Part shown: positions 1-63,971 of the stretch, one piece after another
Numbering within the stretch: the stretch's first letter is position 1
Layout: the number at the start of each line of letters is the position of its first letter
From: Rhynchobatus australiae
Taxonomy: Eukaryota
NCBI GenBank assembly: GCA_034780895.1
Contig: JAUZTB010000066.1
Coordinates: 22,666,242-22,730,212, forward strand
DNA length: 63,971 bases
Direction: 5' to 3'
Program-made: the position numbers and the translations under genes
Notes under the pieces: generated by a model
Told to the model about the DNA's origin: nothing
The model's input: only the letters and a program-made list of their open reading frames with translations
Databases searched by the model: none

Positions 1-1784
1 CTGTCTTTAAAGGCCGACACCCCTCTCTGAATGCTGCATGGCAAAGTGACAGCAGCTGTGCTGAGTACAATGTAATCCCATCAGAGGCCACACATCTCAA
101 TTTAGCACATCCTTCTGGATATAAGCCACCCTTTCTCTGTTTCAAACATCTTTTTTACCAATGTTGTGATTTTTCTCTTGAGAGGAACCCAATTTGGCAT
201 CATAGCTATGCAGAACTATGTCTTAGCACATCAAATGTAGGTGAAATCAACCTCTAAGTATAAGCTTCCCTGATTTTGGACTGGCAGAGTCTGTCCATTA
301 TATATAATCTTCCTGAACTTGAGAATGGATGTTTTGCAATCTGTTGCCATTTCTCATTAAGTATCCTGGAGTATGGTTTATCAATTGCACGGGATTTACA
401 GTTTACAGCTCTTCAGCATAGTTACAGGTTGTGCTTCAGTAATGACCATGTGCTGGGCATGGTCCATATTATAGTCTTACATTGTACACTCTTGTTGTCT
501 TCTCCATTTAAAAATAAGGTCTCCAAGAACGAGTGACAGTTTGAGCCACTTTTAGCAAAAGAAGATGAAGTGGATTGGTTCAATTAAATTCACATTGATA
601 ATTTTTCTCAAGGTTATCAAATTTGGAGAATGTCATTTAACAAATGCATTGAGGTTTTACTCTTTCTAGGATTTTTCATTCATTATAGTTGGGATTTTCA
701 GTAGGCATGAAATTTAAGAAATATTTGGCATTTTTCATTGAAATATAGTGGGTACAGGAGACCATTTCTCAGTATGAGGATCCAGATAGCAGGAAAGACT
801 TCCAGTGTTGCCATAACAACCATTACAATTGTCGTCCTTTTGATGACAATATATACTTGCAAAGACACAGTAACTGAGCAGTTATTCATTAAGTAGAGAC
901 TGTGCAATGCACAAGCAAATGCTGAAACACCCTCTAAAAAGTACTTATTTCATTAGTTGTAATTATATTAGCTTAATTTTAGTCTGCTCTGCATCACTTG
1001 GGGAAAGCTTTCTGCTATGAATCCACAAAGCAATATCACCTCATTTAAGGGAATTAAAGTTAGGTGAAGTAATTGAATTCATTTAGTCGAATGAGTACAA
1101 CAAATTATTTGTAATTAAATATAGATAATTCTTTTGAAATGGGTTTTTATGGTGCAATATTCTTTATATTTTAGAGAGGATGGTTTTAAATCAAAACTAA
1201 TTCAAGACTGTCTTAACATATCAAGTTAGGTAGGTCTCTACAGAAACTGCTTTGCTGGTATTATTATTTCCTTCCTTTGGGAATGAACTAATAGGAATTG
1301 CATTTTGTGAAAATAAAAGCTAACATTATGGGTGGATGTTTCAAGGAACATTTTTCATAAGGGAGCCATTAATTGTATGTGTGGTAAGGGATATTGGGTA
1401 ACAACTATAGGCCTTTCAAAAGAATTGTATTTCCTATCAATATTAAAAGTAATTCCAGAACAAGTAACTGTGCTGCTATTGATCCCGGACCATATTACAT
1501 TCACCATTTATGCAGGAACCCATTATAAAAGCATTAAACAACTCTAGACAACTCTACATAACACACTGGACACTAGGTTTTTACATTGTCAATTTTTAAT
1601 AAGTTTCATGCCTCAGTAAATTATCTGAAGCCACAAATAAAGGATACAGACAGGCCATGTTTAATTTGGTTGTATTGCTATCTATTAGATTCCCAGCATA
1701 CTGAGACCCAGCTTATCTATCACTTCTAGTGTCAGTGATGCATGCAATGGCACAACACCTCCATTTGTATCTGCCTGATTTTAA

Positions 1785-2207
1785 AGGCATGACCTCAGGA
1801 TAACTCAAAATGCTTTCTTACCGATGAAGTACTTTGAAATGTGGTCACTATTTCGATGTAGAAAATTCAGCAGCTAATTTGTGCTTTGCTAAATCCCCAA
1901 AACAGCAATGGCATCTTGTCTGATCATCAGTATTGACTGAGGGATTATGTAGTGAGCAGTACACCACGGGAAAGGACAAATCTCCCACTTCCTTGAAAAT
2001 ATCATCAAAGGATCTTTTACCTCCACCCAAGAGGGCTGTAGGTTCATCAGTTTAGCTAACCATCCAAAGGATTGCAACTGACAATGCAGCACTGCCTCAC
2101 TACTGCACTGAAGCTCCAACCTGGATGTTCTGTTCCAGTGTCTGGAACTAGAATTGAAGCAGTTTTTTGGCTCTGAGGTGAGCATCACCATCTGAAACCT
2201 GGCTCAT
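1785..2207 (-). mobile_element. Deu-domain SINE (SacSINE1-like), old copy
   Basis: Diverged match to the recalled reverse-strand pattern (gacctcagg..gaagtactttgaa..cagctaatttgtgc..aaacagcaatg..ggatcttttac..gcagcactgcctcactactgcactg). It also resembles the copies at 32083, 28420 and 24480. Confidence 0.75.
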
Positions 2208-5200
2208 GCCTAATTTTAGTTGCATCTGAAATGAGTATGGTTTTGGTACACCTGGAAGTTTTAAGTGCATGTGTCGGTCATTCATTCATGCGAAGTTCCA
2301 TGTCTCCTACATGCTTGATTGGCCATAGAATATTTTGTGGTTATCCACCATGTTGCCCAACTGCTTTGCAGTTACCATCTTGTGAAAAACACAACAAACA
2401 AACTGTATTCATAAAGACTTGGTGTGTTGTGCATTTCTGAAAATGGAACCATAGTTTCCCTTCCTTCACATAAGGCATTTTATCTTGGAAAAGAAAATGA
2501 TTTTCAGAGCCTTTGGCAATAACTTTGAAGTCTGACAGACAGGAATGTAGCTTGTGATTCCAATATACTCTGCCTTTTTCAATTTTGATTTTTAGCCTAG
2601 TATTTGATAACAACAATTTGCCTTAAGCATGCAGTGAAGAAAGTCGGCTTTTGGTACATGGGCCAGAGAAGGACTGTCACAAGCAACAATTTATGGAACA
2701 CGACTCATCATCCCACTGTTTAGGCAAGCACTTGGCATTCAGCTGGAAGAGGATTAAATAAACTGAGGCAATTTCTTACTCCTTAAAGAAGGGTGCATAT
2801 TTTGGATGTTGAATGGTAATATGTACCAGTTTATGGATCTTGCGTTAAAAAAAATATACTTTATTACGTGGTGTCATCAATTGAGTCATGGGTAACACCT
2901 GATTTTCATTGCATATGGATTGAATATGCTTTCATATATTTATAAATCAGAATGGATAGAGGTTCTGAGATACTTTGATTCAGGCAGTGGCTTTAACTTG
3001 TAATTCAATAACCAAGGACTTAACAATTACAAAATTTACTGTGCATGATGGATAGAATTAAGGTTATGGACTGTTTGCAGAGTAGCATTTAATAAATACT
3101 ATTTAACAAACAAAATCTGTGGATGTAGGAATCAGAAAATGCCGGAAATAAACAGAGAGCCAGTTAGCATATGCAGACAGAAAAACAATTTGTGTACTTT
3201 TTATCAGAGCTGGGGTCTGAACAATAAACAAATAAGTATTTTCTTGATGTCTGTAGTGTACAGCAATGACATGACATATTTTGGTTCCAGGAATTAATGG
3301 AAGAATCAAAATGTCTGCAGATTTTTTTGTTCAAGTNNNNNNNNNNNNNNNNNNNNNGGTGACATGATGGTTAAACGAGGCAACATGAAACAAAGAGACG
3401 GTTAAGCAGGCATTAGGTGTTTTACTTTTGTTATGTTGCTCACCGAGAACAGACATTAAGACAGTTTCAAACTGCAGGGTCTCAAAGATTCGAGGAAAAA
3501 GCCAGAGATGAAAGGGGTGAAATCAAAATAAATTGTGATTAAGTGATTGTAACCTTGTAAAATTATCCCAATGCTGGCACAATGCTTGTGCAGCACTGAG
3601 CAGAAATCACTGTAATAGATCTATGTAAGCAATATAACCCACAGTAAGTTGGCTTCTTTTAATCTATCAGAAATTTTAATAACCTGATATCTTCTACAAA
3701 TTTACATCTGTATTTTTTAAACCAAAGGCTTAGTGAAAAACCGATCAAAAATCCCTGGGATTCATCCAAGTAACAGATACTGTTCAATAAGTGACTCAGG
3801 TTTTAACATTCCCCTTGGGAGCTATAAGAAAACAGTGTTATAGTGATTGGCAGTGCATAGTACAATTTAAGTAGCTGATTATCAGCTAAAATGGCATAAT
3901 TTATTATTTATTTAAATGATAAGTTCTGTTACTGCTAAGTGCTTGTGGCATTTAGAGGATTCGGCATACTGCACAGCCTTGGTGGATAATGAGTACAAAT
4001 GAGGGGCATTTAATGGCGCAGATACTTGTCTGAAACGGCCATTAGAGTTTTGGCATCACTTTGCTGTGAAACCATAAAAGTTTCCAAGAATTCTGACCTT
4101 TCCTTTAGTTGACCAGATAACTTACTTACAGAGTAAGAGACTCAGTGGAGGGAATATGTCTCCCTTGAACTATTTTAATTCACTGCTGATGGCAGAAGTA
4201 TTTGCACTTTGTGATCAATTAACTGAATAATAGGTCAGCCGGGACCATTACAAAAATTTGTCAGCACACCTCCATCGAATATCCATGATATTCTCTGTTC
4301 TTAGGAGAGTGGTCCCAACTGCTCCTGTCTCTTTGCAGAGATGAATGTTTGCAACCACTTCTCAGGTTACTGATGCAAGGGGTGGTGGGGAGGAGCTGAA
4401 GGATGGAGGGGAGGGAATCAAGGTGGTAAGTGCAACAGAATGGGGGCTGACTAAAAGTGTGTCTGTCCATGTGTTCGGTTGGTGTGTGTGTGTGTGTCCC
4501 CACTAAGTCTGTGCAGCATTCTGTGGTCTTCAATTGTCTTGTTCCTCCTTGCCACTGCAGCAAGATCTTGCTCTGTTAATTCTGTGTGTTTTCTGGTGTG
4601 CACTGGCCACCCTGCATTAAAAGAATTCTTGCACAGGTAACTTCTACTTCTCAGACCTGAAGTGGAAGCCAGTCATCCCTGACCCCAAGGACTGCCAGAG
4701 AAGATGATGATAACTTCCTGCCTTTTTCAGTTAGTGCATCTATTTATAAAGCCAAGAATCCCACGTGCTTTCTGATATTTATCCAGTGAGAAGGATTCAT
4801 TTTTGACCATCAGTGTTAACTCTACCTCCTGTTACTGTCCAATTTTCTTTTATGTTGAAGGCCTGTTTTGATTCATCATTGAGAGTTACTGTGTTTGTCA
4901 CCTAAACACAGTTTAGGTGTGAAAATGTTTGGTGTCAGATTCTCAGAAGTCACGGTCAGATATAGCATTGACTAGATAGAGAATAAATCTATTTTTATTC
5001 TGCTACAGTGTTGTGGGTTAATCTCATTCCAGAATAACATTTCTTACTGTACTTGCATGTTGTCCATTTCACCCTGTCCACACACCAGAATGCCAATTAA
5101 TACCAATTTGCCCAACCACTGGGCTAACACAGTGTACGGAGAAAGCTATATTTATGTCTATGCTTTGAAGGCTTTTCACAGGAAGTCTCTGACCATTGTC

Positions 5201-8200
5201 AGAGCATTGGGCAGAATTAGAAGCTGGGCTCCAGAGGTGAAAAGGAATTCCAACGCAAGCAAACTTCTTTCTCCTAAGATGTGCTCCCTAGGCAGTAAAC
5301 ATAACTGGCCCTGTATATATATTTAAAGAAAATAATTGATAATGAATTATCCTTTTTATGGGAAAATTTAGTTCATTGTGAATCTTTAGTTCATTGGATC
5401 TAATATGTTAAGAAAACTGTGAGCTTAATTTAACTTCCCTTTACCTGGAGTAGATGAATATAATTGATGTATCAGTCCAATGGAGACTGAAAATAAATGC
5501 TCTATTTTTCCTGATTTATATTAAAATTAGCGAATAATCTCCGTGACGTCAATATGATTAAAATATGCGTGCTTGATCTGCAGGAATTTGACTTGTGATT
5601 CCAGTGCCCAAGGCTGATAAAGGATTTGATTTAACAAATATATTTTATAAAATCGCACCTCCCGTGCTCCATTGGAATGGCCTCCCTCACTCAGCCGGAG
5701 TTAATAAGCACAGCAGGCATGGTGTGGCATATGTGAAAGTGTAAGGTCAGATTTTGCAGCAGAGCAACATACTTAGCTGTTATAAACAGTTATTTTCATC
5801 AATGCCACCCTTAACAACAGTTTCACTTTGTTTTCTTAAAAGCAGTCACTATGATGCATGATATGTATCATTGTGCACTGAGTTCCTCAGATAATGGCAC
5901 ATTCATGAGATTTCTGGAAGGAGGCCTTTGTGCAGCTAGTCACACGCCTATTGACGTGAAAGACACATTTTGTTGAGTCTGCCTTAAAGCTGCAGGCCGG
6001 TGTAGCACCATAAGACTTTGGCTGCTAAGTTTCTTTAATCGCTGCAGACATTTCAAGTGAACTTCTCTTCTTCTGGTGTCACTGTTCCTCCAAGGAGAGG
6101 ATTTTTTTTTAAAAGTGCAGTAATTAAAATTTGTAGGTCAAGTCTCCCACGACACTTACTCTTGGTAATATGGGAAATGCACGGTCTGATTCACCGATGC
6201 TGATCTGCAGCACAATGAGATTTAAAGGCTGAAGGGTGACATTTTCCCCCCATTTGTAAATTAATGCAATTGATCTTCCTAACAAGTACAAAGTTGGGCT
6301 TTGAAATACCAAATGGTAAATAGAGATTAGGCTCTTTTAATAGCTTTTTGATGTCAGCCTTAATTACTGCACAGTGTGCAGGGTATTGAACCTTCAATTG
6401 GAATTTCTAATAAGCTTTTGACTTTTACGGATAAAAACTTACTGAGATGCCTTTGAATCTGCCAGAAATACTTTGTATAATGTAATTTGTTACTTATTAG
6501 AAGAGACAGCCTATGAAGACCCTTTGGAACATGATTGTAAATGGTGCTTTCAGTGTTTGCTGCATGATGCAGGCTATTTAAATGATTTATTTTAATTAAT
6601 TCTCTGTAACAAGTGTTTTTATATGCCCATTCCCCAACATCATTTTGTACCTTTATTATGGACGTTGTTTCAATCCGAGGGAACAATGACTGTCCTTGAG
6701 TTTTAAAGGTTTCTTTTTCTACACCCTCTAGCAGACAGCAGTCAGGTACAGCACAAACTTGATTGCAATAGGACAGATCCTCCTCTTTGGCTTTACTGAG
6801 CACTCTCTGTCATTCCCTGGGGCAGTAAATTGAAGGGGTGGTGACTCAGGAGTAATTTACCTGCCTCAAAGGGACTGGCAGAGTAACTGCTGTTGCTGCA
6901 CTCCAGAATGACCTGGTCCTTCTTGATGCTGTTCCTTCACTTCTGGAGCAATCAGGGCTGAGGTTGGGAATTCCCAGCAGATCTCAAATTCTGACCTGCA
7001 GCAAGCACTAACCTCATTGTGGGTGCAGAATGAAGCAACCAAGTGAGCTGCAGCTGGGATCAGAAGAAAGACTGAAGAGGGGGGAATGTTCGATGAATTA
7101 TAGGGGTGGCGGGTATGTGGGAGGAAGCAGAAATGGAGGTAGCACTAAACATGTGACATAACTGCCTCAGTCAGTTGAACTCCTACTTCAAAAATTCGTT
7201 CTGTTGAAATTATTGGAGTAAATTTCAGAGGCAGAGTATGCTCATGTGACCATATGGTAAAGTTACCTTGATATAATCAAGAAGAATTTTAGGGTAATNN
7301 NNNNNNNNNNNNNNNNNNNNNNNNNNNNNNNNNNNNNNNNCATAAGCGGTGGTTAAAATTAACTAAAATGTTCCATGTTTATCCTAAACTCATAGCTCTG
7401 GGAACACATTCCCACAGACATGGGTATCGTCCTACATATGGGGTAGATAGAATCTGAAAAGATCTGTAGAATTCACTTATAAACATATTGCCCACAACTA
7501 AGATGGCTAGACAGTCGCTTCAAATCCAGTCCTTGAAGGAGCAATCTATCTTTGAGAGTGTGACATTTCCTTTTCCTATAGCACTGATCTCTTGGCCTTT
7601 CTGAGTCTGATTGCCCAATTAGTGCCAATTAAGGCCACATTATGGCCAGGTTTGTGCTGTCTGTGTTCACGTTACCAGGAATTGATGTGAGGTTTAAAAC
7701 AAATTACTGAGGAACCTTAACAGCTATCTGAGGAAAGGAGTCTTTCAAACCATCACTTTGGTCAGATCTTAAATCCAGCTTGAAGGAAAATGACAGTGTT
7801 CATTAAGGCTGTATTTACTCGTCTCTGTGAAAAGCATTTGCAGCAAAAAGAACAAGGTAACCTGGTTTCCTGCTGATCAAATTGGTTTGCTTTTTAGTGT
7901 TGACCTTGAAAAGGTCCACATAAGCTGACCAGATGATGTTTATGGTCAACAATGACATCATGTCAACATAATTACAAACACATTTAATTACTTTTAGAAT
8001 CAAAGAGTGTAGATAAGATAACACAGAACCATTTATACTAAATCAGAACTATGGTTAGGTATGAATTAATCTAGATTTAACTGTAGTCAGATGAAAGTAC
8101 TTCGTTATTTTTAGCTATTTAAATGCCTGCAGCTATCCAAATAGTTAAAGTTTCCCTTATATTGCAGAGCATTAAAAAGCCCTAATTAGAACAGCATTGC

Positions 8201-8890
8201 AGCCCCATCTGCCAATCTGCAGTAATCTACTCTAATTGCAGTAATTAAACTATATTTACATGTTCAAAATGCTTGTAATTTAGCAAATTGCGCTCTCTAC
8301 TCTTACATTTAATCAAACAAGTTGTTCCAGGATTCTTACTCTGAATAAAGCAACTCTAATATTTTGATTGCTGCAACAGTTTTGACGGATTAAGTGGACC
8401 TGGAGAGCAGGCTTTCTATTCACAAGACAAACAGTATAAAAAGGGAAATATGATCATGCTGGGCGTGATCGTCATGTGAAAGCTTAATTGTGCTTTACTA
8501 CAAATTAACTGTTAAAGCACAGTCTGAGCAAGGCTGCTTTGGTTACATCCAGTCTTTATACTAACACTTCCTTCGGGAGCAGAATCAAATTGAAGGCTTT
8601 TGATGAAAGTTTTGTGTCATAATGGTTTTATATAGAAGTGCATGGCGTTGGCTCACCAGAAGTTCAGGTGCACAGTTTCTGAAATTGACCCTCCAGTATC
8701 TCCTGAGTATTACAACTGTGTACAGTAGTTATTTCTGCTTTATGTTTTACCTTTGAACAGTTTAGCGTGGGCAATGACTAACTCGAAGGATTCATTGTGG
8801 AATAATTTTTTGGGGGGCAAAACTCTTTTTCGTTTAGAAACCCAGCTTGGGAGAAATTCCCCTTGGGTACTCTTTAAATCTTTTCCCTTC

Positions 8891-9147
8891 AGGAGAGATG
8901 GAAGATTTAAATGGGACCTGGGGGGCAAGTTTTTCACACAGAGGGTGGTGGGTATGTGGAACAGGCTGCAAGAGGAAGTGGTAAACAGTTACAATGTTTA
9001 ATAGATATTTGGACAGGTACATAGATAGGAAAGATACATGGAAATGGGCCAAATGCAGGCAAATGGGACTCACTCAGGAAGGCCACTTCGTTAGCATGGA
9101 CGAGTTGGGCCGAAGGGCCTGTTTCCAAGCTGAATGACTCTATGACT
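8891..9147 (+). mobile_element. CR1/HER1-type LINE 3' end
   Basis: Encodes GRFKWDLGGKFFTQRVVGMWNRLQEEVV (CR1 ORF2 C-terminus), then the 3' UTR gggccgaagggcctgtttcc and a gactctatgac tail. Confidence 0.9.
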
Positions 9148-9784
9148 TGTTGATCCATCCATTATCATCCTTTCCTTTCCTGTGGTTGTTTTGTTTTACT
9201 TTGCCATGTTCTTGTCCAGCTTTTCCATCTCAGACAAAGCTGCAAAAACAGCCAACATAAAATCTCAGAGTCTGGAGAAGTGAGACTACAATTTTATAGA
9301 ATTCCTCCCATCCCATGGGTAGTACACTTACTGCTCTCTCTTTTCGTCCAACACACTAAGCGGTTATGAACAAGCTGCTTCAATCTTACTAGTTGGAGAA
9401 AGCTTCAGAACTTACCAGACAAAAATGACTGACTGAGAATTAGTGATCATTCTCCATCAATAGTATAAAACAACAAACTTGAAACAATGTAGTATGAAAG
9501 GTCCTTGATCTAATGTACTTACGTTTTTAAGCCTGGATTTTTAGGCCTACTGCACCATTTACTGACGTTAGAGAAATGGAAACTAGATCAATGCAAAACT
9601 GTGGCTGGCTTCTAGTAAGGACATGATCCCAGATTTGTACACCATTCATATACTCCACAAAGTTATTTCCTTAAAAGTTGGCATCCTATTCACACTATTG
9701 AATAGCCACAGACTGTGGTAAGGTTTTCTTTCTGATGACACTGAATGCTAACATATTAGATATCTAATGCTGTGGAACTTGCTT

Positions 9785-9955
9785 TGTAAACTTATCTGGC
9801 TCTCTCCAGCTTTTAAGACACCTTTAAAACCCTCCCCTTTGACTAGTCTTTTGTTCACTGGTGTTAATTATTCCTATAAGGACTCAGTATCGAAGTTTGT
9901 TGGATAAATGTTCCTGTGAAGTACCTTTGGAGGTTCTTAATGTGGCCGAATAAAA
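9785..9955 (+). mobile_element. L2-like LINE 3' end, degenerate
   Basis: ttttaagacacctttaaaacc..ctttgactagtcttttgttcac..tcctgtgaagtacctttgg is the reverse complement of the pattern at 17215, 21550 and 26040. Confidence 0.6.
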
Positions 9956-10694
9956 AAAATCTATTCTTGGTTTGCTTACCCTGATTTGTCTGACTTTTTT
10001 TTTCTGTTTTTCTGCACAATTTTCATTGCTCAATTAAATTTATTGGATAAATCAAGTTTTCAAGTCAAAAATTACTAAATTAGCAATACTTGTTTGCTGG
10101 TGAACAATATGAGTGAAGCACCAAATGAAAATGTCAGAAGTAGAAGACATATTTGGTACAAAATCAGTTGAAGAGGTAGAGCTGGGATTGTGATATAGCT
10201 CTAATGCATTGGGCATTTAGTCAGACATATTAATAATTTATACTATGATGTATTGGAATGTAAATATGTCCCCAGAGAGAGATGCCATTAACAACTTAAA
10301 ATAGTTGAATAAATATGTTTGTAAAAGGGATATTATTTTACTCAATTTGAGGGACGAACACAAGTTATGTGCTTTAGTGAAATCAAATAATCTGCCAGGT
10401 CCACAAAATATGAAGCTGGAAGAATATGTCACTTGGGTAAACCGCATCAAATAGGCTTTGGAAGAGACAGCTGCTTTTAACACAAAGGTGTTTTGGTGAA
10501 CAGGTGGTCTGGGAAATGGTTGATTAGATGGACAAGGCCAATGAGATAAAGTAATCATATAGATTAAAAAGAAATAGAAATAACATAATTGTGTCATATT
10601 GCCATCCATACTATTCAGCTGTATGAAAACCACATTAGATTCAGATATTTTTAGGATAATATAACTTCAGTTGACCATTAATTCCAATGGCAAT

Positions 10695-10900
10695 AACGGC
10701 TTACATTCATACAATATCTTTTATATCATAAAATTTCCACAAGACATTTCTCTGAAGTCTTACTGAACAGTTGACAGCTAGCCTCATAAGAAGACAAGAG
10801 GACAGGTTTTAATGAACATCATAAAAGCAGAAATAGAGAGGTGGAGAGACTTAGGAAGGGATTTGTAAAGCTTTGGGCCTTAGTACCCAAAGGCATGGAC
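10695..10900 (-). mobile_element. L2-like LINE 3' end, degenerate
   Basis: Purine-rich gagaggtggagagacttaggaagggatttgtaaagctttgggcc..aaggca motif shared with the other L2-like copies. Confidence 0.55.
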
Positions 10901-11098
10901 GTGAAAGTCCAATGAACTAATTTAACAGGCTTGTAATACACTTCAGTTATAATGAAAGAAGATGTTTAATAATAACTTGCATTTATGTGGCAGTGTTTCA
11001 TGCAGTAAACAAATGAACAAAATTGGTGAAGTTAAAAATAAATCCTTGAGATCCAACATCGAATGTCTGATGGCATGACCAAACAAGTAAGTTCTGAG

Positions 11099-13309
11099 GA
11101 ACATAAGGAACAAGAGTAGGAAGAGGCCAGTCAGCCTTTGAGCCCACTCCATCATTCAGTAAGTTCATGGCTGATTCAGTATTGACCTCAGCACCACTTT
11201 CCTGCTGTCTCCCCATAACGCTCTGCTCCCTTGCAACTTAAGTGTCTTTCATTCAATGCCTTGAATATATTCAGTGATTCTGCTGTCTCTAGCTCCTCAG
11301 GATAGAAAATTCCAAGAAAGTCACTGCCTTTTGAGAGAAGAAATTCCTCATCTCTATCTTAATAGGTGGACCCTTATTCTGAAACTGTGCCCCATAGTTC
11401 AAGTTANNNNNNNNNNNNNNNNNNNNNNNNNNNNNNNNNNNNNNNNNNNNNNNNNNNNNNNNNNNNNNNNNNNNNNNNNNNNNNNNNNNNNNNNNNNNNN
11501 NNNNNNNNNNNNNNNNNNNNNNNNNNNNGCCCCAGCCTGTTTATACATCAACCCCATTATCCCAGGTATCAGCTTTGTGAATTTTCTCCACCCTGCCTCC
11601 AATGCAAGTACCTACTTTCTTTAATGAAGAGACCAAAACAATATACAGTTCTCTGGCTGCACCAATGCAGTAAAGTTGCATCAAACTTTCCTTATTTTTA
11701 GATTCCATTCCCCTTGCAATAAAGACAAACGTTGCATGAGCCTTCATTCTTATTTGCTGTGGCTGCATGCTAATCCTTTGTGTTTCATGCACAAGGACTG
11801 CCACAGCCCTTTGTATTTTATAGTCTCATTCCATTTAAATAATAATTTGTGCTTTTATTTTCCTTCCACAATGGATAATCTCACATTTTCCTGCAATGTA
11901 CATGATCTGCCACCTTCTTACCAACTCATCTACATCCCTTTATAGCCCCTTTGTGTTCTCCTCACAACTTGTTTATGCATCTATCTTTGTGTCATAAGCA
12001 AATTTGTGCATTTGGTCCTTTCATACAAGTCATTAGAATGTAAATAATTGAGGCCCCAGTACTGATCCCTATAGCACCCATTGGTTACTGATTACCAATC
12101 TGAAAATGACCCATGTATTTCAACTTTTTTTTGTGAGTAAGGCACTCTATCCATCCTACTGTACTATCCCCAACCCTGTGCAGTCTTCCCCCTTGCGCAA
12201 TGATGTTTACAAGCCACCTCAGCAAATGCCTTCTGAAAGTCCAAATACACTACATGTACTGGTTCCCCTTCATCCATCCTGCTTGTTCCACCCTTAAAGA
12301 AGTCTAGCAAAATGTCAATGTCCCTTTCGTGATATCACATTAACTCTGACTGGTTGTGTTGTTATTTTCTAAATGCTCTGCTATTAACCTCCTGACAATG
12401 GATTCCAGCAATGTTCCAAAAGACAGGCATTCGACTGTTTGGCCTATAGGTTCCTTGCTTTTGCCACCCAGCTTTCTTGAATAATGGTGTAATAATTTTA
12501 GTTTCCTAATCCTCTGGGACCTCTCCCGAATCTCAGGAATTTTGGAGATTACAACAAATGCATCTGTTATTTCTGCAGCTTCTTCCTTTAATTCTTATGG
12601 ATGCAAGCCATCAAGTCCAGGGTTCAGCTTTTAGCCCTGTTAGTTTGCCCAGTNNNNNNNNNNNNNNAAACTGGTTGTTTTAAGTTTCTTCCACTTTATA
12701 CCACATTGACAACGTATTATTATTGGGATGTTTTTGGCACCTTCTACCATGAAGACTGGGACAAAATAATTTATTGAGAATCTTTGCCATTTTTCTATTT
12801 TGCTTTTTTTAATTCCCCAGTCTCATCCTTCCAAGAGATAAACATTTACTTTTCTCTTATATATTCCTGCAGAAGATCTTGAAAAAAGTTTTTTTTCAAT
12901 CATTTGCTGGTTTATTCTCACAATCTATCTTCCACTTCTTTATAATTTTCTCAGTTATCCTTTGTTGCTTACTAAACAAAAATCTGAATTCTCCAGTCTG
13001 TCTCTAATCTTTACAACTTTGTATGCATTTTCTTTCAATTTGGTACCAACCGTAGCTTCCTTAGTTAGCCATGCATGGTGCATCTGCATTGCAGAACATT
13101 TCTTTCTCACTGGAATATACCCTTACTGATATCATCTGCCATTGAGGCTTTGCCACCTTATCCTTTAATCTATTTTCCCCATCCACTTCAGTTAACTCTG
13201 TCTTCATTCCATTGTAATTGTCTTTATTTAATTTTAGGACGCTTGTTTCAAGCCCAGCTTTCTCACACTCAAAAAGAATTTGAGATTCCAATATGTTGTG
13301 ATCAGAGGG
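11099..13309 (-). mobile_element. CR1-type LINE, degenerate ORF2 (endonuclease end through RT) plus 3' UTR
   Basis: 3' UTR lies at 11099 (gaacataaggaacaagagtagg..). Minus-strand peptides include FIARGMESKNKE, AGWRKFTKLIPG and PSDHNILES..KLNKDNYNGMKTELTEVD. Many stops and frameshifts; spans two N gaps. Confidence 0.85.
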
Positions 13310-13409
13310 AGCTGAGGAAGTGCATGAAAGGATGGCTTGAGTTGCAGGGACAACAGGCATCCACTGCCACACAGGCTGGAGGAGATAAGTAAGGTTGAAG
13401 GCAATGAGG

Positions 13410-13918
13410 GTTTGCTCATGGTTCTGGCTGCCACACTGCAGGAAGGATGTAATGGCACTGGAGAGGCTGCAGAGGAGATTTATCGGGATGTTGCCTGGGA
13501 TGGACTAAGGAGAGACTGCATAAGCTGGGTTTGAGTTCCTTGGAGCAAAGGAGGCCGAGGGGGAACCTGACAGAGATGTTCAAAATTATAAGAGACAAGG
13601 ATAGGATAGATAGTAAGAAACTCTTCCCCATGGCAAAGGTGTCTAAGACTGGAAGGTAAGAGGTATGAAGTTTAGGGGGGATCTGAGGAAGAATCTTTTC
13701 ATCCAAAGAGTGGTTGAAATCTGGAACACACAACCTGAGGGGGTGCTGGAGGCAGGTTCTCTCACAACATTTAAGAAGCATCTGGACAATTAATTGAATC
13801 AGCAAGCTGGAGTAGGATATGGACCACGTGCTGGTAACTGGGATTAGTATAGATAAGAGCTGGATGGTCAGCATCGACATGGTGGGCTGAAGGGCCTGAC
13901 ATAATGACTATGACTCTA
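13410..13918 (+). mobile_element. CR1-type LINE 3' fragment
   Basis: ttctggctgccacactgcaggaaggatgtaatggcactggagagg reads FWLPHCRKDVMALER. Later come the agagtggttgaaatctggaac motif and the tail gggctgaagggcctg..actatgactctat. Confidence 0.9.
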
Positions 13919-14817
13919 TTTGAGAACGAAAACAAATTTAATGCACTAGGGGATGGTGAACCAATTTGGGTTCAATCAGGTATTGGCTGTAAGTGTGCAA
14001 GCTGTCAAATGCCTTTATCTGCCTAATTTTTCTGAGTTGTCCTAAATGGGCATCTGGCATATGCTAATGAAGGGCCTAACTCTTGAGTCAGGCAGCTGCC
14101 ATGGAGACCTGAAGAAATGGCCAGGTATGATAAAATCAAGGCCTCTTTAGTGTACAGCAAGTTGGCATCTGAAATTGGCCTACGAGATTCAATTTCTGTT
14201 CCATCAGCTGGTGAGCTGCTTTTTTTTTTACTTGAAGTGTAATATCACACTTATCAATAGGCATTATGGTGGTTGTACATCTTAAGAAATATGCTGTTCA
14301 ATTGATAAAATTATTTGCCAGACAAAAATGGTTTTCTGCTGTAATCAAATCACGAAAAAAATGAAAGTACGTCGATCCTGGAATTGGATTTGCTGGGGCC
14401 TTTTATCATTATGATGTTAATCTCATTTTTCAACATATTAATTTAAAATGTATGTGTTTCGTGTGTATATATATTTAAAATTCTTGCATTGCATTATCAA
14501 TTTCTGCTTGTAGTTTATTCGAAGAATTATTTAGGATTGGCAAGCATCAAAGATTGCAGCATATCTGTATAGCCAATCAAGCTGTGTAGGGTAGTTTTGA
14601 ACCAAGCAAAGAATTCCAGTGTGCCAAACACTCCCTATCCACTCTCATTAAATACAATTTGTAATTTAGTCATAACACTTAAATCTGTAATTCTGATTAA
14701 AGCATTCTTCTCAATTATTCATGTCTTCAATTCTCAATGAACAGAGTTTTTGTCAATCTACTACATTTTCGGCTAAAGGGAGCAATATTTTTTTGATATT
14801 TCCAACATTTTCTAACA

Positions 14818-15112
14818 TCATAGAAAGCCATTCAGCCCATTGAGTCTATGCTGGTTTTCAGAGTATTTCCATCAGTCCCCCATGGACTTTACTATGACCT
14901 ACTCTCTTTCACAAGCCCATCAACTCCTCCCTGATTCTCCTGGCATCCTCCTACACTAAGGGTAATTTACAATGGCCAGTTAACCTACCAGCACAACTTT
15001 GAGTTATGGGAGGAAACTGGAGAAAGCAGGGAAACCTATGCAGTCAATGTGAGAATATACAAACTCTACACAGTCACCCTGGGAGGTCAGGATCGAACCC
15101 AGGTCACTGGAG
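14818..15112 (-). mobile_element. V-SINE (HE1-like) with CR1-type tail
   Basis: Reverse strand carries a B-box (complement of ggatcgaacccagg), the V core (complement of gggaggaaactggagaaagcagggaaacc..aaactctacaca) and a CR1-like tail (complement of gccattcagcccattgagtctatgctgg). Confidence 0.8.
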
Positions 15113-15299
15113 AGTCAAGTCAGTTCTGAAAATCAATCTGGTTCATTAATTGATGGTGGATTGCTGTTACCCACATTACCACTCTTTTTCCTCACTACTC
15201 ATCCCAACTCAACAGAACAGCCCCAACCCCCCACACAGCTCCCTAACTCTGTAGTTCTTTCTTCCAAACTACATGATGGTGCAATGCAAAGTGACACTT

Positions 15300-15425
15300 C
15301 ATACCTCCAGGGACCAGATTTGATACTGACCTCAGGTGCTGATTGTGTGGAATTTGTATGTTCTCCCAGTGACCATGAGAGCTTCCTTCAGGTGCTGTTA
15401 TTTCTTCCAACGTCACAAAGATGCT
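15300..15425 (+). mobile_element. V-SINE fragment
   Basis: tgacctcaggtgctgattgtgtggaatttgtatgttctccc..caggtgctgttatttcttccaac..aaagatg is a degenerate V core like that at 20230-20310. Confidence 0.65.
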
Positions 15426-15469
15426 TTACTGCGCTCATCCCATATCTAGAAATCCAGAGGTCTTTATTG

Positions 15470-16800
15470 TGAATATACTCAGTGACTGAATTTCCACAGC
15501 TGTCCTCTGGAAAGATATGCAAAGATTCACTACCCGCTAGATGAGAAAATTTCTTCTTGTGTCAGTTCTGAATGGACAATGCTTTCTTTTGAGAATTTGA
15601 ACCCGCAGATGTAGATCTTGGAATTGGATCTGTCCCAATGCAGGTTTTCAACTCAAAACATTGACAATTCCTTTCCACCCACAGATGCTGCTCGACCCAC
15701 TGACTTCATCCAACAGATTGTTCGTAACATTAGTTCTGTATCTGCCCTCTCAAACACCTGAAGAATTTTGTTCATTTCAATTAGATCACTTTTCATTCTT
15801 CTAAACTCAAGAGAATACAGATTGTCTGCTTAATTTCTCTTGATATGACAATCTCCCCATCCTAGGAATCAATCTGCTGAACCATTACTACATTACTTCT
15901 GTCAGAAGTACATCCTTATTTTGAAAGAAAAAACTGACTTACACATACTTTTTCAGATACAATCTCAGTGCAATTCCATATAACGAGAGCAAGAAATCTC
16001 AACACTGAGATTCAAATCCTCTTGCAATAAAGGCAATGTACCATTTGCCTTCCCCTATAGCTCGCAGTACCAACACATTAACATACAGTGATTTGTGTAC
16101 AAGGGCATGCAAGTCCTTATATACTTGCAATCTCTCGTCATTGGAAAAAAATTCAGCCCTCCATTTTTTCTGCATTGTGTTCCACCTGTCATGCCGTTGT
16201 CCATTCACTTTGCCTGTCTGTATCCCCCTCACAACCTACAACACCACTTAATCTTGTATTGTCAGCAAACTGGCATCTATTACTATTATCTCCTCATCCA
16301 AATCATTGATATAAATTGTAGACAGAAGGGGCCCCTGCATTAAATCCTGCTTCCCACGCCCTAAAAATGACCCATNNNNNNNNNNNNNNNNNNNNNNNNN
16401 NNNNNNNNNNNNNNNNNNNNNNNNNNNNNNNNNNNNNNNNNNNNNNNNNNNNNNNNNNNNNNNNNNNNNNNNNNNTGCTTCCCACGCCCTAAAAATGACC
16501 CATCAATTCTTCCTCTGTTTTTTGTCTATTAACCAATCCTCAACCTATGCAGGTATATTACCCCCAATGCCATGAGGTTTAATTTTGTTTAATAACTTCT
16601 TATGAGGTAACTTATCAAAGGCTTTCTAAAAGTTAAAAACCATCACATCAGCTTTTGAGTTTATACAACCTCAAACAGATTTGCCTTAAAATGATTACCC
16701 TTTCATAAATACATGTTGACTTTGTCCAATCTTGTAGTTATTTTCCAAGTGTCCTGCTTTGATTTCCTTAATAACAGCATTTTCCCCAATGCTGTTTAAC
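15470..16800 (-). mobile_element. CR1-type LINE, degenerate RT region
   Basis: Minus-strand peptides (IAFIARGFE; LHALVHKSL) and overall similarity to 11099-13309. Interrupted by a PLE-derived piece at ~15630-15725 and a 100-N gap. Confidence 0.75.
15630..15725 (+). mobile_element. Penelope pseudo-LTR fragment with decayed hammerhead
   Basis: tgtc-ccaatgc-aggttttcaactc-aaaa-catt-gaca keeps stem I (tgtc/gaca) with a mutated core, followed by the family tail cacagatgctgctcgacccactga. Confidence 0.65.
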
Positions 16801-17044
16801 ATGTTGCTGTCATAACTTACACCTACTGAACCTTAACATGATGCAGGTTGCTGCTTAACAATGCTGTCAAATTGTTCCTCTGTTGTGAATCCTTGAGATA
16901 TGCTTCAATGTGAGATGCCTTGTCCACATCCGAGCCTTTATACCTATGCACGTCTTTCGTAGAAATGCACACTATCCCTCTGAGTAAATGTTGGTTTAGA
17001 CCTGACATGCACAAAAGCACAATGTGGTGGCAGCTGAAACTGGT

Positions 17045-17205
17045 CAGATAATGCTAGAAATATCCAATGGGCCAGGCAGTATCTGTAGAGAGGGACAATT
17101 AACTCAGTCTGTCAGTGCACAGATGCTGCCAGATTTACTGAGTGCTTCTTGAATTGTCTGACTTTACTCTGCTGGTGATGGTCTTTTACTAGAAATCTTA
17201 ACCCT
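17045..17205. mobile_element. Inverted Penelope pseudo-LTR relic with decayed hammerhead
   Basis: ggcagtatctgtagagag and cacagatgctgccag form inverted arms. A hammerhead-like ctggtga-tggtcttttacta-gaaa lies at 17172-17195. Confidence 0.55.
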
Positions 17206-17214
17206 GCTAATTCA

Positions 17215-17790
17215 TTAACAACTTATATTTATACTTTAAGGCATCAAACATCTCAAGGAGCATTATCAAAGAAAATACTGACCCTTATGAACTTTTCAGG
17301 CAGAACTTGATCAAAGAGTAAATTTTAAACAAGTGCCTCGATGAAGAGTTGAGAGGCTTAGAGAGGAAATTGCACAAGTTAGGGCTTTGGCAGCTGAAGG
17401 CATGTCACCATGTGATGATCAAATTCAGGGCACAAGCAAGAGTCTGGAATTGGAGGAGTTCGGATTTCTCAGAGAATTACAAGGATGGAAGAGATAGAGA
17501 CACACAGACAGACAGAGACAGAAATGGACCTGACTCTGGATGGATTTGAAAGCTTGGTGAGAATTTTGAAATCAAGCAATGCTTAACTAGGATCCAGAGT
17601 AGGGCAGTGAGCATGGGGGTGATGGGTGAACAGGAAAGTGAGAGACAGAAAGAACACAGGCAGCAGGGGTTTGAAGGATTTCGAGTTTACAAAGGGTAGA
17701 ACCAGGGAAGCCAGGAAGGAGAACATCAAAACCGTCAAGTCCAGATGCAGCAAATGTTTGGAAAGATGGGAACAACAGATGTACTGTGGC
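17215..17790 (-). mobile_element. L2-like LINE 3' end
   Basis: The minus strand near 17360-17404 reads HAFSCQSPNLCNFL, resembling the L2 C-terminal RAFSxxGPxLWNSLP motif. Similar to 26040-26660. Confidence 0.7.
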
Positions 17791-19619
17791 AGAGATCGAC
17801 GTAGCAAGCAATCTAATATACATATAGAAAAGCAGTCATTTCCTGTTGTTTCTTTCCATCATTGGAGAAGCAATTGATTTATAAACATCCGCCAATCTAG
17901 AGAGGAACTTCTATCTTCTACTTGACCTCAGGGTATATGTAAACAGAATTAGCTTCTAATTGACCTCTTTGTAACAATTAAACCTGGTGACCTTAAGAAC
18001 TATCAACATGCATTTATATAGTGCCTTTACCATTGGAGAAATGACCCAAGGCATTTGACCTACAGAGGAGAACAAGGTCAGTCTTTTAAATAAGATGGTG
18101 ATGAAGTTGTGGAGCAAATTAATAAAAGGGGAAGTGGAGCTGTATACCTTAGGCTTTATTGATGGATTGTATGAATTACTTCTAAGAGCAGGGCACTGAG
18201 ATGTAAATTTTTGAATAATGGGTATCTGGAATATTTATGATACTTTGATAAATACAGTTCAACATTGCTATTAGTTTCTAATTCATTGTTGACTACCAAG
18301 GTGAGGCAGCAGTAAAAGGAAATGGCTTTGAAAACTCACATGGCTAATAATCAGTTATAAAAACTGTTGTAGCAAGTAATATCTTTACACATACAACCAT
18401 TAAGCTCAGGTAACATTTTATAACCAGATTTTCTAACCTTATCTAAAGGGTTAAATGCTGCATCCTTACAATATGCCATCAGCTAGTTATGCTCTGTTGT
18501 GTTGCATAATCCAGCTATGGAAAGTACCTCAGCATGTTAACGTTCATCACAGAATTGTTTTGGATCATCACGTTGTGGATAGATGGTTTCAAAACTGCTT
18601 CTTAAATTAATGTTCAAGGAAGTCAATAAAACTTGAGAAATTACTTTATTGANNNNNNNNNNNNNNNNNNNNNNNNNNNNNNCCTTCTAAAAACACTGAT
18701 TAACAAATGTTAGTGTAATTAATTTTTAAAGAAGGCTGTATTTTGCTTGTTAAATCCTTGTTAATTTGATCAATGTGGAACACCTGAATATTGAGCCATG
18801 TCCTTTTCCTACCAACCAAAGCTGATATTTTACATTCACCATTTTAGATATGAGAGGAGATAAGGTTCTGACCTAAGTGATCAGGAAATTTCAGTGGTTT
18901 GATCAAACATCCTAAAGTCTTGATAGTTACGAAAGCAATAGTTATAGAAACACTGAGACTCACGCAGAGCACTGCTGGCATTGACTAGTTGGGCCAGATG
19001 GCCTGTTTTCATGCTGCAGCCAGTGTAATCAATGGTGCAACGAATTAATTAATGCAGAAGTTGAGTTCCATCTTCCTGTTATAACGTTGTCATGTTTCAC
19101 CTATCTCCGTGTGTATCTGGAGCTCTTGAACAAACAAATGGCAATTTTGTGAACTGCATCATTCCGTGATAAATGACTCAAAACTCAAAGGAATTTATGC
19201 CTTTGTATTACATGTCAATCATGAAATCATCAAGCTTGTTTGTGGCTTTATGAAGAATGTGTATAGGATTCATTCATGAAATAGTTCACAATTATCAAAG
19301 TATTTCAAAACTGCGAATGAAATGATATTAAAGTGTTGAAATACAGGGAAGTTTCTCTTGCTGTACCTTTCCAACACACTGCTCTTGTTGAGGAAAAGTA
19401 TGACCATTTTGCTAAACCACCGACATCCAATGTTTATTATGATAAAGGCCAGTTAAAAACAGCTTGTAAATCAACTTTAGATGAGCAATTACTAAGTAAG
19501 AGCCAAGCAAGAAATGATACCTGTCTGTGATCCTGATGATGGAAAAGATAAATCATCTGAAAGATTTTAGAATATGATTGTACCTTGTGTCCTATATTAA
19601 TCCAGCATTTCTTAAAAAG

Positions 19620-19770
19620 GATTATCTGTTCACTACCACATTACAGTTTGTGGAAGCTTGCTGTCCATCTATTGACCACCACATTTTGTGAATTATGACA
19701 GTGAATACATTCAAACTTATTTTGTTGTCCAAAAAGTGCTTTGGGATTTTGTAAAAGGGATATAAGTGAC
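19620..19770 (+). mobile_element. Deu-domain SINE 3' fragment
   Basis: gattatctgttcact..gtttgtggaagcttgctgt..acagtgaatacattcaaa..aaagtgctttggga matches the 3' part of the Deu-SINE copies. Confidence 0.6.
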
Positions 19771-20169
19771 CAGAATTGAACTTAGAAATTTGAGTTTGTA
19801 ATTGTCCTTATAAATATATACACATGAAATATACATCCTCCTGCCACTTGATTTAGAAGCATAATTTCACACTCTTTACAAAAATTTGCTTGATTAAGAT
19901 TTACTCTGCATCAAGAACAATATTGTTTTGTAATAAAATTTCACTTGTGTCCAACTACATTTAGTGGAGGTTTGCTGTTGAGTAATAATGATGGTCAAAG
20001 TACTCAGTGTGAAGTATAGTATTTGGAAATATAATAATATATCTTTTATTTGATCTCCACAGGTTTTTTGAGTTGCATATAATTCTTTGTCATGTGATAG
20101 ATGCAGTTTTTAAAATCATGTATTAAATAATTCATATTTTCTTTGCTAATCTTATAAATCCTGTCTGCT

Positions 20170-20455
20170 TAGTGTTGCAGTTAGCGTAACGCCTTACAGT
20201 GCCAGCGACCCGGGTTCAAATCCGGCCGCTGTCTGTAAGGAGTTTGTACATTCTCCCCATGTTTGCGTGGGTTTCCTCCGAGTGCTCCGGTTTCCTCCCA
20301 TTTTCCAAAGACGTACAGGTTAGGAACTTGTGGGCATGTTATCTTGGCGCCGGAATAGTGGCAACACTTGCAGGCTGTCCCCAGAACACAATGCAAAAAA
20401 TTGTATTTCACTGTGTGTTTCAATGTACATGTGACTAATAAAGATATCTCATCTA
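20170..20455 (+). mobile_element. Young tRNA-derived V-SINE, near full length
   Basis: Pol III B-box ggttcaaatcc at 20213-20223 and V core gggtttcctccgagtgctccggtttcctccca. Many CpGs are retained. The tail is tttcactgtgtg..atgtgactaataaagatatct. Confidence 0.9.
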
Positions 20456-21090
20456 CCATTTTGGGTTCAGGAATGGTGTCATTTCCAGAGCAGTTCTACT
20501 TAAATAGGAGCTGCCTCATGCATTTCTCTACACACTTGTACTGTACTGTAAACACTACAGTCAGTGTAATAATGGTATGACTTTGTGACTTGAACAGGAT
20601 ATTTGCATCTTTCATGTGTATAACTTTATTTTGGCAAACTGAGTAAACACTCAGTGAGATAGTACTGTATGCAAGCTTTATTTCATGGTAAGATAAGTGT
20701 NNNNNNNNNNACTTAATTCAATCACCACAATTTATCTTTGCTGTAATAAAGAAATGAAGAAATTATTCTGTTTCCCTGCATCAATGGGTTGTCTTAGTTG
20801 ATTTAAGCAAGATGACTGTTAAATTCTTGGCATTTTTTGGCCTTGGCTATCCAGTTCCTTCACAGTAGCAACTGGTGACTGCCCTTGAACGAAGGCTAAT
20901 GCATCTAACCTTTGTGTTAGTGTTAGGCATTTTTTAACAGTGTAAGAAATTGACTGTCATTTGCAGCCTTATGGGCAAAGACTTGTGAACACTAAATCAT
21001 TGCCATCTTAACACTCTATCAGCTCACAGCTTTTGTTCACACTTTTGATTAAATGTACTGAACTTTTAAAAAATCCAGCATTAAGAGTAA

Positions 21091-21307
21091 AACCATAAAT
21101 TCTGTGCATTCTCAGTGGGTCAGTCAGCATCTATGGAGAGAGAAGCAGAGTTAATGTTTCAAGTCAGTGATCATCAGAATTAATGTTTCTGGTCATTAGT
21201 TCAGGAATTAATTCAGTTCCTTCCTCCACAGATGCTACTTAACCTGCTGAGTAACCCCAATATTTTCTTTTACTTCAGATTTCCAGCATCTGAAGTAGTT
21301 GCTTGAA
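21091..21307. mobile_element. Inverted Penelope pseudo-LTR mini-element
   Basis: Inverted arms at ~21111-21155 and ~21206-21251. Minus-strand CTGATGA..GAAA core at 21153-21177. Flanked by cattaagagtaa and cattacgagtaa. Confidence 0.7.
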
Positions 21308-21549
21308 CATTACGAGTAATTCTTTTTTGAATAATGGTCAAATAAATCCTGAAATCTAACTGCTGTTTATATTGTTTAAGTTGTTCCTTATTAATGCAGT
21401 TGGAAGGTAATGAGACTTCGCAGCTGGTTAGAGCAGTAGATCCGTGGTTGTCAGTTCATCGAGATTTATACTTCATTTATTTTTTAAGTGTGTTATTAGG
21501 AATACAATATATTATTTTTTGCTTCACCTAATCAAACCATCACCCACAG

Positions 21550-21785
21550 CAGCAATTCGTATTTGTATAAACATTGTATAAAATAACATCTCTAAAGCTT
21601 TTCACAGGTTTGTTATCCAACAAAATTTGGCAGCAAGTGATAAAAGAAACTGCTCAGACAGATGCCAAAAGCTTAGTCAAAGAGAAAGATTTTAAAGTGT
21701 GGATGAGTGGACAGGAGGGGCAGAGATGTTTTGGAATGGATTCCAGTGCTTGGGGGGCAATGCAGCTAAAGGCACAGCCTGCAGT
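21550..21785 (-). mobile_element. L2-like LINE 3' end
   Basis: ttcacaggtttgttatccaacaaaatttg..ccaaaagcttagtcaaagag..gcagctaaaggcacagcc, the same family as 17215 and 26040. Confidence 0.65.
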
Positions 21786-21789
21786 ATTC

Positions 21790-21880
21790 CATCCCAGGCA
21801 ACACCTTGGTGAATCTACTCTGCACCATCCCCAGTTCTATCGTCTTTCCTGAAAGTCTGGTGACCAATGGACAACGTAGT
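21790..21880 (-). mobile_element. Short CR1 RT fragment
   Basis: catcccaggcaacaccttggtgaatctactctgcacc is the complement of the VQxRFTKxLPGM motif, also seen at 42915-42950. Confidence 0.6.
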
Positions 21881-23804
21881 GGGAGGTTGCTTTGGTGATG
21901 ATATTCTCCTGAACAAAACACTCAATCACTATTCTAAGATAGTCCTCTGCAAATATGCCGAACGTTGAATATAGGCAATTACCTAACTGTATATGGTCTC
22001 TGGATGTGATCCAATATGATCCAAATTCTGCCAAAATCAAAGTTACATCACCTCACCTTTAGTGTGCTGGCTGGGTTTTCTATGTGATGTGCTGGGTGAA
22101 ACCTGGTGAGATTTGTCATGTTATGTTACATTTTAGGAGGAAGGATTTCATCTGAATTTAGCTCCCTTCGGTGTTTCAGTGGTTTTCCACATCTTATCTG
22201 GAGAATGGAACCAACTACCTCTCATGTGATTAAATCCTTGCCTATTTACTTTTTTCATGGGTCAGCTTTAGCTGCATCAGTTTTTTGAGGCAGGAGTTAA
22301 ACCCATAAAGTAAATTTCTGAATGCATGCTCAATTGCTGGGAGCACATAGTGGAAACGACAATGCTTCCCTCCTTGATTTTTCTGTCCAATTAAGTAGAC
22401 AAGTATTGGCAATGCCCTCTCAGTTACCCACTGTGTGCTGCTAGTGGTGTAGTCCCTTTGCCAGGAGCTCATTTGTAAAATTTAATCTAGTATGTCCACN
22501 NNNNNNNNNNNNNNNNNNNNNNNNNNNNNNNNNNNNNNNNNNNNNNNNNNNNNNNNNNNNNNNNNNNNNNNNNNNNNNNNNNNNNNNNNNNNNNNNNNNN
22601 NNNNNTTAAGTATTCCCCAAATATTCTTTCCAGTAATTACCTAACATTGTATCTACCCCTCCAGTTTATTTATATGCAATTTATTGTATTTATTTCTGGA
22701 AATCTTCTAATTGCATACCTGCCGTTCAAATTTCAGAAGGCTGCATCGAAGTAGACAAGCTTTGTGAATCCAAGCCATTGTGAGTTGGTAGGCAAAAACT
22801 GCCCTCTTGATTTGTAGCTGAAAATATAGATTAAAATTTGCCATTTATTTGGTGACAGAAAGCTTTGTTAATATGCCGCAATCTATAAAACAAATTCAGT
22901 ACAGACAAGGTTAAAGTCAAACCCCTAATTACAGAATGAAAGGTTGTCCTAATTGGCTCTCTTCACTGTAATTAGCATGGATGATTCTAATCAGCTCATG
23001 TGAAACCAATCTAATGCTTTGGAAATAATGTCTTCAGTTTTGCTTTCCAACTACACTGTTTTGTGAGGTATCTTTAATGACAGTCATTAAACTATTGCAG
23101 TACCAGAGATGTACTATTCTGTTGTTCTTTGAATACTAAGTACTTTTTCTCTGACCGTGGTGTACTATTGTGAGAGACTTTTAGAGAATTAGTTACCAGC
23201 ATTTCAGAAGGGGAGGGACATTGGCTCACTCCTTGAGATATAATGTGAGATGTAATGAGTTTATGGCTAATATGGTAATATATTTGGGTATCCTAGCCAA
23301 ATACCTTAATTTTTCTTATTGGACTGATGTGATGTATTTTGGGACGTAGTGAAGTAGGTGAATAATAGTCATTTGAAGGGTCATGAAGGTGAGACTTTTA
23401 AAATTCATTCTTTGCTGTTATTTTCCTTTAATCTAACTCATGCATTATTGACTTCCTGAGATATGATTAATTATTCGTATGTAATGTGTAAAAATGTAGC
23501 AATTTTAAATTCAGCATGATAATAATGTAGAACAATCTATCTGCACTATTTAGGTATTAGTTATTCACTAACTGAAAGAAAATTCCTTTAATCAATCTGC
23601 AAAGTGTAAATATAAATGCCTTGGTATTTCCAATCGAACCATAAAGAAGTACTCCAAAAGAAGTAATGTTCCTATTTTGTATTGTAGCGACAGAAAGATC
23701 CTCAGAAACAATTACTTGGTCATTTCGCTTAGTAGCCAGAGAAATTCTTATATTAGAATGTTAATGCAAGACCACAATTACCCCATTCCAATTTGTATTA
23801 GCTA

Positions 23805-24100
23805 CTGTTGTGTCCCTCTTTCAGATGAGACGTTAATACGAGGTTTTGTTTGATTTCTGAGGTAGATGTTAAAGATCCTACAGCATGAGTTTGAAGAAAA
23901 ACAAGGAATTACTGTTGATCTCTTAGCGAATACTTATTCTGAAGCCAACATTACTGAAACAAGTTATCTGGTTATTTTCCTCTTGTAGTGAGCGGGAGCT
24001 TTCTATGCACAATTACTCCTTATACTGTTGAAAGTTGGCTGTAAACCACTTTGAAACATCTTGAAAGGGGATGAAGAATGCCATGTAAATGCAAAGCTTT
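23805..24100 (+). mobile_element. Deu-domain SINE (SacSINE1-like)
   Basis: ctttcagatgagacgttaa..aggtagatgttaaagatcc..tttgaagaa..ttatctggttatt..ttggctgtaaa..taaatgcaa. Confidence 0.75.
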
Positions 24101-24479
24101 TTCTTTCCATGTAATAGGGCCACATAGAGCCAATTAATCACAGAACCAATTAACCAGAGAAACAATTAATCGCAAAGAAATCTTGTTGCGCCTTTCATAC
24201 TACAAAAGAAAATAATTATGAACATCAATTTCAGAGCACATTTACTCATTTACAGATATTTTTAAATTGCTCACTATTCTTAATTTCTTTGGTTCTGGCA
24301 TCTTCCACAAATGTATAGTGATAAAAGAATTGAAGAATTGGTACATATTATGCAGTGACTCTAACATGGTGAGATACTCCAGAGTGCATTAAAGCCAATT
24401 TTGAAGTATAATCTCTTCAGTAATAAAGGAAGCATGGGATCCAATAGAAAGTAACTGCAAATTTCAATATATTAATAAT

Positions 24480-24720
24480 GAAATCATCTCAATTGTTTGT
24501 AGTTTTGTTGACTGAGGGATAATTATCAACCAGAAGTTCCCTTGCTCCTTAAAATTGAACCACAGAAGTTTTAAAGAGGGTGGGCAGGATTTTTTTTCCA
24601 ACATCTCATCTGAACGATGGCACCTGCAGAGATACAGCATTCCTGCAGTGCTGCCTGAGCAACAAGCTAGATTGTCTGTGACTTGAACCCACAACTTTCT
24701 GTCTCTCCAGCAAGAAGGAG
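24480..24720 (-). mobile_element. Deu-domain SINE fragment
   Basis: gttgactgagggataatt..aacatctcatctgaacgatggcacct..gacttgaacccacaactttctg (complement of the tRNA-like head). Confidence 0.7.
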
Positions 24721-26039
24721 TCACATTTCAAGCCGTGAAAACATTAGCAAATGCAAAACTACTTTACTTTATTGCTTCCAATAATAGCAAGTCCTGCAAC
24801 CCAGTCATAACGATGGTGCATTTTGGTATTAAATCTGCCCACGTGAATGCCAGTAAATGTGAGATTCTGTGCAGTCATGGAGTTTCCCATCTTGCTGGCC
24901 AACCTCCACTGCCTGTGTGTAGATGCTGGGCTCAGCATGGAGTCCAGTGGTGTAGAAACAGCTCACTGGGATTCCCCTATATTTCCAATGGGGAAATCTG
25001 CTCTCTGACCCTGCACCAGCTGAATGATAGCTACAGGACTGAAAGGAAGAAAGGAGAAAACAAGATTGTTTCCTACTTTTTAAAAATGATTTTTGTTTGC
25101 TTTCATGTTTTTATTCATATGAATTAATTTTACTTTTTAATTTTAAAAGCATTAAATTGTTTATTTACTATTGTTTTTAAATACTTCTGAATATCCAGGG
25201 CATCCAGAAACAGTGAGAAACCTTGACAGTTTTGATAGATGGTATAAAGTAGGGGCCATATTAGCAAAACGTTTCCGAAAGATTTTTGTCAGTGGGGCTT
25301 GTTGTATTACCTTTGCATGAGGCCCTGCCATTACCCAAGACCTCACCATTTTCTCCAGGACCAGCTCAGCAAGTAATGTTGGCTCTACAGCTGCTGAACA
25401 GGTAAGTTCAGAACAGAGAGGATTGTGAGCTGTGAATGTAGAACCCATCAAGGAAAAGCTAAGCCCATGCTGTCTTTTTTGACCACTAGCTTTTTCTGCA
25501 GAGAAATATGAGTTAGGAGACTGCTTCCGCCAAAGATTTGACAATAGGTATGAGTTCCACATTGGATTTGGAGAGTAACAATCCTGCCAGTCTATATTTA
25601 GATTATTTTGACAAGTAAACAAATGTCATAATATGTTATTCCGTGCCACTAGATAGACATTTGAAGCTGTGAAAGAGTCAGCAGCTTGATTGCATAACTT
25701 GATATAAAGAGAGATTGCACGGGACAGTATTAGTCACAGAAAGGAAATCAATGAAAATGGAAAGAGATATCTGCATTATGCCTGTATAATTATTGAATTA
25801 CAGTAGAGTTACTCAAATAGTTTTTGTATTTGGTCTTCCTGGCATTTTTCATCATATTCATTTGCTCAAGGAAACATCAATCACAGAAAGGTTGAATTAA
25901 TCAGGCTCAAGATTCTTTCGATGATCATTTGCACCACAACTGATGGTATGTTAGTTACAGGCTCACTAATTTTCATGCAGAAGCTTCTGTCTCAAGATTG
26001 CACTGATGAAATACTTCAGAATGAATGCAGAGAAAAACA

Positions 26040-26660
26040 AACAACAACTTCCATTTATACTGGCTGTTTAATGNNNNNNNNNNAGATGTTTCACAGGAGA
26101 AGTTAAGGAACTAACTAAGGAAAGGCAGGGAAGATGACAAAAGCTAGGTCAAAGTGGAATGTTTCAAAGAGCTTCATCAAGGAGGAAAGAAGTGAAGAGG
26201 TTGTGGGAGGGAGTTACAGAACTCAAGGTCTTTGCAACAAATCCAGTGATTATGAATCAGTTAAATTCTGGAATATACAAGAGGTCAGAAGCAGAGTAGC
26301 GCAGATATTTCTGAAAGTTGTAGGCTGGAGGAGACAGAGAAACAAGGATTATGGCCATGAAGGAACTTAAAAATAGTGGTGAGAATTTTAGAAGCCAGGT
26401 GTTGATTAATGGCAAATTAATGTTGATCAACAAGTATAGAGTTGTAAGGAAAATGGATATTTTTGCAATTTAGGGCAAGAATAGCAGAGTTTAGGATGAC
26501 CTCGGGTTTCCTAACAGTCAGAAAAAGAAGCCTAGCCAGGAGTCTGTTTTGATTTGTCATGTTCAGAGGTAACTGAAGCACAAATGGAGATTTCAGCAGC
26601 AGATCAGCTGAGACAAGTCCAGAAGCATATAATGTTACATCGGTGGTAAGAGGTCTTCGT
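26040..26660 (-). mobile_element. L2-like LINE 3' end
   Basis: Begins with the tail acaacaacttccatttatac, then ttcacaggag..aaaagctaggtcaaag..ggccatgaaggaacttaaaa..gagaattttag; aligns by eye with 17215-17790. Confidence 0.7.
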
Positions 26661-28419
26661 GATGGCATTGGATATCATAGCATGTGACTTACTGCTCCCT
26701 GGATTATTAATCATTGAATTTGCTTGAACGTGCTTGTCTATATGGAATAAGCACTCAGTGGAAATACATTGCCTGGTCCTCTGTAAATTCTTAAGAGAGT
26801 GAATAAAGGAAGATATGGAAACACTGAGTGGCAGTTGTTTTGGTTAAAAAGGACATCTTGTGGGAAATTAGAGATAACATTGCTGGTTACACCAAGAAAT
26901 CCCACTGGACCAAATTAGCCGCATCACATGACTGGTCAAAGACCTATGAGAGTAAGCAATAATTGTTTTGAACTTAGCCCAGTTAAGGCTTTAAAATGAA
27001 CATCGCCCAGATTACTTAAGAAGAAAATAGGGTAAGCATTGTTTTGCCTCTCATAATACTAATAGTTATAGCAATCTATGTTACATGTCTACTTTATGAT
27101 GGCAATAATTCACAGGAAGTTTAGTTCTCACCACAGTAAGGAAGTGAAATTAATAGCTGCAAAGCTAGAGAGATTTATGTGATTGATTAAGCTACAACAG
27201 AACAAGTCTGCAATAAAAGGCAGCAGCAAAATTGGTAATTATCATGGATTCAAATGATTATGTGGACCACATTTTCACTGACAAGTGAGATATCCCACAT
27301 TCTACCTGTATTATGGCCACTAAAATGCATTATTTGATAATTAGCAGTTGAGAGACATAAATTATAGAGTGCAGCACTCACCTACACCATTCAGCAATCT
27401 TTTAAAAGTGCCAAACTGCAACACAATACATGTATATTACAAAACCCAATTTTATTTCTTCAAATACCACACTGGTCTGGAATATAATTCAATGGAAAAT
27501 CCACAAAACGACTGATCAGGTTCCAAATCCCTTAAGAAGAGAAATTTCTGAAAGTCCATTCCTTATTTGGAACACATTAATTAAAGTGTTAAAGGTATGA
27601 AGTATTGATGTCTTTCCCCAGCCTTCCCCCAAGGTAATGTCTTGTACTTGTTCGGCCCTGAGGTATAGTTGCACTAACTGAAAAAGCCCCACTAAGACCA
27701 ATTAAGGCCTTTACTAAGAGGCTGAGAGGAAGACAAATGGAGGTAGAAAGCCCGATTACAAGGAACCTTTGTACAGATGTAAAGCAATTAGAAGAGTCTC
27801 TAGGGCCAGACAGAGCGGTACCTGCAAGTAATGGATCCTGCAGCTTGTCTAAACTTGGAACAATTCCTCTTTTTTTATGTGTTATGGGGATAAATGCAGC
27901 CTGGTAATAGTATCATGTAACAGTTGATAGTAGAGTATAGCTTTCCCAGGCCTACTGAAGTAGTGCTAGTTTCCTAAATGGTATTACTTTAACCTCAGAG
28001 TCCATCAGATTTGATCTACTCAATGTTATGCATCTTGCAGATTTTACTTACCTTAATTAAGATCAGTGAGGAATGGATGAGTGAACAGCCAGTAATGAAT
28101 TACTCTTGAAAGGACAAGTTTGTTGATCCATATTCTTGCAAATCTTTCAGCAATTCCTTAACCAAGGAATAGTAACAGCCCTCATTTAACAAAACCAAAA
28201 TATGTTGAAATTATTTAAAAGTGACAATAAACCTTCAATGTAAAGAACTGAAAAATAATTAACACAGTGGAAAGATTAGCACCATTACTTGTTTTCAAAA
28301 ATGGGACTGAACATTTCAAAGAAAACTTAACACAAGGAACAGATGTCAATGACTTTGGAGGAATTATCAGAATACAGTGGGAGTTGATTTAATGCCTAAA
28401 AAATAAATAAAAAAGGAAA

Positions 28420-28830
28420 TGTTTATTTATGGGGCTCCTTTGCACAGTGTTTCAATCAATGAACAGTAATGCCTGTGGCTGCGCAGATTAATGTAGCAAC
28501 CATTTTGCACACAGCAAGATTCCACCAGAGTATCGTAGATTTACTGTAGTACAGAGGGAGGCCTTTGACCTTTTGAGTCCGTGCTGGCTCCAAGCAGAGC
28601 AGTCTTGGGGGATGTATTCCCTTGCTCTTTCCCTTGATCATGGGATGCTCTAAAATTCATCCATGAGGGAAATTGGCGATCTTGGTTTCCTGTCTCATCC
28701 AAAAGGGAGCACTACAAGCTGTGCACTGCTTTTTCTATACTGCACAGGAATGTCTTGATTATGTGATCAAGTTCTGGATTGGATCTCAAAACCACAATAT
28801 TCATACTCAGTGTTGGGAGGTATGGCAGCT
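28420..28830 (-). mobile_element. Deu-domain SINE, with a small CR1-tail-like insert (~28545-28620)
   Basis: gtagcaaccattttgcacacagcaagattccac..catgggatgctc..tctcatccaaaaggg..tactgcacaggaatg..tcaagttctgga. Confidence 0.6.
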
Positions 28831-29997
28831 GATGTCTATTCAAGCTTTGTGAAAGTAAGAGAAGTTAATGAAAGAGTGATAGTTTGAGAAAGACTGTTGT
28901 TGTACATAAGTTCTATGCTTTAAAACTAATGCCTGGAATTTCATCCTTGACTGGTAGTGCTTAGTATACAAAATGGCAGTGGTTGTGTGTTTACTCTTTT
29001 TCTGAGATTTGGCTCCATTGAAGCCAAAATTTTGGATGCTACAGACAGCACAAATTTGTTCTGTAAGTCTTTAACAGCAGAGAGGTTCTCTGCATACTGT
29101 ATATGAAACTGACTCAAACCATTGCTATCAGAAAAGCTTTGACTTCTAAGTTTATTACAGAAGTCTGACTGAAACTGCCAAAAAGTTGAAGGATTTGATG
29201 CAGAGGAGGAGACTGATATGTTCCAACAACATACTTCAGTGGTGCTAAGTGGAAGTAATCTATTTAAGAAAACAAACTGAGTGACATTCCTCAGTGTGTC
29301 GCCTTTTCTACTTGAAACTCCATACCGTTGTAAGTGTCCCGATTAAGGAAAGGATAAATGTTCTTTTAACTGTTAGAGGATTGTTATTTCCTTTTAACAA
29401 TCCATCATTGCATACAGGCAGCAAGGCTCTTAAACTGTTGACACTAAGAATGATGAGCATGAGCTGGTGTCTGCTCCAGTCTGCAGACTTTCAGGAGCAA
29501 CCTTATTCCAGAGCTTCTCAGTTACCTACTGTGCATTTTGAGAAAGCACCTGCAAGTCAATCTGTGTGAATCCCAGCCCCATGGTTATGTGGTGCAGAAG
29601 ACCAGGGCACCATTTTCTACACCAGTATCATGCAAGAGAGTCGAATTGTCAGAAGTAGGACCTCTTCTTGTTTTCAAAAGTTTCTTCAGCCATTGGAATG
29701 ATTGTGGCCTAACATCCTATGCTCACTGCGACATTTTTACATCATCTTTCTGACCCATTCAATGTCTTGGCATGTTAAAAGCTCAACATAGGAGGCAACA
29801 TCATAATTGGATGAGCGGTTGTCAAAATCTAGTACATGCATAATGTTCCATTTCAAAAGAGGAGAGAATTTCCAAAAGGGAATAAATAAAAAGCAAGACA
29901 GTAAATAAAGTTATTTACATTAACCTGTTGCCTGTGTGAGAATACTTTAATTATGCAATGCAGACTGGTTGATTCTGTATGTAGTCATGAGGGCAGG

Positions 29998-30453
29998 GCG
30001 TAGGAGGGGTTTGACAAACCTGGGTTGTTTTCTCTGGATCAGCGGAGGCTGAGGGGAGATCTGATACAAGTTCATAAGATTATGAGAGTCATAGATGGAG
30101 TAGACAGCCCATATCTTTTTTTCCAGGATCCAAATATCTGATACTGGAGGGCATGCATTTAAGGTGAGAGGGGGCAAGTTCAAAGGAGATGTGCGGGCAA
30201 GTTTTATTTTATACAGAGAGTGGTGGGTGCCTGGAATCTGCTGCCAGGGATGGTGAGGAGACAAATACGATATGAGCGGCATTTAAGAGGCTGTGAGATA
30301 GGCACCTGAATGTCCAGAGAATGGAGGAATATGGATGTTGTGTTGGTATAAGGGATTAGTTTAGTTAGGCATTTACCTACTAGTTTAATTAGTTCAGCAC
30401 AACATTGTGGGCCGAAGGGCTTGTTCCTGTGCCGTACCGTTTTACGTTCTATG
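29998..30453 (+). mobile_element. CR1-type LINE 3' end
   Basis: cggaggctgaggggagatctgata (RRLRGDLI), gagggcatgcatttaaggtgagaggg, cagagagtggtgggtgcctggaatctgctgcca, and the tail gggccgaagggcttgttcctgtgc..gttctatg. Confidence 0.9.
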
Positions 30454-32082
30454 ATGGTGGTTGATACACCGCCATAAAGAATGTAAATTTGCCAAATAAT
30501 TAATGCCTTTCTTCCTTCTCTAATTCAAGTTCCATTAAGAAAATCTGGAGCTTTCACCATCATCGCACTGATGGACTTTTCTAATTTGCAGTGGCTTTTG
30601 CAAGTCTTCATGTAATTACATTCATCACATATCAGCTGGATTCCGAATCACTTTCACAAGCTTCTCATCAACACTCTTTTGATGAGTTCTTTCCTGCAAG
30701 TGTTGTTCAGTGGCAAATAATATGTGCAATGCAACTTCTGGGAAATAAGAAGAGACTTTGTTTATTTTTCTTGCAATGGTAGCAATCAGTTTTATTCCAC
30801 AGTATCAGCAATATTCTCATTCTTGGCAAAGTATTTGAAGCAATGCACAATTAGCCAATCTTTTCACATTAGCTGGGGATCACTGTTAGCTGACAGATGA
30901 GTGTTGGTGCCTAATATCGAACAGGGTTTTTAAGTGGAGCCATTTCTGGAAAACATACCTATATGTTTTGAATGGTCATATGCCATTGCAAGGAGGATTA
31001 TTAGCATAAACTTTGAACCACTGAATGCTAGTACACTGGCTTAGATTTTCATCCTTGCTTGTCTATACTAAATATATCATACAGCAGTGTGCTGCTTTGT
31101 AGCCTGCCTCTAAAATTCAGTTTAATGCAACTGAGGAAATAAAGCCATGTTTTATTGCACTTTCATTCACCAAGCAGCGTGTCTTACGCACCTGATTCCA
31201 GCACATTTAAAAACTATCTATACAAGGATGAAAAGTCCCAAGCCTTATTTCAGTTAAAATTGCTGAAAAGCTGTGTTTAAGAAATAAGACCTTTCCACGT
31301 ATTGATTAAACAAGAACCTGAATTATCCTATCATTCTGCTCGATAGATTGGGCAAACTGAGTACAAAATGGTGATTTTGGGGAACTGTGTATCGGGATTT
31401 ACACAGTATTTAATCTTTTCCTACCCCCTTGTCAGTTTTCCTTCAAGTATTTCAGGTTGCATTCTAAATGTATTTCTTCAAGAAATTATGTTACAATTGA
31501 AGAGGTGCTTACCACATCAGTTATATTAATACCCATTAATAGTAATCCTTTACTCACAGTGATCAATATCTACTTTCCGAAACCATAACCCATGTGATCC
31601 TATTGCAACTATTTTACAGTGATTATTGAAACTCTTGCCACTTTGTTAGCTTCCTGCTGCTTATGGAAGATCCATGCATAGGAGTTGGTGGCATCAGCAC
31701 TGTGTGAAAACAATATACAAATTCAAACAGCCAATGGACTGATCAATGCTACTTGGCAGTCGAGTATTTTAAACAGTCGAACACACTAAGGATTACTATT
31801 TTAGGTTTGGAGCATGAATCAAACAAAGCTTTGATCAAAAAAATTGTATGAAGTAACAATTTTATCCAAGGGAGTATGATTGAAAGAGTTGAAGCTCAAC
31901 AAACATCGTTCTACAATTAGAACCAAAAATGCTTTTCCACACACGTAACCTGAGATGGTTGTTTGGATTACCATGTGTGGCCTTTCCTGTACCCACAGGT
32001 ATCCTGGAGAGTAGTTTTGTGTGTAGTTCAAACTAATTAAGTTCCACAAGAAGCTAATTTACTGCTCTCTAATGAAATAAAA

Positions 32083-32463
32083 GCTTGCATTTATAAAGTA
32101 CATCTCACATCCTCAGGGTGTTGTGAAGTGCTTCATAGCCAATGAAGGATTTTTGAAGTGTCGACTCTGCTGTAATGTGGGAAACTCATTTAAGCACCAG
32201 CCCTGCACGAGTCCCACAAACAGCAAAGTGAGAATATCCAGACATTCTATACTTTAGTTATGCTGTTTAAGGGATAAATATTGGCCAGCAGATTCCTCTG
32301 CTTATTTTTTTTCTAATTGTAACAAAGGATTTTTTAAACAACTACCTGTGTGGGAAGATTGAGCCTTCATTTAACATCTCAACCAAACCTCTGACATTAT
32401 AGACTTGAATCCCTGATGATCTGACTCACAGTTGAGAGTGCTTCCAACTGAGCCATAGCTAAC
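32083..32463 (-). mobile_element. Deu-domain SINE (SacSINE1-like), near full length
   Basis: Tail cttgcatttata, then agccaatgaagg..ttttgaagtgt..cccacaaacagcaa..gggataaatattggccag..tttaacatctca, and the head complement gagagtgcttccaactgagcca. Confidence 0.8.
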
Positions 32464-32841
32464 TTAATGATATACTAGCTGAAGCAGTATCAAGGAGAAA
32501 ATTTCCATGATGTTGGCACCATCAAGACAGATGGAGACCAATCAGTGAAGATTAAGGTTTAAATGGCATTCCATCATGGATGAAGAATGGCTAGCAGAGA
32601 AAGCATGATCTTCTGGAAAAGGGAACTGCCCAGTGGGATTTAACCCTGAGAGGGACACATGATCCTGAACAGGAGCAGGTGATGGCGAGGGAGAGCTGGT
32701 GCATACTTGAGGGAAATAGGATGTTCTATTGGTCCTTTGCCATTCTGCTTCAGTTTACTTTTAAGCTCATGGGTAACTCCCTTGTCTCATGCTGTTTCCA
32801 ACTCAGATCTTTAACTAATAATGGACCCAGGATTAAAAAAG

Positions 32842-33330
32842 CAAAACGGAGACAAGAGACTGTGGATGATGGACTCCAGTTCTTCCTACACCCACCCCAG
32901 CCCCCATCACCCTGTTTCTTTCTCCTCCTCAACCCACTCCATCTACCCATCATCCACACCCTCCTCCCACTAGGTCCCCTCGCCCATTGTTCCCACCTGC
33001 CCTCACATCTCCCTCACTTGGCCCCATGCTCCACCTTCCTCTTATCAGATTCCATCATCTTCAGCCTTTTGTTGCCTCCACCTATCACTTCTCAGCTTCT
33101 GTCATTATTTCCACTCTCCCCTCCTCCATCTCCCCATCACCCCTCCTCACCTGGATCCACTTATTGCTTGCTGGTTCTTGCTCCATCTCTTCCATCCACC
33201 TTTTTACACTGGCTATCTCCCCGATATCTTTCAGTCCAGATGAAGGGTCTCAACCCAACACATTGACAGTCCATTTCCCTCCATTGATGCTGCCTGACTC
33301 AGAGTTCCTCCAGCATCTGTGTGTTGCTCA
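32842..33330 (+). mobile_element. Penelope-like element 3' UTR / pseudo-LTR with decayed hammerhead
   Basis: Pyrimidine-rich tract ending cagtc-cagatga-agggtctcaaccc-aaca-catt-gacag (33232-33269), then gatgctgcctgac..ctccagca. A short inverted start gagacaagagactgtggatg precedes it. Confidence 0.75.
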
Positions 33331-33899
33331 AAGGTATAGCAACCTTTGTAACTATTCTTAAGCCACTGGAATTAATTTCCACAGCATCTTCCCACAGCTT
33401 TCAAAAGTTTGAAAACAAATTAGATCACATTTTAGATTTAAAATATTATGCCAGTTTGGTAAATGAGATATAAACAAATACTCTTGTACAGTTCTGTATT
33501 TACAAATAAAGGATTAGCTGCAGAGGCAAAATACAACATTAAAATCATTCTCTCAGTACCACAATTACAAGAGGACAGTCAGAGAAGATGTGAAGATCAT
33601 CAGACAAACATAGTTCTGAAAATGATAATAAGCACAAGATGGTAAATATTCTGAATGATAACTTGCTTTAGTAACCCACAGGAAAAGATATAAACAGCAT
33701 CCAGTACCTCAAAAAAAAGTACCAAGGCATAATTTAGGACTAATGCAAATAAGATGGAAGTCCTAGACAAATTGAAATGGCTTAAAATAAATAAATATGG
33801 TTTATACTTATCCCACTGTTGAGAAAGGCTGATGAGGAGATTTGAGGCGCTGCCAATCATTGTGAAGTAATCAATAGACAGGAGGGGCAGAGACATGGA

Positions 33900-34340
33900 T
33901 TGACAAATGACTAAAGAGGTTCCCATATAAAAATAAGTAGCAAGATAGACACAGGCATCTGCAGATCCATTAGTTTTCCTTCAGTTCTATGTAAAATAAT
34001 ATAATTGATTGGGGATTGAGGAAGGTTGAGGATTATCTCTACATCGACTGAGTAATTGCAGTCATTATTGCCTTGAGAAGAACTCAGTTGCTGGATCAAC
34101 TATCTCTTTGCCTGAGGAAGTGACAACTTACATTGAGTGTGATAAACCATGCAGTGTCATGCATTTAGATTTCTTATGGACATTTGGTAAAGTTCACTCA
34201 GAAGATTATAAATTACGAGCTGTGAAGGTTAAAGCAGAACTTGGGCACGAATAAAAAAACTGGCTTATGATTGGAATATAATAGGTACAGTACTTGTTAT
34301 CGGGTTATGACTCAGTGCCTCACAATCCCTTAATATTTAA
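33900..34340 (+). mobile_element. Ancient CR1 RT remnant
   Basis: Residual motifs: cagatccattagttttccttcagttctatgtaaaata (~YRPISLTSVLCKI), gaggaagtgaca (EEVT), catttagatttc..tttggtaaagtt (~YLDFxxAFDKV) and aactggctt (NWL). Confidence 0.6.
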
Positions 34341-34844
34341 ACTAGTATATCACCGCACTTCAAAATGGTAATAAGTGGCCCCTATATTCAAAAATAGTTT
34401 TCTGTCAATTTCTGAACAATTTACACTTTCTGTATTTGTTTAACAACCTCTGGATTCTTTTGCTCAAGTTTATAGTTTCAACCAATCTTGTTAAGTGAAT
34501 GGAGAATTTAGCTAGTTTTTTTTGTAAACTTTAAACTCCTTACAGACTCTAAGCTAATTTAACAGGAAGGTCACTAAGCTGTACAGAGATATTTATCACT
34601 GATCCATAAGAAATAAAGTTAAAGACAACATTGTTTTGAGATATTCTGTCATAAGAGGTGCAATACTGAGTGGTGTTTCTTTGCTGATGCCAGGACTTGA
34701 GACGATGGGGCAGGTGCATAAGGTCATGTAGTGAAAAAGAAATAAGAGAAATTATGGTTCACATGGCAACAAGCAAACCAAATAGATGAAGACAGAATTT
34801 TAGGAAACAAGAAACAGATTCAATAGAAAGGACTTTCAAGATGG

Positions 34845-35260
34845 ATTGACATCCCATCCACCAATGTAAATATTCATTCTCTACAGCACCATTTCCCTGT
34901 GGCTATGGCGTGTACCATCTAAAAAATACACTGCAGTTATTTGCTTCAACTATTCTGACAGCATCTCCCAAACCCTTGATCTCAACCATAAAGAGGGACA
35001 AGGGTTTCAGGTGCTTAGAAACAACACCGTGTGCAGGTGTCCCTCCAAGTCACACACCATCCCGATTTGGAAATATATTCTCGTACCTTCATTGTCATTG
35101 CATCTAAATCCCAGAACTTCCTTTCTAACAGCGTTGTGGAAGTATCTACATCAGATGGATTGAAGCAGTTCAAGAAGATGGCTCACCACCTTAGGCAATT
35201 CGGGATAGCCAATAAATTGTGGCCTTGCCAGCAATGTCCACATCCCAAAGAATGTTTGAA
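34845..35260 (+). mobile_element. Non-LTR retrotransposon 3' end (CR1-group family recalled from sharks and rays)
   Basis: ORF fragment QVSLQVTHHPDLEIYSRTFIVIASKSQNFLSNSVV..GLKQFKKMAHH, then the tail ggcaattcgggatagccaataaattgtggccttgccagcaatgtccacatccca. A related tail sits at 60237-60300. Confidence 0.75.
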
Positions 35261-35819
35261 TGAAAAAATAGATATTGCTTCAAGATTGCTTCCCACACTG
35301 CTTATTGGTTCTTATAAGATGGTCAATATTTAGCCCGAGGAGGACAGGTCTCATTTTTTTTGGCCTCTGGCTTAATTTTACCTAAACTAACAAGATACAA
35401 GTGCCTTGAGCAAGAGAGTGAATAAAACAAGTGGAAAGGATTTAAACCCAAGGAAACAAGGATGAAAGAGTAATGATCTGTACCATACATAATGACAATG
35501 TCATGTGAATACAGCAACGAACAATAAAAGATGAATGCTAATGACATAAGAAATGGTGAATAAATTTGAAGTGTTTTATAACAGGGAGTTATTAGATAAA
35601 TTGATACCCAGTTATAGGAAGAAACAAGTAAGCAGCAGATCTTCAGGACCATACATTCTTTGGAAGAAAAGAATAAGCGTGGAGTTGGATAGGCAGGATT
35701 ACATATGAGAGGAGCTTTATACATTGCCGCAAGGAATGAACAAGGAATTTGCACAGTCCATCTGCAGAAATGATAGAGTCCTGAAGATATTTAGGAACTT
35801 GCTTGAAGAGTTAGAGCTA

Positions 35820-36110
35820 AGACCTCAATTGTAATTCTGGGGATCTTCAATCATCTTGGTGCAGGGAGGGATTCCCTGTTAGCAGAGCTCTGTGTGCATT
35901 AGGGAGCTTATTGAAATATTTTAAGAATCTTTCCTTAAACAGCAGTTTAGTGAACCCACAAGGGGAACGTTAATATTACATCCTAACTTCTAATAAGTGA
36001 AATAAGAGCTTTTAGGTCAGTGATCATAAAGTTACTAAGTTTAAGATTGAAATGAGGGCAGAACACATAATGAAAACTATTTAAAACATAGTTCAGAGGC
36101 TCAGAGGAGC
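35820..36110 (+). mobile_element. Ancient CR1 endonuclease remnant
   Basis: Reads VILGIFNH (cf. VIMGDFN), FLKQQFSEPTRGTLILH (cf. FLxQxVxEPTRxxAILDL) and SDHKVTKFKI. Confidence 0.6.
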
Positions 36111-36183
36111 TGAAACTATGTANNNNNNNNNNNNNNNGAACTATTTAAAGAGAACTTAGAGAAAAATGGGGTGAGTTTTCAAT

Positions 36184-36220
36184 AGTTCTGATGACAGGTC
36201 ATTGACCTGAAATGTCAACT
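36184..36220 (+). ncRNA. Minimal type I hammerhead ribozyme motif within a Penelope pseudo-LTR fragment (fragment extends to ~36285)
   Basis: AGTT (stem I) CTGATGA C AGGTC-ATT-GACCT (stem II) GAAA T GTC AACT (stem I'). All core nucleotides are present and the predicted cut is after C36216. Confidence 0.75.
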
Positions 36221-36772
36221 CTCGTTCTCTCTCTGAAGATGCTGTCTGATCTGCTGAATATTTCAAGTATTTTGTATTTTCACTTTTTAGTTTTAAAGAT
36301 TTTTTAACATTTTGTCAGAGAAATGAGTTGAGAACCAAGAAGGAGAAAGAAATCCTGATGCATACCAGGTTTTCTCCCTGTTCTCCCAAATAGGGAGAAA
36401 ATAAAATCAGGTAGCAGAAAATAATAAAATGGATGAGGGATGTGAAGGGAAATGTGGTGGAAGGTACAAAGAGAAATAACAGAGAATATCATGACAAAGG
36501 GAAGAGTACAGAAGGATGTTTGTTCATTATCCGCTGTCTGTTGGTAGTGATGTCTGAGGTGGCAGAATTTCTAAATCAATAAACTCTACATGGTGTTGTT
36601 CACAGTGAATCAGACAACATAGCCACTCACTTACTTGTCCCCAATGTCTTTATGTTACTGACTGTCGAGTGAACTTCTTCTGCTTGACTTTCTCACCAGC
36701 TGCTTCATTTTTCTTCCGTCTGCCTTTTCACTTTGGGTGGGAAGTGAGCAGACAAAGGCTGTGTAATGCATT

Positions 36773-37489
36773 NNNNNNNNNNNNNNNNNNNNNNNNNNNN
36801 NNNNNNNNNNNNNNNNNNNNNNNNNNNNNNNNNNNNNNNNNNNNNNNNNNNNNNNNNNNNNNNNNNNNNNNNNNNNNNNNNNNNNNNNNNNNNNNNNNNN
36901 NNNNNNNNNNNNNNNNNNNNNNNNNNNNNNNNNNNNNNNNNNNNNNNNNNNNNNNNNNNNNNNNNNNNNNNNNNNNNNNNNNNNNNNNNNNNNNNNNNNN
37001 NNNNNNNNNNNNNNNNNNNNNNNNNNNNNNNNNNNNNNNNNNNNNNNNNNNNNNNNNNNNNNNNNNNNNNNNNNNNNNNNNNNNNNNNNNNNNNNNNNNN
37101 NNNNNNNNNNNNNNNNNNNNNNNNNNNNNNNNNNNNNNNNNNNNNNNNNNNNNNNNNNNNNNNNNNNNNNNNNNNNNNNNNNNNNNNNNNNNNNNNNNNN
37201 NNNNNNNNNNNNNNNNNNNNNNNNNNNNNNNNNNNNNNNNNNNNNNNNNNNNNNNNNNNNNNNNNNNNNNNNNNNNNNNNNNNNNNNNNNNNNNNNNNNN
37301 NNNNNNNNNNNNNNNNNNNNNNNNNNNNNNNNNNNNNNNNNNNNNNNNNNNNNNNNNNNNNNNNNNNNNNNNNNNNNNNNNNNNNNNNNNNNNNNNNNNN
37401 NNNNNNNNNNNNNNNNNNNNNNNNNNNNNNNNNNNNNNNNNNNNNNNNNNNNNNNNNNNNNNNNNNNNNNNNNNNNNNNNNNNNNNNNN
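36773..37489. other. Assembly gap
   Basis: Run of N. Confidence 1.
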
Positions 37490-38059
37490 ACCACCTCCTT
37501 TTCCTACCCCCTTGTCAGTTTCCCTCCGTGTTTTGGTTTGCATCCTAAACATACCTTTTCAAAAAATTACATTGCAATAGAGGAAGTAAAAATCTGCCAG
37601 TTTACCTTGCTCTGTATTTGTATCTTTTCTCTGTCTCATAATGAGTGAAATTTGAATCTCTTACAGGTGTACACAATTAACATTGATCTTCTTTGTCAAC
37701 AAAACACAAATGAGGTAATTAGTTGGGCTCAAATTTTAACTGGCAATTCTTTGAAAATTAGGTTCATGTTATGCGAAGTAATTCCTTCTAACTCTCCTCT
37801 ACACCTTGTATTCCATACCTCACCAGTATTCTGATATCATTCGACTGGGGCTCAGAAGCTCAGTCTAATTTAACACTGTGTTAACATTGCCATTTCATGT
37901 ATTTTTCTCAGCAATAATAAATGGAATTTGTTAGACATGTGAAAGGGATTTGCAACTTTTCCTTGAGAATCCATTAAGCTCAGTTTTAGGCTGCTGAGGC
38001 TGAAATATAGGCTTGCTAAATCTACCTGCAGGTCCTCACACATTCTTCACAGGGTCTTG

Positions 38060-38345
38060 CACTTCCAACCGTCGTGCAAGGCAGTAGGGAGACTTCACTT
38101 GTGTACAGTTTTGGTCTCCTCATTTCAGAAGGGGTACACTTGCAATGGAGGCAGGTCAGAAAAGGTTCAAGAGGTTAATTCCTGGGGTGAAGAGCAATCT
38201 TTTGAGGAACAACTGAACACATTGGAGTTTAGAAGATAGAGGGGGAATCTTATTGAAACATATATAAGATTTTGAGGGTGTTCAACAAGATAAACAGTGC
38301 CTCTCTTTATGGTGGGATCTTCAAAAGGGGGACATAGTTCTAAAA
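38060..38345 (+). mobile_element. CR1 RT C-terminal fragment
   Basis: gtacagttttggtctcctcatttcagaag (VQFWSPHFR), gttcaagaggttaattcctggg and agaagatagagggggaatcttattgaaacatat. Confidence 0.75.
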
Positions 38346-38411
38346 AGATCTACAAGATTTATTCAGCATGCAATTCAACATTCTACTGCTGACTTAAATA
38401 TTCACAATGAA

Positions 38412-38790
38412 ACTCTGGAGCAAAGAAGACTGAGGGGTGACTTGATAGAAGTGTATATCTTTATGAGAAGCACAGGTAAGGTAGTCAAACTATTTTTACC
38501 GTGGCAGGGGCATTGAAAACAAGAGGGCATAGGTTTAAGGTGAAAAGAAGCAGTTTTAAAGGGAATTTTGTGGTAGGATTTTTATGCAGAGAGTGGTTGA
38601 TATCTGGAACCCACTGCCAGAGGAGGTGGTGAAATCCAATACAATCAGTGTGCTTCAGTGGCTTTTAGGCAGACATTGACAAGGCATAAAAGACAGTACT
38701 AATGTGGGTAAATGGGATTAGTATAGTTGGGCAAAAAGGATGGCATGGACCTGGTGGGCTGAAGGGCTTGTTTCTGTTCTGTACAACTCT
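38412..38790 (+). mobile_element. CR1-type LINE 3' end
   Basis: ctggagcaaagaagactgaggggtgacttgatagaagtgtat (LEQRRLRGDLIEVY), aacaagagggcataggtttaaggtg and the tail gggctgaagggcttgtttctgttctgtac. Confidence 0.85.
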
Positions 38791-41700
38791 GGCAACATGA
38801 TACTGCAATTTCCACATTAACTGCTTTATTCAGTGTGTGTGTGTTGCAATGTGTGAATGTTGCGCTGGATGAGAGCTTTATGAGTTAATGCACTTTGTCA
38901 ACAAATCAGCCAATTGGAAATGAATGCTTATTTCACTACACTGTTTAAAAAGAAGTACCTTTGATCTTATTTAGACTAGCACATAGATTTCAAATCAAGC
39001 AGATGTGTTTACAATCAGTTGGTTTTGTGATTTTCATTATTATCAATTCTATCCATCAATGCTAATCACCAATCGTGATACTCATAAGATGCTATTATGA
39101 TTGTTTTTTTTGGCTACAAATATTCCAATCTCCTGTAATCCCTGGTAACCGACAAGAGGCTGGGTGAGAACTGCAACTGCTGCTTTGCCAGTAAACAGAA
39201 ATAGCTCCTGTTCCTTTGTAATCTCATGACTGCATGCCGAAACTCAGGGCCCGGGGGAATAATCTGCTACTTGCCCGAACAGAAGTTGCAAATGTAGAAA
39301 AGCTCCACTGATGAAAGTAGCTGTCAAATTAGAAAATTAGAGAGACTGGAAGTTGTAATATGTATTGTTATGAGAAATAATGCAGCTTGAGTTCACACCA
39401 CCCTGACCCAGCTCCATCCATCTTTCTCAGTTTGCATTTTAATTGGCTTCTAGTTACGTTTTTAAAACATTGGGAGACTGCTGACATACACAGTGTAATG
39501 GCATCTGAATAATTGATGGTGCTGGCTGGGACGGGGTTTTGCATGCTTGCACTGAGAGCACAGTGGAAGAATACAGTAAGATATTGCAAGTCAGGATTAA
39601 ATGGTTCTACACAACAAATCTATTGAGTGGGTTTGCAGAGCAAAAACACCGCCTTTTTAAATGTTGTCAGCAATGTCCTGAATGATTCTTTCAAAAGCCT
39701 GGCGTATATTGCGATTGATTTCTATTGAAGCCAAGTTGATCTTTCTAATTAAAATGTTGGGGAAAGTAAACCACAGCGAGTGTCATTCCATCCATTTATT
39801 ACTCTAGATTTTTCCATGTTTTTTTTATAGTTAGTTCCAGTAGATTTCCCCTTGGAAAGAAAAAGCTGAAGCATTTTGTTCATTCTCAGACGCCAATTCC
39901 CTTTGGATTACTCGGTGCCAGGGGAGAAGTTATATTTATAAGCAGATTTCGAGCCAGGTAAATGTAACAAAATTCGTGTGTGGAGATGGGATTGATTTAA
40001 CTTGAATAGTTCTCTAATTTCCATTTGACCCTTTTAATGGTTGGTTATTTACATGGCAGTTTTCCTTCACCTTTGTTAGCTTTTCAGAAATAGTGCAAGA
40101 ATTCCAACCTGCAGTTTCTTGTCTCTGAGGAACTAGACCGATATGTAAAAGGCTTGTTTCGCAGTGGATCTATTTATTCATCTCTCGGAGAGTGGAGCCT
40201 TCCATTTGGTTGATCTCACTTTGGTTTGAACTGGGATCCAAACCTGTAAGACAAATCACCCCAGTTGGTATTATTGCCAATTCCAGAATGGGGTTCTATA
40301 TGAATGGTGTGAGATTAATGCAAAATCTTTCTTTCTTCTAAATAAAACCTTAAACCGATGAATGGAAGGCTAATTCTGAAACAGAGGAGAATGCACACAC
40401 ATAAATGTGCATTCTAAAGCCTATGTTGAAATATTCAGGATTGTTACATATGTGATGTTTGATAATGATGCTTGTCTCAAAGCTACCACCACCACCACCA
40501 CAATGATTATGTGGCAAATCAAATTCAGAACAACAATGTCATAAAGTGCCTCCATTTCATTTGTTCTCTATTCTGGGATTCACAACTTGCTGCCAGTTTA
40601 TTTGTACTTTTTGACGTAATTTAATTTTTTCTCCATCATCTCAGTATACCCCTGCTATATTCTACTTCAGCTTTGTTTTTAAACAATGTCCTTGCATTTA
40701 TGTGACTCGAGGAACATATGCAAAGTCCCAAAGTGAATTACAACCAGGAGAATTACAAATGTATTTGTAAATAGTTTGAGGAAGTGAAGAGGATATGAAA
40801 GCTCCCACAAGTAGTCCTGGTATTAGTCAGTGACCAAGGGGGGAGAGAATAAATGTGCCAAAATATGAATGTGTACACCTAACCCAAAGTTTAATAGAAT
40901 TTAGTGGAAAACTAAGCAATCTTTTTCCATACTACATCAAGTAAGCTGTTTTTTTCCTCTTTCACAATGCCTTCCAAATCTTCATCCATGTCTCAGGTAA
41001 CCCCAACACTCCTTTTTAAAAACTGTTAGCAGACTGGCACATTTAGTCCTCAAGCATTACCCCCATTTTGAATGGTCATTGAACGATAATGATGGGAAAG
41101 TGGCCAATTTCATCATTCTTTCTTTTGATCCCCTTTATAAGATATTCTTCTCTCTAAGCTGCCGTGGGCTTTAAGTATGTTGCATTACCTGGCTACTTGT
41201 CATCTAAAGGGAAGCTTACAATGAGAGCATGTTTCTTGTCACAAGATTGCAAAGAAATTGACGAATATTGATTCTAACAGTATGCAGAGTTAGTCACTGC
41301 ACTTAGGGTCAATGGGTGCCCTTCTTACAGTGCCCCATTTCTAAGAGGGCTCATGACATGTCAGAGCATTTCAGTTCAGAGACTTGTGGATGATGGTGCT
41401 TAACTGTTCATTGCAAACTCTAGTGATTGTTTCCAGTAGGATTCTGCACCAGTAGGATTTTCTATACCCCTCTAATCATTGTTGCCATAGCAATGTCAAT
41501 TAGTGTTAAATAAGACAACATTGCTTTGGGTCTTCAGTCCCTGAGAAATGGATTGATTCTGCTAAACACTGGTGATCAGACATTCATCACATCAGTATGG
41601 ATATGGCTTCACTGATGTTGAAGTTTATCTGTTTATTGATGCTTCTGCAGCCAGGATTTGTGTGCATGTCTGGTCATTAAAACCAACACTTCTGAGATCA

Positions 41701-42277
41701 AAATTGACAAAGATGCTGCCATCTTTTCTGTTGTCAATTTCCGTTATGGATCCCAATGTCTGCAGTTCTCATCACTTACACAACTTAAATATTTCTTGCA
41801 CTAAATGAGAAACAAATTATTTCCATCTTAGCTTTATATAAATGATGTGTAAGGTCCTGTTTTCTTATTTGATCTCTCTATACTGAGTGTTATATTTAAT
41901 ATGAAACTGTCAAAATTCCAAGTTTATTTTCACTCTAACATGCAATAATTGATGACTGTTCACCCATTCATTCCAATGTAGATAGTTGGAGATAAATAGA
42001 GAGAGTTAGAACACCAACTGTAAATTTATCTAGAAAGTCTGGATAGAAAGTCTCGTTTTTATGTTGTGGAGGAGGGGTGGGAGAGCAAGGATTTGTTGGT
42101 GACAGGGTGGTTGTTGGTGGGATTTATTAGGATGCTTCAATTCAGGATTCAGCTTGCCCTTTGGCACTATTGATGTGCACTATAGGGAAGTAGAAGAAAG
42201 TATTTCGATGCAACTTGTATTGCAACTTCAAGGCACCTCAAACCACTTCATTGTCAATTAGTTCCCTTTGAAGTGAA

Positions 42278-42334
42278 AATAGAAAAGGCTAGAAATACTT
42301 AACAAAGCAGGCAAAAATCTATGGAGAGAAGAAT
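42278..42334 (-). mobile_element. Terminal pseudo-LTR piece of the Penelope element interrupted by CR1
   Basis: gctagaaatacttaacaaagcaggcaaaaatctatggagagaagaatagag resembles the left arms at 21100-21150 and 49960-50005. Confidence 0.6.
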
Positions 42335-44896
42335 AGAGTCATAGAGTACAACAGCACAGAAACAGGCCCTTTGGTCCATCTAGTCCATGCCGACCTATCT
42401 TCGGCCTAGCCTCATTTACCTGCACTTAGACTATACCCCTCCAAACCCCTCCCATCCATGTACTGTACCTATCCAAACTTCTCTAAAATGTTACAATATG
42501 GTAGATAAGCATATGGAGGAACTTAAAATAGAGGGATATGTGGGAGGAAGGGGTTAGATAGTCTTAGACGAGGCTTAAAGGTCAGCACAACATTTTGGGC
42601 CGAAGGGCCTGTATTGTGCTGTACTGTTCTATGGTTCTATGAACCTGCATCTACTACTTCCATTCCACACTCACACTGCCCTCTGAATGAAGAAGTTTCC
42701 CCTCAGATTCCCCTTATATATTTCACCTTTCCCTCCAAACCTGTGTCCTCTAGTTCTAGTCTCATCCAACCTCGGGAAAAAGCCTGCAGACATTCAGCCC
42801 ATCTATACCCTTCATAATTTTGTATACCTCTATAAGATCTTGCCTCATTCTTCTGCATTCCAGGGAATAAAGTTCTAACCTATTCAGCCTTTCCCGATAA
42901 CTCAGGTCCTCAAGTCCTGGTAACATCCTTGTCAATTTTCTCTGCACTCTTTCAAGTTTAATGATATCTTTCCTGTAGGTAGGGGACCAGAACTGCACAC
43001 AATACTTTAAATTCGGCCTCACCAATGTATTCTACAACTTCAATGTAACATCCCAACTCCTGTAATCAGTGCCCTGATTNNNNNNNNNNNNNNNNNNNNN
43101 NNNNNNNNNNNNNNNNNNNNNNNNNNNNNNNNNNNNNNNNNNNNNNNNNNNNACCTGTATTCCCAGGTCCCTCTGTTTTACCGTGCACACCTCAGAGGCC
43201 TACCATTTACTGTGCAAGTCCTACCCTGGTTTGTCCTCCCAAAGTGCAACACTCATACTTGTCTGCATTAAATTCCATCAGCCATTTTTCAGCCCATTTT
43301 CCCAGCTGATCCAGATCACTCTGCAAGCTTTGATAGCCTTCCTTGCTGTCCCCCACGCCCCCAATCTTGGTGTCATCTGCAAATTTGCTGATCCAGTTTA
43401 CCAGATTATCATCTAAATTATTTATATAGATGACAAACAACAACAGACCCAACACCAATCCCAGCAGCACATCACGAGTTACAGACCTTCTGTGAGAGAG
43501 AAATCCACCTACTACCACTCCCTGGCTTCTCCCGCTAAGCCAAAGTTGAATCCAATTGGCTACTTCATCCTGAATGCCAAGCGACTTAACCTTCTGAACC
43601 AGCTTCACATGCCGGACTTCGTCAAAGACTTTGCAAAAATCCATGTAGACAACGTCCACCGCCTTTCCCTCACCGACTCTATAAGATTGGTTAGACATGA
43701 CCTACCATACACAAAGCCATGTTGACTATCCCTAATCAGGCCCTGTCTAGCCAAATACTTTTATATGTTGTCCCTTAGAATGCCTTCCAATAATTTACCC
43801 ACAACTGACGTCAGGCTCACCAGCCTATAATTTCCCATCTTATTCTCAGAGCCTTTCTTGAACAACGCAACAACATTAGCTATCCTCCAGTTCTCCAGCA
43901 CCTCACCTAAGGCTAAGGATATTTTAAATGTCCCTGCCAGGGCCCTTGCAATTTCTGCACTAGCCTCCCACAAGGTCCGAGGGAACACCTTATCAGGCCC
44001 TGGGGATTTATCCACTTTAATTCGCCTCAAGACAGCTAGCACCTCCTCTTCCGTAATCCGGATACAATCCATGACTTCACAACACTTTTGCCTCAGTTCT
44101 ATAGTCTCTGTCGCCAGAGTAAATACAGATGCAAAAAATTCACTTATGATCTCTCTCATCTCTCTCAGCTCCATGCATAGATGACCATACTGATCTTCAA
44201 GAGGACCAATTTTGTCCCTTGCTCTTAATATAGCTGTAGAAACCCTTGGGATTCTTTTTCACCCTGTCTGCCAGAGCAACCTCATATCCTCTTTTTGCCC
44301 TCCTGATTTCTCTCTTAAATGTTCTCTTGTATTTCTTATACTCCTCAAGTGCTTCATTTGATCCTAACTGCCTATACCTTGTATCTGCCACCTTTTTCTT
44401 TACCAGGGCCTCAATATCCCTTGATAACCCAAGATTCCTTAAACCTGCTAGCCATGCCTTTTATTCTAAGAACATACAGATTCTGTACACTCAATATTTC
44501 ACCTTTGTAGGCCTCCCTCTCACCAAGCATCTCTTTGCCAGAAAACAGCATATCCCAATCCACATCTGCCAGATCCCTTCTGATGCCATCAAAAGTGGCC
44601 TTACTCCAATTTAGAATATCAACCTGAGGATCAGTCCTATTCTTCTCCATAATTATCCTTAATGGAATTAATGGAATATTAATGGAATTATTATCATCAG
44701 ATCCAAAGTGTTCCCTGACACACACTTCTGTCATCTACCCTGTCTTGTTCCCTAAGAGGAGATCTAGTATCATGCTCTCTCTAGTTGGGACCTTTACATA
44801 TTGATTAAGGAAACTTTCCTGAACACATTTGACAAACTCTATCCCATGGAATCCCTTTACAGTATGGGAATCCTGGTCATTATGTGGAAAGTTAAA
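42335..44896 (-). mobile_element. CR1/HER1-type LINE, 5'-truncated ORF2 pseudogene (endonuclease + reverse transcriptase) and 3' UTR
   Basis: ORF-track peptides include KSPGPDKVFPRTL..NYRLVSLTSVVGKLLE, VDVVYMDF..LFVIYINNLD..KFADDTKIG and VRPNLKYCVQFWSP..LERVQR. Near 44780-44896 the strand reads FNFP..FLNQYVKVPTRE..ILDLLLGN. Frameshifts and an internal deletion near 43690. Confidence 0.95.
42498..42640 (+). mobile_element. CR1 3'-tail fragment inserted antisense into the larger CR1
   Basis: ggtcagcacaacattttgggccgaagggcctgtattgtgctgtactgttctatggttctatg is like the tail at 30395-30453. The host sequence resumes at gaacctgcatc. Confidence 0.85.
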
Positions 44897-45378
44897 AGGG
44901 TGAAAGTGCAACAAAGTAATAAAAGCCGAGGCAAGGGGTAAGTCCAGAGCTAAAATACCAAAAGAATTTGGAAGGAATGCTGGAAAGCTGGAATAAAAAA
45001 GCTGGAATGTTGAATATAGTGGGGTCTAGGTTACTGGAATGTGCCCAGTCGGTGACTGTCCTTTGAGCTGACGTTAAGCTTTGTCGGAATAATATCAGAG
45101 GCCAAAGACAGGACGCTGCAATCTGGTGTGGGCTGGAGGATTACATTGACGAGCGAGTGGAAGTTCGGGGTCACATTTGTAGAATGAACAGAGAAGTTGC
45201 ACAAATTAATAACCCTGTTGGCATTTGGTCTCCCAATGTACGCCAGGCTGTACTGTGATCTGAACGTTAGCTCTGCCAGACTTGTCATGAAGACTGTCTG
45301 ACTTACAGATTTATTACAGCAATTTTGATTTTACTTTTTCAATGTTTTATAGATTTCTAGCATCTGCGATATTTTGAG
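44897..45378 (-). mobile_element. Penelope-like element remnant with GIY-YIG endonuclease pseudogene
   Basis: The minus strand reads RSQYSLAYIG, then after a 1-nt frameshift ETKCQQGY*FVQLLCSFYKCDPELPLARQCNPPAH..VFGL*..RLGTFQ. This matches the PLE pattern YIGETxRxLxxRFxEH..PVAxHFN..RLGTLQP. An inverted pseudo-LTR tail (gatttctagcatctgc) lies at ~45290-45378. Confidence 0.8.
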
Positions 45379-45937
45379 GTGAGATCAATGAACTGGTTAT
45401 TTATCTTTGAGCCAGAAGTCTGATCATCAAACATTGGACTGGTCCTGGACTGTGTGCTTAAACCTTAATGTGATTTAAACTTGCTACCTCATGCAGTTGA
45501 TCCATCAAAAAAAGGCAAGCTATCACTGTATTTGTACATATCATTGCTTTTCATTGTTAGTGTTATGTGTGGAAACAATTGAAACATTGAACAGACAGGC
45601 CTGCATTATGTTTCACTAATGTTAACTTGTTTACTTTACTGATAGGACCAGATAGCAAGTACATATATCCTTAAATTAGTTGATGTCATATGGGACCTGT
45701 AAATAAATAAATAAAGACTCTCTCTCAGGCGCCAGCATTCTCTAACTGCATAGCTAATGTCAATTAAGAGCTCGAAGTCTTATCTGCCACAACTACTGGA
45801 GTTCCTAAAGATTTGGAACCAATGAGATGCTACACAACAGTGACTAAGAAATATAGGAAAATCAATTTTCAGGAGTGTACAGATCAGACAATGTCATAAG
45901 TTTGGAGAGCAACCATGAGATATTTGCATTCACAGAT

Positions 45938-46150
45938 AGTCAAGTTTATTATCAAATGCACGGTTATGGTGAAGTACAGGTGCAGTGAAAAACTTGCATC
46001 ACAGGCATGTAGATTCAGGCAACAAGACACAGAACATAAATTATACAAGACAGTGAAGAAAAAAAGACTGCAAAACATTAGTGCGAAAAAGCACAATCAG
46101 AGATGATAGTGCAAGAGGTGGTCCGTAGTGTTCCATTGCTGACGTAGAAT
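45938..46150 (-). mobile_element. LINE 3' UTR, Rex1/Babar-like
   Basis: Starts aagtttattatc..acaggtgcagtgaaaaacttg, the same architecture as 48870-48915. Confidence 0.55.
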
Positions 46151-47509
46151 AAGTCACAGAAAGTTCCAAATCAAGTCATTGATATCAAAGCCAGTAGAGA
46201 ATTTGATTTGAGATTAATGGTGAACAGGAAGTGACTGGAAGAAAGTAAAAAAAATTATTACAATCTAAGTGAGTGTTAATTATTTATTGCTGCAATCTTC
46301 ATCCATCACATGCTGATATTCGATTGTCAGTGCAGTGGTGGGTGACCTGTTGGTCATCAGCCTCACAGCCTCTGTGGGAGTCTGCAGTGTCCTGAGCAAA
46401 ACATGTTTGACTAAATCACAAAATGACAGGTTACTACATCATTTCTGAAATGCAATGCATAAGTATCAATGGCTTAGTTATATATTACCAGAATCTTTTA
46501 ATGATTACCATCTTGTACAAAAGATGAAAAAAAATCCAAAATTTTCTTTTGCCTCACAATGAGTGGTGCCATTCCATTTAATGGTGCAATGCATTTATGG
46601 CTGTGTACAGTGCATTTGCAACTGTGTGCATTGCATTTTTTTTCTACTTCCAGTGGCAATCTCACCTTTGAATCATAAGATTATGGGTTGAATTGACTTA
46701 GAGGCTAACCAGTGCAATAGTTACAGTGCCTGGGTCTTTTAGTCCCTTTTTCTGGATTGTGCAGGGTTGGAGGTGGTCCAGTGGCTCTTCCTGCTGGTTC
46801 AGTAGATGGCCTGTAAACTGAAGGTACCATGGGTATCGCTGCAGCAGCTGAATGGACTGGTGTAGTACCTGCTATATTTCTTCTTCAACCCATGTCACTG
46901 GAACAGACAATCTTGACATTCTCATACTCTTGCTGCTTGTAGGATCTTGTTTTTTTAGTATAAATGTCTTCTCTGTTTATCTTGCTCAAGAGGTGCAATA
47001 AGCTTGATTAGAGATGTGGAAACACATTTCTGTACCTTGGGTCACTGGTGTCCTAATCTGATGAATCTAGACTATTGAACTGCTGATTCATTGAATGCCT
47101 GGTAAGAGAGTACATTATAATGAACAGTGCCTAAGCTTAGGACCTTTGCCAAGCAATGCCTTGCTGTAAGGTTCCTGAAATGACTGCACTTTTTTTTAAG
47201 TACTGTGCAGCCCCTGCAGATTGTCATTCAGTTTTTTTGCTGTGGATTTCTTCATAAAAACCCCTATAATCGTAAAGCATTGGGCACATTCTCAAATTAC
47301 TGCTGATATAAGATAGTTGATTGTATTTTTGAAGGGTTGCCTGAGATCTAAATTCCTGTGTTTGGTACCTACTGGAACTCCTTGTACCACACCAACCAAC
47401 AGGTTATGGGTTCTCAAGCTGCCCCTGCATCTGATTTTCATTGCTCTCATTCTACAGTTCATCAGGGATAACTCTAGGGGAGGATACTCCAGAACTCCCT
47501 TCTTCTCCC

Positions 47510-47645
47510 TGTAGAGAATTAAAGGTGATGGGTACTGGTAGAGAAAAGGAGATGAGGCTGGGGTAGAACAGTATGATGATATGAATGGTGGGGCAAGCTT
47601 GAGGGTCCACTTAGCCAAATTCTGCTCCTGTTTTCTAATGTTCTC
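47510..47645 (+). mobile_element. CR1 3' UTR fragment
   Basis: gaatggtggggcaagcttgaggg..ctgctcctgttttctaatgttc is complementary to the type of tail at 11099-11170. Confidence 0.6.
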
Positions 47646-48869
47646 AAATTGTTTAATGCCAGAATTTACTGAACAAACTGATTAGTTTACCATCTCAAGT
47701 GAAAGATGACTCCTCCATTAATGCAGCACTGGATTTGATGCTCAGGTACTGGTGTGCAGCTTGGATCCATGAATTTTGATTCAGTGCCACCACTGAACCA
47801 AGACGATGCTTCATATAACCTTTGTAACCTAGACAAGAACAAGAAAAATTATAAACCTGATCACCACAAGTATCCCAATAGCTTGATTTTGAAATGTTAT
47901 TTAAAACCCCTTTAAGGTGTGAGTTGACATAGTTTAATTCACCTTAAATTGAAGTCTATTGCCTTAGAAAGATCGACAATGTAATTAGCAACAACTTGCA
48001 GGGTTTGGTGCTCCAGTGAAGTTCTTGAGAATGTTTTTTTCTGTACACTCTACTTTGTATACCCCAGAAAGAGAGCTGGAATCATGTGTTAATAAGATTT
48101 TTGCATTTTATTTTGTGTGTCTTTGGAATGCCAGGAACTAAAATGAAAGATGCTTTTTCTTTATCCACTTCTAAATGAAGGCCTGGAAAACAGCTTCCAG
48201 TAGCACCAGCCCAGATTGATTGATCTGGAAATTAGTCAAGGATTCTCTTTTAGGCTGTAATTGAATTATACATGGTCAAGGCATTAATAGGTGCACTCTA
48301 CATGGAGCCCAGACAATATGTAAACACTTGCTCGTTAACATTCTAAGTAATAATCCCAACTATTGTTTTGTTAATTGTGCATAATTTGCAGCACCAATTA
48401 AGAAGCCTTTTAGGATGGAAAAGGACCAGGGAGTTCTTTTGTTCTTTTCATTTCTTCCATGAGATCAGAACTCTGTGGATGAACTAGATTTGCCGTGTTC
48501 TACAACATTGCATTTAAAAGTCCTTCAGATGCTTGATGATGAAATATTTTCAGTCAGGTGACATTAAGAAATAGGAAAATTGATGAACATCCTTTAAATT
48601 TCCATCTAATTTTCATTAAATTACTCAGAGGTTAATTGTTAATTCTGATCATCCACTGAATGGCACATATCAAGATGTCAGATTTGGATCACTGAAAGTC
48701 AGCCTGCCGTGTAAACTATTCTTCTTATCATTAACATAGGCGAAACAGTGAGAGAAGATCCTGAGTTGTAATGTCATAGCCTTCCTGTTGTTGATGATTA
48801 ATACGAAATATAATTAAGTCATCTGATGCCAATCCCATTTACTCCTGTAGTCACCTTCTTTCTTTGGTA

Positions 48870-49260
48870 ATTAGTTTATTAATGTCACATACTGAGACAC
48901 AGTGAAAAACTTTCATTTGTGTGCCATCCAGGCAGATTGTTCCATATGTAAGTACATCAAAGTACCACAAAAGGAAAAAAAAAATGAATGCAGAATATAG
49001 TGCAGTGCAGGTAGACAAATAAAATGCAAGGGCCATGATGAGGAAGATTGAGAAATCAGAAGTCTTGAAACATTAGTATAAAAGCTGTCCTCGAGCCTGG
49101 TGGTACCTCTTCTTTAGCTTTTGTATCTTCTGCCCGATGGGGTGGGGGGGGGTGGTGGAAGAGAGGATGACCAGGATGAGAGGGGCCTTGATTATGTTGG
49201 CTGCTTTGCCGAGGCAGCAGGAAGTGTAGATGGAGTCATTAACGGGGAAGCTGGTTTCAT
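48870..49260 (-). mobile_element. Rex1/Babar-clade LINE 3' end
   Basis: Peptide SFPVNDSIYTSCCLGKAANIIKAP resembles the recalled Rex1 C-terminus LPSIxSIYTSRCLxKAxxIIKDPSHP. A 3' UTR with aataaa follows. Confidence 0.75.
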
Positions 49261-49948
49261 TTAGTTTGTAAATACAACCAGCACCATCACTTTTATATTC
49301 CTTTACCTTGTTATTATTTCTGCAGGACTTCTTCACTCATGAACACAATTGTGCATCTTTACAGTGTATCTTTGTATCTTTACAGTGCTCCTGGCTTGTG
49401 CATTCCCTTATTACCCCATGCATGCAAATATATATTTTTTTGCATTTCTGATATGAAACGAAAGGTAGGGCCAGTCTTCCCCTCCAGGTACTATTTGGGT
49501 GCTGAACAAAGATAGTGTGCTCGAGGAAGCAGTTCACGATTTCTGTAACTTGACCTGGGAGGCCTTCGACTGTGAAGGGGCAAATGGTCCTGAGGCTGAA
49601 TGATTAGGCTGAGTCATGGAAGGAATGATGTAGAAAATGTACCAAAAGGCTAAGGAAATCCGTGGGATGTTCCTAGATCCTTCCAAGATCTTTCCTCAAT
49701 TCCTCTGAGGACCCAATGGATAAAGTCAGAAACAGAGAGGCAGTCGGGAATGTTTCCTCCAGCTCATTTACAGCCCTTGTGTGAAATTGGTTGCAATCAG
49801 AAGTCTTGGGGTAAAATATCTGGGGCAGAAACATGATACTATGGTTTCTCTGCTCATTTCTTCTGCTGGCCTAAGAAATGCTTAATGTACAGAAACAATG
49901 AAGAGAAAATGAAACACTTTTAATCAATGTTGGATGTTCCTCATTGTT

Positions 49949-50106
49949 AGCAACACACACAAAATGCTAGAGGAACTCAGCAGGTCAGCAGCATCTATGG
50001 AGGGAAATAAACTGTCGATGTTTCGGTTTGAGACCTTTCATCAGGGCTCCAGCATTTTGTGTGTGTTGCTCCAGACTCCAGCATCTTCAGAATTTCTTGT
50101 GTCTCC
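49949..50106. mobile_element. Inverted Penelope pseudo-LTR mini-element with hammerhead core
   Basis: 24-bp inverted repeats (49949-49972 and 50047-50070, 23/24 match) enclose minus-strand CTGATGA-aaggtctcaaacc-GAAA-CATC (50017-50044). Confidence 0.8.
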
Positions 50107-50334
50107 ATTCTACTTTGTTACATTTGTTTGTTACATTTGTTTGAATGGTCTCATCCTCTTCAGTCCATTGTGCATTGTAAGATATGAAGTTAAAGATGTG
50201 TCAGCAATACCTGTGAAGATAAGTTTGTATTCTGTTTACCTCTTGTAATCGGCTTATCATAGTCAATCCGCTGGGCAGTTGGAAGTGTACATCAGCTGGA
50301 TGCTGTGTGCTGAAGAACTTGTATCATTCCATGG

Positions 50335-51750
50335 GTTAAAAAACTTTCAATAAGATTGTAGCTGATCTGATACTGACCTCAACATCATTTTTCCACCTTC
50401 TCCCCATTTCCCTTGACTCTCTTGTACTTTAAATGTCAATTTTTGCCTTGAATATATTCAATGATTCCACTCCGCAGATCTCTGGGGTACGGATTTCCAA
50501 AAATTCACTCCTTATCTCTATCTTAAATTCAGACCCCTTATTCTGAAACCATGTCCTCCATTCAAGGTACCCCCACTGGACAAAACATCCTCTTAGCATT
50601 CACCCTGCAAATCTTAGTGTTTCTAGTTGATTTCTTCTCAATTGCAATGACTATAGGCCCAACTGTGCAAACTTTACTCAAGTTTCAACCCCTTCATCCC
50701 AGTCATCAACCTAGTGAACATTCTCTGCAGAGCCTCCTTCTGAAATACCAAAACTGTATACCGTCCTCCAACTGTGTCGAAGCTTCTTTACATTTATACT
50801 CCATATTCCTTGTAATGAAGGCCGACATGCCACTTGTATTTTTCGTTACTTGCTGTGCCTGCATGCAAACTTTTTATGTTTTATGTGCTAGGACTTCCTG
50901 ATCCCTTGGTACCTCAGCATTTTGTGGTCTCGCTCTGTTTAAATAATCAATTTGAAGTTATACAACCTATTATTTGAATTAAGACACTAACTAAAGTTAT
51001 AGCATCAGGTTAGTTTTAAGCGTCTCCTTTGTCACATAATTCATGGTAATATATTCATTTGTGCTTTTTCATTCTTTCTTCTAAGTGGATGACCTCAAAT
51101 CTTTCCCACATACTCCACCAACCAATGTTTTCCCACCTATTTAACCTATCTCTATTTCTTTGCAAGGTCTTTGGGTTCTCCTTGCAACTTGCTGAGCCAC
51201 CTATCAGCAAATTTGTATGATCAGCAAATTTGGAAACAGTTCACTCAGTTCTTTCATGCCATCATTAATACAGATTATAAACAGTTGAGGCCTCAGCATT
51301 GATCCCTGTGGCACTGCACCAATTACTGACTGCCAATTCAATTATTTATCTCAACGCTACATTAGCAACTCCCCAAACAAAGCCAAATTACTATCCCCAA
51401 CTTGTGTATTCTTGTGCAGTAGCCTAATTGAATGCCTTCTGGAAAGCCAAATACACTACATCTACCAGGTCCTCTCTTTTCACTCTGTATGTTATATCCT
51501 CAAAGAACTCTCGCATCTTTGTGAAACATGATTTTCTTTTCATAAAACTATGTTGTCTCTGCACTTTCTAAGTGTCCTGCTATTACCTCCTTAATAATTG
51601 GTTTGAGGATTCTCTGAATGACAGATATTAGGCTAACTGGCCTGTAGATTTCTGGTTTCTATCTTCATCCTTCTATGGACAGTGGTGTTACAGTTGTGGT
51701 TTTCCAATCCTCTGGAAATTCTCAGAAATCCAAGGAATTTTGATAAATCA
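50335..51750 (-). mobile_element. CR1-type LINE, degenerate
   Basis: Collinear with 11160-12560: gccttgaatatattca, gacccttattctgaaac, gagg..cagcattgatccct, gaatgccttctggaaagccaaatacactacat. Confidence 0.8.
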
Positions 51751-53486
51751 GCACCACCTTATGAAATAAAACTGGCCATGCCTCACTAGAGCCAAAACCT
51801 CCTGTAACCATTATTAAACTGAAAGTGGAAATATTCAATCTTATCCTCCTTGGTGTAGAAGGATGATTTTAACAATTCCTACTCCTTAATGGATGCATGC
51901 AGTATATTTCAAACTTTTTAGTTGAGGAAATGAGGGCTAACTTAGTTGGTCAGGGCCATGATACCAGGAAGCAAATATTGACTAGAATTCCTTCTCGTAA
52001 TAGCTGTTTAATAGTTACTGTTGGAAAGATACACATTTGGTAAGAATGCGATCATGATTAAGGTGGTGCTGTCCAAGACTGGATTGCCCATTGACATCAA
52101 CCATTTGGTCACTTGAGAACTCTTCTTATCTATTACATTTAAGAATCTCTTGAATAACCACATTCAGCACGATAAGGGAAAAATTAGAGCAGGGTGGTAN
52201 NNNNNGTGATTTTCCCTTAAGACATTAATGATACTAAAGTGATTAGGAAGAATATCCTTCAGCCCTGAAAGAAAATGTTCAGTGAAGAAGAGGTTTATGC
52301 AACATGCCAGATAAGGCATCAGTACTGCTTTTTACTAGTGACAGCAAGAGGGAAACATGAATTATCAAGGTCACGTCCCATCTTTGGAAACGATAAGGTA
52401 TTTTGTCAGCGGTAATTAGTTTCCAATTATGGTCAAAATATTATATTATAACCACTTTGTTGTCTGGTGACAGCCTTTGATCATGTTGCTTCAAAATCTG
52501 GCAGTATTTATGGCTCCATGTGATGTATGCTTCCTGTCAGACTTGAAATAACAGTAAATGCTGCTGAACAGGCCCCACCTGCTGAGCTGAATGCTCCAAA
52601 TCCCTCTGGCAGGTCAGCCCATTCCTCTGCAGAGACAGTTTCCGCCTGTCGTGGAGGTAGTTTACAGAAGCTACAAAACAGGAATATGTTTTTGAAGAGG
52701 CTTACAAAATCTAAATGACGCTGACAATATTCTTCCTAAGTTTGCAAAGCACTCAAATCTCCAAAGCCTTGGGTGTCTTTTTTTTCATGTGACACATATA
52801 AGCTGATATAAACCTGTCAGAAAACCTGTTGCCAAAGCTTCCCTTGAACATAATCCAATCTTATTCTTGCAATGTTCTGAGTATGCTTGGTGACATGTTA
52901 AGCCTTTGAGTATTACATTCCCTCTGGAGCTTTAGATTTCCACTACCATCATAAAAAATGGTTGGAGAAACTGACAACATAATGTTTAATCACTTGTAGC
53001 AGAGTATTCTCCTGATTAAATTGATTTCTAACAAAAACATGAATAAAGGCACCATGAAAGTCAAGTGAGAAATGTTTGCGCTTCAAATTTTGCATCAGAT
53101 CTTTTCTTCCTCAGCTTTTCCATTAATGTTTTAATGCAAGCAGCTGTAAAATTTACCATTCATACAAAGCATGTTGCATTTTTTAATGAGGTTATGCTGC
53201 ACTGATAAGTCACTTCATACTAAACTACTTGCAGAACAGTGACATTTTGAAGAAAATTTTCCTGGTGACTGCATTAATTAGTTTTAATGATTCTTGCTTG
53301 AAAATCTTGACAAGGATTATTTCCTTGTGGGTTGAATTTCTGGTGTTCCAAATACAAAGCCTGCACTATGCAAGATACTCAATAACTGTAAATCTACCTG
53401 GGAGCTCTTAGTTGTGCTATTTAGGGGAGGTTCTATAGTTTGACTTTCTGCAGGAAGATTGCGCTCTAAAAGCTTTTAAAAATGGC

Positions 53487-53558
53487 ATTATTATGAAGAT
53501 TGCAGTGGAATTATAGTGCAGGACTGGGCCACAATTCTGCTGCAATCTTCATAATAAT
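53487..53558 (+). repeat. Inverted repeat: 26-bp stem, 20-nt loop
   Basis: attattatgaagattgcagtggaatt (53487-53512) pairs with aattctgctgcaatcttcataataat (53533-53558): 24 Watson-Crick pairs plus 2 G-U pairs on the + strand. Confidence 0.9.
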
Positions 53559-53829
53559 TTCAGCTGCTTGATTTTAGCAAAGTATTTGCAACTCATAGTG
53601 TTAGTATCAGTAATGTTTTCTTTTGGGAAATCCAAGCCATTTTAACTCATAAACTTCACAGGAAGTGGATGAGGTGCTCCCTCTTGTATGATTAAAAATG
53701 CCAGTGTAACAAGGTAGATTTCTCTCGGACACAGCGCAAATTCAGATGAATGGAATTATGTGCGCCTTCAGGTTAATGAATGAAATCAACCAATGTTATA
53801 GTTGGATTTGACTTCAGATGAGGAATTGC

Positions 53830-54010
53830 TAACAACTTGTGTTCGTGTAGTGCCTTTAACTGACCACTGTACCTATTGGTGTTCTACAGGGGTCCAATCC
53901 AGCAGAATTTCATACCAAGTCAGATGAGCAATTAGGACAAATGTTAAAAGGAGCTTCACCAAAGATGAAACAGAAGTGGAGAGCTAGAGATTTGGGAAGG
54001 GAATTATAAA
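53830..54010 (-). mobile_element. L2-like 3' end, degenerate
   Basis: aacaacttgtgttcgtgtagtgcctttaac tail and gagatttgggaagggaatt. Confidence 0.5.
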
Positions 54011-56696
54011 GTTCTGCATCTCGACAGAATAACAGAACCTGAAGTAACATGGGATCTGTGGTTTCGGCAGAGATTGTATCTTGTCTAAAATGACAACAAC
54101 TGAATCAAAATAGTGACACATACTCAGAATAAGTTATAGGATTCGGAATGACTGACTTATCCAGAATATCACAGTTATGGAACCCAGGATATAGCTGTAC
54201 AGCTGTTACAAATGCAACATTAATATAACCAATGTGTATGATTGTAAATTTGTTAAGTGAGAATATTGGATGCTTCCAACACTAAGCTGTCAGAACATCT
54301 AGAGGAGACAAATAATGACAGAAGTTAGCTTGTAACGCTAACGACACCACTGCTACTGAAAAACTGCTGCTGCTCCAGCCAGTGTCCTCTCTTACGTTTA
54401 CATGACTACACTGTGTTCAGCAGAAGCAGGATCCACCTCCTCCCTTCATCCACCCACCACTGGTATTTCAAAGATCATTAGTTGCTTGGAGATTTGTTGC
54501 TGTTTTATTTCTGTTGCATATTGCCATGATTCTGCAAGTGTTTGATGCCTTTTGGATTTCTTTGCAGTTGTTAAAGTTGACATGCTGTGGTGAATCAGGC
54601 ACAAAAACACTTTGTCTTAAATCCAGTCTTCTGATTAACCAGTTTTCCCAAGACACAAGTGTATCGATAGGTATTCCCCTTGGAGTGCAACATGACCAAT
54701 AGATTGAGTGGAGAGCATAGAACAAGACAACTTGTTGGAAGAAGAAGGGAAGTAAGGCTCAAAACAGGTTGCTGCCTCTGTACGGGGTCTTTTGGAGAGC
54801 AATTCTCATGCCTGAACCTCAGTAAAGAGTTAATTCAGTAATGATATCCTCACTAAAATTTGTCAAAAGCTCCAGCCACAACTATAACTTCATCCCAGGT
54901 GAGCCCACTTTGCTGATCACTGTGGCCATGAGCTAAGTTTCAGACTCATTCAAGGCTGGATATTCACAACATCTTGCAGGATGCCATTTCTTGTTACATA
55001 ATGAAGATCAGTTGGGCACTCTACACCTTCAAAAACAATCCTAGTTTGTCTCATTTCTCCTCATTTAACCCTTGGAGCTCACAGATTATTATACTGCCCC
55101 CAAGGCCAGAGGTTTAGGCTCCATAATTTTCCTTGAGTGAGTTTCTGGTCCTTATGAACAACATTTAGATGTTTTGCTGCATTATTTTAGTAATTCAAAT
55201 TATTGTTGCTGTAAATGCATTATATTTTAATTTTTACTGTGCAGATCCTTTTTGTTTCATATGATCCATATGAATGAAATACAATACCTTGACCAAACTC
55301 TTATTCTCAGTCACGNNNNNNNNNNNNNNNNNNNNNNNNNNNNNNNTTTGATGTGCAGCCGCTGGTGTCTCTGATCCAAATCTTGCCGAGAGTACCATGC
55401 CAATTCTGTCTGACTTGAACTGGGAACCCAGACACAACTGATTGTTGATGTTACAAGCTTGCAGCTTAGAGACTTTCTCTGGAGAATCTCTAAATCAGGG
55501 CTGCTGCTCAGGATCAGGATGTCAGTGGGAGCCATGTTGATCGGACTACGTTCTGTGCATTTCTTCCAACTCCACTGTTGAGTGTTCCTGAACAAGCAAC
55601 TTTGTCAATAATGTAAATTATGGCCCTTTACTGTTTTGAACTGGGTATCAAATTTCAATGATTATTTTTATCATCTCTTAATGAATCTTTACATTAATGG
55701 CTTTCAAGCAGATCTTTCTGTTGGTACATCGATGAATTGATCTTGCATCCTACCTGACATTTCCTTTCATTACCTGCCTGGTTTCTCCTTTCTCCTTTCT
55801 TATTGCATTTTACAGTTTGATGATTGGACACTTGTGCAGAAGTTCCAAACAAAGTCATTAATATTGGCTGGTAAATATCAACATTTTCTCCCACACAAAC
55901 CAGAAACTCTGAGACTTGAGTGTTTTAGCTTCAATTGTGGAAGTCCTGAACTTGCTGATGGATTCAAGCCAGCAATGTTAGCAGTACAATCCACTGACAG
56001 ACTCCACACAGTAAGATTAGGATCTGCAAGAATAGTCTTTTCAATGGGGAACTTACAGCTGTGAAGTAGGATAGTAAGAGTAAAGGAAGTTACTATTTTA
56101 TTAATTGTTTGTGTTTGCACTGATTGTATTGATTATTTTACATGATTTCATGTCAAATATCACTTAATCATTTTTTTTCAACATCATGTTTCATTTCTAT
56201 TGGTCTTAGGATGCTTCTGAATATCATGGATGCTCATAATCATTTTAAGCACTTGACAGATTTGACAAATGGCAGAAATGAGAGCATGGTGTTCCCTCTG
56301 GTGAAGGTTTCCTCAGTAGTTTTGTGAATGGGTCTTGTTTTGGCCAATAACTTTGTGCAAGACCCTTGCACCACTCAGGATTTCATTACTTGGTCCAAGG
56401 CAATCATGGCCAACAAATACAGCCTCACAATCCAAACCAAGTAAGTGTAGGTCAAGGGGAATCAGAGAAGCAAGTACTGGGAGGAGCAACAATCAGCAAG
56501 TCCGGGCCATTAATCAACAACAGGAAAATTAAATCACTTCTGTATTTACAGTTGCAAAGTCACCATTTTGTTATTTGGTAAAGTTTTGTTTTTTCACTTT
56601 AGTAATTTATATATTAAATGTTGCATATTAGTTAATATATGTAGTATCTTAATAACCTGAATCTCCACGCGTTTCAATAGATCCTCTTCCATATGT

Positions 56697-56856
56697 AAAA
56701 CAGTACAGATGTTGGAAATCTGAATGAAACACTCAGCAGGTCAAGCGATGTTTCAGGTCAATGAACCTTCATCAGAACCTGAAGCATTAACTCTGTTTCT
56801 CTCTCCACAGATGTTGCCTGACCTACTGAGTGTTTCCAGCATTCTCTGTTTCATTA
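56697..56856. mobile_element. Inverted Penelope pseudo-LTR mini-element with hammerhead core
   Basis: Arms aaacactcagcaggtca and tgacctactgagtgttt. Minus-strand gtt-CTGATGA-AGGT-tcattg-ACCT-GAAA-CATC at 56747-56778. Confidence 0.75.
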
Positions 56857-57767
56857 GCAGATACTCTTGCGTGGTTTATCACCTCCCAGTGAACTTTGTT
56901 GCAGGAGCAGTGGAGAAGTAGAATGTGTGGTGGCAGGAGACCAGAAATAAATATAGTACTCTGTTACATTTATGTGGCTGTGTGAGAGATCAACCAATGA
57001 GCACTTCAAAAAAGATATTTTATTTCAAGTTTCTAACATCAAATTTTTTGCTGATGTGTTGGTCGGATGTAATATACTGCAGGTTATGAGTTCTCCCCGC
57101 TGGGACTGAATGCCAAGCCTGCATTCAAAAAGATAGCAGAAGCTTCTGACACATTTTGTGGTGTATGTATGTGGAGTCTGTGAAACGGAAAGGAAAACAG
57201 CTTCTTCTGTCAAACTGTCAGCGAAATGAGCTTTTATATTCAGTCAGCGCTGGGTAAAACATTGAAGAGTTTTTCAATGGCAAGTATGTGCTAGCTCCCT
57301 AGTGAGATCAGAAATATATTTCAGGTGCACAATTGCATACCAAAGTATTGTGTAACTACATCTCTCAATATCTTCACCCAATCACTGCCCATGTATGGTA
57401 TGAACTAAAGGAAATTGTTTCTGCTTAAGCCATATTGTCTTGTTTAAGGGTCTGCAGAGTCTGCCGCTTTTCACGTAAACACCACAATCAGTTGATTGCC
57501 AAGTGTGCACAGCAAACCTTAGCCTAATTCAGACCCCAAAGGGCTTATTGGAAACTATCCTGACAGAAGTGCAATATAAAAATAAATAAGAATATGTAAG
57601 AANNNNNNNNNNNNTTAATTTCAAAAACATGAAATGTTATTTGGAACTGTATGTTGAGATAGTTTTACGTATAGTGGGTGAGTGCTTAAGATCTTCCTAT
57701 AGTCTGCTGAGTAATGACAGAACTGCAGTTTAGACAGGAAGAATTGAAATTGGAAAGTTGCTGTTTG

Positions 57768-57845
57768 AATCAGAATCAGATTTATTATCACGGTCTTACA
57801 ATGTGAAATTTGTTGTTTTGCAGCAGCAGTACAGTGCAAAGACTA
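57768..57845 (-). mobile_element. LINE extreme 3' tail (Rex1-like)
   Basis: aatcagaatcagatttattatcac..gtgaaatttgttgttttgcagcagcagtacagtgcaa: a tandem hexamer tail plus aataaa on the minus strand. Confidence 0.55.
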
Positions 57846-58811
57846 TGTTCTGATGATGTATGTGGAAGCATTACAATCAACACACACACCTCAGGTTTAA
57901 CTGGCTGGGTTTAGGAGGTGTTCAGTAGAAATAATACCTGGGATCCATTAATGAGTTCCCTCTGCCCAGATCTCATTGAAATAATATGCTCTGATTTGTA
58001 TGTGTATTGCTATTCCTTCATCATCATTTGGTCAAAATCTTGGAACACCCAAATCATCAGGAATGTTTTAGAATCTCTTCACCCTACAGACAGCAGTGCT
58101 TCAAGCAGATTCTCCCTCCAGTGGAAGCTCTGCAGGAACCTGTGAATAAATCCATAATGCAAGGGAAGTAGCAATATAGAGATCTGGAGTCATCAAGAGG
58201 TCCATCTAAAGCAGGAAGTTGTTGCCAGGAAAGGCCACAGGTTTCCTTCTGAGGCCTTGAGGAACATTCCTTTACTTCCTGGTTCAACGTAGGATAAGCA
58301 AAATCCTTACCTTTTCAGCCTTATCTATTTAGCAGGTCCTGACTGGATTCACCAGTCAAGAAAACAAAGATGGTTAATCCATTTCACCTTCAAACTCAAA
58401 CACTGTTGTGAGGACCAACGTGCATAAGTAAAGAAGGACTTCTCTGGTTTTCAAAAAGCATCCAGCTCAGGAGTACATTGCTGGTATTTTAGTAACCAGA
58501 TAATTTTAATTTCCCATACATCCATTGCGAACTGGCAGGTGGGGTTAAAATCACTTCCCGAAATTAACACAATTTTGCACAAAGTGTTTCAGTTGGCACA
58601 TAAGACAACAGTTTGTTCTAATGTACCTTAAACAAATTTGGGCTATATTATATTTACTAAAAACTTCAATGTACGATACTGCGGGAAATGATTGGACAAT
58701 CATATTTGCATTTGAAAATGCATCCGATGATTGCTTAAAGAAGAACAATTGTCAAGCATGTGGAGAGATGAGAAGAAAGTAAGACAATTGTAAAGGAAGG
58801 GAAGCAGAGCA

Positions 58812-58905
58812 ACTATGTTACTGGACTTGCAACCCACTGGCCTCCAAAAATGATCTGAAGATATGAGTTCAAATCACACTGAGGCAGCTGGAAATTTAAA
58901 TTGTT
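58812..58905 (+). mobile_element. tRNA-derived SINE head
   Basis: atgttactggact..atgatctgaagatatgagttcaaatcacac..ggcagctggaaatttaaatt, containing the B-box-like gagttcaaatc. Confidence 0.5.
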
Positions 58906-59694
58906 CATTAAGTACTCTGAAGATAAAGAGTAAAGTGGTGAGAGAAATAACACAAGGGAAAAGACACCAACCTATCTGTTCCAAACACATCAGTTTGTGG
59001 CCTTGTGGTTGTAAGTGTCTGTTTGGAGATTTAGTCCTGTATTCACACTGAGGACAACCTCTATTTTGTTTGTGTGGCACTACCACCGAGGTAAGTGCAA
59101 TAGATTTGACACAAGTTTAGCATCTCAGAACTGGGCCAGCATTAGAGTTGTATTTCACCATCATTTATAATTTCATGCCCAACATAATCAAACGTGATTC
59201 GGGATCAACCTGAGTGTTAGAGACCTGCCAGGGACAGCAGAAGACTGTTAAAATAGTGAGGCACCAACTGGATGAAACTGTAGCACAGGACAATATACAT
59301 TCCAAATAGTGAAAGCTGCAGATTATAGGTAGCTCTAAGTGATCTCACAAAATTGGTAGACTTGTTATATCTGGTCATGTATGATGCTGTGAAATTAAAC
59401 AAGTAACCAGAGGAGGTTCCAAGAATACACACATTGTCAGGCAGCCATTCTCAACAGTGCATGAATACCAAAGACAAAGCCATAGTCCTTGCAATGTCTT
59501 CAGTCTGAACAGCTTAGTGGTTGATCTGTCTTGGCTTCCTCCTAACGCCCCACAAATCTCAGAAGCGAGACTTAAGCCAGTTTGATGACATCTACATGAA
59601 ATAAAGAAATGATTGAGTATACTAGGTACAGCAAAGGCTAAGGCCTAGACAAAACGCTGTTAGTAATAGTCAAACTACTCGAGTGTAGCTACAA

Positions 59695-60236
59695 NNNNNN
59701 NNNNNNNNNNNNNNNNNNNNNNNNNNNNNNNNNNNNNNNNNNNNNNNNNNNNNNNNNNNNNNNNNNNNNNNNNNNNNNNNNNNNNNNNNNNNNNNNNNNN
59801 NNNNNNNNNNNNNNNNNNNNNNNNNNNNNNNNNNNNNNNNNNNNNNNNNNNNNNNNNNNNNNNNNNNNNNNNNNNNNNNNNNNNNNNNNNNNNNNNNNNN
59901 NNNNNNNNNNNNNNNNNNNNNNNNNNNNNNNNNNNNNNNNNNNNNNNNNNNNNNNNNNNNNNNNNNNNNNNNNNNNNNNNNNNNNNNNNNNNNNNNNNNN
60001 NNNNNNNNNNNNNNNNNNNNNNNNNNNNNNNNNNNNNNNNNNNNNNNNNNNNNNNNNNNNNNNNNNNNNNNNNNNNNNNNNNNNNNNNNNNNNNNNNNNN
60101 NNNNNNNNNNNNNNNNNNNNNNNNNNNNNNNNNNNNNNNNNNNNNNNNNNNNNNNNNNNNNNNNNNNNNNNNNNNNNNNNNNNNNNNNNNNNNNNNNNNN
60201 NNNNNNNNNNNNNNNNNNNNNNNNNNNNNNNNNNNN
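59695..60236. other. Assembly gap
   Basis: Run of N. Confidence 1.
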
Positions 60237-61644
60237 CAAGGGCAATTATGGGTGCAGAATAGACACCAGCCTGTCAGTGATGCCCATATTCCATTTCTGA
60301 ATTGGACTTCGAGATTGACATAAAAAGGAGGAAGATTTCATTGTAACATCTTCCCCTGGGTGTTGGCTAAGCTAAAAACGAGCCAGAATTGTGAACAACC
60401 TTCCTTTATGGTACAGATTTCCATTTTATATTGACTTTCAGGTGGGCCATTGCCAGCATAAGGACAGTGTACTGAACAGTAATGTCCCCAAGTAGGCAAG
60501 TAACCTTCCGACCCTCTGAGTGTACACGCCCATGATGAATGATCATTCCGCAGAGCTACTGGAGAACAATTTTTAAAACAGAACCCAGAACAAGCGTTTC
60601 AAGAGGCATAGGGATAGGGAAAAAAAAGTCAAAACATCAACTCTGTGAACCACAAATTTGTGGAGTTATTGCCAACAACAAAAATTACTGCTGACCCTAT
60701 CTGATATCACAGTGAATGCATTAACATACTGGAAATCACAGTGAGATAGCATTTTGAAGGCTATAATTGCAGTAAGCTATAATGCTGACAATTATTCCGA
60801 TTACTGTGACTAAGGTTAATCAGAGAATTACATAATTAAAGAAATGTTCTCTGGTCTCATTGAATTGGCTAATTCTACTTAATAATGTTTGACATTAGAC
60901 ATATAGAGAGGATACCAGTTTTACAGCATACAAATTATCATGCCATCTGTATTTCAAAAGCTGCAAGTGACATTCTGTACTGTAAGCATAATATATCACT
61001 GTACTAGAAGAGGACCATAACTGTGATAAATTTGTCAGAGAGCTTCCCAGCATCCTTTAGAAGTTGGAGGTGGTTACATTCTTGTGGACCTTTTTGGGTC
61101 TCCCTCATTTGGGTCTTTAAGGCGAGTGACCGGGAAGCATGCCTCATTGGCTTTAGATATTAACTTTTATGCCAATTGCTGTTTCAGGCTGGCATAACAA
61201 ATGGACTTTACCTGCTGCCTGCAAACACCAGAGCCTCCCTCCTTGCCCAGGGATACCCATGAGAGTGACAGAACAGAAAGTTGCCCTCAGGCACCATCTG
61301 CTTCTGCCATATTCCACTCTAAGCACTGCCTGCACATCTGTCGTGGGGAGCAACCTTCCTGACAAGTTATTTTGATGGATTTCATCTGCGTTTCTGGGTT
61401 TTGTTTTGTGTTTGAACTGCTTAAAGGATGAATGTTAGTCCTTGCTTGCCTGAACGCCGAAATATATCCTTGCAGACCAAGAAGCTATTCCCAAGCCATT
61501 AAAGATATGTGACTGGGGTCTGGGGGATGTGAAATAAAGTTGTCCTGTTGTTCGTGGCAGTTAGTTGTGCTGCTTCAGGCTGCTCTGAAGCAAGTTGGTT
61601 CTGCTGATTATATCAGCAGGATATCAAATCACTGTCCAACACCA

Positions 61645-61800
61645 TCCCTTGCATTTATATAGCACCTTTAATGTCCCTCATTAAAGTGAAAGTGACTTGA
61701 TGTAGAACGTGGCACTGATTCACTTAAAGATAGCTGACTAAACACTTGTTCAAAGAAGTAGGTTTTCAGGAATATCTTAAAGGAGGAGGGAAAAATTCTA
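61645..61800 (-). mobile_element. L2-like 3' end
   Basis: cttgcatttatatagcacctttaatg tail..cttgttcaaagaagtaggttttcaggaatatcttaaaggaggag. Confidence 0.7.
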
Positions 61801-63971
61801 ATTTTTAGGGACTGTGTATGACCTCACGCCCTTCACCAAAGAGACAAAGTAACCTGAGGATTCATGATAAAAACTCAGAACGTTGTGGGGCCGGTATCAT
61901 CCACCATCAGCTATATTTCTTATTGAGTTGAATGGATAATCATTGTTCCTTTGTTTTGCTTGCGTTGCTGTTTTCCATTAAATTTGCATTGCAACACATT
62001 AAACATCATTCAGTCTATTAGCCAGGTACCGTGATGGGAAACTTTGGTCTCAACTACCCACACCTCCACCCCATTTTCACCCAGAACAAATTATTGAGTT
62101 TAATTTAGGCTATGCTTTACAATAGGCCAGTCAGAGATAGCAAAACAGCCTCTCAGCATTGATGGGCAGGCAGGAGTGAAGGGCAGCCGCAGCACTCAAA
62201 CCTGCAACCATCTGCTTAAGAGGTAGGCGAGCTCTCTGCTGCTGCACTGCTGGGCTGCGCTGGCAGCTGTTCACTTTCTTAGTTGGGTTTAGGTCTGGTC
62301 TATGGAGGAAGCAGATTTTTACAAATAAAAGCACGTCATTTTGGAGGCCTCCCAATTTCCCACCAAGATCTTGTAAAGCTGCAGCAGGCTGTAGGTATAA
62401 TGATTTTGCACAAAATGCTACAGTTGTATTTCAGATGCCAGCAACTGAAATAATTGGGGTAGTCTTACTGTGCAAATGACCAAATGTAATGCTCTGCGAT
62501 TTGTCTGAATTTAAGACCCAGGTTATATTACCAAGTGGGTTAAATTACGCTTCTTCGTTCATTCTGTATAATGCTGAAATTATACAGAAAACAAGTTGAG
62601 CAGAGTTTACAGAAATGAGATACTAATATGTGTGCTCAGTCAATGAGAGGCCATCAGTATATCATGGAATCTTGTAGGCTCATTGCACTGCTCATATTGC
62701 ACTCCTGTGAAGTGGTCTTCACTTAGCTTTGATGAAAAATATATGCTGTAATTCCAATAGAAAGCCACCCACATTGAAGGTAAGTAGTTTGAAAATGCCA
62801 CATTTGGATAGTCTCATCCAGTAGTATGGCCTGATGTAACTACAAAGCTCTCTTTGTCCTCACCAAAATGGAATGCAGAACTGCCAGTATCCCTTGGATC
62901 TTATTTCCTTCAAAAGGTGGAGATACAGCATAATGTTGGACCAAGATGTTCTGACTAAAAGTACAAGTCAGATTTATTGCAAGAAGTGAAAACAAAATAA
63001 ACAGCAGATAAACATAATTAGCACAGTTTTAAAACTTGAAGCTGTCACTTAAATGTAATTTATCATGTATGCATATTATTAAGGTTGAATTTAAAGAAAT
63101 GTTTTCCTGAGTAATTTCCGCATCCTTTGAACCCTATGATACAGAAGTAAATTATTGAACCATGAGCAAAACAGGCTAGAGCTACTATCCAGATATACCT
63201 TTTATTTTCTTTAAAGTGGAAGCTGGTGACGAAGTTCTTTCCAATCCAGGGGTAATTATATAATATGAAGTATTTCCCCTATTTGGGTATTGGAGGGTGT
63301 GGGATACATGTGTGCTGTGTCAAGCCTGATGCATACTCTTTCATAATTCCAGCTGGTGCAAAACCTCTTTATAGTTATGGAAATTCATGATCAGTCACTT
63401 CTGTTTCTTATCACTGAAACAAATTTCTTCCCGAAGTCATTTCACAAACTGATGATAATATCTTTGCCATGGGATGTCAATAATTTGCCTGTCATCTTTT
63501 GTAGATAATAATATGTTGTGTGAAGTGAAAAGGTTTGGATGAGTAGACATGGATTGCTGAGATTAGAGGAATAACACACCATTGAGAAAGGATAATTAAA
63601 TGGAGAGAGAATAATGGAAAGAGTGATATCACAATGAGGATTTGGTTTCCCTTTGAACAAAGTCCACCGGAGTCTATTTTAATGTTGCACATTAGTAATC
63701 AGTTAGGGCTTGAGTAAGGTTTCTAACTGTGACCTTTTATATTAACCACCTTGCAACAACCAGGTTGAATTTAAAGCCAGCCATTTATTTAATGATATAA
63801 ATTACCATTATTGTCCGAATGCCTGTGCTTTGCAAAACATAATTCTGTTTGTGTACTGCCCTGCATCTTGCACAGGATGAGCATTTGGAGACGCTTCACT
63901 TTTTATCAGTGGCTTTACTCCAACTCTGATGGTGAGGATTAAGTTCTCCCCTCTCTGAATCACCCACTGTC

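Follow-up and report, generated by a model that had tools for sequence, protein, structure and literature searches.

The question raised by this stretch of Rhynchobatus australiae DNA (63,971 nucleotides, hereafter the window) is whether it holds a dense family of hammerhead-bearing, non-autonomous derivatives of Penelope-like elements (PLE), part of a very large population of retrozyme-like ribozymes, as a first-pass annotation had proposed. Our analysis indicates that each locus is very probably an old insertion of the end of a single abundant repeat family, which is divided into two subfamilies. These ends are likely 5′-truncated pseudo-LTRs of Penelope-like retrotransposons, and the dispersed copies would be decaying passengers.

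Hammerhead motifs and their state of preservation

All seven places at which motifs had been annotated hold sequence alignable to one repeat family. The hammerhead character of the motif is supported, and a minimal hammerhead descriptor returned precisely 21179, 36184, 50044 and 56778, the same four copies that had been claimed to keep CTGATGA and GAAA exactly and that indeed do so. Against these four matches, 200 shuffles yielded 0.36 on average and never more than 2. In an Rfam scan, no hammerhead family matched with E of 5 or below. When intact cores are counted over the seven copies, exact catalytic boxes are kept in four but only one motif is structurally whole, namely 36184, in which both boxes are combined with stem I of 4 bp, stem II of 5 bp closed by A-U, and the triplet GUC. 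The other six motifs are broken: core mismatches number four in 15631 and three in 33232, the 5′ strand of stem I is gone in 50044, most of stem II is gone in 21179, 56778 has deletions, with the stem I 3′ strand and a portion of its tail lost, and the motif at 17172 is weak by itself (E 0.76), with shuffle P values of 0.0005 against 21179 and 0.012 against 36184. The tail that was said to follow every motif does follow it in the other copies, but at 17172 it lies upstream (17098-17165) and at 56778 it is incomplete.

Helix III is absent from the seven motifs, which carry one additional base between positions 9 and 10.1. Positions 15.1-16.1 read ACAT in five of the seven and ATGT in one, and judged from these letters the two forms may represent the two CpG-decay products of an ancestral palindrome. 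A Watson-Crick palindrome at 15.2-16.2, through which PLE minimal hammerheads would dimerize for self-cleavage when not assisted by protein, is found in none of the seven, and single CpG-decay products in six.

The division into a GTC type and an AGTT type is real, since the three GTC-type copies are 71-83% identical to one another, whereas in the same alignment their identity to the two AGTT-type copies with ribozyme and tail is 51-61%. The two arms of one locus belong to the same subfamily. The further claim that the subfamilies display compensatory change preserving the fold could not be upheld. Only two pair swaps, 1.1-2.1 and 10.1-11.1, both G-C to A-U, separate them; two pair swaps are two events and no covariation signal. 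The 10.1-11.1 pair is itself G-C in two of the three GTC-type copies and A-U in 36184, which is of the AGTT type. No long AGTT-type copy was seen in the window.

Insertion architecture and abundance of the family

Five of the seven loci display the layout published for PLEs, in which a 5′-truncated copy and a second truncated copy in inverted orientation adjoin and the tail may be extended (Table 1). Truncation at the 5′ side is strong, start points being variable and the 3′ tail common to copies. A long tail extension is found on one arm (21207, 50047, 56778, 32878) and a short one on the partner arm, as in the optional extension of 30-40 bp at one end only that characterizes PLE insertions. 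Four loci fold as long hairpins (z -2.9 to -6.6 versus base shuffles), and three of the eight ribozyme-less arms start at the predicted cut site. All five short hammerhead-plus-tail copies start within ~4 nt of stem I, and homology to the long copy is absent upstream of them. Target site duplications (TSD) were significant at none of the seven loci, the longest flank matches being 4-6 nt (P 0.10-0.83) with approximate boundaries, and no partial-tandem pseudo-LTR before a full ORF was found in the window. EN+ PLEs have an intron in the 5′ UTR and an internal promoter in the pseudo-LTR; here, putative acceptor-like sites are seen in the sequence where the tail starts and at 33232-33234.

Table 1. 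Positions of the repeat family members and their parts in the window.
Feature	Positions	Strand	Remarks
Longest locus, GTC type	32846..33330	+	inverted piece, family sequence, hammerhead, short tail
Inverted long-tail piece of longest locus	32846-32878	-	shuffle P 0.008
Pyrimidine-rich family sequence of longest locus, ~355 nt	32876-33231		
GTC-type minimal hammerhead of longest locus	33232-33269	+	decayed core; short tail to ~33325
5′ edge of stem I	33232..33235	+	ends of other copies pile up; pyrimidine tract then CAG
AGTT-type hammerhead and short tail	36184..36283	+	no second, inverted arm seen; an N gap lies 46 nt upstream
Inverted composite, GTC type	49947..50111	-	two arms
Its minus arm	50047-49947	-	hammerhead without 5′ stem I strand, short tail
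Its plus arm	50047-50111	+	tail end and long extension
Inverted composite, AGTT type	56692..56859	-	two arms
Its minus arm	56778-56694	-	5′ part of hammerhead, deleted long tail
Its plus arm	56776-56859	+	starts within stem II; short tail
Inverted composite, AGTT type	21089..21303	-	two arms
Its minus arm	21180-21089	-	hammerhead, stem II deleted, short tail
Its plus arm	21207-21303	+	starts at predicted cut site; long tail
Tail arms and hammerhead	17043..17207	+	two inverted arms, then motif
Its arms	17043-17099, 17098-17165	-, +	joined at palindrome around predicted cut site
Its decayed hammerhead	17172-17207	+	without tail
GTC-type hammerhead, decayed, and tail	15631..15721	+	solo; start = stem I
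Tail-only piece	42269..42341	-	E 8.5e-4, outside seed set; starts at predicted cut site, adjoins LINE-type 3′ end
Tail-only piece	3125..3187	-	E 1.3e-4, outside seed set
Probable tail-only piece, long extension	45294..45374	+	E 0.061

The window thus holds seven strong and three weaker loci in 64 kb, the weaker ones from a profile search for extra tail pieces in which the best control match had E 0.22. The inverted second arms at five loci and the three tail-only pieces are absent from the first-pass annotation. Pieces at 4499, 14078, 36592 and 62429 could not be separated from controls by the profile and were rejected; that at 14078 (blastn E 0.007) is excluded from the counts.

The abundance of the family was assessed by aligning contigs from four runs (X1, X2, X5 and X7), representing four organisms, to the copy at 33232. 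The inference of a very large family was borne out, as between 11,833 and 17,904 contig records per run aligned to this one copy (11,927, 11,833, 17,904 and 17,088). Summed contig depth, which does not equal copy number, never exceeded 12.7 in the flanks and peaked over the tail, and coverage of the longest locus climbed toward the tail. The family goes on 5′ of 32876, where 92 (X5) and 86 (X7) loose ends agree at 0.72-0.75, a continuation seen over 30 letters. This continuation of the GTC type beyond its longest copy is consistent with ends truncated from a longer element, and the proposal of a non-autonomous family is not supported. The insertion at the longest locus is common to two relatives, with contigs across its junctions in organisms B and E. 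Among the rows listed, an A of the GAAA box is restored by the family majority at 33259 (97% of X1 depth), as is a stem I pair at 33268 (93%). A strand-switch joint 33233/33269 is present in all four runs (3, 1, 3 and 4 contigs). Ends at 33232-33235 account for 3, 4, 2 and 3 of the best six loose-end rows in X1, X2, X5 and X7, and the flanks at these ends are unrelated and AT-rich (agreement 0.31-0.34). Loose ends of other copies also lie behind 33315.

Origin of the copies

The PLE origin assumed in the first-pass annotation is supported by architecture but not by linkage to reverse transcriptase (RT) or GIY-YIG sequence, which was found in no search of the window or of homologous ORFs; because no such link was found, PLE membership rests on architecture. 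Pfam gave no GIY-YIG match in 56 of the 73 window ORFs (the 17 containing N being left out) and a single RVT_1 match at 43210-43701, with the nearest hammerhead motif ~6 kb away, and short RT/GIY-YIG motifs in six frames of the window matched at chance level only. Protein searches retrieved only repeat-derived ORFs of other genomes (P0002, P0003 and P0005-P0007), and these five contain no Pfam domains. In P0002, the initial segment ahead of the match to 33232 may resemble a PLE GIY-YIG domain in its decayed C-terminal portion, and this resemblance is left out of the evidence. P0001 and P0004 were rejected as homologues, being low-complexity or chance matches. Long-protein searches for linked RT/GIY-YIG, a weak search type, were empty, and the tail as N-terminus of a PLE ORF found no support in a likewise weak search. 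Motif pattern scans gave no match in metagenome contigs (two scans) or in viral contigs, and two matches in prokaryote genomes are ascribed to chance, with little or no extension past the 22-mer and no hammerhead.

One may ask whether the short hammerhead-plus-tail units, chiefly of the AGTT type, constitute a non-autonomous family with its own 5′ end at stem I, self-transcribed and mobilised in trans by PLE protein. The uniform starts of the short copies, the pile-up of other genomic copies' ends at 33232-33235 and the AGTT type being without a long copy in the window all point that way. However, the GTC type has long members, arms differ widely in start and tail length, neither promoter boxes nor a constant TSD was seen, and early stops on full-length PLE RNA would give identical ends, so that we regard this explanation as quite unlikely. 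An origin of the motifs from non-LTR retrozymes, as monomers or remnants, is very unlikely; in such elements the ribozyme cuts tandem units, which are then circularised and inserted anew. The window has no tandem array of the element, its seven tandem rows with periods of 9-21 all lying elsewhere, and the retrozyme reading of the first-pass annotation therefore fails; the repeats are inverted instead of head to tail, canonical helix III is absent, most motifs are broken and that at 17172 is heavily decayed, and units measure ~90-130 nt against 150-450 nt in PMC7229834. The order tail, linker, hammerhead at 17098-17207, with ~100 nt between successive cut-site palindromes, is nevertheless what such an origin might leave, and a preprint (bioRxiv 10.64898/2026.07.22.740005) describes dispersed monomers of PLE-derived retrozymes, one chondrichthyan included. 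The long hairpins of four inverted loci could also recall MITE-like DNA transposons with hammerhead-like sequence by accident in their terminal inverted repeats, an explanation that is hardly credible given that the arms are unequal and variable in length, that two of the seven loci have no second arm, that coverage increases toward one end, and that no locus has a significant TSD.

Under the preferred explanation of truncated PLE ends, the RT/GIY-YIG protein of a PLE would nick AT-rich DNA and reverse transcription would start within the tail, at either of two sites giving the short and the long tail. Often both nicked strands would prime, and two short cDNAs would join head to head into the tail-out inverted composites. 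Most cDNAs would end early. Many would do so where stem I has its 5′ edge, which may be the RNA 5′ end or a point of cDNA fold-back via stem I, and others within the palindrome that spans the cut site. Ribozyme activity would be confined to dimers within the parent element's transcripts, and the dispersed copies would be passengers that decay once inserted.

Relation to known elements and meaning of the family

Single PLE-derived minimal hammerheads are already known genome-wide in massive numbers from the parts of Cervera and De la Pena 2014 (PMC4209133) considered here. The metazoan motifs described there and those of the window are both of type I, without helix III and with a short stem I, have the extra base between 9 and 10.1, occur mostly as single dispersed motifs with some close opposite-strand pairs, and form several consensus families per genome. 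They differ in the closure of stem II, where the former have a conserved G10.1-C11.1 and the AGTT subfamily has A-U. Cartilaginous fishes are not mentioned in the parts of that paper considered or in two of its supplementary files. For EN+ PLEs (Penelope/Poseidon, Neptune), an adjoining inverted truncated copy and an optional tail extension at one end are described in parts of PMC8557442, and these features are shared by the present loci, as is 5′ truncation. A hammerhead shortly upstream of the element end and AT-rich flanks are likewise shared with EN+ PLEs and the anole element PAc, according to sections of PMC8557442 and PMC11167929. Unlike EN+ PLEs, no ORF is seen here and both arms are often just 30-100 nt, and the 5′ end pile-up at stem I was not found described for EN+ PLEs in those sections. 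For PAc, parts of PMC11167929 describe two sites at which RT starts, with nicking and extension of both strands, in agreement with the short and long tails and the arms on two sides seen here. Non-LTR retrozymes (PMC7229834; bioRxiv 10.64898/2026.07.22.740005) are also non-coding, with a type I hammerhead, kinship to PLE pseudo-LTRs and existing dispersed monomers. In them, however, the type I hammerhead is canonical and has a short helix III, units measure 150-450 nt (PMC7229834), and head-to-tail arrays have intact ribozymes in consecutive units and give circular RNA, in contrast to the solo or inverted, decayed loci here.

The find is largely ordinary, a minimal hammerhead in PLE ends being of a kind already described. 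It adds a very abundant family of this lineage to the known association of minimal hammerheads with PLE ends, of which a genome can hold thousands. It is useful for repeat annotation and provides no evidence for a hidden population of active ribozymes. The start points of the pieces may record where the element RNA began or was cut. We suggest, tentatively and as a rather unlikely proposition, that tens of thousands of dead copies start at the 5′ edge of stem I and at the cut site and so form a fossil map of PLE RNA ends. In vitro, no RNA reads ending at the cut site were obtained for anole PAc in the parts of PMC11167929 considered. If the proposition is true, the cut-site spike would be direct genomic evidence of in vivo cleavage by PLE minimal hammerheads and of reverse transcription of the cleaved RNA, and the stem I spike would place either the RNA 5′ end or the stem I fold-back step that produces the inverted composites.

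The repeat family and its hammerhead motifs

All seven sites that the first-pass annotation had assigned to one repeat family align to it. A minimal-hammerhead descriptor gave four matches in the window (21177, 36188, 50044 and 56775), the same four motifs previously singled out for exact boxes, against a mean of 0.36 over 200 shuffles, of which 0/200 reached four. When the motifs were parsed pair by pair for boxes, stems I and II and the triplet, 36184 alone among the seven combined both boxes with a stem I of 4 bp, a stem II of 5 bp and the triplet GUC. The claimed layout of motif followed by tail (the sequence 3' of the hammerhead) breaks down at 17172, where a weak motif has no downstream tail, and Rfam did not find the hammerhead family in the window. 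A profile built from ten arms (truncated copies, such as the oppositely oriented ones at composite loci) added three tail-only pieces, none in the seed set, giving 7 strong and 3 weaker loci in the 64 kb. A possible tail fragment of 30 nt at 14078-14107 (-) matches the tail of 33232 at 86% (blastn E 0.007), but its profile match is weak (E 0.93).

The two subfamilies, named by stem I, are borne out by identity, the three GTC-type copies being 71-83% alike, against 51-61% when they are compared with 36184 and 21179, the AGTT-type copies. The compensatory change thought to preserve the fold is consistent with a conserved fold but amounts to two events, at the core-adjacent pairs 1.1-2.1 and 10.1-11.1, each G-C to A-U. 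At 15.1-16.1 five copies carry ACAT, one ATGT and one ATCT; we infer that ACAT and ATGT are CpG-decay products of a palindrome. Across the window CpG observed/expected stays at 0.16-0.28, and at a resolution of 4 kb no island is visible. Position 17 tends to carry the same base as 2.1 (36184-36220; 33232-33269), so that six bases around the cut site are palindromic in both subfamilies; 36184 breaks this palindrome and carries GUC. Both arms at 17043-17165 have a common tail ending absent from other loci and perhaps represent a third subfamily.

Aligning public contigs from four organisms (4 out of 13 listed runs) to 32700-33480 at 80% likeness gave 11,927, 11,833, 17,904 and 17,088 records in runs X1, X2, X5 and X7. 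The large hammerhead-bearing family derived from Penelope-like elements (PLEs) that had been proposed is thus abundant (11,833-17,904 records per run), but its motifs in the window are mostly decayed. Summed contig depth, which is not copy number, does not exceed 12.7 in the flanks, climbs from ~32862 and is maximal over the tail. In the rows listed (64 more lie beyond them), majority letters repair one A in the GAAA box, at 33259, and one stem I pair, at 33268. Ahead of 32876, loose ends (92 in X5, 86 in X7) show an agreement of 0.72-0.75, indicating that the family has longer members. The left junction of the 32846 locus is crossed by contigs from organisms B and E and the right one by contigs from E, which places the insertion before the B/E split. 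PLE expansion in whale shark introns has been reported (10.1101/443036).

Locus architecture and coding sequence

Of the seven loci, five are more than simple copies. Composite arms are unequal and, within a locus, of the same subfamily; the tail is either short or ~30-40 nt longer, the longer form being on one arm only. Target-site duplications at the seven loci, whose boundaries are approximate, were not significant. Transcripts across four of the composites have predicted long hairpins in competition with the hammerhead fold, which would make ribozyme activity there unlikely. The window's only circularly permuted arrangement is 17098-17207 (tail, linker, decayed hammerhead), with ~100 nt between successive cut-site palindromes.

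Features in the window and loose contig ends at stem I
Feature	Position	Observation
Motif 50044 (-)	50044	Starts at core; 5' strand of stem I absent (pairwise parse)
Motif 56778 (-)	56778	3' strand of stem I gone (pairwise parse)
Motif 21179 (-)	21179	Most of stem II gone (pairwise parse)
Motif 33232 (+)	33232	3 core mismatches (pairwise parse)
Motif 15631 (+)	15631	4 core mismatches (pairwise parse)
Outward-facing arm pairs	17043-17165; 21089-21303; 49947-50111; 56692-56859	Tail ends outermost
Short inverted tail piece	32846	Ahead of long copy; shuffle P 0.008
Further CR1-like pieces	11345-12310; 13420-13900; 30200-30420; 34870-35330; 38100-38770; 50500-51600	
Common short 3'-end repeat family	9094-9147; 13866-13899; 30391-30424; 38738-38771; 42337-42390; 42579-42612	
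Loose ends, among top six rows	before 33232-33235	X1: 164, 115, 83
Loose ends, among top six rows	before 33232-33235	X2: 187, 116, 104, 104
Loose ends, among top six rows	before 33232-33235	X5: 184, 126
Loose ends, among top six rows	before 33232-33235	X7: 229, 147, 121

Pfam searches of 56 of the 73 window ORFs (>=90 residues) recognised no GIY-YIG domain, no host exon and one RVT_1 (43210-43701, E 6.6e-14). Around this match lies a broken LINE-type element (43210-45025, -), which we take to be a CR1-type LINE, the adjoining ORFs resembling CR1 ORF2. A short-motif scan for PLE coding sequence in the window gave chance matches only. A protein search with the frame over 32870-33358 found five repeat-derived ORFs in other assemblies, none with a Pfam domain, and searches for longer proteins linked to the repeat were empty. 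As no RT/GIY-YIG coding link was found, PLE membership rests on architecture. The short 3'-end repeat family is presumably a shark LINE/SINE 3' tail; one copy adjoins the tail-only piece at 42341. A 35-nt inverted repeat with a 2-nt spacer at 53487-53558 (83% complementary) is possibly a decayed palindromic element, and its Rfam microRNA matches are far under gathering score.

5' ends and a proposed origin of the arms

Among the top six loose-end rows per run (2,223 further rows lie beyond them), 3, 4, 2 and 3 in X1, X2, X5 and X7 fall ahead of 33232-33235, where stem I has its 5' edge. These ends are A/T-rich, have median lengths of 202-255 and agree at just 0.31-0.34, unlike ends from local reference divergence (0.48-0.75). 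For those at 33232 the final letters come in part from the family's upstream sequence, so clipping plays some part at that position. Within the window, 5/5 short hammerhead-plus-tail copies begin at the stem I edge, lacking upstream homology to the long copy.

Features recorded for PLE insertions are a truncated 5' end, an inverted truncated copy alongside, a tail of 30-40 bp that may be present at one end, and a pseudo-LTR containing a hammerhead (PMC8557442). At AT-rich sites the protein of the anole PLE nicks both strands and extends them; it begins reverse transcription from two internal positions bounding the tail, and assists the element's hammerhead, whose cleavage is unnecessary for in vitro insertion; none of the RNA reads terminated at the cut site (PMC11167929). 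By analogy, tail priming from both nicked strands would yield two short cDNAs joined head to head, two start sites would yield two tail lengths, and early cDNA stops would leave arms of 30-130 nt. Stops at stem I could correspond to the 5' end of the RNA or to cDNA folding back through stem I. The latter is favoured by strand-switch joints between the two strands of stem I (33233/33269), present in 4/4 runs (3, 1, 3 and 4 contigs).

A spliced PLE template with its acceptor at stem I could also lie behind the 5' ends there. In Drosophila virilis Penelope an intron 3' end falls at helix I's 5' end (PMC4209133), 121 nt past the start site (PMC2377424), and 33232-33234 is acceptor-like, a CAG behind a pyrimidine tract. 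However, such a template would be expected to give the loose ends a common exon 1, which was not seen. Three of eight ribozyme-less arms start within the palindrome across the predicted cut site (binomial P ~0.003, 4-nt slot), a lead only, since the slot was picked post hoc and 2/3 of these arms were seeds; template switching by microhomology in that palindrome offers another explanation for starts at the same place. After the palindrome, both subfamilies carry a pyrimidine tract, then YAG, then ATG, and a short open frame whose length is equal in the two; the layout (33270-33290, 56786-56813, 21207-21234 and equivalents) resembles a branch point and acceptor and could exonise in host introns. 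A protein search with the ORF starting there was empty. The pile-up at stem I is an unexplained feature, and the distribution of 5' ends is a lead worth following.

Placement among hammerhead elements

Retrozymes consist of consecutive head-to-tail units with complete ribozymes (PMC7229834; bioRxiv 10.64898/2026.07.22.740005), an organisation not found in the window. The proposal of retrozyme-like elements is not supported: tandem copies were sought with Tandem Repeats Finder, and its 7 rows in the window (periods 9-21 nt) include none within the element. The survey in bioRxiv 10.64898/2026.07.22.740005 includes one chondrichthyan, with dispersed monomers. A literature search, sparse for subscription papers and without Repbase, listed no paper focused on PLE ends with hammerheads in cartilaginous fishes or on an accumulation of 5' ends at stem I. 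Further papers covered were PMC6155905, PMC6765202 and PMC9004415. Minimal hammerheads of the same kind occur in PLE repeats by the thousands per genome, mostly single and some in close opposite-strand pairs, and show no activity as monomers and weak activity as dimers (PMC4209133). The repeat described here is real, very abundant and old, and most likely represents truncated PLE ends bearing decayed minimal hammerheads.

Follow-up and report, generated by a model that had tools for sequence, protein, structure and literature searches.

A minimal type I hammerhead motif in a probable Penelope-like repeat fragment of Rhynchobatus australiae

Architecture of the hammerhead motif

The window analyzed in this study, a stretch of 63,971 nucleotides from Rhynchobatus australiae, contains a complete minimal type I hammerhead pattern of 37 nt at positions 36184..36220 of the forward strand. 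Letter-for-letter reading of the sequence and descriptor searches confirmed exactly the letters, core, stems, and GUC triplet that the initial annotation had assigned to this motif (hereafter copy A), and the cut is predicted after C36216. In the hammerhead numbering, the 5' strand of stem I (36184-36187) is followed by the CUGAUGA box from C3 to A9 (36188-36194), an extra C at position 9.1 (36195), stem II (36196-36200 with 36204-36208, closed by a 3-nt loop), the GAAA box from G12 to A15.1 (36209-36212), the residues U15.2, G16.2, U16.1, and C17 (U-G-U-C at 36213-36216; the loopless AUGU), and the 3' strand of stem I (36217-36220). Stem I consists of 4 bp and stem II of 5 bp, all of which are Watson-Crick pairs.

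Four descriptors of the minimal type I hammerhead were run on both strands of the whole window. Three of them match copy A and nothing else, whereas the fourth, which requires a Watson-Crick palindrome at 15.2-16.2, has no match on either strand. Rfam likewise returned no hammerhead at E ≤ 10. Among 300 dinucleotide shuffles, the as-found descriptor matched in none and each of the other descriptors in one. The combination CTGATGA..GAAA occurs 8 times in the window against 2.26 expected, a count that was reached in none of 100 shuffles. The minimum-energy fold of the 37-mer is a hairpin that pairs the core, i.e., not the hammerhead fold (z = -1.26). Because the motif has no helix III as a monomer, this fold and the Rfam result are unsurprising, and neither supports the motif.

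The repeat family and other features of the window

Copy A heads a repeat of ~100 nt that is found at about eight sites in the window by sensitive blastn, a repeat finder, and direct reading. Comparison with the other window copies places its decayed 3' tail, which has a U-rich end, at 36221..36285 on the forward strand, and 16 of the 69 positions over 36217-36285 deviate from the majority of the seven other window copies or arms. The hammerhead part is present in five copies (A, B, C, D, and H), and only copy A passes the descriptors while the other four are broken, which bears out the earlier view that no copy in the window is better preserved. Paralogue B (21083..21185, reverse strand; inverted arm at ~21190-21270) has a 4-nt deletion at 9.1 and stem II and carries CA at 15.2/16.2. 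The core is kept in paralogue C (56690..56779, reverse strand; inverted arm at ~56777-56857), with a mismatch in stem II, CA at 15.2/16.2, and loss of the 3' strand of stem I. Paralogues D and H belong to a second subfamily. The stems of D (49945..50050, reverse strand; short inverted arm at ~50047-50070) are broken, and the 3' strand of its stem I reads GAC where the first subfamily has AAC. H (32880..33330, forward strand), which has a pyrimidine-rich body of ~350 nt upstream, is the same-strand copy closest to copy A, at a distance of 2.95 kb upstream, and both of its core boxes are broken (CAGAUGA at 33237 and AACA replacing GAAA). Among the remaining sites, paralogue F (17047..17160, strand unassigned) consists of two inverted tail arms and has no hammerhead part, paralogue E (42271..42339, reverse strand) consists of the tail only, and the heavily decayed paralogue G (15660..15715, forward strand) retains the GAAA side and the tail. 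The two subfamilies differ on both sides of the stem I pair that adjoins the core: copies A and B have U-A at this place, copies D and H have C-G.

An abutting inverted arm was observed in four of the six window copies tested (B, C, D, and F), with scores that are reached by 1 to 5 of 1,000 random stretches. No significant arm was found for the other two, copies A and H; for copy A, 226 of 1,000 random stretches score equally high. The segment 36138-36183 was considered as a decayed inverted arm of copy A and was rejected, since 714 of 3,000 random 46-mers and 1,040 of 3,000 shuffles score as high. No tandem array is present at the site of copy A.

The repeat family is clearly large. In the four runs, from four related organisms, 510, 801, 944, and 120 contigs, respectively, align to 36138-36772 at ≥90% identity, where depth is not equivalent to copy number. 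The contigs stack on 36182-36291, whereas over the flank the coverage drops to single contigs, and loose contig ends place the 5' limit of family similarity at ~36183.

Several other features of the window were recorded. A single RVT_1 match (E = 6.6e-14, at 43210-43701), 7 kb from copy A, was found among the 30 of 138 long open reading frames searched; it is read as the remnant of a decayed LINE (42760-45030, reverse strand), which we take to be CR1-like. Short ends of repeats similar to this LINE are located at 8931-9147, 13696-13899, 30206-30424, and 38579-38771. The long hairpin at 53481-53566, with 35-nt arms that are 83% complementary, is possibly a palindromic transposon remnant; its matches to miRNA models are weak and far under the gathering scores. 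An identical 28-mer on either side of a 100-N gap (16348-16503) is likely an artifact of scaffolding overlap. The segments 31415-31451 and 37498-37534, 6.1 kb apart, are 86% identical over 37 nt, with a similarity that seems longer in translation, and either belong to a further repeat family or stem from an ancient local duplication. A weak match to the U6atac model at 9257-9354 on the reverse strand (21 bits, E = 0.49, under the gathering score) is probably due to chance.

Relationship to Penelope-like elements

The architecture of copy A closely resembles that of the minimal hammerhead ribozymes (min-HHRs) of Penelope-like elements (PLEs), for which the consensus CUGANGAH-GNNNNN..NNNNNC-GAAAN-palindrome-NUH has been published (PMC4209133). 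Copy A shares with them the core, the nucleotide at 9.1, a long helix II, a short helix I, the absence of loop 3, and the NUH triplet; its stem II lies within the range of 4 to 8 bp of helix II and is combined with a short helix I and the type I closure. C36195 fits the H at 9.1 of the consensus, and C occupies this position in several of the published rows (PMC4209133). Copy A differs from the published motifs in the pair A10.1-U11.1, in the non-Watson-Crick U15.2/G16.2, and in having no linked open reading frame. As described in the same source, most PLE min-HHRs are solo and dispersed, and they number thousands per genome, i.e., about 4,000 in the coelacanth and 9,000 in Xenopus (PMC4209133, Cervera & de la Pena 2014).

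Insertions of EN+ PLEs are reported to be truncated at the 5' end, with an inverted copy in front of many of them (Craig et al. 2021, PMC8557442). The window copies likewise keep only the 3' end, and the inverted arms described above are consistent with this pattern, from which copy A itself differs in having no significant arm. The ~100-nt repeat is thus likely what 5' truncation has left of the terminal repeat (pLTR) of a Penelope-like retrotransposon. A Penelope origin, which the initial annotation had assigned, is strongly suggested by the min-HHR layout and by the inverted arms in four of six copies, although no RT/GIY-YIG open reading frame is linked to the repeat among 30 of the 138 long open reading frames of the window, and no RT/GIY-YIG remnant lies upstream of copies A or H in any of the six frames. 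A copy truncated at its 5' end would be expected to have lost such a reading frame. Pattern scans for a full-length element gave 0 and 0 matches in metagenome contigs and 0 and 0 in viral contigs; a single match in a prokaryote genome was rejected as chance, as it lies inside bacterial sequence without a hammerhead.

In non-LTR retrozymes, too, a type I hammerhead related to that of PLEs sits in a short repeat without coding capacity, and monomers occur dispersed (bioRxiv 10.64898/2026.07.22.740005). These elements are defined by tandem hammerhead units, whereas copy A is not part of a tandem array. One chondrichthyan genome is covered in that preprint (bioRxiv 10.64898/2026.07.22.740005), and the 56 published min-HHR representatives include no cartilaginous fish (PMC4209133).

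Departures from the consensus and predicted cleavage competence

The initial annotation described the motif as structurally intact. Nothing is missing from the core or from stems I and II, but the label is overstated, because the residues at 10.1-11.1 and 15.2/16.2 are off-consensus and most of the family has a triplet other than GUC. The pair 10.1-11.1 of copy A is A-U (A36196-U36208) where the usual pair is G-C, which is termed highly conserved, though not invariant, in PLE min-HHRs (PMC4209133). Counted by eye among the 56 published representatives, A-U at this pair occurs in 3 and U15.2/G16.2 in none (PMC4209133).

Positions 15.2/16.2 (36213..36214, forward strand) read TG in copy A; in six of the other copies or arms of the window the two letters are CA, and CG occurs in none. 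Since TG in one copy and CA elsewhere constitute the two-way signature of CpG decay, the ancestral state would have been CG, and the earlier proposal that AUGU is a CpG-decayed ACGU is well supported. Judging from these copies, the repeat family likely possesses the 15.2-16.2 palindrome, from which copy A would have decayed; the U-G here is likely a deaminated CpG that weakens helix III of the dimer. In the contigs of the four related-organism runs, no C at 36213 reaches ≥5% of depth. At face value this is not support for CG, and we take it as uninformative on an ancestral CpG, since contigs with 2 to 3 mismatches at this site would likely be removed by end-clipping and the 90% filter. A literature search for mutational data on 15.2/16.2 retrieved nothing. 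The helices of the strand-swapped dimer are predicted at -5.0 kcal/mol as found and -9.3 kcal/mol with C at 15.2 (about 4 kcal/mol weaker as found), and those of a heterodimer of copy A with a CG/U17 partner at -7.4 kcal/mol; these energies are relative only, as the model has no tertiary core and disfavors every version.

The C17 residue (36216..36216) is likewise a minority state, with the family mostly U: T accounts for 3300/3593, 11004/12033, 13066/14358, and 394/420 of the paralogue depth in the four runs (92-94%). In a viroid hammerhead, GUC proved to be the faster triplet (PMC1636495); by analogy, GUC in copy A would if anything favor cleavage, yet it is no sign of preservation. When the segments around the predicted cut site are compared (21140-21150 and 50013-50022 on the reverse strand, 56788-56794 and 36214-36219 on the forward strand), both subfamilies show a tendency to self-complementarity. 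N17 thus appears to covary with N1.1 (U|A in copy B and in the arm of C, C|G in D), and C17 of copy A breaks this pattern; the published representatives do not generally show such a co-change.

The suggestion that copy A could still cleave has so far found no support. Published min-HHR monomers show no cleavage and dimers only low cleavage (PMC4209133), and no intact same-strand partner for copy A is present in the window, copies B, C, and D being on the opposite strand. An 8-nt perfect inverted repeat of 36181-36188 is located upstream at 36138..36145 on the forward strand, adjoining a 15-N gap, and is predicted to sequester the 5' strand of stem I and C3. The mean probability of stem I is 0.08 to 0.64 in 12 folds starting at 36170 or 36184, 0.02 to 0.38 in 6 folds from 36155, and ≤0.01 in 6 folds from 36138, where the folding models ignore the tertiary core and the 15-N gap limits the flank context. 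We discarded the absolute probability computed for a "core-unpaired" fold, which has no meaning for a tertiary core. A short A/T-rich motif occurs three times upstream of the hammerhead, in the surroundings of the 15-N gap (36074-36149), and has one further, inverted occurrence just before stem I (36176-36187). No host gene family scored above the curated cut-off in 30 of the 138 long open reading frames and 30 of the 46 candidate exons (Pfam, 0/30 exons).

Orthologous insertions in related organisms

The insertion of copy A is present with its unique flanks in the related organisms B, C, and D; organism E was excluded from the orthologue counts, as the locus flank is covered in only 6 of 29 bins. 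Over ~470 nt of flank, B, C, and D carry 12, 22, and 24 substitutions, respectively (2.6%, 4.7%, and 5.1%). The contig of organism C has no substitutions over 36138-36212, although its flank has gained 2 nt by insertion; at the flank rate of 4.7%, zero substitutions would be expected with a probability of 0.25 in the 29 bases of the motif and of about 0.03 in all 75 bases, both calculated post hoc. The contig of organism D (36138-36223) has 3 differences, none of them listed in 36138-36181, i.e., ≤3 in 36182-36223 against 2.2 expected, and that of organism B (36138-36254) has 2, again none listed in 36138-36181, i.e., ≤2 in 36182-36254 against 1.9 expected; the paralogue pile-up hides the positions of these differences within the repeat. 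The comparison is low in power, and 36213-36220 is unreadable in every orthologue.

Selection on the motif as a host RNA-processing element would be in line with the insertion common to the three organisms, with the unchanged contig of organism C, and with the smaller deviation of the hammerhead part from the family, which is 2-4 of 37 positions (an assumed count) against 16 of 69 in the tail (Fisher p = 0.03-0.19, post hoc). However, B and D are close to the numbers of differences expected, and the flank 36138-36181, which lies outside the ribozyme, is equally unchanged, with no substitution in the three related organisms. The same trend is found between unrelated paralogues, in which the motif is 82% identical and the tail 69-72%; the greater similarity of the motif points to constraint on the source element and to selection of this copy by the reader, which biases the comparison, rather than to constraint at the locus of copy A. 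As helix III is moreover decayed, we regard such co-option as highly unlikely. The same low standing is given to a more specific version, in which the solo hammerhead was fixed before at least four species split, is under selection, and would cut a host transcript through trans-heterodimers with RNAs of the family repeats.

Origin and fate of copy A

Most probably, copy A is a fragment of a PLE terminal repeat and survives only as an inert solo fossil. Two tandem pLTR motifs of the source element would exchange strands, and their palindromic 15.1-16.1 tetramers would form a 4-bp helix III in the dimer, which would allow the precursor RNA to be cut after N17. Truncated reverse transcripts would then have scattered the 3' end through the genome. 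Copy A is proposed to have lost the CpG of helix III, to have no intact partner in cis, and to be exposed to the competing upstream pairing; for these reasons, no more than negligible cleavage is predicted for it in vivo. That it still looks complete is explained by the size of the family, which leaves some copies without a change in the core, one of which was picked by the reader.

The same origin combined with weak but real activity, in which a forward-strand transcript would occasionally be cut through a heterodimer in trans without any selected function, appears improbable. The completeness of the core and of both stems argues for it, as do the tandem U-G of helix III, which can still pair and is predicted to do so better with a CG/U17 partner than in the homodimer, the GUC triplet with its faster cleavage in the viroid hammerhead, a cricket hammerhead that has a G-U pair in stem III (PMC2837043), and a genome rich in potential partner copies. 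On the other hand, even dimers of intact min-HHRs cleave poorly (PMC4209133), the residues at 10.1-11.1 and 15.2/16.2 are rare or absent in the published representatives, the other window copies are broken and carry CA at 15.2/16.2, and no host exon was recognized among the 30 candidates. The least probable reading is a chance look-alike in the tail of a SINE, a LINE, or another non-Penelope repeat. The lack of an Rfam match and of a linked PLE reading frame would fit such a reading, and the pattern scans through public contigs brought no usable match; however, the descriptors match in 0 to 1 of 300 shuffles, five paralogues share the core while their subfamilies differ by a two-sided change of stem I, and the fit to the published consensus (PMC4209133) extends to its details.

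Minimal hammerheads in the terminal repeats of PLEs have been known since 2014 (PMC4209133), and the family of copy A, which is absent from the 56 published representatives, adds a lineage at most. For dispersed min-HHRs, no in vivo evidence is reported in PMC4209133, and their function has been called unclear (PMC8557442). If the locus were conserved and cleaving, it would bear on whether dispersed solo min-HHRs act on host RNA, and if a host transcript were cut through trans-heterodimers, host RNA processing would be tied to retroelement expression. The insertion shared by several species makes such action on host RNA testable with more orthologues.
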